Assembly: GCA_964252035.1 (NCBI GenBank)
Contig: OZ176201.1
Direction: 5' to 3' (one strand)
Source of the DNA: Podarcis erhardii
Taxonomy: Eukaryota
Length of the DNA stretch: 64,000 nt
Part shown: positions 1 through 64,000 of the stretch, piece by piece
Layout of the letters: every line of letters begins with the position of its first letter
Numbering within the stretch: the first letter of the stretch is position 1
Translations under genes and position numbers: made by a program
Notes under the pieces: model-generated
The model's database searches: none
Told to the model about the DNA's origin: nothing
The model's input: only the letters and a program-made list of their open reading frames with translations

Positions 1-102
1 ACCTCCGTGAAGCATGTCTTGATGCTATAAAATATTTGTGGGGCAGGAAGCTGTGCACTGCCACATCCTTTTTTGATGCCTTTTTATCTCTTTTCCCCCC
101 AG

Positions 103-610
103 TATGACTGGTACACAAAGCTCACTTCCGTCGTGGTGGAGATTGTGCCTCGGCAGAGCCAAGGTGTGTATTACAACCGTGCTGGAGCTCCCAGGGGTGT
201 TTGATGGGGTCTGATGGAACCCTGTGGGTGCGCCAAGCATTCCATGTGCAACAACAAGCGAAGCCAAATGTTAGGACCACTGCATATCACACACAGTCAC
301 ATATCTTGTTCAGAATGGCCAACATTTATCACTTCGTTAACTATAGGAGTGTGGAATGTGAAATCTGCCTATAGGGCTGTGGATGGTTTGGGAGAAACAA
401 GGTGGTGTTAAGGAGGAACGAAAGGAGGAGATTCTGGGGCAGTAGGGAAAAGACCTGAGCATTGGGAAAACATGAAAACCAACCACAGGCTGCTCATGGC
501 ACCTTCTCTGTTAGGGTGTCTCTGGAAGCACCCCTTGGAATCTTTCTATATGTGTTGGAAGCCGCCCAGGGTGGCTGGAGCAACCCAGCCAGTGGAGCAT
601 AAATAATAAA

Positions 611-659
<49 letters not shown>

Positions 660-3600
660 GCAGCAGCTTCTTTGCCTGCCTCAAGTTTGGAATCGGCAAT
701 GGCAATTAGGTTCTGTGTCTTCAGCAAGTATTTTTCTACAGAATCTTTTGCCAGTTTTTTTCAGGAATTCAGAATCCACTTCACCATTAGAAAAGCAGGC
801 TCAGTAGGCAGATCCTGGCTGTGGAATATCACGGGGACTGGCTGCAAAGAGGGATTGGGGGGCCTTGGAATATATATGAAGAGAGACAGCATCACGGCTG
901 ACCTTCTCATTAGGCAGGGTGAAGTCACTCGTTATAGGTGGCAGTTTATTATCATTTTTGTTACCCTGAAAGGGCAGGAAATTGCCAATAATTGAATTTA
1001 TTTTTTATCATTTTTACCACTCTGGGGAGTGCCAGTTGGGTTTTTGTTTTGTTTTGTTTTGCCTTGGTGTCAGAATTTCATGGGCTATTTCTGGCTGGCA
1101 TCCATGAAAGGGGCTTATCATGTGGCTTCCTGGCCTAGGGGCATCCCTGTGTTTTCCACCAGAAGGGCAGCTGTTGTTTCAGTGAAGGTGCTTTGTCTCT
1201 TACAGGTGAATTCACTGGGATCTATAGCACAGCACTGTCAGAGCACTGCTGGGCAGCAGACAGCCAGAGGGTTGTGCTGGACACAATTCAACGTAGCAGG
1301 CAGGTAAGAACGAAGCGTAGAGTACCTTGAGCTTCAGACTGAAGCCAGGGGTAGTTCGGGCAAACTAAGCACAAAGGGCACCAATCAAAGGCTTTATTTG
1401 GCAACAGGCAAATTGAATCAGCACATCTAATATCTTTAAACTTCATGGGGATCTCACATTGATCCATATAACAAAGCAAAGGATTATAGCACTATCTGAA
1501 CATTTGGCTCTTTCCAAATAGTGCGGTGGAGAAGGGATTGTTGTGCAAATCTTGCAGAACCTTGCTCGTGTATGTGTGTGTCTCCCCATTGATGAATTGC
1601 AGGACAGCTTGTTGTGTGAGAAGGTGCTTTCTGGATGCAACTGAGAGTAGATCTCTCTCATGCTGTCTTTTCCTCTAGGAGCTGATTGTAGTTGACACAG
1701 TGTCAGGCAGTGTGTGCTCTCTGACCAAGGGTAAGTAGCAAACTCCATAACTTGGCCCTCCATAATTAGTTCCTTCCAGTAACAGCAGTCTATGCTGTGT
1801 CCTGCCACTGCAATCCTCTGATCTTCTGGCAGAAGTGAGTCCTAATTTGTTTAATCTGTTTGGGGCAAAGCTATTCCAAGACAACAGACAAGCCATCTTG
1901 CAGTCTGTTGTTCAGGGAGTTCTTCAGACCTTTGTCATCAGCCAGCACAGTTGGAGATAATTGTATCTGGTGTCCTCACTTGCTTATCTTTTGCTTTTTC
2001 TCCACCCTTTTTAGTATCTCACTATACTGCCTTTGTAAGCATTTGGGTGAAAGATGCATCCCAAGCCAATATATTTATCCTAGTTTCTTAATGCCCACTG
2101 ATCATCCAATGTGAACACCCCCATTGTTCTACTGACCTTTGCTTCACATGCACTGCCCCCTTCTCCAACCCCCTCCAAATTCTGCCAACGCTGCATTCTT
2201 AATTTTAGTTCAGGTTCCAGCCGTCAGCAGTTGGAAATTGGGATGCATCCAACAAAGCGATAACACTTGCAGAATGACTTACGTTTGCACAACAGACCTT
2301 TCCCTATCTCCTTACCCCACGACGACAACCCCCTCCCAAATCTATTCTGGGAGTTTCCCCAAGCCCTGGAGCCGATGCGGGGAGGAGAGTGAGGTGAACC
2401 TCCATTGCACAAGCAGGAGGACTTCTCTGGATACAACCCATTTTGTTGCATATTCCGTCCATTTTTATATATTTTTCCGCATATCAAGTCAGTTTTTCTC
2501 TGCCCCAAAGCTTTGCTCGTATCAGGCCAGCTTGCCCAGGCCTTCAGTGATCAAATGCTAACATACCAGGTCAGAAACAAAGCGGTGAGGGCTGCATACT
2601 CCACCTGAGCACAGAATATGGGTGAAGAGAAAACTTTATTCTTTTACTAACCTAGGTTCCCGTCTTGGAAGCTGGGCCCTGCTCACTGTCGACCAAGATC
2701 TGATGGTGGCCAGATTCTCCACTCCAAACTGCCCTCCCGTGCTTGTAAGTGTCCAGTGGCCAAAGGTTTGGCAGAGGGACCTGGGCTTGACACTCCTCAG
2801 AATTGCTTGTTGCAGTAATTCTAAAATAATACTTCCTGTGCTTTCTGTCACTTTACATTTTGCTTAGGACTATCCAAATATTAAATAGACCAAGCCTGTA
2901 GACTTTGACTTAGGAACTGGTCTGTATCAAATTAATCATTCGGGGCCCCTTTATCCTCAACTTGGAAAGTTATTTTTTTCTTTTTTTAAAAAAAAAAAAT
3001 ATTAGTTTTTCAACACAAATCAAACACAACACAGCATAAGCACATAAACGTACAAAAACATACAAACATATAAACATGTATAATTTCATAACCTTTTTTT
3101 CAATAAACCTTACTTCTCGGACTTCCCCTTCCCTCCCCTTCTCTGCATCCCTGTTTTAAAATTTCTTCAACAACCCTTCAGGCCAATTAACAAATCACTT
3201 ATTTTCTTTTTAAATTTCTTCTCATAATTAATCAATCAATCAATTACAGCTGTAATTCTATATTTTCCTTTCCCTTGACATTTTAGTACTCATCAATATT
3301 GCAACAGTTCTTAAGATATACTTTAAATTTCTTCCAATCTTCTTCCACCGTCTCTTTTTCTTGGTCACGGATTCTGACCAAGTTATTTTTTCGTCTTATG
3401 TCAAAAACTTGTTTGGCTGAGATTTCACAAACTTTGTGGCCAGGATGCAACATCCTGTTAGTTATGTGCTTAACTGATTCTTTTTTTTTGGGGGGGGGGG
3501 GAGGGAATTCTGATGAGGGCAAAATATGAGGCACTGGGCATCATGTTTTGTTGCCTATAGTACAGATTTTTACAGCCAAAGCTGAAACAGCACAGAGGCT

Positions 3601-6600
3601 GTAGGGCCAAGGATTGTCGGCAGTGCAGTGTGTGATGATTAGGAGCCCAGGGACAGAACACAACGTCCACCCCCTGTCCCTGGTATTTCCATTGGGCTTG
3701 CCTCTTTTTTTCTTTTCAAATATCAGACGTGTGCTGCTATTTAGGGGACATGCTCTGCTCCTTATGTTCTGGGTGACCTTGTGTGGTCCGAGTAAGAGAG
3801 ATCTGCTCCAGTGGTGCTGGATTCCTCTATGTCCTCTTGCTGCAGATGGTGGCCTTCCTGCCTCCTGCTGGCAAGGAAGCTGAAGTTAACTGGGTGTGCC
3901 TGGAAGAAGCCAGCCCAATTCAAGAAATCTCTTGGGATGTCCGTACCCTGCAGCCTCCTCCAGAACAGGACAACCCCCAGTATGGTGAGGGGCCAGAGAA
4001 AAAGAATTGGACAGACATTGCCAGAGATCAAGGAATTTCATTCCCTGCTTTGAGCCGGGGAAGAAATTGGGGCATTGAGGCTGTGATAAGCAGATTGTGG
4101 GAGGAAATGGACACCACTCACTTACGCTAGATCTGCCATTGCAGGGAGATGGAATTATCCTCCTCTCCTTCCCCTGTGTATTGTTCTGGGAAGTTCTCCT
4201 GACCCTCCACAGCAGATTGGAGGGAAGCACAGGGGGAAAGGCCTGTTGCTCTAGTGGGAGCCCTTGCGTTGACTTCTGTGAGTGCACTGGGTTAGTTGAA
4301 TCTAGGCCTTTGTGCCTGATTTTCACCAGATCTGCAAACTGTGGTCTTTCCTCACAGCGGGCCTCAGTTTTGAAGCCATCCTACTCCGGCCCACTCAGGA
4401 GCCAAAGAAGGCCAAGTTTCCATTAGTGGTGTCACCCCATGGTAAGTGCTTTGTCTTCATCGCTCCCTTCCCCTCATTCAAGGCACAGGCCCTTCATCTC
4501 ACTGGCACTCCCGTCTTCTCCTTTGCAGGAGGCCCACACTCGGTGTTCACCACCAGCTGGATGCTGTACCCAGCACTGCTCTGTCGGATGGGGTTTGCTG
4601 TGCTGCTGGGTAAGTGGTGGCCCAGAGCATTCTCAGTCACCCAGTGGGCTGCCGGGGTCTCAGTTTATCTTTGAATAGGGCATCACAATTAGGAGACTGG
4701 ACTGTCAATGGATCCTCTCCCATGACAGCAGTAAATGACTGCAGCGTGGTCCAAATAATTTGGCCTTTTCCTGTCTAGTCCAGTCTGTCTCAGTTGCTCA
4801 ACAGGTGTGCTATGGGAGTGACACTGGAGGAGAAATGACAGTAGTCAAGTTCAGGTAGCAGGTAGGGAGAGCTGGAGATTCCTGCCATGGTATCATCCTT
4901 CCATTAGAGGAAGCTATGACGATAGACTGCTCTGCCTCCTTTCTTTTAGCAAATGCTTTGTGCCACTGGGAAAGTGGTAATTCTGCATTGATTTGTTTTG
5001 GATGTTTGTATGTGATGCCAATAAAAGGTTTGATGATGATGATTAGAGGAAGCATCCTCCTGCCCAGTGATTCTGCAACCTGGTTGAGCAGAGTGACACC
5101 TCCTTGGAGAGCAGGAGGCTCAGCTCTAGCAAAGAACTGGAGATCTCAATGAGCTTGTTTTTCTCCCTTCCCTAAGTGAATTACCGAGGATCACTAGGCT
5201 TTGGCCAGGACAGTGTGGACTCCCTTCCAGGGAAAGTGGGCAGTCAGGATGTCAAGGATGTGCAGGTAAGAGGGTTTCAGTCCCCCTTTCCAGGGCAAGC
5301 GGGGGGGGGGGGTGGAGCTGTAGATTTTTTCACTGGTGGGAAGATGCTGCAGTGCGGTTTTCCCCGCTGCTGCACCCACCGCCTTCTTTGCAGTTCTGTG
5401 TGGAACAGGTGCTACAGGAGGAACTGACGGATCCACAGAGAGTGGCTGTGTTTGGTGGCTCCCATGGAGGCTTCCTATCCTGCCATCTCATCGGCCAGTA
5501 CCCTGGCACCTACAAGGCTTGTGTGGCCAGGAATCCTGTGGTCAACGTGGCCTCCATGGTCGGAAGCACTGACATCCCTGACTGGTGCGTACCAAAGGCA
5601 GCCTGAGCAGCTGCAGTTTCTCCTTCATGCCTGTGGCTACTGTAATGAGGACACAAGAAGGCCCATACACTCCTGCATCCTATTCTCCCAGTGACCAACC
5701 AGCTGCTGATGGGGACCTGCAAACATGACCCAAGGGCAAGAGCACTCTCCCAAGGTGGTTCCCAACAATCGGTATTCAGAGACGTACCACCTCACGGTGA
5801 ACACACCCATCGTGGCTAGTAGCTATTGATAGTCTTAACACACACATACCATGAATTAATTGAATTGTCCTTTAAAACCATCCAAGTTGGTGACCATCAC
5901 TATATTCCATAGTTTTAATTTGTTTATTTATTTACCCATTTATAATCTGCACTTTCATAAAATGCACTGGTCCCAATGTACAGGGTTTACCCCGCTTTCT
6001 GCACCTGTCAGCTGGAAGAACTTTCCATTTATTCCTGCTCTCTGCTTCCCGTTCCCTCTGTTTTGATACCTGCTGTGCTGCTACTCCTAGGTGCCTGACG
6101 GAGGCTGGCTTACCGTATGACCAGACTGCCCTCCCAGATCCCAGGCAAGGGGCAGAGATGCTGCTTTGTTCACCTATGCAATACGTTGACAAGGTACAAT
6201 ACACACAGACCTTCCCTCTCCACATCCATTGGTCCAAGAACTCCATGATTTCGCTACTTCGTTTTCAGAGCTTTGGTTTTTCCACCTGCCTTGATATCTT
6301 TGCCCTTTTTCCTCCTTAGGTTCAGACACCTGTTCTTTTAATGATAGGAGAGGAAGATAGACGTGTACCCCCCAAGCAAGGCTTGGAGTATTACCGTGCT
6401 CTCAAGGCCAAGGGTGTCCCAACCCGGTAAGCATAATAGGCAAACAATGCAAAGGAGCTGGCTGAAAGGAGGCTCTGTAGGGACAAAGGGGTGGTGGTCA
6501 AGAGGCTAGAAATATATGTGACTGGGTTAGGAGGGGAGAATTGTGTTTGGGTAGAAGGTCTGGCAAGAGAGAGTGGTGTGAAAAATAACCGCATTACACC

Positions 6601-6729
6601 TAATATTTGTGTCTCTCTCTTTCTAGGATGCTGCTTTATCCGGGCAATAACCATTCGCTCTCTGGTGTGGAGGCCGAGGCAGACGGTTTCATGAATATTG
6701 CACTCTGGCTGATCCAGCACTTGAAATGA
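103..6729 (+). CDS. APEH: Acylamino-acid-releasing enzyme (acylpeptide hydrolase), 3' part (exons equivalent to 11-22; 5' exons lie left of the window)
   Basis: AG/GT-bounded exons in a continuous frame: 103-163 ([20 protein letters not shown]), 1206-1303, 1679-1730, 2656-2744, 3846-3984, 4358-4441, 4529-4609 (GGPHSVF), 5177-5265 ([12 protein letters not shown]), 5394-5584 (GGSHGG nucleophile), 6091-6193, 6320-6426 (GEEDRRVP, Asp), 6627-6729 (YPGNNHSL, His; TGA). The peptide closely resembles vertebrate APEH and the Ser-Asp-His triad is intact. Confidence 0.95.
545..660 (+). mobile_element. L2-type LINE 3' tail with (TTA)n microsatellite
   Basis: gccgcccagggtggctggagcaacccagcc...ataaataataaa followed by (TTA)n at 611-659; same tail at ~16900-16960 and inverted at the window end. 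Confidence 0.55.
2985..3490 (-). mobile_element. L1-clade LINE 3' end
   Basis: Minus-strand peptide ...[23 protein letters not shown] resembles an ORF2 C-terminus; purine-rich 3' UTR and A/T tail. Confidence 0.6.
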
Positions 6730-7063
6730 TAACTACAGAAGCTGGCCTACTCCTTTTGTAACCCGCTTCCATACTAATAAGCAGCGTGGCCAGCCAACAT
6801 AATCCAAGGCACTTCAATTCCAAACAGCCACCATAGGGACTGGTTACTCTGGTATTCATGTCATCCAGAACTTGAATAAGTACATGGCAGAGGTCACCTT
6901 CATCACACACTTTGTCAGATCTTGCCCTCTGATAAGTAGTTCCACCATAGCAGGTGGCTTATTTGGAGGTGTCAGGTGCTGGGTACTGATTTTTGAATCT
7001 CTGTCTTTAGCCTTAGTCTTTGGGGACAACAGGTAAACTACAAAGACTCCTGCTGCAAAAGTA

Positions 7064-7069
7064 AATAAA
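7064..7069 (+). terminator. Candidate polyadenylation signal of APEH
   Basis: AATAAA about 335 nt after the APEH stop codon. Confidence 0.5.
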
Positions 7070-8059
7070 ACACACCTGATTGTCTAAGACTGCTTGCTCC
7101 TGACTTTTGAGAGGCTGACTTGCAAAGTGTAATTCTTTATAGAGATTGGGAACAACTGGGGCTTGTCAACTACTGAGATACAAACTTTATTGGAGAGTAC
7201 TGGATATTTTTTTGAAGAAGAGATAACAGGACTAGCAATTTTTTGACTCAAAGGGAAAAGAGGCAATTCACAAAGAGGATTTGTGGAATGTAATGCTCAA
7301 CTGTTGCTTTTGCTCTTCAGAACTCCTCCCATCCAGCTTACAGCTACAGATGTCACCAGGAACTAAATCCCAAACTGATCATAGTGCATATGAACCTCTC
7401 ATGCTGTGTTGTCTCAGGACAAATTCCTGCTTGACACTCTGCTATATAATTTTTCTCTTGTATATACAGGCACTGTTTTCTCTGGTGCTTCCTGATACAT
7501 TATCATGGAAGTAGACTCTACAATTGGTCTTTCTTTTGAGTAGAGGGGGAATTCAGAGACCCTTTACCCTATCTGCTGCTGGTTTCTGTTGGGAACTGAG
7601 AGGTGGACTATCAATAGCCACCTTAACATTCTTGTTATTTTCATTGGCTTTGTCCCATCCCTTGTCAATTTCCCCCGATTATTATTATTATTATTATTAA
7701 AATGTCTATACCACCTGTCATCCAAGGATCATAGGGCAGTTTACAGTATAAAACCCCAAAACACAGTAACAAACATAACAACACACACCAGTTTAAAAGG
7801 CCATAGAATGTCTAATTAGCCTTGAATTCTTGAAAATGCAAGTATTTTTTCATTATTTATCTATCCATTTAAGAAACCTTAAATGGAACAGGAGGACATC
7901 TGATATTAATGTACTTGAGTGTATCACTAATTACCACCATTCTTTCTAAAAACATCCTGTTAAAGTTCCTGTTCACCTGTTCCTTCAGTTCTGCTTTACA
8001 TAAGCCCCAAAGTAGCCAAAAACCTTCAAGACAGATTGGGTATTGTTAATACTTCCTGG

Positions 8060-8290
8060 GCTTTGAAGATGCTCAAACTCAGGACAAAAGGGAGAAACTT
8101 ACTAAGAGGAAGGCATATTTGGCAAACCCTCGCCATGATCAACTCCCGCCCGGAAACCTATGTCCCCTCTGTGGAAGGACATGTGGATCCAGAATTGGCC
8201 TCCACAGTCACTTACGGACTCACTGTTAAACCATGTTTATGGAAGACCATCCTACTTGGCTACGAGTGATTGCCAAAGAAGAAGACTACC
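8060..8290 (+). mobile_element. RTE-clade LINE 3' fragment
   Basis: Homologous to inverted 23330-23480; ends gagtgat..caaagaagaag. Confidence 0.55.
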
Positions 8291-9299
8291 TTCATTTGTA
8301 AGACAACCACTTTTGGTTGGGTTGGGAGCCTGTGGCTCTCCCATTGTTGTTGAACTCCAGCTCTCCTCACCCCCATCTATCATGGCCAATAGGTAGGGTG
8401 TCCCTGTAGGGGCCAAAGGTTCCTCATTCCTTTCTTAAGATAGCTGCTTTGCATTTGTGCTGGGAACCAAGTAACCAGATTTTGTATTCCTACTAAATAG
8501 AAGATAGTGTAGGATTAACCATGCCACAATTTCCCAGTATTTTTGCCATTTTCATTCCAAGGGCTTGGGTCAGATTAAAATGTATTTTGATTCTCATGCT
8601 GTGTTCTGTTGGTTAAATTGTCCACTTAGGCCAGTGAACAGAGCTACAATTTAACTTGAATCTCCTATATTCACAGTCTGCCTCCTGTATCCCACTGCTT
8701 TTTCAGCAGTGCTGCATAAGAGTAATTGGTTGCATCCTTTGCGTTCTCCATAGGCTGTAAATGAAAGTGTTGTAACAAATGAAACGTTGCCAAGAGACCG
8801 CTACTGAAAGCACCACCCTGATCCCATCGCCTTCCTTTAGTTCTGCTGCTGCTTCCAGGGGATTGACCTTCCGTTGAGAAAATGTCTTGAGGGAGATGCA
8901 CACACCAGTATGACTTGTTAAATTGTGCGCAGTTGTGGGTGAGACAGCATGAGCTTATCTGATATATATAACACCAGGTTCCCTCACAGCAGGGGACTAT
9001 AGAATGGAGATTGGGGTCTGGGGCTAGGAGCGAGTTTTATTCACAGCAGCTGGTGTTCGAGCGTCTGTGTAATTGCGTTCTCGTCACCTGTGCGGTTTCC
9101 CTTCCTTCATCACATTGTTTTACTCTCGCCCTTCCAAGCAGCTTGCGGCAGGGCAGCGTGCAAGCGTGGTTCTCACGTACCCAGCAACCCTGCAGGTCAG
9201 CTGAAGTGAGTGAATGGTTATGAGAAAAAGGAAGAAGCAAAACTTTGTTGTTGTGGTTGCCTTTATTATGGGCAGGGAGGGAGACCCCCGATACAGTCA

Positions 9300-10000
9300 G
9301 TTCTCAGTGGGATCCTGCGCGTCTCACAGGGATCAGAAACAGCGCCGTCGAACACAAGCCTCCCCTTCGCGTGTATCTTTAAGTTTAGTTGCCTGCCTGG
9401 AAAAAAGGGAGCGGCGGGATCGGGGGCAAGAAAGGCCGCCACCCCTTCGGCTGGGCCTTCCCAGCAGGGATTTCCAGGGGGAACCGCGAGCAGAGGCCTG
9501 GCTCTGTCCCCGCCTCCTCTCCCCGCCCGGCCAATGGCCGTCGGCACCGCCCGCTTCCCGCCCGTGCGCTGTGGCCGCCCTGCTGTCCCGGGACAAGCGC
9601 CTCTCGGGCTGTTTCGGGGAAACTTCCAGGGCGATGGCTTCTAGAGCGGAGCGGGCGGAAGAGGCGGTGAGGCTGCGGAGCAGGGGAGGAGGGCGCTGGG
9701 GAAGCAGGTGCCGCCGGGCAAGCGCCTCCATTTGCCCTGAATAACGCCGCCTCTTCTCTCCTTCTAGCCTCCAGCGGGGTCGGGTCCTCTGGGCGCCCTG
9801 TACCGGGAGCTGAGCGGGTTTCCCCGCGTGACTTATGCCAGTGTAGGAGTCGGGTTTGCTGCCTGCGGCGGCGCTGCTGAGTGCCTGCCCCTCTACACGG
9901 GTGAGCCAGTTGCGCGGGTTGGGCGCTCTCCTCTCCCGGACCCCGCTTCAGAAAAGCCGAGCTTGTGTGGACAAGCCCAGTGGGAGGTCGGGCTGAGCTG
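9300..10000 (+). promoter_or_regulatory. CpG island / promoter of the APEH-like paralog
   Basis: Sharp local rise in GC and CpG, with GC boxes (ccccgccc ~9521) and CCAAT (~9531) upstream of ATG 9634; covers exons 1-2. Confidence 0.8.
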
Positions 10001-13000
10001 TTGATGGGCGGGCAGTTTCCCTCCCCATTCTCTTTTCGACGGGCATCAGCACTGCTCCATTAAAAACACTGTCACATGGAATTAAAGTAGTGAACAGCAT
10101 GTTGCAAGTGACTCAAGCCCACGCTGGGGAATAGACTAGGTTTATAAACCCAGAGAGTCTTCTGCTGGTTTCCTCACTTCCAGAAGTGAAGTTACACAGG
10201 GACTTTTCTGTAGTAGTGGCTCCGTCCCAGTGGGAACACCTTCCCTTCAGGTGTCAAGGAAACAAACAACTATCTGACTTTTGGTGCTTTTTGAGTCTGG
10301 TTATATATATACCTGGTCCTTTGCTGTTAATCAGTTGTTTTAAAAGCAAATATTAATATGCAGTGCCATCCGCTTTGGGCATCTCAGACCCCGAGCCAGT
10401 TAAACATGGAGTTGCAGTGGCCTTCCATTTGAACTATACAAATTCCTTCCAGTAGCACCTTAAAGACCAACTAAGTCAGTTCTTGGTATGAGCTTTCGTG
10501 TGCATGCACACTTCTTCAGATACAACAAGGCTACCTATCTGTAACTGTCATTTGAACTATGTCACAGAGAGAGGTTGACATAAGACAGCCAGGACACCTC
10601 TTACTTGGTAGCAGATGAGAAAAATATTGGATTGCCCCCCCCCCATCTCTTGCCTGTTACACCTCTGGGATTAGAAGTATCATGGCATGGAGGTCAGAAA
10701 ACTAAGTTGCCTTTTCAACAACCTGCCTCCATTGGGGCCTTGTCTTAGGTCCGGAGGAGAGGAGTTGGCCCAGTCATTTAGAAACTCTCAGGTGTGTTGT
10801 AATCATATGCACTGCAAAAAGCTGACTTCACTGTGTAAGAATAACACCATCCCAGCCCATACATCTCAAGTTTGCAGTTACTTCCAAGTTAAAAGATGAT
10901 GTGTAATTTATAAAAAGAAAAAGAAAATTATCACATATGCTGAATGCAAGGGGGGTGGGGAGTGGCTGCCCCCTTTCTATATGGTAAAGTAAGAGACTTG
11001 TGTATAATGTCAAATTAGGAGCCAAATATTATAAGTAACATGATTTGAGACTGTGGTTAAAAAAGCTATGTGCTGTCAGGCCTTGCAGCATCTCATGGCA
11101 ACTGACAGTTTTCCTGCAGTGAAAGAGATGTTTAGGATGGGTTGTCACTGCCCACTTGCTCTACTGGCAGGAAGTAGAATCCTCCAGGAGGGGTTACCTG
11201 AGTGGGCTGGGCAACCTCTTTCAATATGCTAATATTCAAGCCTGAAAACTCTTGAGAACTATGATCAGTAATGTGGCAACCAAGAGCTGTAAGGGAGGAA
11301 AGCTTAATGGGCTGGATTGTAACAGTAGCTAAGAAATGAAGACAAGAGAGATGGCCGTATAGATAGGGAAATAAGAGAGGGAAACCCCTCTCCAGACTGC
11401 AGGATAAGGACCCCTGTTTTAAGTATGCTGATGGTACTCATCTTTATACACCTGGTTGTGGCTGATCCTAGTACCTGCAGTAGCAAAATATTACAACAGG
11501 GCAGGCCAACACCCCTTCTCACTGCAGAAACAGAGCTTAACACAAAGTCCAACATTCTCTTTTCCTTCATTGGAGGAGGGGAGTTTAGGATGAGTTTGGG
11601 TGCAAACTATGTCCCTGTGACCTGAAGGAAGCCTTTGCTGACACATATTAGCCCAGAGGCAGCTCTGGTAGAGGTGGCAGCTCTGCAAATCTGCCCTAGG
11701 AGAGCCTTGGTCCCAAATGTGGCAGGTGCTGCTACACTTCTGGTGAAGTGTACTATGATGCTCTGGTGTCCTTGCCTTGAACAGAGCCCTCCAAAAATAT
11801 TGAAAAAGTTGCTATCTCAATATTTCCCATTAGTTTTCTCTGACACACAGAAAAATAAGTATATTTCCACTTTTGCTGCTCTGCCTGGTGTTGGTGAGAG
11901 TGGAAAGCCAGGCAGTTGGGTCTTGAGCATATGTAGAAGTTAGGTCCCAGTCCCACTCAATGAGGCTGTTAAGATAAAGCTGCAAAGTGGGCCAAGAATC
12001 TCACAGCCTAATTTGTATCTAATGCTAATGATTTCCAGCTATCTGTAGAATGTCAAGTGTCTGTTCTCAGTTAGAAAAATGTCACTTATGCTGAATTTGT
12101 AGCATGAAAGAGGATGATAACTGCATTATGTGTGACCTCTAAACAATGATAAGCAAAAACGTCTCTTGAAATTACCAATTCCAGAAGTCTTTAGTGAGAC
12201 CCGTTACACATGCTGTTTACTTGCAATTTCAGTTCTGATGAGCTGCACTTCCCCTAAATGTCTCTAAACACAGTTAACTGTCATCTCTCACAAGATTAAT
12301 TCTGAATAAAAAAATTCCTTCCAGTAGCACCTTAAGGACCAACTGAGTTAGTTCTAGGTATGAGCTTTCGTGTGCATGCACACTTCTTCAGATACGTCAA
12401 AACAAAATAAAAAAATTCCTTCCAGTAGCACCTTAAGGACCAACTGAGTTAGTTCTAGGTATGAGCTTTCGTGTGCATGCACAGTATCTGAAGAAGTGTG
12501 CATGCACACGAAAGCTCATACCTAGAACTAACTCAGTTGGTCCTTAAGGTGCTACTGGAAGGAATTTTTTTATTTTGTTTTGACCATGGCAGACCAACAC
12601 GGCTACCTATCTGTAACAAGATTAATTCTGGTATAACACATTCTCAACTCCTTTATTGCTGGATGAGGTGCTCTTTCTCCCCGTAGCTCTACAGTCAGTT
12701 CTCCATTTCTGAACTCTGGTTATCTTAATCATGGTGTCTTGGAGCAGAATCGGTGTCTCTGTCTTGCTGGCTTTCTGGACTTTGTGCTTCCCACAGAATT
12801 CCACATAAAATTCAGAAACAGCAGTACTACACACTGGGATAGGAGATTCCAAGGCTCAGATACCCGGTCTTACCTCCCTCCTTTCCTGCAGAGTGGTGCC
12901 AGCCTGACCTGGGGCGCCGTCAGAAGCTGCATTTCAGCCGTCAGTATATCCTACACCACAATAGCAGAGCAATTGTCTCCGTTACTCCTGTTGGCGTTCC

Positions 13001-16000
13001 AGCTGAGATCCAGGACCAGTACGTAGAGCATCCAGTTGCCCTTAGCATACCTAACCATGCTTTAGAAATTCAATCCAGACTTGGATTGGGATAACCTGGC
13101 ACAAGATAAAATATAAACCAGAGGAAGGATAATCAACTTTTCCCAAGGAACCAAGATAGGTTAGAATGGGTTGTTTTCAAGGGGGTGCTTTAAGAGAACA
13201 TAACTCTTTTTGCCTTGGTGACAAATTGTGCTACCCTATTAACACTTAGCTATAACTGGCATCAGTTTCCGCAAGGCCAGGATCCCTCTTTGTGCAACCT
13301 GAAAGTCTTCTACTGGGAGTGATGGGAATCATAGGACTATTTAGCTCCTTTCCAGGTTGGAGGGTTTTCCTTAAAGCAGATGGAAATAAATGGGCTTTGA
13401 CCAAATGACCTATCTATTGATTGACTTACACAGACTTTATGTAGAGGTCAGATTATATCGAGTCTTTAATGAGCATTCCTTCTACTTTGTTTTGGGGGCA
13501 GTTATGCAACAGTGAGTGCTCATCCTGACTTGGCTTTGGGTTGTTTTATATCATCCTGTCAATTTGCTCATCCCATACTTTGTGATGTTAGGAAAGTGAC
13601 AGGGAAATGAATTTAAAAGTCCTTTTTAAAAAAAAGGATTTGTTGCACTAAAGTAACAGAGTGCTTTAACCTACTTTAATTGTGCAAACCTAAAGTTTTG
13701 GTGTGCGCTTGAATCCCTCCTGAAAAACACTGATGGCCTTTGGTGGTGGTGGGGAGTAGGGTGTACTTTGGTTTAAAATGCCTCTCAGAGCTGGCTGCTG
13801 CTCATGTTGTCCCTATCTCCTGTGCCACAGACTGCTGATCAGAATGTCACCCACTGGGATGCATAAGGCTGTTTTCACCCATCACTTGGAAATGGGGCAG
13901 AAGCAGGAAGTGATAGAGGTAAAATGGTGTGTGTGCGTGACAGTAAAGTGCATGCTAGCTAGGCAATACCCGTCACACCTACAGAGCAAGGATGGTGCTG
14001 CAAAGACTTATTAAATGCTTTGTGTAGAAAGAGTAGGAATAGTGTTGCTGCACCCAGGTTTGTGTATTTAGAATTTTGTAGGAATATACTTTTACAATAC
14101 TGTATACAGCCATCCGCTTGTGGGCTGTTATTACCTGCATTATAAAATATTGTGGTTTTATAATAATAATAATTTGGAGAATTTGGTGGGTTGTTTTATT
14201 ATTGCTGGTTCACTGGGGGTGTTTTGTAGAAATAACCTTGTATTTTACATTTTAAAACTGATGCTGTTGTATTATTTATTTATATTTTATAATGTAAACT
14301 GCTTTGAAAGAGTTATTCTCAGGAAGGCAATCTATAAATGTTTTAAATAGAAATAAATAGTCAAAGCTGGTTACTACAGGCCTCTGGATATAACAGAATA
14401 ACTTGATAATTGCCTTTTTGTTAACATGAAATCTGAGATTCAGCCACGGATGAGAAGGAAGGAAGTCTGCAGTATTATGTGTGAAACATCTAGGGAATCT
14501 GCCTTTATGGGGATACATAGACAGACCAAAGGTGAGGGATTACATGCACAGTCCCTTTGGACTGGTATCACTGGGCACATGTCTCTTAAAATCTGGCACT
14601 GCCCTCCCTCACCTCTTCAGCTCCCCCATCTTTTTCAGTCCTAGCAGTGGAGTCAGGGAAGAAAGTGGTTATGGTGCTTGAGGGAATGTAGCAGGCCTGT
14701 TGCATGGTAGTGGTGGGCATTGGCTCTTGCTGATCTCTGTTTCTCAGCAGGTCTGGAACAAGAGTGGAAGGGTGAGAAGCATTAATCTCACAGCACTGGA
14801 TAAACATGGCAGAGTATACACAGATGGTAAGGGCAAAAGTAGTGGGCTTGGCTGTATGCTGCTACTCTGCAGGCAAAGCAAGTGATGTTCCCTCAGTCCT
14901 GTGTGCCCTGCTCTCTCCCAGCACAACACTTGCTCATGCTTCTTCCTATTAACATCCTCTCCCTAACGCCAAAGGAGAATTTGGTTATCCTACGCTATAT
15001 TCTTTCCTCTTCCACTGCCCTTTCAGGCATCTCTGGGTGGTGTTTATAAAAGGTCCTCCCTAACTCTCACTGGAACCAGGTTTTCAGATCTTAGTGACAA
15101 GGCTAGGCTGAACTGCTTTAGTGAATGTCACACTAGCCATGCATCTAGGTCACAAAGCACACACGCCTTTACATGTTTCTGTCTGTGAAAACAGGCTGAG
15201 GTAGAATTCTGGTGAGGCCACATTCATATTCAAATACACAGCACAATTTGAGACCCGGTCTATGCTACTTGAGATTTCACTGTCTGCCCTACTTGCTTAG
15301 CTTGGTCTTTAGATCGCAAATCCCGAGCTCTTTGCATCTTAAGCATTAAACTTCCACACAAAGGGGGAGCTTGGTTTTTAGGCACAATGAACAATTATAA
15401 CCCCAAAAGTAGAGTAGGACTGTCTTTGGCTGATATTTACACACTGTTTAGTAACTTGTGGCTTTTCTCTGGGACAGTTTCAAGCAAATAGTTGCATCAG
15501 CAGTGCAACAAGTCCTACCGATGCAATGGGGCTTCCTCCCCCCCATGCCCCCCATCAGCTCTGAGGGGTCAGGATAACCCCAAAATAGTGTGCAAGGGGG
15601 AGAGAGGGGGAATTGTTCCATCAGCACAAGCAGAAATGCTTGCTGTGACAGAGCAAACGCCTTAGCACGATGCTGGATTCCACCCTCAGTCTTCACTAAC
15701 CATTGATTAGGACCTCAGGAGAACACTCTCTCTTTTTTTTATATAATAGCAGGAGCTGCTGCCTTATACTAGAGTGCTAATTCCCCTGCAATGGCTTTGG
15801 GGAAATATCAGATCAGTCAGTCAACCTGTTACCCATAGTTGTGTGCTCAGCATTATGAACTGCTTCTCTTCCCACTTGTGTTCTGCTTTAGTGAGAGGGG
15901 TCAACCTTTACCTTTACCTTTAAGGAAGATCATTACCTATTTTCCTATCTGACCTTATGCCACCAGAGCAGTTTGGGTGTGTTGCCTGGTCCAGTTCAGA

Positions 16001-16855
16001 AACACAGATCCTTTATGTTGCTGAGAGAAGACGCCCCAAAAGGCAACCACTTTTCCCTCAAAGCAGGTCCCCCCCAGGAGAGGAGCCAGGTGAAGCAAGA
16101 AAGGTATCTACTTTTTTTTATTCGGCATTGAGATGCTTATACTGTGCCACATGCTTTACTATCTTTATTCTGTCATAGAATCAGAATTGTAGAGCTGGAA
16201 GGGGCCCCAAGGGTCATCTTGTCCACCCCCTGCAATCTAGTAATATCAGCTACAGCATCCATAACAGATGGCCATCCAGTCTCTGCTTAAAAACCTCCAA
16301 GGAAGGAGAGTCCAACACCTCTCAGTGGAGTCTGTTCAGCTGCTGAAGAGCTCATACTGTCAGAAAGTTCTTTCTGATGTTTGTTGGAATCTCCTTTCTT
16401 GTGACTTGAGTCCATTGGTCTGGTTGCTACCCTTTGGAGCAGGAGAAAAGAAGCTTGCTGCATATTCATGTGACAGCCCTTTAGACATTTGAAGTTGGCT
16501 ATCATATCTCCTATCAGTCTCCTCTTATTCAGGCTAAGCACACCCAACTCCCTTAACTGTTGAGGCCTATATGTCTTTCTCATGGGAAACTCTATACCTG
16601 TATTCCTGAAGGAGCGTCTCCACCCCCAGTGTTCAGCCCAGACACTGAGATCCAGCACCAAGGGCCTTCTGGCTGTTCCCTTACTGTGAGAAGTGAGGTT
16701 ACAGGGAACCAGGCAGAGGGCCTTCTCGGTAGTGGCACCCACCCCGTGGAATGCCCTCCCATCAGAAGTCAAGGAAATAAACAACTATCTGACTTTTAGA
16801 GGACATATGAAGGCAGCCCTGTTTAGGGAAGTTTTTAATATTTGATGTTTTTTCA

Positions 16856-16897
<42 letters not shown>

Positions 16898-19800
16898 GTT
16901 GGGAGCCATACAGAGTGGCTGGGGAAACCCAGCCAGATGGGCGGGGGTATAAATAATAAATTACTGTTGTTGATGATGATTATTATTTGGATCAGGAATC
17001 TTCACAAGACCTTCCCCTCTGCTTTTTTTCCTAGGAGGAGCACTTTGTATACCATGACAATTGGGGAGAGGCACTGAGTGATAAAAGCTTCCCTGTCTTG
17101 TGCGTGGTGAATGTTGAAACCAGTGAAGTTTCAGTGCTAGACGGCATCCCAGGGCATATCTCACCTGGACAGGTTAGTGCAATGCAGCATGGGAATTTAA
17201 TGGGACACTCCTCAAGCCACCATGGATTGCAAGCATTTCAGAATAATGAAGCAAGATTTAAATTAATAAAATGGGAGGAGGAAGTCTCTGACCCATTTGT
17301 TTTATTTGGTTTGCAGAAGAATCATGAAGCGGACGTACAAGGCGTCCTGGGTCATAGAGGTGGTTCTGAGCTCACAAATTGCATTTCTCTTGATGATTCT
17401 TGCACTTTTGCACCCTTAGCTTTTGAATAGTGTTGAACTGAACAAGGGAATCCGACAGTGGATTTCCATATCCTCCTAGAAGGTGCTTTTTCAGAGCCAA
17501 CTTTCCCTCAGCCCAGAAAGAGGCTTCCACATACAGGCAAAAACAGACAAACCATCTCCCAACCCATCATGTTGCCTGTTGCAGTTGACGATCTGTTTGG
17601 TACAGGATGCTGTCACATTCGCTCCCCACTTAAATGCAGAAGTTCACATCCTCTCTGTTTCATGCAAAAAGCACCTTTGCAAAAATAAATTGGTGCTGGA
17701 GTACAGAGGTCTATTCATTTGTGCAACATCAGTTCAAGCACTAGAGGCTGGAGCTCAGCAGAAGCCTGCTGGAGAAAATGCTGCTTTCTCAGATCCATCA
17801 CCTGACCCTTCATCATATCCATACCTCCCATGCTTTCTGCTTCCAAACACTTGTAACAGTAAAGTAGTCTGGTGCCTGCAGAGCCCTGGAGATTGGAACA
17901 TCTCCCAGTAAACAGCCTTGTTGAATTTCAGCCGCTGCAGCAGCATGCTGCAAATCTTACGGGGAGACAATGGAGACGTAGCTTGGCCCATGGTGCAGCA
18001 CACCCAGATGTGAATGGCTAATATTTTGGTTTTGCTTCCCTGGCCAGGCCCTGTGGTCCCCAGACGACAAAGGTATACTGTTCGTTGGCTGGTGGCACGA
18101 GCCCTTCAGACTGGGTTTGAATGCTTGCTCCAACAGAAGGTAGGCAAGGTCTCAGTCACTCTTAAGTGTGAAACCATGGATTCAGCTCTCCAGTTGGCCT
18201 TCCCAGGACCAGCCACTGCCTCAGGGAAAATTATGAGGGCAACATTTTGCTCAGTTTAGAGAAAAAAATAAAACAAAAAGGGGAAAAAACATGTCCTGAA
18301 CAATAATGAGATCTTAGTCAGTGATCTCGGTGATCATTTCTAAAAAAGTAGAATCGGCAGAAGGTGATATTCTTGGGTTTGGAAGGAGCCCAATGGGTTA
18401 TTTATTAGTCCAGCTCCACCCCTGTCCTTCCTAAAATAGTATAGACTATATCTAAATGATTCCTGATGGGTGCCAGCCCATATTTTCCTTGGTGAAAACC
18501 TCCAAGGAAATGCATTCTCCTTCTCTAAAGTAGCCTGTTCCATGAAAAATATATAAACAAATAACCTTGAAGATTTTCCTAAATCAATGGAAGGTGGAAG
18601 GGAAAGCCTCAAGATCCTCAGCTTCACTATATTTTAAGTGCAGTGTGTGAAAATTTAATCCTACAGGGACTAACATTTAATTCATCATGGGGTGGGTGGG
18701 TGGGTGAAAAACCCGGTCCTGTTGGAGACGTCTCACCCATTCCCCTCTCCCTGCCATAGGTCAGCCCTTTTTCTCTTCGATCTCTCTGAAAGTAGCTGTG
18801 GTAAGTCATCTTGGAGGCAGCTTATCTCTTGTCCCTCCATGCAGCGCCTTTCCTTCCCATATTCCTCCAACAGTGCTGGTGGTGAGGTGTACCTGTAGCT
18901 TCTCAGTCACTTGAAGCCCTAGGTGGATTTCCTGACAGTGACAAATGTTTGCACAGTTAGTCAGGGCTAACACATTCAAATATGTCAATGATTCTTTGTT
19001 GTAACTTCACAAATGGAAGCATTTCAGCAAAAACATTTCCTGCCTTAGTACTGCAAAGAAAGAACAACAGTGACTGCCAAATTTACAATCTGTGTGTATG
19101 TGCAAGCCAAAAGAGCCCAGTCTTCCATGGAATTCGGCAGCCCAGCAGAATCTCAGTTTTGCAGCTTAGTTTGCCTTTTGTAAGGGAGCTTAAAAATATC
19201 CAGAGATATGGCCTTCTAATGTTTCAGCAATCAGACATGTGGTTTGCATGGCCGGATTTAGGTTTGATGAGGCCCTAAGCTACTGAAGGTAATGGTGCCC
19301 TTTATATGTCCAGCTGTCCTTTGTCAACATCAAATTGTCACTGTTTTTTGTGTTGAATATATGCTATATGGTAATTTATGGACCTAATAGGTCCATACAC
19401 AACACAAAACACTGTTGCTGTATGTAGGTTTTATTTTATTTGTTCTTTTATCTTATATTTTGGAAATGTACATCCAGATTTTTTTCTTTAAATTTTTTTG
19501 GGGGGCCCCAAGAGAGTGGGGCCCTAAGCTATAGCTTGGTTAGCTTATACTGTACATAAATCTGGCACTGCCTTTACAGGTTACTTGTTTCAAACTTACT
19601 TTGCTTTCCAAAGATGTCTATAGTTTCTTCAGTTACTATTGCTCCTTTCTTCTATGTTTTATTTTTTTCAAAATGTGAGTAAAGAAGTGTTGTCAGAAGA
19701 AACCTCAGAGGTAAATTTACAGGGACTTTTCAGAAAAGGAATTCAGATTGTCCACTGTTAATGTTTTTCTAATTTCATCACCTGGGGACTTCTGGCCAAT

Positions 19801-20971
19801 TGCCTTTATGAGATGGGTCTGTATGTCTGTATGTCCTGATATTGCATTGTATCTGTGGTTGCAGAGTTGCTGTCCTCAGATTCCGAGGCTGTTTCCTCTC
19901 CCCGGCTCAGCCCTGACGGAACTCGCCTGCTTTACCTTGAGTGCCCTGTATTTGGGCCTCATCGCCAGTGTCTGAAGCTACAGATGGTAAGTGTGGAGCT
20001 TCTGGTAGGTAGTTTCTTGGAAAAGAAGGGACTGTGGGTACAGGCAGGTCATAATAGCAAAGGAACTGTGGAATTTGAAATGAGTATGCAACAACAACAA
20101 AAAACATTTAGAGAGTAGAAAAACTGAGTTCAACATGGCCTTATTATAAAAAGTTAAAATGATATAGTTCTTAAATGCAACTAATTCTGATTGCAGAATT
20201 AAAACATTGTAGAATTTAGCATTTATTGAAAGATGCTGTAAGGGAGATTAGCTTGGAATCGACTACTGAAAAGATGCAGAGCAACTGTTCTGTGGGATTC
20301 AGTGGAGGAGGAGAGTGAAGTTTGCTGCTTTGTATTCATTACCTGATTTTTCCCCTCCTGCTTAGCTCAATTGGCAAACTAAACTCACATCTACAGTGGT
20401 GGACATAGTCAGGACTGCCACATCTGGTAAGTCTCAATTTCAGAGACGGAGCATGCAAAATTAGAGTTGCTTTTTTATCGCCTTGCCTCTTTAGTTCATA
20501 CATGTCCTACCACCCAGCTCCTGCTACCAGATACAAAAAGAATGCTAAGGCTTGCGTTTGTTACCCAAAAATGGAGAGTCCTGCAGTCAGCCATATACCT
20601 CCATATACACCGTATTCCACACAGTGTCTTTTTATAATATCTGTTTGATGCTGTTCTCCAACGTTTCTCCAAAGCTCCAGACTTCAGCCATGTTTTACTT
20701 TAACCATTTTCTCCCGTTTCAGGGTTTTTTGGGATTTACTCAGGGGCACTGCCTCTGCTTTGTTGGGCTGCTGACAACCATAGAGTCCTGCTTAGCACTC
20801 CTCAAAGGAGTAGAAAGGTATGCTGAGACCAGAAGGTAAGACTTCGGGGTGTGAAGATGGTGTACCAACGCAAGTTTGCAAATGCTTTCCACCAGTCCTG
20901 AGAATTTGCAGGATGTATAGGAAGATGTTCAGGTTTATGTAGTGTGAATGCAAAACAATTGGCTTCATAGA

Positions 20972-21016
<45 letters not shown>

Positions 21017-23277
21017 TATATTTGTCTTCCACCAATAACCTCAGAACAGAGCTTTAAGACTCACAACAATCCCTATGATGTTGGTTGGGTTTAAATATTG
21101 TTGTGACCTGCTCAGTGAGCTTTGTATTTAAACAGGGATTTGATCTTGGCTTCTCCATGTCCTAATAAAGCACTTTTGCCACTCAGATACACATTTCAGA
21201 AATGTAAGAGCCAAGCTTTAATTACAGCTGGGGAATGTGAACCATGTGTACTGAACCTGAAAAGGCTCATGAGGGTGTAAAAAGTATCTGTTGGAAATCA
21301 GAGATGAAGAAACTGTGATTGAGAAGCTGGCATACAGGAGGCCTCAAGGCAGCAGTGGCTTTACTTCCCTCACTGCCTTAGACAGACAGGAACATGGAAT
21401 CAAACTTGGAACTAATTTGCCAGTTCCTGAGTGTCCTCCCCAGTTCCTTCCCTGCCTTACCTAGGAACTGAGCCTTTCTCTAGTCTTGGATTACTTCAGA
21501 GGCAGCAAAAGTTGTGTCCTCCAGATGCTGCTGGACTTCCATCATCCCTGAATACAGTCATACCTTGGTTCTCAAACGGCTTAGTTGATGAACAAATCGG
21601 CTCCCAGACGCCGAAAACCCAGAAGTACGTGTTCTGGTTTTTGAACATTCAGAAGCTGAACATCCGATGCAAATTCCACTTGAGTGCAGGAAGCTCCTGC
21701 AGCCAATCGGAAGCTACGCTTTGGTTTTCAAACGGTTTCAGGAGTCAAATGGACTTCCGGAATGGAATGAGTTCAAGAACCAAGTTTCCACTGTATTGGC
21801 CATGCTAGCTGGGGCTGATGGAAGTTGGAGTTAACACTATTTGGAGTGTTACATTTCTTCAAGTGGCTACAGCACATCCCCCTCCCCCCCCCCCCGGATT
21901 ACACAATAGATTTTGGACATACTGTGGTTCCAATCTGTGTCGTTCCTGCCTCAGAAGAATGTTCTCTGCCTTTCTTGTTCTCTGTGCTTTGACTCTCCAT
22001 CAGGATACAGAACTGGGGATACAGAACTGGCTTTAGGACCTTGCTAGTTAGTGCAAAGTTTGATCACATATCCCTGACTTTGGTGACTGGGTTAACACAT
22101 TGTTATTTGAAGGGTTCTTTCACACCCACTGACAGGAACCTTCGTGACCAGTGTTCCAAAAATGGGGAACACTGCATCTTCTCTGAGATGATGTATGTGG
22201 GGGGGAGGAAAGAGGAAAAGCTTTTTTCTATTATTAAGTTTCCATGGGCTCTTGTAACAGAGCAGCCGCTTTCCTAGCCCTCACTTTCCTTCCTTTATTA
22301 TTTCTTGCAGGAGCTGCTGGTTGTGGATACCGAGCTGGGGAGTGTGAAGGCTGTTACAGAAGGTACAATCAAATCTTAGCTTGCAAACTCCTGTGGCCGT
22401 ATTGTGTTTGCTGAGATCTGTCCCAAAGACCAGGCACGTTAATTGAGAAGTCTCCCATATCCTGTATTTCTGCCCATTTCTGAGATCTCAGGGAAAAGGA
22501 AGGGGCTAGAAGGCTACAGCCAAACTCTTCCACTTCCTGTATGCTGGCTTACATTCTCAACAAGAGGCAGCCACTACTAATCCATGCCAGATCTAGTTCC
22601 CTTTCTTTATAAGGGGTCTTTTTTTGAGGCAAATGAAGCTAGAATATTGGTGCTAGACTACTACTTCTGTTCATTGTGCACATGTTTTTTATATGTGTAT
22701 AGAACTGGCCTCAGCTACATTTCGCATCATTCCTTGCTGGGGCCAAAAAGCCTCCTGAGTGTTGCTTGCTTGCTTGTTCTCCTATGAAGCAGCCAGCATT
22801 CTGTTACATCTGTAGTTGTAACCCATTAATCGTGTGGCACCTTGATGTTTTCCATTGAGATTATGATCCCAATGTGGGGTCCCACTGAGATTGGATACGA
22901 ATGTGCCCCTGAGATACATCAGTAAAAAGCTCTGGCAGATCCTTCTATGCTGTTCAGGATGAGAAGGAATTCTGTGATCCTATGAGTAGGCTTCTTTGCT
23001 TTATGCTTCAGCTCCCAGGGGACTCTTTCAGAGAGTTGGGTCTTTCATCACTTGCTCCATTCAGAACATGGTTCCTGTTAGATGTTAGTAGCTGCTCCTT
23101 GCTCCCCAGTATTACTTGGGTATGCAACTGCTCATCTAATTTCATCAATAAAACCAGTTCTCCTCTTTCCCCATTCCCTATGTGAACATTTGCATTTTAA
23201 TATCTTAATTTCATTTCATTTTTGAGGATTATGCCCACCCCCTCTCCAGGGAAAGAGCACCCTCCTCCTTTTCTTCT

Positions 23278-23309
<32 letters not shown>

Positions 23310-26300
23310 TTCTTCTTCTTCTTCTTCTGTGATCACTCATAGCCGAGTAAGATTGTCTTCAATGAACGCCGTATTAACAGTGAGTCCATAAGTGATTGTG
23401 AAGCCCAATTTTGGATCCGCCCGTCCTACCACAGGAGTTGATCATGGTGAGAGTTTGACAAACATGCCTTCCTCTTAGCATGTTTCTTCATTTCATCCTG
23501 AGTTCAAGTGTCTTCAAAGCCCATGACACCTTTGGTAAAGGCTGTTCTTCAATTGGAGCTCTCACAGGCCAGTGTTTACCAGTTGTCGGTGTTTATACTA
23601 CAGTTTTTTAGATTTGCCTACCTACCTACCTACCAGTTGTCGGTGTTTATACTACAGTTTTTTAGATTTGCCTACCTACCTACCTACCTGCTCTATTCTC
23701 TTTCCCCCTTTAAATAAGCAAAGAGCAATGTAGCAGGGAGACATTTTCTTTCAAAGCCAGGTGCTTTCTTTCCTCCCCTCTTTCCCCTCCTTCCTGTCAT
23801 AGCTGACCTGTTGAGTCACTGACAGCCCCGATAACTCCTAAGCAATATTCTCTGTAACCCGTCCCAGGCACTCCAGAAGGTAGCTGGACCCTGCTGGGAA
23901 TTCAGCAGGACCTCCTGGTGGTGAGCTGCTCATCTCCCAATTGCCCTCCAAGCCTGGTAAGAAACTTACCTTGCAGGTCAAGGTGTGGGTTGCTTCACCC
24001 TCCAATCCCCTCGCCATTATTCCTAGGGGAACCTGATAAAATTGGCAGGTGCCGGAGTGAGCTTTCATACTATGCTCTTTTTCATAATGCTTGTATGTGA
24101 ATTTTTAGCAAGGCTGTAGCCAAAAAACCCAATGTGAATGTTTCTTTAGTGTGACTATTTAGCTTTGTTCAAACCACAGATATGCCTCTGTAGCCCTCCA
24201 GATGTTGTTGGACTCCAACTCCCATCAGCCCCAGTCAGCATGGCCAGTTATCAGGGATGCTGGGATTTGCACTCCAACAACATATGGAGGGTCATAGATT
24301 TCCCATTCCTGATTTTCACACTGGCCTAGTTCACACTGAGCCATGGTTTGTTTGTTTGCTAGCAGCAAATCACAATGTGAAACCAAGGTTTATTTCTGGC
24401 TTATGAGTAATGGTTTGTTTTATCTGTGGTTGGTGCTATGTCCAAATTAGGCAGCCTTACTTAACCATGGTTTATTTGGCCACTTCACCCATATGCTCAA
24501 CAGGCTACAGAGGAATTGAGGAGAGAATAGCCGGAAAACAAACCAAGCTTTAAAAAGCTGTGGATTGTTTGCTCGTATGTGAGATGATATGTGGTTTGTT
24601 GAACAAATTGTGGCCAATACAAATTATGGTTTAGCATTACATTTTAATGTGGTCACTGTATATAGCAACACAGATACAGTAAGCAATGTCATCTTGGGAA
24701 TACCTTCAGAAAGAAAGAGAGCCAGTGTGGTGTAGTGGTTAAGAGCGATAGTCTCGTAATCTGGGGAACCGGGTTCGTGTCTCTGCTCCTCCACATGCAG
24801 CTGCTGGGTGACCTTGGGCCAGTCACACTTCTTTGAAGTCTCTCAGCCCCACTCACCTCACAGAGTGTTTGTTGTGGGGGAGGAAGGGAAAGGAGAATGT
24901 TAGCCGCTTTGAGACTCCTTAAAGGGAGTGAAAGGCGGGATATCAAATCCATACTCTTCTTCTTCTTCAGCCCAAGCCCTGGAGCCCATCAGCCTTGTGC
25001 TTGGAATAAAAGCTCATTCATGATTTGTGCTAATTATAGTTAAGACACCATAGGCAAACCATGGTTTTGAGCTGCTTGTTTGCTTTAGTTTTCCTTTTGC
25101 TCAGCACTCATTTCTCCCTGAAACAATTGGCTCCAGAGGTAGAGCAACATCTATAATTGAAGTTTATGAATTCTGGCAAACTATGGTTTGATATCTTGGT
25201 TTGGCAGCTTATCACAAACACTTACTTTTGAAATAATATAAGTTCAGCCATAAAACAAGCCATGATTTGCACTTACAAACCATGGTTTGGCATGTCAGTT
25301 CGAATATATCCTTAGTGAAACAAACAGTTGTGTAAATTCCCTTGTGGATTGCAACAAATGCAGACTCCATCAAAGATAGATATTTGAGGACAAAGCTAGT
25401 GCTATATAGGCTACTTGCAACGCTAAGTGCAGCACACTGTTTGGTCCTTCAGGTTAGGTAACAAACTATTATACCTGCTTCGCAGAAGGTAGGAGTGCTT
25501 CCCCCTGCAGGATGTGAGCTGGAACTGCAGTGGACGAGTGTGGAGGAAGCCTCTGAACTGCCAGATATGGAATGGAAGATTCTCACAGTACATCCTCCCA
25601 TGACTGAAGACAACCAGTACAGTAAGGATGCAGGAACAGGGAGCCTCGGGCCAGGCACTTGACTCACTCTCTCACACGCACTGTTGGTTGTGCTTTACTC
25701 TGTACTATGCAGTAAGTTTGTCTTAAGTGGGACTAGGTTTGACTGTCTGGCATAAGTACAGTTTGTAGGGAGACAGCCTGGCTTATGGGAATGGTCAGGG
25801 CTCCTGCATAGGTGAGGTGCATTCTTCATTAATTCATTTTGTGTGTTGTTGTTTTTTAAAAATCTAACTAAAGAGTAATCTGAGCTTGGTGTAGAAATTG
25901 GGGATAGATTCATCACCTTGCCCTGAGTGCTGGGACAGCCCAAACAGAGTTAAATAGGATGAATGGAATGAAAGAGTTCAGCATTGGGTAGCCTGGATTC
26001 TTCATCCATAGTGTCACTGTAATGTTTGAGCTGCAGAGGAAAATTGGGAAGGACTTTGCACTGATAGTCCTTCGTAACATAAATTAAAGTCTTAAGGCAG
26101 GCATCCCCAAACTTGGCCCTCCAGATGTTTTGGGACTACAGTTCCCATCATCCCTGACCACTGGTCCTGCTAGCTAGGGATGATAGGAGTTGTTGTTCCA
26201 AAACATCTGGAGGGCCGAGTTTGGGGGTGCCTGTCTTAAGGCCTTCTTTTGCATTTGGGGCCCTGAGCAGGAGGAGGTGCTAGGTGGAGGAGGAGGGGTG

Positions 26301-29300
26301 CCTGTAAAGCTCTGGGGTTACAGGTTGACTCCCCCAGGGTAGTGAAGTTTGAAAAATGGCACTCAGCAGCAAATAGCTAACGTGTGGCCTTTTTTGCAGC
26401 TGGCCAGGCATTTGAAGCCCTGTTGCTGACTCCTCGGGGGAACAAACGAGGAGAAAAGACATTTCCCCTTATTGTTTCTCCACATGGTAAGTCACCACAG
26501 CTCTTTTCTGCTGCCTGCCCTGACAGCTGGCCCCATCCTTCTTTGCTTCCTTCTTGTCGTTCTGTTAGGACCCTATCCAAGGTGATCATTTTACATTTTT
26601 CCCTATGAGAGCAGAAATCTTAAGACTGAATTCTGGAATGTAAAGAGGGCATTTCCAACCTGTTGCCTATTTTCTTATTTCCTGAACACAAACTTCTCAG
26701 CTGCTGATTGTGAAGGGGGTATATGACAGATCGGTGGTGCCTTGACTTCTCTGAACTCTTTCGCCAAATTGGGAGATGTCCTTTAAAGCTGACATTCTGT
26801 TTCCAGGTGGCCCGCATGCTGTCTTTGATGCTTGTTGGCGTCCTAAAATGGCAAGTCTCTGCCAGTTGGGTTTTGCTGTGCTCATGGGTGAGTGCCAGAA
26901 GACCCCTGTCTCCCAAACCCACATACACTCCTTGCTGCTGATCCTGAGGGCTTGGCAAGAGTGTCAGCACATGCATTTTACTGTGTGTCTAACAATCCAG
27001 TGTACAGTTGTGTATTGGATGGGAGAAGGATGCCTTGCTGAAAAAGAATAGCCATTTGACTTCTTGAAGGATGTCCTCAGATTTCCAGTTTCCTCTCAGC
27101 CCTCCCACCTGCCCCCCTTGAGAAAAAAATGCCATGAACAAGCCAGGAAGTTATTTCCAGTTCTGCAGAGCTGAGTTAGACTAGCCTTTTTCTGATTTAT
27201 TCTTACTCCTTGAGAAATGACTTTGCTTGAGAAATACCTCACAGGTTTAGTATGCATTGTGACAAAAAGAGGGTGAGATTGTCTTGGTGTGTCCTAGCAG
27301 AAGTTGGGAAACAGAACAAGAAATTCCCTGTCAAATGGCCCTGAAGGGGTTTTATGTGTGTGAGAAGACAGTGGAGCCTCATTTGACCTAAAGCTAAGGG
27401 TATGCAGAGGCAGAATTTTCTGTACTCTGCAACCCAGGCAGTGGCTTGCAATTCAGTTTCTAGGCAGCACTTAAGCCAGTTTCCTGGTTCAAATATTATG
27501 GCGAACTGGGATTTACCTGGAAACCAGGAAATTCGCTCTCAAGCCAGACATGTGCCAAGAGTAGAGAAGCACTTGAGGTGAGTGCTTGTTTCCATTCCAA
27601 CAAATCAGTTTATTGTAATGGCAACATTATGTCTAAACTGGACCAACAATATCCAGTAATTGTGCCATAGGAAATTGAAAGCGGGATATTGTCTTGCATG
27701 TGGTTTGTAACACTTCATATTCAAACATAAGTGTTCCCTGCGCTGCATGTTCCCTGTGCCAAGCACACCTCAGGGGAGCAGGAAAGCCCTGAATGTCCCT
27801 TGAGGACATAACAACTCACACTTTGCTTTGCCTTTTTTTCTGGGCAGTGAATTACAGGGGTTCCCTGGGCTTTGGGCAAGCCAGCATCGAGTCTCTAATC
27901 TCCCATGTGGGAGTGCAAGATGTGGAGGACACACAGGTCAGCCCCTTTCCTTTCTTTCTCCATTCCCTAGGGTAAGGCCAAGCTTTGACGATAAAAGAAC
28001 AAAGGATGATAATGGCACTGAGTATCAGTTTGCACTGCTTATAATAGCAGGCAACCCATTTCCCCTTTAGCAGCTGGTGGGGCTGCATGGGTGGGGCTCT
28101 GTCGCTGTCCTGGCTTCCCAACACGATGGGCTGCTGCAGCTTACTGAAGGCTGAGGGGTAAGGAGTTCAGCGCATAGTGGCAGAGTCATTGAATGGGCTC
28201 ACAGTGCACCATGCTACAGGGTGGGAAGGAGAGGTAATCACAAAGCCCACCTAAAATTATCTATAGGCTCTGCACACATGAAGACTGTTCCTTCTGTTCA
28301 ACTCCTTTCTCCCTTTCATCTCAGCAGCTTGTGAGAAGTCATGGCAAAGCCATACCTGCCAGCTTGACTGATGGCATAGATCTTCTTGGTCAAGTGTGAG
28401 ATATGTTTTTGAACAGCAGAACCCCTAGACCTTGAGCCCCAGGGCGCTAATGGGACAGCTCTATACAGAGACATCTGTCCACATATCTCTGCCAGCATCC
28501 CTCAAGAAGACATACTCTGCCTTGTGCAATCAGTTGATGTTCACTGAGCTTTGGGGGATGAAGTCAGGTGGGGCCGGGGAATCACATGTGAGAGTGGATA
28601 TGATAGGCTACAGGCTCAGGATTGAGGGCTGCCTTCCCCACCCCTGTTGGTTGAGCCTTTTTGGAAAGAGGTTTGCACCAGTCCCTGCAAACATACCTGA
28701 CTTTGACTTATTTCGGCTCTGGCAGCTGGCAGTGAAATTGGCATTACGGACGGAACCTCTGGACCCAGACAGAATTGCTTTGCTGGGAGGGTCTCATGGT
28801 GGCTTTGTCTGCTGCCATTTGATTGCCCGATACCCAGAAATGTACAAAGCTTGTGTAGTCAGAAGCCCTGTCATCAACATGGCCACTCTACTGGGGACCT
28901 CTGACATCCCTGACTGGTAAGGAACTTCTTCATTTTTTTCTGCCTTGCCCAAGCCATTTTCATTCACCCATCTCTCTGCCATGTCCCCTTCCTGTGTCAG
29001 TTTGAGCCAATCTCCCTAATCCTCACTATTCAGGTTGCATTCACCCTCTCTTCTTCTCTGACCCCATTGCCCCACTCAACAAGGCCACTTCTACAGCTAT
29101 CTGAAAATAGTTTTTTGTTTGGCTCTTTGGTAGAGCTGAGGATTGAGGGCATGATGCTAATGGACTGCATCGTTTCCATAGGAGGTATGCAGTGCTAGGT
29201 CTGCCATACTGCTTTGAGAGGATTCCTACTGAGGAAGACCTGACTGCCATGCTGCTCTGCTCCCCTATAATTCATGCTGCAAAGGTAAGAGACAGTTAGT

Positions 29301-32300
29301 AGAACTGTTCATTGGATGTAGCATGTGTCCCTCTAGGAGGTGCCGTTTTTTGTTGGGTTGTCCCCCAGCCCACCCTTTGTGCCATATGTAGGGCTCTGTG
29401 TATTGCCCCAGTTTGGCACCAAAACTGTACTGCTGCTTAATTTGCATTTGCAGTATGGAATTCAGCACCCTAAGAACCCTTATGGCTGAAGACAGACTTG
29501 ACTGTACATGAAAAATGCTTCCTGATATTTGAGCAGCCAGAAGAAAAGCTAAATAGGATTTCTGGAGTGTGTGTGCATAATCTCATTGTCCTTAATGGCA
29601 ACAGGGATGCCCTTGACTATATCTATAAATAGCAGAAGCCAAATAGGCATCTAGGTTCCACTGGCTTCATTTGCATGGTCTATATAGTTTTCTTGGCACA
29701 GCATTTTTATTTTTTACTTTAGTGAAAAGGCAGATTTTGGTACTTGGCTCCAGGCAAGAAGCAGGGCCTTGTTTTTGTTAGTCACGCACTCCTTCTCCTA
29801 CAGGTGCACACACCATTACTGATGTATGTGGGTGCCAAGGACCGGCGAGTGTCTCCGTACCAAGCTCTGGAATATTACCGTGTGCTGCGAGCCAGAGGTA
29901 TCCCTGTGCAGTGAGTTCTCATCCTTTGCCTTCCACATATTTGGGTTAGCAATCTTCACACTTTTGCTTGAATGGAATCCCATGCCCGGTAGCTGAGCTA
30001 TTCTCTCTTCCAGAATGTATTGAAACAATCAGTGTTTGTAGAACACAAGTCTCTCGCAAAACTAATCCAAATCTGAGAGCATGCATACTTTGAGGAGTGT
30101 GTGTGTTCCTTGTGCAATCCTTCTGTTCCCAAAACATGCCAGGACCCTTCTTCCAAGCTTTTCACATTGCATATGCATAACTGCTCTGGTTTCTCCTCAG
30201 TGTTGTTCCTTATGTTTGGCCAAGGCCTTCTCTTAAATATGGAGAGTGAACACACCAGGGAATTAAGGTTTCTCTATATTTGACTACAGTACGCTTGGAA
30301 TCACTGGCTTGGTGGCTGTTGGTGGAATAACACCCTCAGTCACTTCCACTTGATGTTCATGAAGCTTCTGAGCCCTTCCTCGGTTTGCTGCCCCATTCAT
30401 CTTGAGGTGGTGAGAGTGATTACCTTCACACCCTTCTGGAAAAGTGCATGGAATTGAATGGGGAAGCTAGAAGAGTAATGCTTCTCACTTCCTCCTGTAT
30501 ATGCTTAGACTCAGGTCAGTACCTGAGTGGCTGAATGGTAAGCAGAATAACTAAGAGGAGAGGAAAGAAAGCAATTTGGGAGTCTAGGAGGAGGACAGTG
30601 GAGCAACTGGTAGCAGGTGGAGGGAGGAGGCAGAGAGGTGAAAATTGGGTGCTGCAGGAGTCAGTAGAGAAAGAGAATTAAGTGCCAGAGAGCAAAGGCA
30701 CACACATGTATTTTCAAGTTGGATACAGTAAAATTGACCCTCTTGAAATGACATAATTTATAATTTATGACATAATTAAGCATCACCAGCATCATTGTGT
30801 ATGTCTGCATTGATTGAACCATGAAAATGACAGCTCTGGAACTTTCCAGTCCTGCCATGGCACAAAACCATGGATCCAAGGCACAGATCATCCTGGGAAT
30901 TCTAGAGGATCAGCTTTAATTCTACTGGATCTGATTTTTACCCAGACCCCATAGGAAAGCGAAGTCTCTCTCTGTGTGTGTCCGTGCATCTGTTGTGAGG
31001 GGAAATGATTTGAGAAGGTGACAAGTAGAAAAGAACAACTGGAGGGGGTGGTGCTGATGGCATTCTCTCATAATTCCAAATGTTCCCAGAGGACCAAAAA
31101 GGTTGGTGACTCCTGAGCTATGCCATCCTTGCCTCCTTTTGCCCATTGTGTCCTGCCTAAATGAGGTTTCTTATCAGGAGAAGCAGCAAGCTAACCAGTA
31201 GGTGGTGCTGGTGCTTCAGTATCTACCCTTTCAGTCAAAGGAGAGAAATTCCCTTTATGCAAAGTGTACTAGGTACACTATATTATTGCTGCTTTGATCA
31301 GTTTTCACTCAGTTAAGCAACTGTCCACACTTTGGATACTCCTTAAGATCATTTTTTGCATGTCTGTGTGGCATAGTTTCTTTTAAAATTGTAGTATCAG
31401 GAAAATGATGCAATATGTAACAGATCTAAAGTTGAACAACTCTGTATCTGGAAAGACTAGCTTCAGCATCTAACTTGCATTACAAAAGAGGCTAAATGGA
31501 CAGGTACAAGATAATCTGTTAGTGCTAGAAGCACATTATGGAGGACTTCAGCAATAAATATCTGTGGCTGGGTTGCAAGGCATCAATACCAAAGGGGGAA
31601 GTAAGGATTGAACTGAGAGTAGATATGGAAGGATAAAAGAAAACATTTCAGAGTTACTTTTCTATATGGTAGCTGTATGGACATTTTGGTCATAAATAAC
31701 AGTATAAGGCAGGGGTGGGACTTGGATGAAACTACATTTTATAATCTGTTCTGTTTTTGCTAACCTGTAAAAAAGGCCATGTACAGCTAAAGGAATTGAT
31801 TTCATATAGTGGTTTTGCCAGCCCAATGCCCACAGGAACCATGGTGCCTGCAAAGACTGTAACTGGTGCTTACAAGCAAGGTCCCCAGACTCTGAGCTGC
31901 TTCTTTTTTAAAAAATGAATGTCTCTAACCCTCCTAGAAAGAAGTTATGGAGCCAGTGTGGTGTAGTGGTTAAGAGCGGTAGTCTCGTAATCTGGGGAAC
32001 CGGGTTCGCGTCTCCGCTCCTCCACCTGCAGCTGCTGGGTGACCTTGGGCTAGTCACACTTCTTGAAGTCTCTCAGCCCCACTCACCTCACAGAGTGTTT
32101 GTTGTGGGGGAGGAAGAGAAAGGAGAATGTTAGCCGCTTTGAGACTCCTTCGGGTACTGATAAAGCGGGATATCAAATCCTCCTCCTCCTCCTCCTTCTT
32201 CTACTTCTTCTTCTTCAACTGGGGAGGTACCCTTCTAAATGATTTCTGTAAAATGAGTGAGGCTGGCTTCTCCTGCCTGTCATTGTTTCTAATTATTGAA

Positions 32301-35300
32301 GTTAGAGCTGTGATTGATAAGTGAGTTGTTTGAGCACCAGGCAGCAGGAATTGCTGGGGTTCTAAAGAGCTGCTGTGTCCCTCACCCTTTTAGTGTACCT
32401 TTCCTGCTCTGTTTTTCTGGAGTCCTTGGAGTGCCTGGAATCTCCACTATTTGCCCTACTCTTTTTCCCTATCAACCAGGATGCATTTTTCCTGTGTTGA
32501 TTTTGTCTAAGATCAGGTTATTTTCTGCAAATATTACTACACAGCAGGCGAAGCTTGGTGTTAAAGAATCCCCTCCTCAAATAGCGAATGCAAAACATTG
32601 CAATGAACCTTAAGACATTTCTGTAGGTGCGGGAACTGTTGTCCAGGCACTCGTTTAGAATTAATTGTATAGTTAGCTTAAAGTATAATGGTGTACATGT
32701 CTTATTCAGAAGTATTTCTCCTTGTGTTTAATGGGGCTAACTCCCAGGTAAGTAGGTGCAGGATGGCAGCCTAGGCTTTGGTTTAGGATTGGCATGGAAT
32801 AAAACAGGGTTCTTGATCTGTAACTCCACACTGACTTCCCGTGATAAATTTGAGGTCTTCTGGTAGACAGGGGAGCAGCAATGGCTGTACACACTAATTT
32901 GTGTTACATTTGTGGCAGCCATTTTGTGACAGGCACCCTCAGCACTCTCAAAATTCAAAATGTGCTCAACTGGTCCAAAGAGGTTGGCAACCCCTGTCTT
33001 ATATGCTAATTTACTACAAAATCATGGTATGCAAAATATTGGGGAAAGGCTCAGATACCAAACATGACTGAGTGGGAATTGACAATTTATTAATAGGAAG
33101 TAATGGGGAAGCTTACAAGTTATATAAGGGGTAATGAAGGGAAGGAAATGATTAAGAGACTTGTTCAGAACTGGGAAAAGATGTATGTTTTTTATTGGTA
33201 TAATAAGGCACATACTTCAGGAACTTTACATTTTTTTACTTGACATGCTGTAACAAGAAACAGGTAGTGAAGGGCAAAATCAAAGTATGGATGTACTATA
33301 TAGCGTGGAAGTGTTGCATAGCCTAGTTATGTTATTAAACTTGAAATGCATATGTATTGCATTCCTAAGTAAATTCCAAATGGCGGCTGCAGTACACAGC
33401 GGAAACCATAGTTCGTTTTTGGTTGCACTATTATGCCTACAAAGTAGGTTGCAAACTTTCAAATCTTGTATGTTCTTTCTCAGACATAGCTGTTTAAAGG
33501 AAATCTTTTTTTAAACACTGTGTTCCGTTTTATAGCAGAAGAGCCGAAGGGAAACAGAAGGGCGATGGAAAGGGTGGCACAAAGACCACCCCTGTTAGTA
33601 CAATCAGTTTCCTATATCCACAGGCATCAGAATATAGTACAGTGGTACCTCGGGTTACATACGCTTCAGGGTACAGATGCTTCAGGTTACAGACTCCTCT
33701 AACCCAGCAATAGTACCTCAGGTTAAGAACTTTGCTTCAGGATGAGAACAGAAATTGTGTGGCGGCAGCGGGAGGCCCCATTAGCTAAAGTGGTGCTTCA
33801 GGTTAAGAACAGTTTCAGGTGGACCTCCAGAACGAATTAAGTTCTTAACCCGAGGTACCACTGTACATGGTCCACAGATAATATAACTGGTGTCCCAGAA
33901 TATCTATTAACATCTCATCCTGCAGAGCAATATGGTTCGTTCTTACAAAGCCAAGTAGGTTGTGGAACACCCATGATTTAGCAGACCTATTTTCCCATGC
34001 CTAGGCTAGGCTGTAGGATCACCTGGAGTAGCCAGAAGATGAAGTGATATCTGAGCTTTGCCCCAAAGGGGCAGTTCAAACATCATTAGAATTGCTAACA
34101 GAAAGCCGCACAAATGCCTTGTGCTTCCACTTTTTCAAGTTTTCCGAACATCTCAATATAACAAACCTTTGGCTACCACAGCCTATGACTTACGTCAACC
34201 GCGACTAATGGTTTTCTAACTTTCTTTCTGATTTTGCATGTTATTTTAATAGTTATTGCTATAAAATCCAAATCCTAAATAAACTCCTTCTTAGTCCTTT
34301 TTTGCAATAATTCATATAATTCTCCTTACAAAACTTTTTGCAACCCTACAAGCGATGTCAATTGATTGCAATTGTCTTCCAAATATATCATAAATTTCTT
34401 CCAATCTTTCAGGAAAGTCTGGTCTTGCTCGTTCTGAATTTTCCCAGTTAATTTCACCAACTTGGCATAGTCCATCAGTTTTATATGCCACTCCTCTTTT
34501 GTTGGTAGTTCTTGCTTTCATCGCTGGACTAATAGTATTCTTGCTTCAGTTGTTGCATATAAAAACAATTTTTTATCATGCTTGTAAATCTCTGTACGTC
34601 ATTTTCATTATATTTTCCTTTAAAGCACTGCTGGCAGTGAAATTTATTCCCTCTTTCCATAATTTCCCCCAATCTTCTAATTGTATATTATGACCAATAT
34701 CTTTAGCCCAGTGTATCATAACTGATTTAACATCTTCATCTTTCAAATGCCACTCCAGTAATAATTTATACATTTTGGATAATACTTTAACTTGTTATTT
34801 ATCATCTTTAAACATTTTGTTAATTTGCTGATAATGCAACCAATTATTCACAAAACCTTCAACTTCCTCATAAGGTTTTAATTTCCATTGGTTATCCATC
34901 TCCACTATTGGTTCATAGGTGGCCCAATTTTTATTCATATTTATTTTTTTCACACTCATTGTCTCAAAATGCATCTATACTCTTAAAGGTAAAGGTAAAG
35001 GGACCCCTGACCATTAGGTCCAGTCGTGGACGGGACCCCAGTCTGGGGTTGTGGCGTTCATCTCGCTTTACTGGCCGAGGGAGCTGGCATACAGCTTCTG
35101 GGTCATGTGGCCAGCAAGACTAAGACGCTTCTGGTAAACCAGAGCAGCACATGGAAACGCTGTTTACCTTCCCACCAGAGCAGTACCTATTTATCTACTT
35201 GCACTTTGACGTGCTTTTGAATTGCTAGGTTGGCAGGAGCAGGGACTGAGCAATGGGAGCTCACCCCATTGCGGGGATTCAAACCGCCGACCTTCTCATC

Positions 35301-35407
35301 GGCAAGTCCTAGGCTCTGTGGTTTAGACCACAGCGCCACCTGCGTACTCTTAAGAGGACTCAATTCCATGAAAGGTCCTGAATGTAGAGCCTGAGCGGAA
35401 CCAAACT

Positions 35408-35468
<61 letters not shown>

Positions 35469-38400
35469 TCTCCAAAAGCAAAAAGTTAGTACTATCTAAA
35501 AGGTCCAATCCCTGCTCAACCATACTGATTGTTCAGAATTGTGGACAACAGCAAAGGCTATCCCCAAGTATACAACCTGCTTACATATATGTTGACAGGA
35601 TTTTGTAAAGTTGAATATGATGTAGTGCCACATGTAGGAGTATGCCACTATTGCTGAAATGTGATTGGAGCATGATAGAACAGAAGTGTAGGCAGAGAAC
35701 GGGGGGCATTATATGGAGGAGCAACTGCTAGCAGCAGAAGGCAGATAAAAAGTTAAGGACTGTGGCGATCACACAGGGTCCCCGGACGTTTAACGGTCTA
35801 TTGATCCCTGTGCCACCACTGCGCTCTCTTCCCCGCTGCCACCAACCCGTTACCCTCAGGTAAAACACTGAGTCCAGACAGTTGTTAAAAGTGAACCAAA
35901 TAAACAAGTTTATTTTATAAACATTAACAAGTTTATGGTTTCTCAGATAATATTCCTTTCAGTATCTTAACTTTAGTTATCTTTACCGATCTATACCTTC
36001 CTAATACCTTCTGACTGGTTATCTCAACTGTTTGGCTGACTCCTCTTAACAAATTCTCTCACTCTCTCACATCAGACTAGCCTAACCCACAGACTTATCC
36101 TCTCTGTCTCTTCTAACTCCAGACTATCTTCTCAACCACCCTAACTCTAACTAACTCACTTCCCTTGGGTTCCCATTGGTTAGTCATTTTACAATTAGTT
36201 AACCCTTTCCTTATGAACCCAGTATGATGTCACACACCTAGGAGGGCAAATGCCACAAGGACGCAGTAGGTGGGCACAGCATTTGCTAAAGAAATGATTT
36301 TTAAAAGTCCAAAGCAATACATAGAATTATCACGACTATACAAGCATTTCATTTGTTTCTTCTTTTCATATGTGTCAATTGCTGCAATGCCTGTATTTCA
36401 AAAACAATTAATAGATAGCCTAATAGTCTGAAAACCTAAAGGTCCACAGTTGTGAGTTTGCATTAACCACAGTTTGAAAACAGTGACCCAGTGTTGTTAC
36501 CTAGGCATCATTTCAAAGATAGAGTATTAGTTAGTTTAAAATGCCATGACAAAGTGATCAAGATTCACAGGGTAATGGGGGAGGGGTGCTATTGGATTGC
36601 TGTTTTTGTTTTTATTAGGTATTTTGTGGTTTTATATCTTGATTTTATTCTGTGAACCGCCCTGAGACCCCCAGGTATAGGGTGGTATATAAATTCTAAT
36701 AATGATGATGATAATGATGATGATGATAAATTATAGAATCATTCAGTCAACCAGTGCTAGGATAAAGTTCTCTTTAAGGTGGATGAGCTGTTGAGGATCA
36801 GATTAAATTTGAGGTTTGCTTGCTTGCTGACTGGAAACTGTGGGAAGCAAAAGATTGAAGCCACCTGTCACCATACCATAGTCCCAGTCCAGCTTCCTCA
36901 TTCCCTTCAGTGTCAGCTCTTTACCTTAAAAAACACACACACCAAAAAAAGCAACCTAGGGCACTACATGACAATTATGACATTTAAAATACCTGTGATA
37001 TTTTTTAAGGCTTTGCTCCTGAAAGAATCTGGGTAGCTGCCTGCTTGAGTTTGGGATTAACAAACACCAGGAGGATACCGTGAGCAGAGGGGCACATTAG
37101 CTGCACCACTGAACACATTATTGAACCAAATCTCTGTTCTGATTTTTCATAGTATTGAAATATAAGCAATAGGTGTGCCATGTAAAAAGTGACATAAATG
37201 ATCAGGAAGGAGAGCACTGTCCCAGCTGCCTTGATATGAGCTGCTGTTTGGCGGCTCCTGAAACTGGTTCCTTTACCTGTCATATTGCAGATATGTCTGC
37301 AGAGCGAGGCTACAACCATGGTGGAGCAAAGTAAAGTCACAAGAAGGGGACAGCTTGAACCAGTAATTAAAAAGAAGAGTTGTAAAGAACTGCCAGTTTC
37401 TATCCATGAGTATCCTTGAGTCATGTTTGTTATGTTGGCTGTTGTGGTGTTCTGATGTTGCACTGAAATATTATGAAATGCATAGGCAGAAAAGAGCAAG
37501 GAGGCAGCTAGAGATACTGCAAGAAGCGAGGGCACCAGGTGTGATATCCTCAGCTTGCACCAAAGGAAGAGGGAGTGGGTGCTGTTCACTATCTTGATGC
37601 AATAGAAGACGCAGAACCAGGCAAGGAGCCAGTATCGGAAGAATATGACAGAGGCTAGAAAGACATGAATCATTCTCATCGTTATGTGGTTGAACTCCAA
37701 CTTTAAGTAGTAAGTGATTATTGCTGGAATCATCAAAACTGTGACACAGATACTGGACGTTCCCATGGACAGAAGAAGTTGTTCCTTGGCATCGAGGGTC
37801 CTGCATTTAGCCCATTCAGCAACCATCACTGCAGTTATAAAGCTATTGGAGATGAACCCACAGAGGGCCATGTCGATTACAACCACCAGAAAGGCAATGA
37901 TTTGGGAAGAAGGCATATTTCCGGATTCTTGCAGATTGCTGTCTAGGTAGTCGTTTGCCAGCCAAAGTTGTTGAGTTCAAATGGAGAGTGCAAGTGTGGT
38001 AGCAGATCAGCGACATGCTTTTTAATGCATTGGGAACTATGCAAATTAACTGTGTGTCAAACCACCAATTTCCATAATGCTTTTATCTGGGGTAGTGGTG
38101 TTGATACTAACTATATAGAAGGGCTTCCTGTCACACAACTTTGTGTGTATCAGGAATGCTGCTTCAATTTGGTGTTTATGTGAATAAGAAAGTTAGCCAT
38201 AGGCAACCCCTTTGTGGCCCAGATTTTACTGCTCACTTAAAGAATAACAGGAGCTGGAAATACTGCTGTTGAAACAAGGAATAATCCGCCTCTGTAAACT
38301 ATATTTAGAAGATGTTAGCTGGCTTGCTTGCCCTCAGGTCCCCCTCATTTTGGTTTCCAGGAACTTCACAGCCAATTCTTATATTTGCTCCCAGATCATA

Positions 38401-41400
38401 AGCAAATTCTCAGGCCCCAAACCAAAAGCTTGTACAGCCCTTGTCAGTGCACTTTACCTTCCTAGTTCCTAGCTGCTCATCTCCTCATATGCTCCCCCAA
38501 AATATTGCTTCTTCTTCATGAAAAGATGCACAATGGACGAGGCAAGCTAGAATCCAGCATGGGATGGTCATAGTAGCAGGGATGGCTCAGAGGCCTGTGG
38601 TAAAACACTCTTTTACTTTTTTAAGCTTAACCAGAAGCATTTCTACTTATTTGGAGTAGTGTATAGTTGAACTACGGAAGCATAAATTTTGGTGACCAGT
38701 TCTCAGCTGACTTACTAAATATGCTGAATGCCTATTGATGCTTAAATCAACCTCAACCCTGCTCTGTCCCGTAGGACACGCAAAATGTGAAACAAGTTTT
38801 TTTGTCAGGTGCTTTCATTTCTTCTTTTTAGTTTTAGTTTTCTTTTTAGTTTTCTTTTTAGTTTTCCCCAAAGGGCCTCAATACTTGTCATCCTGAGTAA
38901 AGAAATTTACAGTGCTCATGGATGCTGTCTATGCCAAGATCTTCTACTTATACTGAGTCAACAGACAGACACAGTCCAACTCAGTTTATTTATTGGCAGT
39001 TTTTAACACCCACCATTGAAACTTAATCCTATGAATGAATGAATGAATGAATGAACCAGGATAAAAAAACAACAACATATAAATAAAATAGCAGTTAGGA
39101 TTTTTTTTTAAACTGATAAATGTTGGAGCAAATAAGGACAAAGAAACAAGCATAGGATAAAACATCTGAATAAAATACAAGATTAAACATGGATAATGGA
39201 TGGATAAAAACTGATAATTAAAGGGGTAAAGGGGACCCCTGACCATTAGGTCCAGTCGTGGCCGACTCTGGGGTTGCGGCGCTCATCTCACTTTATTGGC
39301 CAAGGGAGCTGGCATACAGCTTCCGGGTCATGTGGCCAGCATGACTAAGCTGCTTCTGGCGAACCGGAGCAGCACACGGAAACGCCGTTTACCTTCCCGC
39401 CGGAGCGGTACCTATTTAACTACTTGCACTTTGACATGCTTTCGAACTGCTAGGTTGGCAGGAGCAGGGACCGAACAACGGGTGTTCACCCCGTCACAGG
39501 GATTCAAACCGTCGACCTTCTGATCAGCAAGTCCTAGGCTCTGTGGTTTAAATAAGGACAAAGAAACACGCATAGGCTAAAACATCTGAATAAAATACAA
39601 GATTAAACACGGATAATGGATGGATAAAAACTGATAATTTAATCCTATTACGTTATATGGGCTTATTCTTAGGTAGGCGTACATAGACATCTAGGTAATT
39701 GATGTGTTTATCTTTCAGATTACGATAGGCTTTTTTTTTATTTTGTGCAGGAAGGAGAAACCTATAGCCTCCAGATGTTTCTGAGCTACAGATCCCATCA
39801 ACTAGCTTTGTTCAGGGGCGATGGGAGGTGTAATTCAGCAATATCTGGAGGTTCACCACACCTGCTTAAAAAGCACTTAGGTTTGTTTACAACTATTTAC
39901 CGAAAGTGAAATGTAAATATGGGTCCCTGATAAAGCACAGTGTTAACTATATCCATTCTTTATTTGCATTCCTGTAATTGCCGCTGAGGATTAAGTAGAC
40001 TTAAGGTGACAGCAGATCATCTATTAACTATGAAAATAATTCCAGTTACAGATAGGTAGCCGTGTTGGTCTGCCATAGTCAAAACAAAACAAATTCCTTC
40101 CAGTAGCACCTTAAAGACCAACTAAGTCAGTTCTTGGTATGAGCTTTCGTGTGCATGCACACTTCTTCAGGTATCTGAAGAAGTGTGCATGCACACGAAA
40201 GCTCATACCAAGAACTGACTTAGTTGGTCTTTAAGGTGCTACTGGAAGGAATTTGTTTTGTTATGAAAATAATGTTAGGGAAATGTAATGGATATAATAT
40301 CCCTATTTACGCTGGATTCATCTATTTCAAAAAAGAGAGCCTTCAATACAATCGAAACCTGGGCTATACAGTGGGTCATACAAAACTGCAGATTTGACAG
40401 CAGATATAACCAGCTATTGCAAGAAAATAGGAAATAAGGCAACAGCAACATATCATCTCCACGTAAAGACCCACCCAGTACCTTTAAAAAGAGGCATAAG
40501 GCAAGAAGTTAGCTTATCACCTAAACTACACTCACCTAAGCTATTTACATTCACCTTGGAAGGTGTATTAAAAGCTGGAGTGGTAAAAAAAAAAAAAGGA
40601 ATCTGTGTTAACAGAAGATATCTAAATTTTCTATGATATGCAGGTGTTGTAATAATGAAAAGTCGACAAGAGCTACAAGAAATGCTGGAATAACTGAACA
40701 AAGAATCAAATGAAAAATAAAAATATTTCTTTAGACTCAAAAGCTAAAGTGTTCAATACAGTGGTACCTCGGGTTAAGAACTTAATTCATTCTGGAGGTC
40801 CATTCTTAACCTGAAACTGTTCTTAACCTGAGGTACCACTTTAGCTAATGGGGCCTCCCGCTGCGGCCACACGATTTCTGTTCTCATCCTGAAGCAAAGT
40901 TCTTAACCTGAGGTACTATTTCTGGGTTAGCGGAGTCTGTAACCTGAAGTGTCTGTAACCTGAAGCGTCTATAACTCGAGGTACCACTGTATGTGCATAT
41001 TAGCTGTGATGTGTTATGAAGAAGTGGACACACAAAGAAACATGAATATTTAAAGAATAATGCAACATGCCATGGGACTCACAATAATAGGAATATCATT
41101 AAAAGATTGAAAAACTAATAATTGGGTACAAGAAAGACTGAAAGTTGTGGTTGTAATGGAAAAGGCTGTGAAGCTAAAGTGGGCAGGTCATGTGTCCAGG
41201 GACGATTCAGGCCAATGGAATAAAGCAGTGTTAGTATGGTGACTCTACAGTTTTAAAAGACCCCCTATGAATTTGCTGCCAAGGAGTGTGGTGGAGTCTC
41301 CTTCTTTGGAGGTCTTTAAGCAGAGGCTTGACAACCATATGTCAGGAGTGCTCTGATGGTGTTTCCTGCTTGGCAGGGGGTTGGACTCGATGGCCCTTGT

Positions 41401-44400
41401 GGTCTATTCCAACTCTATGATTCTATTCTATGATTCTATGTTCTCTAAGAAACCACAACTATTTATTTTAGGAATAATGACATCTGATATTAAAAACAAA
41501 ATAAGACTGCAGTTCATGTATGCAGTCACCACCGCCAGGAATCTAATAGCCAGAAATTGGAAAAGGGAAACACCACCACCAACCAATAGAATGGCAAGCT
41601 AAACTGGTAGAATATCTAATGTTAGCGAAAAAAATGGAACCAGTGAGAGGAGCCTCAGAAAAGGAGGTAGACAAGGAATGTAAAATGGTGAGAGAATATC
41701 TCCAAAGATACTGCAGTAGTAGAGGCTTTCTGACATTAGAAGAATGAGTAACAACATATGGTATTAATACAAAAAACAATAATGACAAAATTAAATAATG
41801 GATATAAGTAGGAAGACGATGTTTGGATCTAATGGTTACAGCAGGAAGAGTATTATGGACTTAATTAGAAGTATTCACATTTATTTTTATTTCTGTTTGT
41901 TCCACTGTATATAGGCATGTTAAATTATATGTAGGTCGCTACGATTGATTGAGCTGGAACATAGATTTGTGCAGTTTGTAAACTTAAATGCTACATTTTT
42001 CCTTTATGGGAAATCTTTTGCTATTTGTATTTTCTTTCTGGTTATTATTTTCTTTGTTTATAAACTCAATAAAGATTTTTTTTTAAAAAAAAAAAAAGAC
42101 CACCTATGTGATGGTTGGACCATCCAAAATTAACAGCAGAGCTTATGTGGTTGCAGGAAGCAAACAACAGAAAGTGATGGAGAGAACTTGAAGAGGGGTA
42201 TATCCAAAGATCAGTGGAGGTGAGGAACAGGTTTAAGGATCAAAATTCTACAAGGCAGGCTTAAGCAGTACAGTGGTGCCCCGCAAGACAAATGCCTCGC
42301 AAGACGAAAAACTCGCTAGACGAAAGAGTTTTCCGTTTTTTGAGTCGTTCCGCAAGATGAATTTCCCTATGGGCTTGCTTCGCAAGACAAAACGTCTTGC
42401 GAGTTCTTGTGAGTTTTTTTCCTTTTTTTTTTTAAAGCCGCTAATAGCCGCTAAGCCGCTAATAGCCACTAAGCCTCTAATAGCCGTGCTTTGCAAGACG
42501 AAAAAAACGCAAGACGAAGAGACTCACGGAACGGATTAATTTCGTCTTGCGAGGCGCCACTGTATGTGGACTGAGAACACCCAGAAGTGAGGACTTCCGG
42601 GTTAGCGCCATCGGCAATGGCGGTGTTCCTCTGACTGAGAGGAATCCGCTCCGTGGAATTTGGGTTGTGCCGCCGCGGCGAAGGCGGAGACCCTTTAAAA
42701 ATCCTAGGCGGAGGAAGCCTGGGAATGTGGGATTCGGCTGACACCAGGAGCCGCAGGGAAACCCCTTTTTTGGGGTTCCGAAGTGATGTGGGGTGAGCGG
42801 CGCGGTGTTTTGAATTGACCGCTATTTTTTACTGAGTGAAGACGCGTAGCCGTTGCCGGAGAGTGCTGACTTTTTCTTGTGGACAATTGGATTTCAAACA
42901 ACAACCTGTGAGTAGAACGGAAATTGGATTTTTAAAGTATTTTTAAATTGGCACCGATCGGGGAAGGTCTAAACAGGAAGTCCACCTCCCCTTTCTGTAA
43001 ATAAACTGAAGCAAAGAACTTGTTAACTAAGGTCATGGAGAGTCTTACCTAAAGGATTAAAACTCCACTGATTGAAACTACTATCAATACTCTTTTGGGA
43101 AGCAGGAAAGCTTGCAGGAGAAGGTTAAAATTTGGGAATTGAAGCACCACTTCCCTAAACCCGGGAGCAGTCTGCGAGAGCCCGTGGATGGTGAAGAAAT
43201 AAATTTGACAGCTAGCTGTCAAGATACAAAAGAAGGACTTTGTTGCTATTGTCAGTTTCTGTGTTTAAAAAGAAGGAAGGCAATTGGATCTGCTACAATT
43301 TTACGTTTGGGACTTTTGGAACTGTGCTAGAAGGAGTGTAAATGGAAACTGTGTCCCTCTAGAGGGAGTTTTGGGATAGTGTTGCAAGGTTCTAAAGATA
43401 AAGTCTCTGAGAAACTAGCTTTGACCTTGGACATTTCAAGGATGGCGGATGAGAAGGAAGTCGCGTCTGAACTGAATAGGACATTTTATCTGCTGGGAAA
43501 GCTGCAAGAACAGATAAACGTCATGGCTACTAATGTTGAAATTTTGGGAACAAAAGTGGGCATCAGCAAAGAAGTAGACAAGAACCCGGCACAGGAATCT
43601 CTTTTAATTGAACAAATTGAAGAATCAGAGAAGGAGAAAGTTGCTGCTGTTAAAGTGATGCAAGGGGGAGTCGTAACCCTACAGAGGCAAATGGTGGATT
43701 ACAACTTTAGGCCTTATACATTTGCAACTAGGAGAAGCCAGTTTTTGGAGATGAGAGCCTGGCTTGGTTTGGAAAATGAAAGATGGAGAGATCACCCTAT
43801 GTGGGGATTTTGGGATTTGAATCTGAGTCAGGTGGTGATTGGAGCCTCTGGGGCCTTTGGATTTGGTAGGAGTGTGAAACAAAATTTGGAATATTCTATG
43901 GGCCCTACCCTTAACTATGGAAGTCTGGCAGACTTGCTAAGAAGGAATATGACTGCCGTTGGGTTGGAGCTCCCCGAAATTTGTTTTTTAACACCAAAGA
44001 CTATCAAAAAGATCGGCAGAGGGGACATGAAAGAGAGTTAAGAGCCTCGGACTTAAGATCTCCGGGTTGATGGACTTTTGGAGAACTGTTGGCAGGGGCC
44101 GAGACCGGGGAGGGGAGATGGTGAAAGAAAAATTGGGAATTTAAAGTGTATATATTGTGATATTAAAAAAAAAAATCTTTTAATGAGAGATGGGGAAATC
44201 GTGGAATGGAATTTTTGTGACCCTAGGGGAAACGTCTTAAGAGAATAATTTCAGATATATAAGTTCTAAGGAGAAATAAGATTAGATAAAGTAAAAGTGG
44301 ATGGCTAATTGGCGAATGAGAGAATGGAAAATTACAGTATATTAAGATAAGTTATAAGGATAAAAATAAAGTTGAAGGATTTGCTGAAATATCTATTTGA

Positions 44401-45787
44401 ATTAGAATACAAAGAGGGGAGGTGTGAGGAGGTCAAGGAGATTAGTTAAGAAAGGGAGTTATATTAAGGTTTAACTTGTTCTTTTGTCTTTTTTGATTGT
44501 ATCTTTTATTCTTTTTAGCTGTTTTTGCTTTTTTATTTTTTTGCTTTTTTATTTTTTTTTCTTTCTTGGATATGTTTTGTTTTTGTATATTGTGTTCTTT
44601 TTTGTAACCTTTGAAAACTTTAATAAATATTATTTGGGGGGGGGGGGAGAGAACACCCAGAAGTGCAAGCTTGATTTCGAAGGGGCAGAGGAACCACCAG
44701 AGACCAAATTGCAAACATGTGCTGGATTATGGAGAAAGCTAGAGAGTTTCAGAAAAACATCTACTTTTGCTTCATTGACTATGCAAAAGCATTTGATTGT
44801 GTTGACCGCAGCAAACTATGGCAAGTTCTTAAAGAAATGAGAGTGCCAGATCACCTCATCTGTCTCCTGAGAAATGTCTATGTGGGACAAGAAGCTACAG
44901 TTAGAACTGGATATGGAACAACTGATTGGTTCAAAATTGGGAAAGGAGTACGACAAGGCTGTATATTGTCTCCCTGCTTATTTAAGTTATATGCAGAATT
45001 CATCATGCGAAAGCCTGGGCTGGATGAATCCGAAGACGGAATTAAGATTGCTGGAAGGAATATCAACAATCTCAGATATGCTGATGACACAACATTGATG
45101 GCAGAAAGTGAGGAGGAATTAAAGAACCTTTTAATGAGGGTGAAAGAGGAGAGTGCAAAATATGGTCTGAAGCTCAACATCAAAAAAACTAAGATCATCG
45201 CCACCGGGCCCATCACCTCCTGGCAAATAGAAGGGGAAGAAATGGAGGCAGTGAGAGATTTTACTTTCTTGGGTTTCATGATCACTGCAGATGGTGACAG
45301 CAGTCACGAGATTAAAAGACACCTGCTTCTTGGGAGAAAAGCAATGACATGGAAGTTAGAGCTGGACCATAAAGAAGGCTGCTCACTGAAGAATTGATGC
45401 TTTTGAATTATGGTGCTGGAGGAGACTCTTGAGAGGCCCATGGACTGCAAGAAGATCAAACCTCTCCATTCTTAAGGAAATCAGCCCTGAGTGCTCACTG
45501 GAAGGGCAGATCGTGAAACTGAGGCTCCAATACTTTGGCCACCTCATGAGAAGAGAAAACTCCCTGGAAAAGATCCTGATGTTGGGGAAGATTGAGGGCA
45601 CAAAGAGAAGGGAACGATGGAGGACAAGATGGTTGGACAATGTTCTCAAATCTACCAACATGACTGCGGGAGGCAGTGGAAGACAGGAGTGCCTGGCGTG
45701 CTCTGGTCCATGGGGTCATGAAGAGTCGGACATGACTAAACGACTAAACAACAACATATGCAAAGATGGATGTGAAATGCTATAGAA

Positions 45788-45829
<42 letters not shown>

Positions 45830-48800
45830 GGCAGTATCTTTATTTAGATGCCTGAAAAGTCTAATTCTTTCATTACCGCTGTGCTTCAGTTGTCCCTTGG
45901 GATTTGGATATTAACTTGCATATAAGGCAGGAGAAAATGCAGACTAATGTTGAAGAAAGAATGTGTGATTTGAGCACACAGAAAATTCAATTTTACACAA
46001 TGTTGAGGGAGAGACATTTGGTGTACAATGAAGGAGAAACAATACGCAAAGAACTGATCATACAGAAACATCAGAGCAGGGGGGAAAACCGTATGCATGT
46101 TTACTCAGAAGCAAGCCCGACTCTGGTAATTTTCTTCTGGGTAAGCAGGCATAGGACTGGGCATTGTTCACGTATCTTGATACAACAGAAGATGCAGAGC
46201 TAGGCAGAGCCAAAATGGGGAGAATATGACAAGCTGCAAATAGAAAATGCTGTGAATTCTCCAAGTGGTTCCTAAACACTTTATACAATAATTAATGAAA
46301 ATTGCAGTCAGTAAAACTGTCTTGCAGATATTGGGCATAGTTTGGGACAGAAGATGTTAACTAGTAGTGAGACTCCCATGTTTAGCCCATTCAGTGATTA
46401 TAAGTATAAAGTCATTGCAAATGAGCCCGTAAAGGACCAAGTCAGCTGCAGTTCTCCAAAAGCCAATGTTGCAAACATTGCCCAAGGAAATACATGGGTT
46501 GAACCCTCTTCTTTTCAGCCACTGGTTCTGGTTTTTTTTTTTAAAAAAATAATATTTTATTGGGTTTTCACAAGAAAAAAGTTAACAACAAAAGATATAC
46601 ACCAGAAAAATGCAAAAACCAAAAACTCAACACAGAAAAAGAAAAAAGAAGAAAAAGAAAAAAGAAAAAAAGAAAAATCCCTCTTTTCAATTTCTCACCA
46701 TTCTTTACCTACTTTCCTGACTTCCTCACACCTCCCTCCTTGTATTCCATTTAAAAATTTATTCAGCAAATTCATATATATATTATTACTTCATATTTTC
46801 AATTATGATCCAACCATTCTTAGAAATTCTTATCTTACCTTATTTCTCAAACCACTTCGTTTTTTACATTAATTTCATTAATTTTATCTTGCCCTCAAAT
46901 CGTTGAAATTTCAAAGTTTAACCCATATTTTAACTTCTAACCTTTCTGCTAAGGCCAATTTCTTTCTTTCCAACATCTTTTAATATTTCATTAGTAATAC
47001 ACTAATTCCATAAATGTAGTTTTATTACAAAAAGCGTTTCTCATTCTAAGTTTATCCAAAAGTCCCTTTTCCTGGTTCCGGGTAATGGCAGTCCTTATGC
47101 CTTTATCCCTCATCAGTCAGGTGTTCTAATATCTGAGGCTCTCAAGTCACTTCCAAGCCCCTTCTGCGGGTTTTCTTGTTCCTGTTTGTAGTTGCATAGA
47201 TCCTTATTCCCTGTTGGGTTCTTTCGCCTTTTCTTTTCTTCTCTTTCTCCTTGGGGGGCCAATCTCCGGGGAGTTCCATACAGTAATAATCTTCATTTTC
47301 TTTTATCCAGTTGTCCCATTCCCCGGTGTTGCACTCCCCAGTATTTAATTTGTAATCCAAAAAGTAGTTATTCCTAAAATGATCTTCCACTTGTTTCACA
47401 ATCCCGCCAGAGATAAAAAGTTTCTTGACTCCAAAATTTTCCCAGTGTCCTCCAAGTTCAGTCTCCCAGTGTTGCAACTTTTGATCATGTGGGACTTTAC
47501 ATCTCTGTATCTTTTGAGGTGCATTCACAACCACTTCCATCTTTCTCTGCCCTTGCAGTTGCTCTGTTAGGCCATTTTCCTGGGTAGATTGTTGTACAGT
47601 TTCTATAACTGCATTCCCCATTGGCACCTCTTTGCCAGCTGCAGCTGATATGTAGTCCATCTTTTGATTCATCAGAGACACTTTCTCGTCCAGCTGTAGC
47701 AGCACATCATATATTTTGCCCAGGGCAGATAAAACTTCCTCTAATCATTTCTGTCAAGGTCAGGGAGCTGGTCCCACGATCTAATTTTCCTAGTTACTAT
47801 GTTCTCATTATAAATTACTACAAACACACTGGCTGACTTCCTCTAGGGGGTGTTGTTACTTTCTGGCATCCATTTTTTAAAATGTATCCAACAAGAAGAA
47901 AATTACTTTCGATTTTCCGACATTTTGTTTCCTTTCAATATAAAACCAAACAGGCAGAAAGCAGCATTGGAATTAATTTTTTCCTTTCCAGTTCTATCTG
48001 TCAATCTTTCTATTTCAGTTCTCAAGTTGTAGGCTTCACCGACGATTTCTTTCCTGTCATTCCGTCCCCAGGTTAGGGACAGTGGAGACTCATTTTCTTA
48101 ACTCTCTCTCTGCAGGCTTAAAAAGTCCAATTCCCCCCCCCTTTCCTCCTGCTGTCTAGGGGGACTTGATGGTTAAAAGTGCAGGAAATTTCAGGCTGTC
48201 AATTTTCCGGGCACTTAGCTTGTAAAATCTTTGCTTTGATCTTTATACAAAGAATGGGAGGCGGACTTCCTGTTTGCACCTTCCCGTTTCGGGTCAAATT
48301 CAAAGCTATATTTTGATTTGAAAGTTTCAATTGTCCTACTCACGGGTTGTTGTTTAAAATCCGAATTGTCACAGGAAAAAGGACAGCGCTCTCCGACATC
48401 AGCTGTGCAGCTTCGCTCCGCAGAAGTAGCGATCGACTGTCAGCACTGCGCCAATCACACCCATCTCACTCCGGAGCTCCTTGCGGAGTTCCTTTGCAAA
48501 ACGGGGGCGCAAAAGGTGCCCGCCGAGTCCCACGGTTGCAGGCTTCACCCGCCTGCGGTTTTCGAAGGGGTCCCCGCTTCGCTGCAGCGGTAAGACCCGA
48601 TTTCTGCGGAGCTTCTCCCTCCAATTCAGAGGGAATCCGCCATTGTCGGTGGCGTCGCCTCTGGAAGTCCCTTTTCAGCCACTGGTTCTGGCTGTCCCTT
48701 TCATGAATCCCCCCCCCAAAAAAAGCTAAGCACTATTAGTCATATTGGTTAAGTGTCATGCCACAGAGCTGAAGCTCAGCTGTGAGGACATTACCATCCC

Positions 48801-51800
48801 AGAAATCTCATTCTCACAAGGTGCTGAAAATAGGGATGAGCTTGAAGCTCCTATGAAATGCAAGGAGGCACTTGGTTATGCTCCTAGGCTGAGAAACATC
48901 CAGGCCCCAGGCAATAATCAGTGGTAGTAGTATTATAAGCATTGTTTGCTTAGACACGACACTAGGTTTTTAGAAGATCAGCAACAACAAACTACTGCCT
49001 CTGGTTGAGAAGTGCTGAAACAAGTACTGGCTTATACCACAGAGCAGGCATTTCCAACTCCCAAGAGACTGTGATCTACTCCCAGTACAAAAAAACTGGC
49101 AGTGATCATTGGCATTGAGGGAGGGGGAGCTTGCGTGGGGTCGGTGGGTGGGTGAATTCCACAGAGTTGTTGAACTTTTTTGGGGGGGGGGGAGGACTGC
49201 ACAGAGTTTTTTGGCTTTCCCCCATAACTTTTTGTACACAGTCAGGATCCCGCAATCTACTAGGATCAGCCGGGGATCTATCAGTAGATCACTATCTACT
49301 GGTTGGACATCCCTGCCATAGAGGTTTTTCCTGACTTACCACAGGGACACCCTCATTCTCAGAACAAGTTCCAGCTGAACTGAGGTACTTGGTAACAATA
49401 AACTTAGAGTTCAAAGGGACCCAGAGGGTTGTTTAATCCAACCCTTCAATACAGGATTGATTGCTGCTTTAATTGATATGTTTATCTGTCAAATTAAGAT
49501 AGGTTTTTCTTTCATCAGTATCTTTAAAGGCATACATTTGTTTGCAGCTGTTTACAGAAAGGAAAATGCAAAGATGTGTGCCAGAGATAGCAGAGTGGTA
49601 AATATATCCCTTCTATATTTGCATCCCTGTGATTGCTGGTGAGGATTAAACAGGCTTGAGACAGTGCCTTTGTTTAGATTTATGAAACTTCTAATTCTTT
49701 CATTTCCTCTCTGCTTCAGTTGCCCATTGGGATGTAGATAACAACAGAACAGAAGGAAATGCAGACAATTCGTTTGACCAATATGGTTCTACATGTCTAT
49801 ACTTTTGAATAGCTGCTCTTTTTTGTATAAGTGAATATGGAAGGTCAATATCCAATCAAATGGCTCTGAACTAAAGCTCATACATCAGTCATAAGGATAA
49901 TCCCACTGCCCTGCAGATGAATAGATAGGATTGCTAATTTCTTTCTAGTCATTCATATTACTTACTCATTCCGACTAGGCATAAACATTGCCAGCAAGGT
50001 ACTCAAAAGGGCTGTTGAGATGCCTATAGCAACAAGTCGTTCATTTGAAGTTACCCAGCAGCTCCTAGTTTTTCTGCTGAAATAGACATCTCAGTAGCCC
50101 TTCTGTGTTTTGTGCAGTGCAATTTTGGGGAAGATAGCTGTGGAGTTGGAAGGTTCTCGTGGTGACTTTGCTGCCACTTATTTGGTTGATTCCCAGAGAT
50201 GCCCAAAGCCTATGCAGAAAGCTGCCCTGTCATCAACATGGCCACTTTACTGGGGAACTCCGCTCGCCCCTAACTGGTAAGGAACTTACCTGGTTCAATA
50301 GTTCTGCCTTATTAACTGTAGAGTTGGAATGTTTAGTCAGAATCTTCTTTCTTGTTATATGAATCCATTGGTTCAAGTCCTGCCCTCTGGAGCGGGAGTG
50401 GGGGGGGGAGAGAGCTTGCTTCATCTTTCATATGACAGCTGTTGAGATATTTGAAGACGGCTAGCATATCACCTCTCAGTCTCCTCTTTTCTAGGCTAAA
50501 CATACCCAGCTCCCTCAACTGTTCCCAATAAGGCTTAGTTTCCAGACCCCTAATCATCTTGGTTGCCCTCCTCTGCACACGTTCCAGCTTGTCAACATCC
50601 TTCTTAAATTGTGCCCAGAACTGGAGACAATACTCCAGGTGTGATCTGACCAAATCATAATAGAGCAGTACTCTTGACTTCCCTTGATCTGGACACCATA
50701 CTTGTGTTGATGCAGCCTAGAAGAGCATTAGCTTTTTTTGCTGCTGCATCACACTCTTGACTCATGTTACACTTGTGGTCTACTAAGACCCCTGGATCCT
50801 TTTCACATGTACTACTGGCAAGCCAGGTGTTCCTCATCTTATATTTGTGCAGCTGGTATTCCTGCCTAATTGCAGAACCTTATATTTGTCCCTACTGAAA
50901 TTCATTGTGTTAGTTTGAGCCCAGTTCTTCAATGTGTTATGGTCATACTGAATCCCAATTTTGCCTTTTGTGGCATTAGCTATCCCTCCCAGCTTGGTGT
51001 CACCTGTAAATTTGATGAGCATCCCCTCAATTCCTTCATCCAGATCTTTTATAAAGACATTGAACAACAGCGGACCTAGGACAGAACCCTGTGGCACCCC
51101 ACTGCTCACTTCTTTTTGGGATGATGAGGAACCATTAGTGAGCATTCTGGGTTCAGTAAGCCTGAGACCTGTGGGTATAGGGTGGTATATAAATCCATTA
51201 AATGAAATAAAAATCAACCCAACAGGGACTTCCGGGTTAGCGCCATCGCTTAATGGCGGATTCCCTCCGAGCTCCGGAGGGAATTGGCTCAGCAGGGGTT
51301 GGGTCATGGCGATGCGGGGACCCTAAAAAACCACAGGCGCGGAAGCCTGTGGACTTGGTGACTCGGCGGGACCATTTGCGCCCCCCCAACCTGCGAAGGA
51401 GCCTTTTTAAAGGCTACGGAACGGGGGACGGGGAGCGGCGTGGTGCTAAGAGTCCTCTGCTTCCCCTGCTGAGTGAAGCCGCATGCCATGGACGGAGAGC
51501 GCTGACTTTTTCCTGTGAACATTCAGATTAAAAGCAACAACCCGTGAGTAATACGCAAATTGGACTTAAAAGGGAAATTTTCTTTCTGAATCTGGCACGA
51601 TCGGGGAAGATGCAAAAAGGAAGTCCGTCTCCCCACCTTGTAAACAACTTAAAGCAAGGACTAAATAACTAAGGTCGAGAGAATATCTTCTTCTTTATTG
51701 AACAAAAGTTATTAATTTCACGATTGGACAGTACAAGTAATTTTGCTGGAGGATAAGAGTTGATTTTGAGAGCTGAAGTGTAACCCCCCGGGACCCGGGA

Positions 51801-54800
51801 GTGATCTGCGAGAGAGCCTGTTGGAAAGATACAGAAGACTTTGACAGCTGTCAAAATTAGCTGTCAGAGTTGGGGAATAAAAAGAAACATTGTTTTTGTT
51901 GCCTTTGCCGGTTGGATTTGCTACAATTTGGTTATAAACTGTCGAAAAACAATTTATTTTGATTTTGGGATTGGAATTAGAAGGATAGTAAGTATCCATA
52001 ATCCCTCTAGAGGGGGTTCTGGGACACTGCAAGAATGGCTGCAAGTGGAAAAATACTCATTGAGCTGAACAGGACTTTTTATCTCCTGGGAAAGCTTCAA
52101 GAACAGAGTGATATTTTGGCTACAGGGGTCATGGAACTGAATGAAACAGTAAATAATTTTACTGAAAATGGAAGGGACTTGACTCAAGTTTTTGTTCCTG
52201 AACCAAAAGCCCTTGTAGCGGAAACAAAAGTCTTTGCAGCTGAGCAGGAAAAGAAACTTGATAAATCTGAGAAAGCAGAACAAGAGATACATGATGATCT
52301 GGAGGGAAAGGAAGGAGGAGTTACAATGCTGCAGAAGGCTAAGGAAGGCCAGAGGCCTGGCAGGAAGGACATAAAGGAAAATAAGAACTGGATGATGAAG
52401 ACTTGGCCTGAATTGGAAAATGAAGAACGGAGAGACCTACCTAGATGGAGACCTGAAGACCTATGGATTACAAATTTGATTAAGATGGAAGTTGGAGCTT
52501 TTGGGACACTTAGATTCAAAAGGATTAAGAAACAAGATTTGAACTCCACTTTCGAATATAGAGGTCTGGTTAGAAGAAAAACAGACATTATCGAGACAGG
52601 GTTTCTCCGAGATTTGAGGTTTTACACAAAGGACTACCAAAAAAACTGGCAAAGAGGAACTGAGAGAGAATTGAGAGCCTCTGGTGTAAGGTCTCCGGGC
52701 TGAGAATAGATAGACTGATATATATTGGGGATTGAAACCGGGAAAGGGGGGGGGGAGTTTGGGAATCCAAAGGGTGTATAATCATATTTTGATTTCTTCT
52801 TTCTTCTATTTTGTTTTGTTATGAGGATAAAATGGGGAAACCGTGGAAGAGAACAGGGGTCGATGTTAGAAAAAGATTTTAAAGTATAAAGACTGAGGTG
52901 TATAAGGTAAAATTGGTCATATAATAAGGAACTAAATATAATAAGGAACTAAATATAATAAGGTTAAAAATTGGGGATAAGAACTTGTTGAATCAAACAT
53001 ATGGAATTGGAATACAAGAAGGGGAGGTGTGGGGAAGTCATGAAAGTATGTCATTGGAAATAAGGTTTAAAAGGTGGTTTATTTATTTTTTTTGCTCTTA
53101 TTTTGTATTTTTTGTATTTCTTGAAAGTTTTAATAAATATATCTTAAAAAAAAATAATCAACCAAACAGTTACCTTGTCCAGCCTACATTTTACTGCTTC
53201 TATACAGGAAATAATAACCAATAATAGCATAATTGATGCAACTCATGAATGCTAAATATGGAGATGTGTGATAGTAATGTGTTTGGGTTTGATTCAGCTG
53301 TTTTTCAGAAGCAGGGCTAATTTGCACGGTTTACCTTGGAAAAAATGTTGGGTGATATTTCAGAGTACATTTGGTTTGTCAGGTGACAGATCAACCCTAA
53401 TGGTAGACACACTGCTATGATTAGTACTAGATGATCGTTTCTTTCCATGTCTGTTGTGATAACTGTCTTCGTATGCAGGGAAAGTCCCTAACTCACTGAG
53501 GGTTTGAGACCCATCAACTTCCCTCACCTGGTTTAGCCAACTATTCGAAGCCATTACCAGGGTGTGGCCACAGCTGCATGCTGACAGCTTCCAGAAGCCA
53601 CAAGTGAGAGCTGAGTGCAGGGTGGGGCCCAGACATGGACAAACTACACTAGAAGGAGCACAATGTATTCCCCATCAGAGGTACTACCCCTTCCAGCAAT
53701 TCCTGAAGCCAAGCTGGTGCCAAACGTATTGCTCTGCATTCCTTTAGACTGCATCAGCAAGGCTGAAAGAGGGTCTTGTTGTCTGGGCAGCCCAGGACCT
53801 CCCTACACACTGCTCAGGCTTGCACTTTGGAGAGGTCACTTTGGTGCTGCTAACACAGCGGTTTTTCTTCATCCCAGAGGCATACTCCATTGCCTCTTGG
53901 CACTGACGGAATGCCAACAACAATGTCATAGCTGACAACACAGCTACAGATAATGAAAGGTCAGCTTCTCTATCTAACTTGTATGACAGGAGATGCAAAA
54001 TGGCCAGGCACAAGACAACCAGTTAGTGCCTTAAGTATACCAGGAAGGAGCACATTGTTAGGGTTGAGCAGAAGTGTTAGGAACTTAGGAACATTTAATA
54101 GTAGGCAAAGTGGTCTAAACCACTTGGGCTTGCCGTTCAGAAGGTCGGTGGTTCGGATCCCTGCGACGGGGTGAGCTCCCTTTGCTCAGTCCCTGCTCCT
54201 GCCAACCTAGCAGTACAAAAGCAAGTCAAAGTGCAAGTAGATTAATAGGTACCACTCCGGCGGAAAGGTAAACGGCGTTTCCGTGCGCTGCTCTGGTTTC
54301 GCCAGAAGCGGCTTAGTCATGCTGGCCACATGACCCGGAAAAACTGTCTGCGGACAAACGCCGGCTCCCTCGGCCTGTAAAGCAAGATGAGCGCAGCAAC
54401 CTCAGAGTCATTCATAACTAGACTTAACTGTCAGGGGTCCCTTTACCTTTATCTAAAGGGGAATTAAGCAAAAGCTTCTGTACTTGAGTAAGGATTAACT
54501 TAGAGAAGGAAGGGAAGAGGCAAAGAAAACATTCAAAGTTATGTTCTCATATGGTATCTGTGTAATGAAGCAAAGAGGTTTTGGTCATCGATATAGAATA
54601 TAACAGACAAAAATGACACTGCGACAATTTGGATTTTAGAATCCATTATATTTATACTAACTTGTACAGATGAGTCCATAGTCTTAATGCCATGTATCAT
54701 TGTAGCTGCGAGATTGTGTTATGCAGAATAGGTAGGGAAAGGTTTGTGGCAAAGTGGGCGACATAAATGTAGGAATATACTGTAATAAGAAGCTTAGGCA

Positions 54801-57800
54801 TTGCATAAGGGTGAAAGGAGGAGGCAAAAAATTAACAGATTTGTTCAGCATTGGAAAATGTTTCTTGATTAGTAGCCAAACCCCCCAGACACACCTTCTG
54901 GTTTTTCCTTGTGAATGTAAGGCTATGTTTTCAGAAGCATCTGCGTAGCTGCCTGCTTGAGCTTGGGATTAGCCAACAGCAGGATGGCACCCTGTGCAGG
55001 GGAGTACATTAGGATCACTGTTAGACACACTGAATAAACAAGGGTGATTCTTTCAATATTTTCAAGTACAATTATGGAATGTGCCACGTAAAAAAAAATG
55101 TAAAGGATCAGGAGGGAGAGCACTGTCCCAGCTGCCCTGACATGAGCTTTTGTTTGGAGGCTTTGAAGACTGGCTCCTTTACCTGTCATCTTGCAGACAT
55201 GTGTGTAGAGTGAGGCTACAATCACAATGGAGCACAATAAAACCACAAGAAGGGGACAGCCAGAAGCAGTCATTAAAAAAAAGCCTTGCAGAGAACGAGA
55301 AAGTTGGGTTGCTTTCTTTCCTTGAGTCACATTTGAAGTGTTGGTTGCTATGTTGCTCTGGAGCTGAAAAGAAATATGTGGGATTGTAATCAAGGAAACA
55401 AAAACCGAAAAGACTTGGGATCCCACAAGAAGCCAGGGCAGCAGCTGCGATATCCTCAGCTTGCACCAAAGGAAGAGGGTGTGGGTGCTGTTCACTATCT
55501 TGATGCAATAGAAGACGCAGAGCCAGGCAGTGAAACAAAATCGGGTGTATGAGACGAAGGTTGCAAAGAAGTAGAATATTTGAAACACTAAGCCGTTGCT
55601 TGAGTTGGTTATTAAGAAATTAGTAATGACTGCAATCTCACAGGCAGTGGCAAAGATATTGGACGTACCCAGAGAGAGAAGTAGTTGTTCACAAGTTGCA
55701 AGACTCTTGCATTGAGCCCATTCAGTGACCATCACTGCAACTATAAAACCGTTGGAGATGAGCCCACCTAGAACCCAGTCACTTGCAGCCACCAGAAATG
55801 CAATGATTTTGGAAGAAAGCATATTTCCAGATTCTTGCAGACTGCTGTACAGGTGGACTGACCAAAGTTCTTGAGTTCATGCAGCGCACAAGTGTGATGG
55901 TAGCAGATCAGCAGCATACTTTTTAATCCATTGGGAACTATGCAAATGAACTGAGCATCAAACTATGTAAATCAATGCGCTACCAAGTTCCACAAGGCTC
56001 TTATTTGGGAGAGTGGTGTTGATACAGACTGTATAGAAGGGCTTCCTGTCACACAACCTTTTGTGAATCAGGGATGTTGCTCCATTTTGGGAGTTATATG
56101 AATAAGAAAGCTTGCCACTGGCATCCACTGCAGTGGCCCAGATGTTTCTCTGCAGGGAAAAAGTGTTAGGAGATGGGGAAATGGCCCTTGAAGCAAGGAA
56201 GGAACATCAATAAATGGAATTGGAAGATACTCGTCGTCTTGCTTATACTCAGACCCCCTTAGTTTTGGTTCTCATGACTTTTTAGCCTATTACCGGTACA
56301 GTTTACTATTTTTTGGTGGCTGCTTATTTCTCTGACCCCAATCCAGCTGTTGACATCAATCTGTCGTTTTTCTTCTTTTTGAACAGATACACAATTCAAT
56401 GGCGCAGTATCAAACTTCAGCAAGTGACAGCAATGGAGTTAGCTCAGAGATCATTTTTCCATTGCACATGCTGCAGTTGCTGCTCTGCTTAAATCAGCTC
56501 CAGCTCTGCACTGACACACAGTATACTCATAATGTAGAACCAGTTTTTAATACTGTCAAATGCTTCTGTTTCTTCTATTTAGTGCAGCCAAAGGACTTCA
56601 TTGCCTGTGCCATTCAAAGTAATGTTTTCGATTGTACTCAAGGGTGTTGTTGCCATGCTAAACCTCTGAACCTTTTAAATATATATCTGCATTAAGGGAC
56701 ATAAACAGCCCAAGCTATACATCCTTGAAATTCAATCATACTATATTCAATGGGCTTACTCTATGTACAGTGTGCATATGATTACAACCTTAAATTATAG
56801 GTTTATTTGTTAAATAATTATAGGTTTTTGTTTCCTTAGTGTATTAAAAGCACACAGATTTGTTCGTTACTGTTTTCCAGGATGGAAAAAGATTTAGTGT
56901 CTTTTACTAAGTCTAGTGGTAACTATTTCTCTTTTCTTGCATCACTATACAGTGGTACCTTGGGTTACAGATACTTCAGGTTACAGACGCTTCAGGTTAC
57001 AGACGCTTCAGGTTACAGACTCTGCTAACCCAGAAATAGTACCTCGGGTTAAGAACTTTGCTTCAGGATGAGAACAGAAATTGTGCGGTGGCGGCATGGA
57101 GGCAGCAGGAGGCCCCATTAGCTAAAGTGGTACCTCAGGTGAAGAACAGTTTCAGGTTAAGAACGGACCTCCAGAACGAATTAAGTTCTTAACCCAAGGT
57201 ACCACTGTAATTGCAGCTGAGGATCAAATAGGCATAGGACAAAATCTTTTATTAGAGTCATGAAACATCTAATTCTTGCATTGCTTTTTTGCTTCATTTG
57301 CCCCTTGGGATGTGGATAACAACCTACCTAAAGGGTGGGCAGGGGAGCAAAAAATGCAAACTAGCATGTAATAAATGTGTTGTGCTTAGAACACACGGGA
57401 AATGCAATAGCACCATGTTGTCGTGCGACCTTGTTGTACATAAATCAAACTATTCAAAGTAGACAAGAGCACAGTATGATCAGAAATGTCTAACTCCAAT
57501 AAATAACAACCAACCACATGTTCCTACGAGTCAACAGACAGCACATAAAAGTGATTGCCTACCCATTCTTTCCACCTGCAGCATGCTGAGTCTGTTTCTT
57601 TCCACATGAAGGCTCCATTTAGCTATTCTGATGAATAGCCATTGATAGACCTGTCCTTCATGGTGCATCTAATCCTCTCCTAAGATCTAGGGGGGACAGC
57701 AGGTGGCTTTGAGGATGGAGCAGGTCATGGCAGACTTCAGAGGGAGATGAGGCTGTGATGGAGACAGGCCTTAGTGTCCTTACAAAGAAGGAGATGGGAC

Positions 57801-58036
57801 TGAAGGGAGTACATAGAAGCTATAGATGAGAGTCTTTGCTCATCGTAGTCCACAGGAACTTCTAAAATATAATTTTTTGTTGTTACCTTTGCAGGCTGTT
57901 GTGGTACCCAGAAGAGAATCATGCTGTAAGTGGAATGGAGGCTGAAGCAGATGTCTTTATGAACAGTGCACAGTGGATTATGCATTACCTTTCTAAGGAA
58001 GCAGACCCTGAAAGTCAGCAGCCAGCTGAGAAATAA
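9634..58036 (+). CDS. APEH-like paralog (acylamino-acid-releasing enzyme-like, S9 peptidase with beta-propeller), 22 exons, 739 aa
   Basis: Exons: 9634-9666, 9768-9900, 12892-13018, 13831-13918, 14751-14826, 15967-16103, 17035-17172, 18048-18139, 18760-18800, 19865-19986, 20366-20426, 20723-20817, 22311-22362, 23868-23956, 25486-25621, 26400-26486, 26807-26887, 27848-27936, 28726-28916, 29182-29284, 29804-29910, 57895-58036. All are AG/GT bounded with compatible phases and sum to 2220 nt. Exon sizes mirror the upstream APEH copy (61, 52, 89, 81, 89, 191, 103, 107). Motifs HGGPH, VNYRGS, GGSHGG, AKDRRV, YPEENH. Exon 1 is the least certain. Confidence 0.88.
10438..10548 (-). mobile_element. Short Penelope-like-element-derived insertion with minimal hammerhead ribozyme (10486-10523, minus)
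   Basis: 12-bp TSD catttgaactat (10426-10437 / 10549-10560); minus strand reads GTAT CTGAAGA A GTGTG CATG CACAC GAAA GC TC ATAC. Confidence 0.7.
12305..12615. mobile_element. Penelope-like-derived insertion with direct plus inverted pLTR units and hammerhead motifs
   Basis: 15-bp TSD acaagattaattctg (12290-12304 / 12616-12630). Two direct ~95-bp units followed by an inverted unit; complete hammerhead motifs at 12358-12395 (-) and 12484-12521 (+). Confidence 0.75.
16180..16570 (-). mobile_element. CR1 LINE 3' fragment
   Basis: Minus-strand peptide [32 protein letters not shown], a CR1 ORF2 C-terminus. Confidence 0.8.
16570..16960 (+). mobile_element. L2-type LINE 3' fragment with (TTA)n
   Basis: gagggccttctcggtagtggcaccc..tggaatgccctccc..gtcaaggaaataaacaac..., ending gggcgggggtataaataataaa. 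Confidence 0.6.
19245..19570. mobile_element. hAT-type MITE
   Basis: Imperfect terminal inverted repeats catggccggattta ... taaatctggcactg and internal ggccctaagcta repeats. Confidence 0.5.
20974..21010. repeat. (GT)n microsatellite
   Basis: Pure GT run. Confidence 0.95.
21555..21793. mobile_element. Tc1/mariner MITE
   Basis: TA|cagtcataccttggttctc ... gaaccaagtttccactg|TA; TA target duplication. Confidence 0.7.
23270..23560 (-). mobile_element. RTE-clade LINE 3' end with (GAA)n tail
   Basis: (CTT)n at ~23270-23328 followed by sequence homologous to 8060-8290. Confidence 0.6.
23577..23684. repeat. Two-copy 54-bp tandem duplication
   Basis: taccagttgtcggtgtttatactacagttttttagatttgcctacctacctacc repeated twice. 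Confidence 0.9.
24717..24968 (+). mobile_element. tRNA-derived squamate SINE (Squam3-like)
   Basis: gagagccagtgtggtgtagtggttaagagc (A box) ... gggttcg (B box), (CTT)n tail; near-identical to 31949-32217. Confidence 0.85.
26098..26233. mobile_element. hAT MITE
   Basis: TIR caggcatccccaaact / agtttgggggtgcctg; 8-bp TSD tcttaagg (26090-26097 / 26234-26241). Confidence 0.85.
31949..32217 (+). mobile_element. tRNA-derived squamate SINE (Squam3-like)
   Basis: Second copy of 24717-24968. Confidence 0.85.
33640..33863. mobile_element. Tc1/mariner MITE
   Basis: TA|cagtggtacctcgggtta ... ttaacccgaggtaccactg|TA; same family at 40759 and 56950. Confidence 0.85.
34200..34977 (-). mobile_element. L1-clade LINE ORF2 3' fragment
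   Basis: Minus-strand peptides [54 protein letters not shown] and [10 protein letters not shown]. Confidence 0.7.
34987..35344 (-). mobile_element. Sauria SINE (Squam1-like)
   Basis: Full-length homolog of 39220-39549 and 54095-54392; 9-bp TSD tactcttaa (34978-34986 / 35345-35353). Confidence 0.85.
35411..35466. repeat. Compound (TC)n(AC)n microsatellite
   Basis: Visible directly. Confidence 0.9.
35761..36234 (-). mobile_element. Possible solo LTR
   Basis: TG...CA ends (tgtggcg / tgtcaca), internal minus-strand AATAAA near 35910; no clear TSD. Confidence 0.4.
37005..37916 (-). CDS. Bitter taste receptor TAS2R family member (303 aa, intronless, intact)
   Basis: Seven hydrophobic segments with TAS2R motifs: FYCIKI (TM3), [14 protein letters not shown] (TM5), [20 protein letters not shown] (TM7). 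N-glycosylation sequons in ECL2 (NIS, NTT, NIT, NMT). Confidence 0.95.
   Translation of the reverse strand: MPSSQIIAFLVVVIDMALCGFISNSFITAVMVAEWAKCRTLDAKEQLLLSMGTSSICVTVLMIPAIITYYLKLEFNHITMRMIHVFLASVIFFRYWLLAWFCVFYCIKIVNSTHSLFLWCKLRISHLVPSLLAVSLAASLLFSAYAFHNISVQHQNTTTANITNMTQGYSWIETGSSLQLFFLITGSSCPLLVTLLCSTMVVASLCRHICNMTGKGTSFRSRQTAAHIKAAGTVLSFLIIYVTFYMAHLLLIFQYYEKSEQRFGSIMCSVVQLMCPSAHGILLVFVNPKLKQAATQILSGAKP
37920..38290 (-). promoter_or_regulatory. Conserved TAS2R proximal upstream module with octamer (38039-38046) and TATA-like TTAAAAA (38019-38025)
   Basis: About 350 bp homologous to 55825-56190 and 60660-61010, each directly 5' of a TAS2R start codon. Confidence 0.65.
39220..39549 (-). 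mobile_element. Sauria SINE, 5'-truncated, flanked by a 90-bp direct repeat
   Basis: Homolog of 34987-35344; flanks 39130-39219 and 39550-39639 differ at 3 positions. Confidence 0.85.
40041..40261. mobile_element. Penelope-like-derived palindromic insertion with hammerhead (40171-40208, +)
   Basis: 12-bp TSD tatgaaaataat (40029-40040 / 40262-40273); ~86-bp perfect inverted arms around a 4-nt spacer. Confidence 0.75.
40275..41250 (+). mobile_element. Degenerate RTE-like LINE reverse-transcriptase fragment, interrupted by a mariner MITE (40759-40989)
   Basis: Peptide remnants [20 protein letters not shown] and [10 protein letters not shown]; the MITE has cagtggtacctc TIRs and TA ends. Confidence 0.55.
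41250..41440 (+). mobile_element. CR1 3' end
   Basis: ...ggactcgatggcccttgtggtctattccaactctatgattctattctatgattctatg tail. Confidence 0.7.
41441..42098 (+). mobile_element. L1-clade LINE 3' end with poly(A)
   Basis: Peptide [39 protein letters not shown]; aataaa and A tail at ~42068-42097. Confidence 0.6.
42271..42562. mobile_element. Tc1/mariner MITE
   Basis: TA|cagtggtgccccgcaagac ... gtcttgcgaggcgccactg|TA; internal gcaagacgaaa repeats. Confidence 0.85.
42590..44648 (+). mobile_element. L1-derived single-ORF (HAL1-like) retroelement; ORF 43379-44041 (220 aa)
   Basis: 17-bp TSD gagaacacccagaagtg (42573-42589 / 44649-44665); GC-rich 5' UTR starting ggacttccgggttagcgccatc; L1-like 3' UTR; aataaa followed by a poly(G) tail. 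Confidence 0.75.
44695..45756 (+). mobile_element. RTE-BovB LINE 3' portion (RT fragment, ORF 44717-45397)
   Basis: [32 protein letters not shown]; 3' end gaagagtcggacatgactaaacgactaaacaac; internal deletion near 45348. Confidence 0.9.
45786..45827. repeat. (GAAA)n microsatellite
   Basis: Visible directly. Confidence 0.9.
46080..46495 (-). pseudogene. Truncated, highly decayed TAS2R relic (TM1-TM3 region)
   Basis: Minus-strand translation gives [33 protein letters not shown] and [22 protein letters not shown] match tgttcac(g)tatcttgat.caa.agaaga.gcagagc to both intact TAS2Rs. Contains stops and frameshifts. Confidence 0.75.
46532..48670 (-). mobile_element. L1-derived single-ORF (HAL1-like) retroelement; ORF 47142-47705 (187 aa)
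   Basis: 21-bp TSD cttttcagccactggttctgg (46511-46531 / 48671-48691); 5' UTR homologous to 42590 and 51226; A tail. Confidence 0.75.
50118..50290 (+). pseudogene. Decayed duplicate of APEH-like exon 19
   Basis: Matches 28790-28926: ggaaggttctcgtggtgacttt vs ggagggtctcatggtggcttt; ccctgtcatcaacatggccact.tactgggg near-identical ([10 protein letters not shown]); donor context actggtaaggaactt identical. Confidence 0.8.
50340..51150 (-). mobile_element. CR1 LINE RT / 3' fragment
   Basis: [22 protein letters not shown]; KF(T)GDTKLGG; [11 protein letters not shown]; [16 protein letters not shown]. Confidence 0.9.
51226..53155 (+). mobile_element. L1-derived single-ORF (HAL1-like) retroelement; ORF 52035-52703 (222 aa)
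   Basis: 14-bp TSD with one mismatch, aatcaacc(c/a)aacag (51212-51225 / 53156-53169); ORF shares [15 protein letters not shown] with 43379-44041; poly(A) tail. Confidence 0.75.
53430..54010 (-). mobile_element. Probable LINE (RTE-like) 5' fragment
   Basis: Recognition of a recurrent lizard repeat (ccctggtaatggcttc...caaaccctcagtgagttagggactttccctgca); not verified. Confidence 0.35.
54095..54392 (+). mobile_element. Sauria SINE
   Basis: B box ggttcggatccc; reverse complement of the 34987-35344 family; (accttt)n tail. Confidence 0.8.
54923..55822 (-). CDS. Bitter taste receptor TAS2R family member (299 aa, intronless, intact)
   Basis: Paralog of 37005-37916: [51 protein letters not shown]2 sequons NTS, NVT. 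Confidence 0.95.
   Translation of the reverse strand: MLSSKIIAFLVAASDWVLGGLISNGFIVAVMVTEWAQCKSLATCEQLLLSLGTSNIFATACEIAVITNFLITNSSNGLVFQIFYFFATFVSYTRFCFTAWLCVFYCIKIVNSTHTLFLWCKLRISQLLPWLLVGSQVFSVFVSLITIPHISFQLQSNIATNTSNVTQGKKATQLSRSLQGFFLMTASGCPLLVVLLCSIVIVASLYTHVCKMTGKGASLQSLQTKAHVRAAGTVLSLLILYIFFYVAHSIIVLENIERITLVYSVCLTVILMYSPAQGAILLLANPKLKQAATQMLLKT
55825..56190 (-). promoter_or_regulatory. Conserved TAS2R proximal upstream module with octamer (55940-55947) and TATA-like element (55920-55926)
   Basis: Homologous to 37920-38290; contains gggaactATGCAAATgaac. Confidence 0.65.
56950..57207. mobile_element. Tc1/mariner MITE inserted in the distal TAS2R upstream module
   Basis: TA|cagtggtacct ... 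aggtaccactg|TA. Confidence 0.85.
57895..58036 (+). CDS. Terminal exon (22) of the APEH-like gene carrying the catalytic His
   Basis: Acceptor gttacctttgcag|G; reads (Q)[46 protein letters not shown]. Homologous to APEH exon 6627-6729 ([27 protein letters not shown]). Phase matches exon 21 (CA|G). Too short to appear in the ORF track. Confidence 0.88.
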
Positions 58037-58114
58037 AGGATCTCAAATATTAAAAAGCAGCCAGCCTGTGGAGATACACATCATGCCACATGAAGATTGC
58101 CAGATAGAATAGAT

Positions 58115-58369
58115 CAGGGGTCAGCAAACTTTTTCAGCAGGGGGCCAGTCTACTGTCCCTCAGACCTTGGGGGGGGGGCAAACTATATTTTGGAAAAAAG
58201 GGGGGGGGGACGAATTCCTATGCCCCACAAATAACCCAGAGATGCATTTTAAATAAAAGCATACATTCTACTCATGTAAAAACATGCTGATTCCCAGACC
58301 ATCCGCAGGCCAGATTTAGAAGGCTATTGGGCCGGATCCGGGCCCCGGGCCTTAGCTTGCCTACCCATG
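58115..58369. mobile_element. hAT MITE
   Basis: 8-bp TSD gaatagat (58107-58114 / 58370-58377); ends caggggtcagcaaact / agcttgcctacccatg. Confidence 0.8.
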
Positions 58370-59820
58370 GAATAGATCTAGCCTTTGTATCCCTGACAGG
58401 AATCCCTTTCCTCTTTCAGTGTATTCTTAAAAGATGTGCTGCTGGTGCCTTGGAAGCAGCCTTGTACAGAGTCAAACCTTTGATCCCTGCAGCCCAGTAC
58501 TGTCTATGTCGACAGAGAGCTGCTCCCCAGGATGTCAGATATCTGAAGATGCTGAGGATTCAGGCTGGGACCTTCTGCTTGGGCAGATGTTCCAACACTG
58601 TGCCACGATGCAGGTCCTTTTCAGAAAATCTGCAGCAAACAGTCAACTGTCTAATTGAACTTAACTCTTGTAGCAAAGCTGACGTCTTAAGAATTTGTAT
58701 TGCTGCTTATAACTACAAGGCTTTGTGGATAGTTCTTTCTTATTTATTTACAGGACGCCAGATCTTGGAATAATAGGTGCTAAAATTTAAAAAAAAACCC
58801 CTCAACCTTCTTGTTTTTATTGTTATATCTACTAAGCTATACATTACCAAACTGGTCCCTGAGGGAATTAAATGTCATATAAGATTATAGCTTCAAGACT
58901 GTGGTATGCAAAATATGTGGGAAACACTGATATACCAACAACAACTATGTCACAGTGAGAACCCTAAATGTAGGAATATACAACAATGGCAAAGCTTATG
59001 AGTTTTATAAGGATGAAAGAAGGAAGGGCAAAAATTAACAGGTTTTTCCCCTAAGATTGGAAAATGTTTGTTGATTATTGGCATAATAAAGCACTTACTT
59101 CAGGAGATAATAACACTTTTATTTGACAAGATAAAAGAACAACAAATAGGTTTAAAAGCTAACAGATTTAAGTATGTTATGTTATCCTGAGTGGCAAGTA
59201 CATATATAAATATTTTGGGTGTGGTGATTGTAAAATGTGAGGTTAGAGGGAAATGAAACGTGCAAAACCTCCGACAATGAGAATTACGTATTTAGCAGTT
59301 GTAGTTCACAAAACAGTTTTTGATGTCCCAGATATTGTTGCATTGGTAAATAAATACAATGTGCTAAGAATTTTCTTTTGCTGTTCCGTCAACAAATATT
59401 GCAGTGAAAACTCTTGATGTGTATTGTAACTTAGTGGATTCACATTGTAGTGTACAGTGTACCAGACAGTTAAAATGCATATTGCCATTTCTGATGTCCG
59501 ATTTTTGTCCATTTCTTATTTTGCATAGAGATTGCCCTGTGTAAAATGCAGAAGGGCATAACTGGCAGATGGCATATATCACATGAAGAGGAGAATCAAT
59601 CCCTTATGTTGCTGATGGCATTATCAGGCCCGGGAAAGGCACTACACTCTAGTTTGGCCCTAAGAATTTTCTTAAATAATCCTTGTTATTGGTATTTTTC
59701 AGCACAGGAATAAGAAACCTGTGTGCCTAACAGAACAACACGGGGGGGGGGGGACACCCCAAACCAATAACTTAAACACAATGCTCTCTGTGTGGCCAGT
59801 GTCAATGTCCTTAAGAATTG

Positions 59821-60659
59821 TTAAGTCTCTGTTTTTGGAAACATCCTGGCAGCCGCCTGCTTGAGTTTGGGATTAACCAACACCAGGATGGCAACCTGCA
59901 CAGGGCATTACATTAGTATCACTGCTACACACACTAAAATAACATATGTGGGTGGTTTTTTTACCCTGTCCAATTGTAAGCAAGGTCTCTGTCGGGCAAA
60001 AAGAGAGCATCAGGAGGGAGAGCACTTTTTCAGCTGCCTTGATGTGAGCTACTGTTTGGGGACTCTGAAAATTCAATCCTTTACCTGTCATCTTGCAGAA
60101 ATGTCTAAAGCGTGAGGCTACAACCATGATGGAGCAAAGGAAAACCACAAGAAAGGGACAGCCAGAACCAGTAAGCTGAAAAATTCATTCTTTCTTTCCT
60201 TATGTCACGTTCGTGACATTGTTTGGTATTTTGCTGTGTATTATATTATAAATATTCTGCACTGCAAACGGGGGGGGGGGGGGGACAGTGAGATGAGATC
60301 CCACAAGAAACCTGGTATCCTCTACTTGCACCAAAGGAAGGAGGAGTGGGTGCTGTTCACTATCTTGATGCAATAGAAGATGCAATAGAAGATGCAGAGC
60401 CAGGCTGTGAGCCAGAATCGAGAGAATGTGACAAAGGTTTTAAAAACAGCATTTGCGGCATTAAGTACTAACTGGTGAAAAATGGAACCATGAAACCTGT
60501 ATAGCAGACACTGGACATACCCAATGCCGTAGTTGTTCGCTGACAGCAAGGTTCCTGCATTCAGCCCATTCAGTGATGATTACTACAACTATAAAGCCAT
60601 TGGAGAGGGCCAAGTCCATTGCAGCCACCAGAAACGCAATAATCTGGGAGAGAAGGCAT
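59821..60659 (-). pseudogene. TAS2R pseudogene (frameshifted)
   Basis: Collinear with the two intact TAS2Rs from ATG CCT TCT to ...[19 protein letters not shown]. Lesions: +1 insertion after codon 3, deletion/frameshift near 60530, 12-nt tandem duplication (IFYC IFYC, ~60367-60395), and a poly-C/G run at ~60270-60284. Confidence 0.9.
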
Positions 60660-61010
60660 ATCTCTGGATTCTTTCAGACTGCTAGACTTTCACTAGCATT
60701 GAGATGGGGGGTCCAAGTGAGGTAGCAGGTCTATAGTATACTTTCTCAATGGTTGGGAACTATGGAAATGAACTATGCATCAAACTATGTAAATTCATGG
60801 GACTCTTGGCCTGCCCATTTCCATGATGCTTCTAGATAGTGTAGTGGTGTTGATGACAAACTATATTGAATGGCTTTGTATAAATTGAATTGGTGCTTCA
60901 TCTTGGTGGTTATATGGAACAAGAAATTTTGCCCAAGAGAACCCTGTTGGCGGTCTAGATTTTACTGCTCAGGTAAAGAATAGGAGGAACTGGAAATACT
61001 GCTGTTGAAT
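60660..61010 (-). promoter_or_regulatory. Decayed TAS2R proximal upstream module (octamer mutated to ATGGAAAT, 60762-60769)
   Basis: Homologous to the other two modules and lies 5' of the pseudogene. Confidence 0.55.
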
Positions 61011-61468
61011 CATGGAAGGACCACCCCTGGTGTTTACAATATGGGGTATCATAGGGCACTATTCTATCCCCATTGCTGGGAGCAGCCATTAGGACTTTGG
61101 GGGCCAGGTGTGATTTGTATGCTGATCCTCAGCTTTCTTTATCCAGAAGTTCTGAATCAGGAGAAGCGATGTGGGCCCTGGGCTGATTCCTTGATACAGA
61201 CTTGGGATGGATGAGGGGGAATAAGCTTGTTTGTATCCTGGCAAGATGGCTTTGATCTGTGGAACTGTCACGGTTACACAAGCCACATAATATCTGTTCA
61301 GTAGCTGTAAGAAATTGATCTTTTAATGTGGTAGCACCTAAACTGGAACTCCCTGCCTATTGATATCAGACATATGCCTTTGCTGTGCTCTTTCTGGTGC
61401 CTGCTTAAAACGTTCTGTATGTTCTGTGCAGACGTACAGAAGTTACAGTCCTTTACGTAATCCCTGGT

Positions 61469-61626
61469 CAGTGGCGTAGCGTGGGGGGTGCAGGGGGGGC
61501 CGGCCGCACCGGGCGCAACATCTGGGGTTAGGGCAAATCCACGGGTTAGGGGGCGCAAATCCACGGGTTAGGGGGCACAAATTACTTGCCTTGCCCCGGG
61601 TGCTGACAACCCACGCTACGCCACTG
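61469..61626. mobile_element. hAT MITE (probably nested in an older mariner-type MITE ~61445-61790)
   Basis: TIR cagtggcgtagcgtggg / cccacgctacgccactg; 8-bp TSD (t/c)ccctggt. Confidence 0.8.
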
Positions 61627-61859
61627 CCCCTGGTTACATAAACTTTGGGATGAGCGCGTGGCAAACCTGGAAGTATTTTACTGGGTTTCGCTGCGTCTGC
61701 ATGCACAGAAGCGGTCCTCAGGTTGCAGAAACCTCAGGATCCGACCGGACCTCTGGAACAGATCCTGCCCGCAACCGGAGGTAACACTGTACATGTGTTT
61801 TTCTCTTTTTCGCTACTGTCGATTTTAATTAGTATATTTTGACTGCTTTTAAATACATA

Positions 61860-62110
61860 CAGTCGTACCTTGGTTGTCAAATGGAATCCGTTCTGGAAGT
61901 CCGTTCGACTTCCAAAAACGTTAGACAACCAAGGCGCGGCTTCCGATTGGCAGCAGGAGCTTCCTGCACTCAATTGGAAGCTGCAGAAGCCGCGTCGGAT
62001 GTTCAGGTTCCAAAGGACGTTCGCAAACCGGAACAGTCACTTCCGGGTTTGTGGCATTCAGGAGCCAAAACATTTGACTCCCAAGGCGTTCCAGAACCAA
62101 GGTACGACTG
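61860..62110. mobile_element. Tc1/mariner MITE
   Basis: TA|cagtcgtaccttggtt ... aaccaaggtacgactg|TA. Confidence 0.85.
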
Positions 62111-63430
62111 TACTTGTTCTTAAACTTTTTATTGAGAATTTTTTTGTTTATATTTTTGTAACCAGTTAGAAGGGTTGTGGGGTTTTTTTACAGTCAAGGG
62201 CACATAAATTTTGTTAAATAAAATAAACAGTAACTCCGGCTCTCCACTGACCCACAGTATATTCATAACATAGAAAAAGCTGTAATACTGCAAAATGCTT
62301 TAGTTTCTTCTGTTAGTTTAGCCAAAAGACCTCATTGCCCGTGTCATTCCAAAGTAACATTTATCACTTTGCTCAAGATTGTTGTTAATTTCTGAAGTAT
62401 GTTTTTAAATTAAGGGACACAGACAGCCCAATCCTATGCAACCATGGAATTTAATCCTACTGTATTTAGTGGACTTACTCTAAAGTAAGTGTGCACAGAT
62501 TGTAGCCCTAATTGTTCAGTTTACCTGTCAAAACATGATAGGTTTGGGTTTCTTCAGTGTCTTAAAAAGCATAGAGATTTGCTTGGTGCTGTTTTCCAGA
62601 ACAGAAAATGGAAATATATGTATTTTATTAAGCAAAGCAGTAACTAATTCCATTCTATATTTGCATCACTGTATTTGCAACTGAAGATCAAATAGGCAAA
62701 GGACAGTACTTTTTATTAGATTTCTGAAACAGCTGGTTCTTGCACTGCCTCTGTGCTTCTGTTGGCCCATGAGATGTGCATAACAACCTTCATAAAGGGC
62801 AGGGAGAGAGAGAGAGAGAAATCAAACTAAGCTGTAAGAAATATGTTGTGTTCTGAGCATGCAAGAGCTGCAATCACACAAAATGTCGAGGGGAGACATT
62901 TGATGCATAAAAAAGAGCCACAAAAGCTTCTGGTAGTTGGTGTTTAACAACATCTGCAAGTGGTGGGTGGTAGGGTAGCTTTCCAGGCGTCCAAATTGCC
63001 TAGCAAAGTTTGAAACGCTTGTGGTTGATGAAAAAGGAAATTATAAAGGTCTAGCCTTCCTATAGACATGCAATATTCTACTGTTGGTCATCTGTCCCAG
63101 ATGAGGGCATTGTGGAGAAGGGGACCAGTTGCCAAGAGGAAGTGGGAAGAAATCGGAGAACTCCAGGGAGGGAGAAGCTAAATCCATTTCATAGGACACT
63201 CTGGATATAGGGAAGGGAAAGTGTGGGACAGAAGTAGATGAAGAAGAAGACAAGGGGGAATTGAAGGAGGTACAATAGGGCTTCATGATCCACATTAAGC
63301 CAATGTATGGATGGTGTGCCTATTGAACTTAATCTTGCTGGCAAGGTTGTCGAATAAGAATTTGATTGCAACTTATGATTTCTGCCATTATCTTCAGCCA
63401 AAACAGATTAAATAGTGCTTGCTTGATCGC

Positions 63431-63431
63431 T

Positions 63432-63487
<56 letters not shown>

Positions 63488-63490
63488 TTT
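63431..63490. repeat. (CTTT)n microsatellite
   Basis: Visible directly. Confidence 0.9.
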
Positions 63491-63929
63491 CTTTACAGGG
63501 TACCTGATTTTGGTATAACAATTTCTAAAGACAAAATCTGACCTTTGTCATATTACCCTTGTTATATTTTATTAACATATAAACACACACACACACACGG
63601 TCCAAGTATAACAGAGGGAATTTAAATTTTATGTGAGTAGAGTTTCAAGGCTGGTATGCAAAATGTTTGGAAAAGGCAAAAACCATGACATAGTGAGAAT
63701 TCAAAACGCAGGAATATGCAGTAATGGCAAAACTTATGAGTTTATACAAATGAAACAAGGGAGGCAAAAAGTAAGATGCTTATTATTCAAGATAAGAAAT
63801 TGCTTATGGATTGTTGGCATAATAAAGCACATCAGTAAATAATAAGACTTTTATTTGACATGCTGTAACAAACAAGAACAGTGAAAAGTCGTAAGGCAGA
63901 AAATAAAAATTATAATATTAGTAGTAGTA

Positions 63930-63973
<44 letters not shown>

Positions 63974-64000
63974 TTCTACCCCGCCCATCTGGCTGGGTTT
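63930..64000 (-). mobile_element. (AAT)n tail plus start of an inverted L2-type 3' end
   Basis: (AAT)n then tacccccgcccatctggctgggttt, the reverse complement of the tail at ~16920-16960. Confidence 0.6.

Follow-up and report, generated by a model that had tools for sequence, protein, structure and literature searches.

A probable nested-gene locus in Podarcis erhardii: the predicted last exon of an APEH-like peptidase gene within an antisense bitter-taste receptor cluster

The 64,000 nucleotides of Podarcis erhardii DNA analysed here (the window) in all probability contain a true nested-gene locus, in which the His-bearing exon of an APEH-like peptidase gene lies inside a cluster of bitter-taste receptor (TAS2R) genes on the opposite strand. 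RNA polymerase II would have to run for about 28 kb antisense through the TAS2Rs before exon 21 could be spliced to exon 22 (position 29910 to 57895), while the TAS2Rs themselves would be ordinary single-exon units, presumably with promoters of their own. The proposed splice is backed by the annotation of a relative with 94-97% identity and by a skink-like spliced cDNA. The layout is an ordinary nested-gene arrangement, already present in the public annotation of related species.

The APEH-like gene and the content of its last intron

The APEH-like gene was modelled on the plus strand with the Podarcis raffonei protein XP_053233391.1 as guide. The model comprises 22 coding exons (9634-58036) for 740 amino acids; GT-AG was found at all junctions, and the frame is open throughout, without stops or frame breaks. 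Residues 13-740 aligned to XP_053233391.1 without gaps at 98.2% identity, and exon 1 agreed with the Podarcis N-terminus. The coding exons, together with the 3' end of the upstream APEH gene (copy 1, plus strand) as a compact comparator, are given below; a slash marks the splice boundary.

9634-9666, 9768-9900, 12892-13018, 13831-13918, 14748-14826, plus strand: APEH-like exons 1-5
15967-16103, 17035-17172, 18048-18139, 18760-18800, 19865-19986, plus strand: APEH-like exons 6-10
20366-20426, 20723-20817, 22311-22362, 23868-23956, 25486-25621, plus strand: APEH-like exons 11-15
26400-26486, 26807-26887, 27848-27936, plus strand: APEH-like exons 16-18
28726-28916, plus strand: APEH-like exon 19 (GGSHGG, Ser)
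29182-29284, plus strand: APEH-like exon 20
29804-29910, plus strand: APEH-like exon 21 (Asp), acceptor ctacag/GTG, donor CA/gtgagt
57895-58036, plus strand: APEH-like exon 22 (His), ending ...QQPAEK, TAA stop at 58034-58036
6320-6426, plus strand: exon 21 of APEH copy 1
6627-6729, plus strand: exon 22 of APEH copy 1, stop TGA

The acceptor of APEH-like exon 22 has a good polypyrimidine tract, ttttttgttgttacctttgcag/G (ending cctttgcag/G), and the stop codon of the exon is overlapped by an AATAAA (58032-58037). Exons 21 and 22 are phase-compatible, the split codon CA+G (Gln) taking two bases from the one and one from the other. The last intron of the APEH-like gene (29911-57894) measures 27,984 bp, whereas that of APEH copy 1 (6427-6626), which has the same phase with the codon split CG/G, measures only 200 bp. 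The exon 19-22 peptides of both APEH copies were also searched against the whole window by tblastn at lax settings (word size 2, E up to 50). Besides the terminal exon of APEH copy 1, this search located an exon-22-like sequence at 57896-58033. A second such sequence for the APEH-like gene was not found in the whole window, the best chance match having E>0.8, and relics of exon 20 or exon 21 were likewise absent from it. A copy of exon 22 nearer to exon 21 was rejected on this basis. The window is without any N. A previous reading of the sequence alone had placed the end of exon 21 at 29910 (CA/gtgag), had proposed a clean in-phase terminal exon at 57895-58036 with no His exon nearer by, and had contrasted last introns of 27,984 and 200 bp. 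The exon 21 end proved correct to the base; acceptor, phase and TAA of the terminal exon were all confirmed, the tblastn search agreed with the absence of a nearer exon, and both intron lengths were reproduced.

The Ser nucleophile lies in the GGSHGG motif of exon 19 and corresponds to Ser583 of the model. Asp675 and His707 are the catalytic Asp and His of mammalian APEH. The Asp in exon 21 and the His in exon 22 of the APEH-like gene align with these two residues in the solved APEH structure 7px8 (7px8_A). Pfam families on record for the ortholog XP_053233391.1 are PF19283 and PF00326 (APEH_N, Peptidase_S9). With Ser, Asp and His in place and a complete open reading frame, the gene product is a predicted acylaminoacyl-peptidase-type S9C enzyme. 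It resembles APEH (MEROPS S9C; 7px8) in the GGSHGG motif and in the aligned Asp and His, but differs from APEH proper in overall sequence, the two paralogs sharing about 50% identity. Since the His of the triad sits in exon 22, an active enzyme would need the 28-kb splice; the alignment to Asp675 and His707 upholds what had been claimed on this point.

The following features were found in the last intron and just 3' of exon 22.

37005-37916, minus strand: intact TAS2R gene 'a', 303 amino acids, nested; Pfam PF05296, E 1.4e-49
54923-55822, minus strand: intact TAS2R gene 'b', 299 amino acids, nested; Pfam PF05296, E 5.5e-52
46210-46467, minus strand: TAS2R relic in the intron, only the N-terminal ~90 codons, one stop
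59830-60655, minus strand: TAS2R pseudogene just 3' of exon 22, several stops and frame breaks
50147-50287, plus strand: decayed partial copy of exon 19 in the intron, 141 bp, 77% nucleotide identity
42270-53148: retroelement (LINE) debris in the intron, with reverse-transcriptase ORF fragments at 44717-45397 (plus strand) and 50834-51307 (minus strand)

TAS2Rs 'a' and 'b' lie wholly between the end of exon 21 (29910) and the start of exon 22 (57895), share 51% identity and cover PF05296 profile positions 1-301 and 6-301 of 303, respectively. A database record of the exact sequence of 'b' was not found. Pfam and coordinates thus bore out the earlier description of two intact TAS2R ORFs and a relic on the opposite strand, and the pseudogene described just past exon 22 was recovered at 59830-60655. 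Compared with P. raffonei, dN/dS was 2.3 for 'a' and 1.6 for 'b', values that were based on only 26 and 12 differences and do not demonstrate constraint. Other retroelement ORFs are also present in this intron.

The exon 19 relic comprises the 3' two-thirds of the exon; it contains in-frame stops and has lost the GGSHGG motif, while its donor (ctg/gtaaggaactt) is intact. P. raffonei has it too (98.6%), but the loci of other families lack it. Its identity is 77-79% to lacertid exon 19 and 73-76.5% to exon 19 of other families. Being about equally far (73-79%) from every squamate exon 19, the relic is, as judged from these values, old and neutrally evolving, although its identities do not place its exact age. 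It shows that part of the 3' end of the gene was once duplicated there. Exon 22 may itself have descended from a duplicate rather than from the original, which would make no difference to how it functions today.

Use of the exon 21-22 splice

In about 15 genera of squamates, the annotated proteins run from '...RARGIPV(R/Q)' straight into 'LLWYPE.NH...'. When a representative protein library was searched with exon 19, 'acylamino-acid-releasing enzyme-like' proteins of Tiliqua scincoides and Candoia aspera were found in which '...RARGIPVR' adjoins 'LLWYPEGNH...', the Tiliqua protein ending in '...QQPAEK'. A wider protein search traced the APEH-like paralog to around twenty genera of squamates as well as to birds, amphibians and the coelacanth. 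Most full-length squamate models end in the same terminal exon, exons 21 and 22 are also joined in the annotated protein of a bird, and the APEH-like protein of the window is closest to those of lacertids. By these comparisons, exon 22 at 57895 is orthologous to the terminal exon that the APEH-like paralog has in other squamates.

Run SRR12656984 yielded a Logan contig (1161 nt) that was 92% identical to Tiliqua; its 226 contiguous encoded residues correspond to coding exons 17-22, the last six, and extend across the exon 21-22 junction. The contig joins six exons without introns and hence represents either spliced RNA or a processed copy; the intron layout of the skink-like source was assumed from its identity to Tiliqua. 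Lacertid cDNA across the junction was not found in a search with the C-terminal fragment. Since this search yielded genomic pieces only, it is from the relatives that we infer use of the 29910 to 57895 junction in P. erhardii.

The P. raffonei locus showed 94-97% nucleotide identity with the window and was collinear with it, save for discrete insertions and deletions. The last 60 residues of the APEH-like protein were identical to those of isoforms X1 and X2 of P. raffonei, which was the closest relative found. Within the NCBI range of the P. raffonei APEH-like gene, two TAS2R genes are annotated that are orthologous to 'a' (locus 37640-38551) and 'b' (locus 48269-49168), and a third TAS2R is located downstream. 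The orthologous last intron measures 21,031 bp in P. raffonei versus 27,984 bp here. P. raffonei has none of three retroelement (LINE-like) segments of about 2 kb each (42270-44649, 46531-48671 and 51222-53148) and no counterpart to segment 59868-60734 in the region of the downstream pseudogene; the TAS2R relic and pseudogene of the window are lacking or deleted there. Exon 22 was identical with P. raffonei in 142 of 142 bases, whereas the surrounding 3.6 kb showed 94.2% identity; by our own arithmetic, the chance of zero differences in 142 bases at this background is about 2 in 10,000. The contrast between exon and flanks indicates that exon 22 is under constraint (purifying selection).

The presence of the exon 19 relic between exons 21 and 22, and the annotation of isoforms without the His exon in Podarcis and Zootoca, would also fit an exon 22 orphaned from a third APEH-like copy that has decayed. 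In that case the gene would be a truncation that stops at 29910 and lacks the His, and the nesting would be coincidental. The relic, however, contains stops and has diverged by 23%. Exon 22, in contrast, is intact, in phase and preceded by a strong acceptor, and it matches P. raffonei in every base although its flanks reach about 94%. The window holds no relics of exons 20 or 21, the relic is missing from five other squamate families in which a long last intron leads to the same terminal exon, and exon 21 is joined to exon 22 in the skink-like spliced cDNA. A decayed third copy as owner of exon 22 is most unlikely and was rejected, as only a partial exon 19 relic is present and exon 22 is constrained. 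A misassembly that joined a TAS2R cluster into the gene over these 28 kb is barely conceivable. The interval is indeed repeat-rich, but the window is gapless, the same order is found in four other families, and the independent P. raffonei assembly is collinear throughout, save for the discrete insertions and deletions; mis-assembly was rejected on the strength of this collinearity. The preferred reading is that of a true nested locus with one host gene that ends in exon 22.

Distribution and history of the nesting in squamates

Loci of annotated orthologs were compared by mapping the TAS2Rs together with exons 21 and 22, with one species per lineage and two for the iguanians.

Tiliqua (Scincoidea): last intron ~48 kb; five intact TAS2R ORFs within, all antisense, four of them annotated
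Elgaria (Anguimorpha): last intron ~7.5 kb; one intact TAS2R ORF within
Gekko japonicus (Gekkota): last intron ~13 kb; one frameshifted TAS2R (pseudogene) within
Candoia (snake): last intron 6.7 kb; no detectable TAS2R
Anolis (Iguania): last intron ~560 bp; one intact TAS2R ORF 2.9 kb downstream of exon 22
Phrynocephalus (Iguania): last intron ~3.3 kb; one intact TAS2R ORF ~0.9 kb downstream of exon 22
Apteryx (bird): last intron tiny, whole gene 5.8 kb; no TAS2R, an MST1-like gene directly next

APEH and APEH-like are arranged in tandem in squamates and in a bird. The gene order is APEH, APEH-like and the opposite-strand TAS2R cluster, followed by the MST1-like gene where the locus reaches that far (snake, skink and bird). 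The usual squamate tree was taken as the framework for Gekkota, Scincoidea, Lacertoidea, Anguimorpha, Iguania and the snake. As nesting was observed in Gekkota, Scincoidea, Lacertoidea and Anguimorpha, an ancestral state is the simplest explanation, and nesting is probably ancestral to squamates; this placement follows from parsimony on a sample of squamates and one bird, with one species per lineage. In Iguania the nesting would have been lost and the intron would have shrunk, leaving only the downstream TAS2R. The snake (Candoia) would have kept the enlarged intron and lost its TAS2Rs.

In a TAS2R tree, the five nested copies of Tiliqua formed one clade with 100/100 support, which indicates that they arose by duplication inside the intron; deep forks between nested and downstream copies were left unresolved by the tree. 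An expansion of TAS2Rs within the host had been claimed for the locus, and this applies best to the skink with its five nested copies in one clade. In the window, TAS2Rs are located on both sides of exon 22, so that an exon within a cluster is the simplest picture: exon 22 would be embedded in a small antisense TAS2R cluster with a turnover of membership. The intron is a site of continuing turnover, through duplication and decay of TAS2Rs, partial duplication of exon 19 and insertion of LINEs.

Coupling of host and guests by transcriptional interference or antisense RNA, as raised in the previous reading, is speculative and was weighed separately. Read-through of the host might repress the TAS2Rs or yield antisense RNA, or TAS2R activity might truncate the host message. 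The antisense orientation of the TAS2Rs is kept in every species examined, and nesting is retained in four squamate lineages, as coupling would lead one to expect. In addition, a strong acceptor-like ttgcag/A is present antisense within the ORF of 'a' (37290/37291) and within that of 'b' (55196/55197). The reading frame that follows this site agrees with the last 10 residues of a Zootoca isoform annotated without the His exon. These acceptor-like sites and the matching tail suggest that some host transcripts may end inside a TAS2R. Against coupling, the iguanians have un-nested their TAS2R and the snake has lost it, but all of them kept an intact APEH-like gene, which indicates that neither partner needs the arrangement. 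TAS2R numbers also turn over freely inside the intron, and opposite-strand nesting, with short intronless genes inside long introns, is the commonest gene overlap and usually passive in origin (PMC5174743). Coupling is on balance unlikely. The stranded His exon acting as a functional switch, either by read-through that silences TAS2Rs outside taste tissue or by regulated splicing into the antisense acceptor-like sites of the TAS2R ORFs to give inactive isoforms lacking the His, is distinctly unlikely. A new mechanism would be at hand only if coupling of host and guests proved true.

Meaning of the locus and comparison with known nested genes

The locus is a clean and datable case of a compact gene turning into a host. 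The last intron is 200 bp long in APEH, tiny in the APEH-like gene of a bird and 0.56 to 48 kb long in squamates, where it varies in step with the gain and loss of TAS2R copies and with LINE insertions. For annotation the locus calls for caution, since a gene model ending at exon 21 would wrongly declare the enzyme dead. In surveys of taste receptors, one TAS2R lineage in stable synteny (APEH, APEH-like, TAS2R and, where reached, MST1-like) can also anchor orthology among squamates.

The arrangement had been put forward as undescribed. In searches of the literature for a Tas2r-APEH pair, or for the APEH-like paralog by name, no relevant paper was found; the survey of reptile Tas2r genes in PMC5564386 gives genomic locations and tandem arrays, and the passages of it that were searched name no host genes. 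To this extent the claim stands. The layout is, however, visible in RefSeq annotation, and nested TAS2Rs have been published for human PRH1-PRR4.

Two RefSeq entries, which are predictions and thus database models rather than published descriptions, come closest to the window. The P. raffonei entry (XP_053233391.1) has the same host, the same terminal exon and opposite-strand TAS2Rs within the gene range; it differs in its 21-kb intron and in lacking the three LINE-like insertions and the downstream pseudogene. The Tiliqua scincoides entry (XP_066471875.1) likewise has the same host and terminal exon with opposite-strand TAS2Rs in the gene range, but its intron measures about 48 kb and its five nested copies derive from a lineage-specific expansion.

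In humans, TAS2Rs lie inside introns of PRH1-PRR4, and their RNA-seq signal is confounded by this (PMC4466559). The likeness consists in TAS2Rs with an intronic position in a host that is unrelated to them and more broadly expressed, and whose pre-mRNA covers them. The human hosts, however, are salivary proline-rich protein genes forming a two-gene read-through, whereas the lizard host is a single enzyme gene with a stranded catalytic exon. Among nested genes generally, the commonest protein-coding overlap is that of a long host intron with a short intronless gene in opposite orientation (PMC5174743), and the nested TAS2Rs of the window share these features. The lizard locus differs from the usual nesting in that a small cluster with turnover of its members straddles the last exon of the host, apparently since early squamates.

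Length and contents of the last intron

The last intron of the APEH-like gene (29911-57894) was compared with the otherwise collinear intron of P. raffonei. Three segments of about 2 kb had no counterpart in that species:

42270-44649, segment without P. raffonei counterpart
46531-48671, segment without P. raffonei counterpart
51222-53148, segment without P. raffonei counterpart

The introns of the two species differ in length by 7 kb, the greater part of which is due to these segments, and L1-like single-ORF elements coincide with all three. At 50147-50287 lies an incomplete, degenerate duplicate of the Ser exon (exon 19) that still carries an intact donor; it is common to the window and P. 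raffonei at 98.6% identity. Its identity to exon 19 was 73-79% in every squamate compared, and it was not found in skink, anguid, gecko, iguanian or snake loci.

The nested TAS2Rs were compared with their orthologs in the P. raffonei locus (L009), i.e. 37008-37916 with L009 37643-38551 and 54926-55822 with L009 48272-49168. The first pair gave a dN/dS of 2.3 with just 26 differences and the second 1.6 with just 12, counts too small for a test. Synonymous divergence was 0.015 and 0.009, well under the approximately 0.04-0.06 of the surrounding intron. The TAS2R pseudogene shortly beyond exon 22 had no counterpart in P. raffonei (missing segment 59868-60734). An intact 298-aa TAS2R lies farther downstream in that species (L009 57542-58438), at a position that falls past the end of the window.

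Terminal exon of the APEH-like gene and possible alternatives

Both intact nested TAS2R ORFs carry, on the host strand, an acceptor-like ttgcag|A behind a polypyrimidine tract:

37270-37320, plus strand (antisense to TAS2R), tract and ttgcag|A in TAS2R 'a'
55175-55225, plus strand (antisense to TAS2R), tract and ttgcag|A in TAS2R 'b'

The frames that follow, YVCRARLQP and HVCRVRLQ, match RYVCRVRLQP, the C-terminal end of a Zootoca vivipara protein without the His exon (isoform X4, XP_060127527.1). Such a site within a TAS2R may represent a cryptic or alternative terminal exon of the host.

The stop codon of exon 22 has the same position in the window, P. raffonei, Zootoca and Lacerta agilis. 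Podarcis muralis RefSeq XP_028574488.1/.2 has no stop at the positions of the window's TAA (58034-58036) and TGA (58088-58090); these are replaced by E and R, giving a C-terminal extension of about 50 residues. An AATAAA at 58032-58037 overlaps the stop codon and would imply a very short 3' UTR. Its position contrasts with the longer 3' ends of the NCBI gene range in P. raffonei, extending about 5.5 kb beyond exon 22, and of the Ensembl P. muralis model, which splices from inside exon 22 to an exon matching 58423-58491.

The corresponding intron of Tiliqua scincoides

Five intact TAS2R ORFs were present at L002 46671-69389, inside the 48-kb last intron of the Tiliqua scincoides locus. Several annotated APEH-like isoforms of this skink end in repeated non-APEH exons scattered between the TAS2Rs, with matches at:

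L002 51852-52026, non-APEH terminal exon match
L002 59057-59173, non-APEH terminal exon match
L002 62483-62659, non-APEH terminal exon match

The five ORFs formed a single clade (support 100/100), which, judged from this tree, is a skink-specific TAS2R expansion within the intron.

What the first reader, a model, noticed from the sequence alone, without database searches (positions are those of the whole stretch)
38019..60769. POU octamer about 120 bp upstream of both intact TAS2Rs, mutated in the pseudogene
Seen: within a ~350-bp module conserved 5' of three TAS2Rs, gggaactATGCAAAT occurs at 38039-38046 and 55940-55947 (123 and 118 nt from the ATG). A TATA-like TTAAAAA lies about 15-20 nt closer to the gene in each. 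In the pseudogene both are broken (ATGGAAAT at 60762-60769; the A-run is disrupted). Established: ATGCAAAT is the POU2-class octamer, and POU2F3 (Skn-1a) specifies type II taste and tuft cells in mammals. Inference: a direct POU2F3-driven TAS2R core promoter under purifying selection in functional copies only.
Basis: partly seen in the sequence, partly recalled or inferred. Interest (0 to 1): 0.75.

Follow-up and report, generated by a model that had tools for sequence, protein, structure and literature searches.

The report
Conserved octamer sites upstream of lizard bitter-taste genes
Lizard bitter-taste receptor genes carry an upstream control region whose slowest-changing piece is the classic 8-letter "octamer" site, and a second element 1-2 kb further up holds two more, so one family of transcription factors probably switches these genes on directly.

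Summary
The window comes from a lacertid lizard and holds three TAS2R copies on the minus strand: two intact and one pseudogene. ATGCAAAT lies 123 and 118 nt from the two intact ATGs. CCAAT and TTAAAAA lie between the octamer and the gene. All three motifs are altered in the pseudogene.

I compared 23 TAS2R copies from 10 squamate species.
- The 300 nt upstream of the ATG stays alignable between paralogs in 75% of pairs; the 3' flank does so in 4%.
- Within that module the octamer is the slowest-evolving 8-mer: 6 inferred changes, against about 23 on average. This is fewer than any run of 8 third-codon positions.
- Sense octamers are about 30-fold enriched at -260..-50.

New here: a second conserved element 1-2 kb upstream of TAS2R copies in six of the seven squamate families sampled (none found at the one Elgaria locus). 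It holds two inverted octamers, and ATGCAAAT is again its best-kept 8-mer.

The link to pseudogenes is weak. One pseudogene keeps a perfect site, and 6 of 20 intact genes carry one-mismatch variants (Fisher p = 0.27). POU2F3 as the binding factor, and the position of the transcription start, remain inferences because no RNA data were found. One frog gene and one bat gene showed no octamer. No paper in the searched library describes this.

The parts
37005..37916 (-). TAS2R copy c1, intact, 303 aa
   Evidence: ORF. Pfam TAS2R E 1.4e-49. 93% identical to the Podarcis muralis TAS2R40-like protein.
37917..38355 (-). Proximal 5' module of c1 (candidate promoter plus 5' UTR)
   Evidence: blastn homology to the c2 and c3 flanks. 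Alignments.
38039..38046 (-). Octamer, ATTTGCAT in the gene's direction, 123 nt from the c1 ATG
   Evidence: Slowest-evolving 8-mer of the module.
38029..38033 (-). CCAAT motif of c1
   Evidence: Moderately conserved: 19 inferred changes for GTTCCCAA.
38019..38025 (-). TATA-like TTAAAAA of c1
   Evidence: 15 inferred changes for ATTAAAAA. Absent in skinks.
38068..38076 (-). TATGGAAAT block of c1, second most conserved 8-mer of the module; binding factor unknown
   Evidence: 8 inferred changes; majority fraction 0.93.
39820..40030 (-). Distal conserved element of c1, about 2 kb upstream; ATGCAAAT at 39962-39969
46210..46467 (-). Relic TAS2R fragment between c2 and c1
   Evidence: tblastn. Also present in P. 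muralis at L001:4515-4772.
49440..49760 (-). Distal conserved element upstream of the relic fragment; ATGCAAAT at 49617-49624
54923..55822 (-). TAS2R copy c2, intact, 299 aa
   Evidence: ORF. Pfam TAS2R E 5.5e-52. Orthologs are Zootoca C and P. raffonei C.
55823..56270 (-). Proximal 5' module of c2
55940..55947 (-). Octamer (proximal site) of c2, 118 nt from the ATG
55965..55972 (-). Second, distal octamer-like site of c2, ATTTACAT in the gene's direction. This is the position that is perfect in non-lacertoid squamates.
55920..55934 (-). TATA-like TTAAAAA (55920-55926) and CCAAT (55930-55934) of c2
56769..57335 (-). Distal element of c2, split by a high-copy repeat at about 56972-57209. Its first octamer is lost through a 3-nt deletion.
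   Evidence: (very high depth). Zootoca C has the same deletion.
59827..60659 (-). TAS2R pseudogene c3, with frameshifts and stops
   Evidence: In P. raffonei the gene body is deleted (L007:14796-15327).
60660..61017 (-). Proximal 5' module of c3, the most degenerate of the set
60762..60769 (-). Mutated proximal octamer of c3, ATTTCCAT in the gene's direction. A second octamer-like ATTTACAT lies at 60787-60794.
   Evidence: The P. raffonei relic is in the same state.
62480..62800 (-). Distal conserved element of c3; ATGCAAAT at 62659-62666

Best explanation
Squamate TAS2R genes duplicate together with a compact cis-regulatory cassette. That cassette has been kept by selection since the squamate families diverged.

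The cassette has two parts.
1. A proximal module of about 300 nt directly 5' of the ATG. Its order, in the gene's direction, is ACCACTGT, TATGGAAAT, one or two tandem octamer sites (ATTTGCAT) about 25 nt apart, CCAAT, TTAAAAA, and then a conserved leader of about 80 nt.
2. A separate element 1-2 kb upstream. It holds two octamers in inverted orientation about 50 nt apart.

The octamer is the most constrained motif in both parts. I take it to be the binding site of a POU2-class factor that activates these genes directly. The most likely factor is POU2F3 with an OCA-T coactivator, acting in taste or chemosensory cells. TTAAAAA probably acts as a weak TATA element, which would place the start about 75-90 nt before the ATG.

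Shown: the motifs, their positions and their selective retention.
Inferred: the identity of the factor, the cell type, the transcription start, and promoter-enhancer cooperation.
For: 1. The module is retained while neutral flanks are lost. Among 15 non-orthologous intact genes, -300..0 gives a local blastn hit in 75% of 105 pairs. The figure is 15% for -600..-300 and 4% for the first 300 nt after the stop.
2. On the CDS maximum-likelihood tree, the octamer columns need 6 Fitch changes. That is the lowest of all upstream 8-mers, whose mean is about 23. It is also below the minimum (8) and mean (22.7) of any 8 consecutive third-codon positions.
3. The three T's that correspond to A5-A7 of ATGCAAAT show 0 changes. 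A5 is the base that OCA-T contacts (PMC12755459).
4. All 15 intact lineages keep a site within one mismatch, and 9 of the 15 are perfect. Lacertoids keep the proximal site; anguimorphs, skinks and all iguanian genes but one (Sceloporus, where neither site is perfect) keep the distal one. At least one near-consensus site is therefore always present.
5. 15 sense octamers fall in 4830 nt of proximal windows, where 0.5 are expected.
6. The distal element is conserved in Lacertidae, Rhineura, Anolis, Sceloporus, Pogona, Varanus and Tiliqua. It always lies on the gene's strand and, wherever a TAS2R is visible downstream in the locus, upstream of it. Its best 8-mer is ATGCAAAT (0.93) and the next is TTGCATTT (0.88).
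7. The distal element is not homologous to the proximal module, so the two results are independent.
8. Established knowledge: POU2F3 reads the octamer as POU2F1 does. [quoted passage not shown]
Against: - No RNA data. No RNA run holds the locus, and the runs I laid are low-coverage genomic contigs. The transcription start and the expression of these genes are therefore unknown.
- Averaged over its length, the module is not more conserved than third-codon positions: majority fraction 0.66 against 0.75, and pairwise identity 0.59 against 0.665 at fourfold sites. Squamate rates are slow enough that some retention is expected without selection.
- The gene tree shows family-specific clades. The number of independent lineages is modest, and the switch between distal and proximal sites is a single event.
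- Any POU2, POU3 or POU5 protein can bind this site.
- A mouse scATAC study found no correlation between the Pou2f3 gene score and enrichment of its motif, and suggested a repressor role (PMC10239704).
- One frog gene and one bat TAS2R1 gene have no octamer in -600..0.
- The c2/C lineage has lost both distal octamers and is still intact.
Confidence: 0.55

Rival explanations
1. The octamers are functional sites, but the factor is not POU2F3. They could be read by ubiquitous POU2F1 (Oct-1) or by another POU or homeodomain protein. In that case cell-type specificity would come from the other conserved blocks (TATGGAAAT, ACCACTGT, CAACAACTTTGG) or from chromatin.
For: All POU2 proteins read the same octamer. 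Several other blocks are nearly as conserved: TATGGAAA needs 8 changes and AACAACTT needs 11. The mouse scATAC study found no link between POU2F3 motif enrichment and its gene score.
Against: POU2F3 is the only octamer factor known to be selective for TAS2R-expressing cell types. The invariant A5 fits a requirement for an OCA-type coactivator, although OCA-B with Oct-1 or Oct-2 has the same requirement.
Confidence: 0.22
2. The octamers are retained by descent with little or no selection on them. Slow squamate substitution rates, family-specific recent duplications and alignment bias would make a chance AT-rich 8-mer look constrained.
For: Fourfold-site identity between paralogs is still about 0.67, while module identity is 0.59. 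Lacertid orthologs differ by only 3-10% everywhere. The tree has few deep lineages.
Against: The octamer changes less than any run of 8 third-codon positions. The same 8-mer ranks first in a second, non-homologous element. The 3' flanks and the more distant 5' flanks have lost all similarity.
Confidence: 0.1
3. The proximal module is mostly transcribed leader, with the start further upstream and possibly at the distal element. Its conservation would then reflect RNA-level functions such as translation control or splicing signals, and not promoter sites.
For: The 80 nt just before the ATG are among the best-conserved parts. AG-ending acceptor-like sequence (ACAG/CAG) lies about 25 nt before the ATG, and GTGAGT-like sequence lies nearby in iguanians and Elgaria. 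The distal element has its own octamer followed by TTTTTAAG.
Against: RNAalifold finds no consensus structure and no covarying pairs. No Rfam family matches. No conserved splice donor follows the distal element. The ATG inside TATGGAAAT is not kept in c2. Octamer, CCAAT and a TATA-like element within 30 nt is a classic promoter layout.
Confidence: 0.13

Closest known systems
Immunoglobulin V-gene promoters (octamer about 20-40 nt upstream of TATA; Oct-1/Oct-2 with OCA-B), plus octamers in Ig enhancers
   Same: Both are large, tandemly duplicated receptor gene families in which each copy carries its own short promoter. Both have a conserved octamer just upstream of a TATA-like element, and the same motif is reused in a distal element. 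In both, a cell-restricted POU2 factor or OCA coactivator is the natural source of specificity, and both depend on A5 of the octamer (the remainder is textbook knowledge).
   Different: The gene family, cell type and clade differ. Binding has not been shown here. The TATA-like element is non-canonical and is dispensable in skinks. Extra conserved blocks (TATGGAAAT, ACCACTGT) have no counterpart in Ig promoters.
POU2F3 / OCA-T1/2 tuft-cell and type II taste-cell programme (mouse, human SCLC-P)
   Same: The DNA motif is the same, and the TAS2R-expressing cell types depend on POU2F3.
   Different: In mammals POU2F3 is known as a lineage selector. Its direct targets in taste cells are described as undefined (PMC13361435), and Tas2r regulation as little known (PMC10239704). 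No octamer was seen upstream of the one bat TAS2R1 gene examined.
Histone H2B promoters (octamer + CCAAT + TATA)
   Same: The same three motifs occur within a few tens of nucleotides.
   Different: In H2B the octamer lies next to the TATA box and the CCAAT boxes lie upstream. H2B is regulated by the cell cycle through Oct-1/OCA-S and is not tissue-specific. This comparison rests on my own knowledge and was not tested here.
Odorant-receptor and V1R gene promoters and enhancers (shared homeodomain/O-E motifs; conserved V1R promoters)
   Same: Both are chemosensory receptor families whose members share short conserved promoter motifs, and the same motifs recur in distal enhancers.
   Different: The motifs and factors differ (Lhx2/Ebf against POU). 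This comparison rests on my own knowledge.

Membership tests
POU2-class octamer binding site | Exact match to the consensus ATGCAAAT / ATTTGCAT | tested here: met
   Perfect matches at 38039-38046, 55940-55947, 39962-39969, 49617-49624 and 62659-62666. 14 of 20 intact squamate genes have a perfect proximal site.
POU2-class octamer binding site | Evolutionary constraint on the motif beyond that on its flanks | tested here: met
   6 Fitch changes against a mean of about 23 for upstream 8-mers and a minimum of 8 for runs of third-codon positions. It also ranks first in the distal element.
POU2-class octamer binding site | Adenine at position 5, needed for recruitment of an OCA coactivator | tested here: met
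   0 changes at that column in 15 lineages. The requirement itself is from PMC12755459.
POU2-class octamer binding site | Bound by POU2F3 in vitro or in vivo | not testable with these tools
   Needs EMSA, ChIP or CUT&RUN.
TATA-containing core promoter | TATA consensus TATAWAWR | tested here: not met
   The element is TTAAAAAG, which is A/T-rich but not canonical. It is missing in the three Tiliqua genes and replaced by TTCATAAG in the intact lacertid B genes.
TATA-containing core promoter | Transcription start 25-35 nt downstream of the element | not testable with these tools
   No RNA run holds the locus, and the runs I laid are genomic contigs.
Selection confined to functional gene copies | Motif intact in intact genes and decayed in pseudogenes | tested here: inconclusive
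   Intact genes 14 of 20 perfect; pseudogenes 1 of 3 perfect; Fisher p = 0.27. c3 has the lowest match to the conserved columns (0.67).
Structured RNA element | Conserved secondary structure with covariation | tested here: not met
   RNAalifold predicts 0 pairs. There are no Rfam hits.

The most novel reading that the evidence does not exclude
The squamate TAS2R family is wired directly to POU2F3/OCA-T through a portable two-part cassette: a proximal promoter with tandem octamers, plus an upstream enhancer with an inverted octamer pair. The cassette travels with each gene duplication. This would be a chemosensory counterpart of the immunoglobulin octamer/OCA-B system. It would also be the first case in which the taste-cell lineage selector is shown to be the direct activator of the receptor genes.
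Probability: 0.35. Interest if true: 0.75.

Novelty: new member of a known kind. Interest (0 to 1): 0.6.

Why it matters
How bitter-receptor genes are switched on is largely unknown. The papers found here say that Tas2r regulation is little known and that POU2F3's direct targets in taste cells are undefined.

A short, deeply conserved cassette with octamers as its most constrained motif gives a concrete, testable link between the lineage factor and the receptor genes. It also supplies small promoter and enhancer fragments for reporter work. Finally, it explains how new TAS2R duplicates can be expressed correctly from the moment they arise.

Tried and rejected
- RNA evidence for a transcription start. 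The look-up of sequencing runs found no RNA holder. The four runs I laid were low-coverage genomic contigs of related lizards, so they gave no starts or splice joints.
- Footprinting among lacertid orthologs. Divergence is only 3-10% everywhere, so it is uninformative.
- Mean identity of the module against synonymous sites. The module is not above fourfold or third-position identity. The case therefore rests on which parts stay alignable and on per-motif change counts, not on overall identity.
- RNA structure and Rfam. Nothing was found.
- An upstream ORF starting at the ATG inside TATGGAAAT. That ATG is not kept in c2.
- Homology between the proximal and distal elements. None was found.
- Splicing from the distal element. 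No conserved donor is present.
- Outgroups. Only one frog gene and one bat gene could be fetched before the look-up cap. Neither has the octamer. That is too few to say whether the feature is specific to squamates.
- Literature. Seven searches found no paper describing an octamer in TAS2R promoters.
- An earlier-findings search by words returned nothing for TAS2R.


Full report
**1. What is in the window**

The window is from a lacertid lizard. The c1 protein is 93% identical to a Podarcis muralis TAS2R, and non-coding DNA is 97-99% identical to Podarcis raffonei.

Three TAS2R copies lie on the minus strand.
- c1 at 37005-37916 is intact (303 aa).
- c2 at 54923-55822 is intact (299 aa). Both c1 and c2 match Pfam TAS2R over their full length.
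- c3 at about 59827-60659 is a pseudogene with frameshifts and stops in every frame.
- A short relic fragment lies at 46210-46467.

In the related lizards fetched, the cluster sits inside introns of an APEH-like gene on the opposite strand and next to an MST1-like gene. This arrangement is shared by Podarcis, Zootoca, Rhineura, Varanus, Tiliqua, Sceloporus and Pogona.

**2. The observation**

Every coordinate in the finding is correct.

Read in the gene's direction, c1 and c2 share the block ATTTGCAT-AGTTC-CCAAT-Gn-ATTAAAAAG. The octamer is 123 and 118 nt from the ATG. In c3 the octamer reads ATTTCCAT, CCAAT reads CCAAC and TTAAAAA reads TGAGAAA.

Homology between c1 and c2 runs through the CDS and about 440 nt of 5' flank, and stops at the stop codon.

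The window-wide octamer count is not remarkable on its own: 9 found against 4.55 expected. However, 5 of the 9 lie in TAS2R-associated conserved elements.

**3. Comparative test**

I fetched the loci of ten squamate TAS2R proteins plus one frog and one bat. Together with the window this gave 23 squamate copies: 20 intact and 3 pseudogenes.

A sense-oriented perfect ATTTGCAT lies between -104 and -207 in 14 of the 20 intact genes. The other six carry a one-mismatch variant at the homologous place:
- GTTTGCAT in Zootoca A and Rhineura 1
- TTTTGCAT in Anolis 2
- ATTTACAT in Tiliqua 1
- ATTTGCAC in Tiliqua 2
- ATTTGAAT in Sceloporus

There are in fact two tandem octamer positions about 25 nt apart.
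- Lacertids and Rhineura keep the proximal one perfect. Their distal one has decayed to ATTTACAT, or is deleted in c1.
- Varanus, Elgaria, Pogona, Anolis and Tiliqua keep the distal one. Their proximal one has decayed or is deleted.

The CDS tree shows family-specific clades, so this switch was one event in the lacertoid stem.

**4. Is this more than shared ancestry?**

The picture is mixed when averaged over the whole module, and clear at the level of single motifs.

Averages:
- Paralogs are only about 50% identical in protein, but fourfold-degenerate sites are still 0.665 identical and module columns 0.59.
- The module's mean column conservation (0.66) is below that of third-codon positions (0.75).
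- Overall identity therefore does not show constraint.

Three results do show constraint.
- **Retention of the module.** Only the proximal 300 nt stays alignable between paralogs: 75% of 105 pairs give a local hit. The figure is 15% for -600..-300, 4% for -900..-600, and 4% and 0% for the two 300-nt bins after the stop codon.
- **Change counts.** On the CDS tree the octamer columns need 6 changes. That is the lowest of all upstream 8-mers (mean about 23) and lower than any 8 consecutive third-codon positions (minimum 8, mean 22.7). The next blocks are TATGGAAA (8), AACAACTT (11), ATTAAAAA (15) and GTTCCCAA (19). The three T's that correspond to A5-A7 of ATGCAAAT never change.
- **Enrichment.** 15 sense octamers lie in 4830 nt of proximal windows, where 0.5 are expected.

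**5.

Three other perfect octamers of the window (39962, 49617, 62659) lie in a repeated stretch 2-3 kb upstream of c1, of the relic and of c3. The c2 copy of this stretch is split by a high-copy repeat.

This element of 200-300 nt is found on the gene's strand in all families sampled except the one Elgaria locus. Wherever a TAS2R is visible downstream in the locus it lies upstream of it, usually by 1-2 kb. In some loci the associated gene is not visible or lies further away:
- The first Rhineura copy is about 9 kb from the next gene.
- The Sceloporus copy is about 6 kb away.
- The Anolis copy is near the end of the locus.

Several genes have no copy of their own.

Its core holds ATGCAAAT and, about 50 nt further on, ATTTGCAT in the inverted orientation, followed by TTTTTAAG. 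Its best-conserved 8-mer is ATGCAAAT (majority fraction 0.93) and the second is TTGCATTT (0.88).

Its consensus shows no significant similarity to the proximal module (z = 0.1 and 1.8). The octamer therefore ranks first in two independent conserved elements.

**6. The pseudogene claim**

c3 is a separate paralog lying between the B and C genes. In P. raffonei its gene body is deleted, but the remaining promoter stump has the same three lesions. They therefore predate the species split and count as one event.

c3 has the lowest match to the module's conserved columns (0.67).

Against the claim:
- The Rhineura pseudogene keeps a perfect octamer.
- Intact Zootoca A and its pseudogenised P. raffonei ortholog share GTTTGCAT.
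- Fisher p = 0.27.

The pattern is compatible with relaxed selection but not demonstrated.

**7. Mechanism**

The layout of octamer, CCAAT and an A/T-rich element within 30 nt is that of a classic octamer promoter.

If TTAAAAA acts as a TATA element, the start would fall about 75-90 nt before the ATG, in the conserved CTGCTACC..CACTTTCC stretch. In c1 this stretch contains an initiator-like CCACACT 28 nt after the first T. This is inference only.

POU2F3 reads the octamer as POU2F1 does, and its OCA-T coactivators need A5 (PMC12755459). POU2F3 selects type II taste cells and tuft cells in mouse (PMC13361435).

I therefore favour direct activation by POU2F3/OCA-T. The sequence alone cannot separate this from Oct-1 or other POU proteins. 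One mouse study even suggested a repressive role for POU2F3.

No consensus RNA structure and no Rfam family explains the module.

**8. Limits**

- No RNA data were available.
- Only two non-squamate genes could be examined, and both lacked the octamer.
- Copies are related by descent, so the counts overstate independence.
- Alignment errors inflate change counts in non-motif columns. The comparison with third-codon positions does not suffer from this.

**9. Novelty**

Octamer promoters are textbook. I found no paper in the searchable library that describes conserved octamers, or any conserved promoter cassette, for TAS2R genes. Recent papers call this regulation poorly understood.

I file it as a new member of a known kind, of moderate to high interest.

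Noticed in passing
window 39820-40030, 49440-49760, 56769-57335, 62480-62800 (minus strand); L005:8637-8906, L008:16251-16451, L010:7965-8167 and others: A 200-300 nt element 1-2 kb upstream of TAS2R copies is conserved across squamate families. It holds two inverted octamers about 50 nt apart. It could be an enhancer or an alternative promoter.
   Followed up: yes
window 38068-38076 and homologous places in all loci: TATGGAAAT is almost invariant across squamate TAS2R promoters (8 changes). Its reverse complement, TTTCCAT, recurs in a conserved block about 75 nt before the ATG, so the two form an inverted pair around the octamer region. The factor is unknown. The motif is one base away from a reversed octamer.
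   Followed up: partly
L007:14796-15327 (Podarcis raffonei) against window 59868-60734: In P. raffonei the whole body of the c3 pseudogene, plus about 75 nt of its promoter, is deleted. The flanks are 94-98% identical to the window.
   Followed up: yes
window 1-64000; L001, L002, L003, L005, L007-L010: The TAS2R cluster is nested, antisense, inside introns of an APEH-like serine hydrolase gene and lies next to an MST1-like (PAN/Kringle/Trypsin) gene. This synteny is kept across squamate families.
   Followed up: partly
window 56972-57209 and about 58100-58300: Two very high-copy short repeats, with depth of 1e4 to 3e5 in genomic contigs of related lizards. The first splits the distal element of c2. 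Other copies lie at 40757-40983 and 33646-33865.
   Followed up: partly
window 44717-45397 (+), 50834-51307 (-): ORFs with reverse-transcriptase domains (Pfam RVT_1) lie between c1 and c2. They are retrotransposon remnants.
   Followed up: no
L009, L010, L006 just before the ATG (for example the last 60 nt of L009:9781-10000): In iguanians and Elgaria the conserved leader contains GTGAGTGAAG, which resembles a splice donor. About 20 nt later comes TTACAG/CAGG, which resembles an acceptor. The gap is too short for an intron, and the meaning is unknown.
   Followed up: no
window 29440-29447 and 29669-29676 (minus strand): Two further perfect octamers lie 230 nt apart on the TAS2R strand, outside any TAS2R-linked element. 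I did not examine them further.
   Followed up: no
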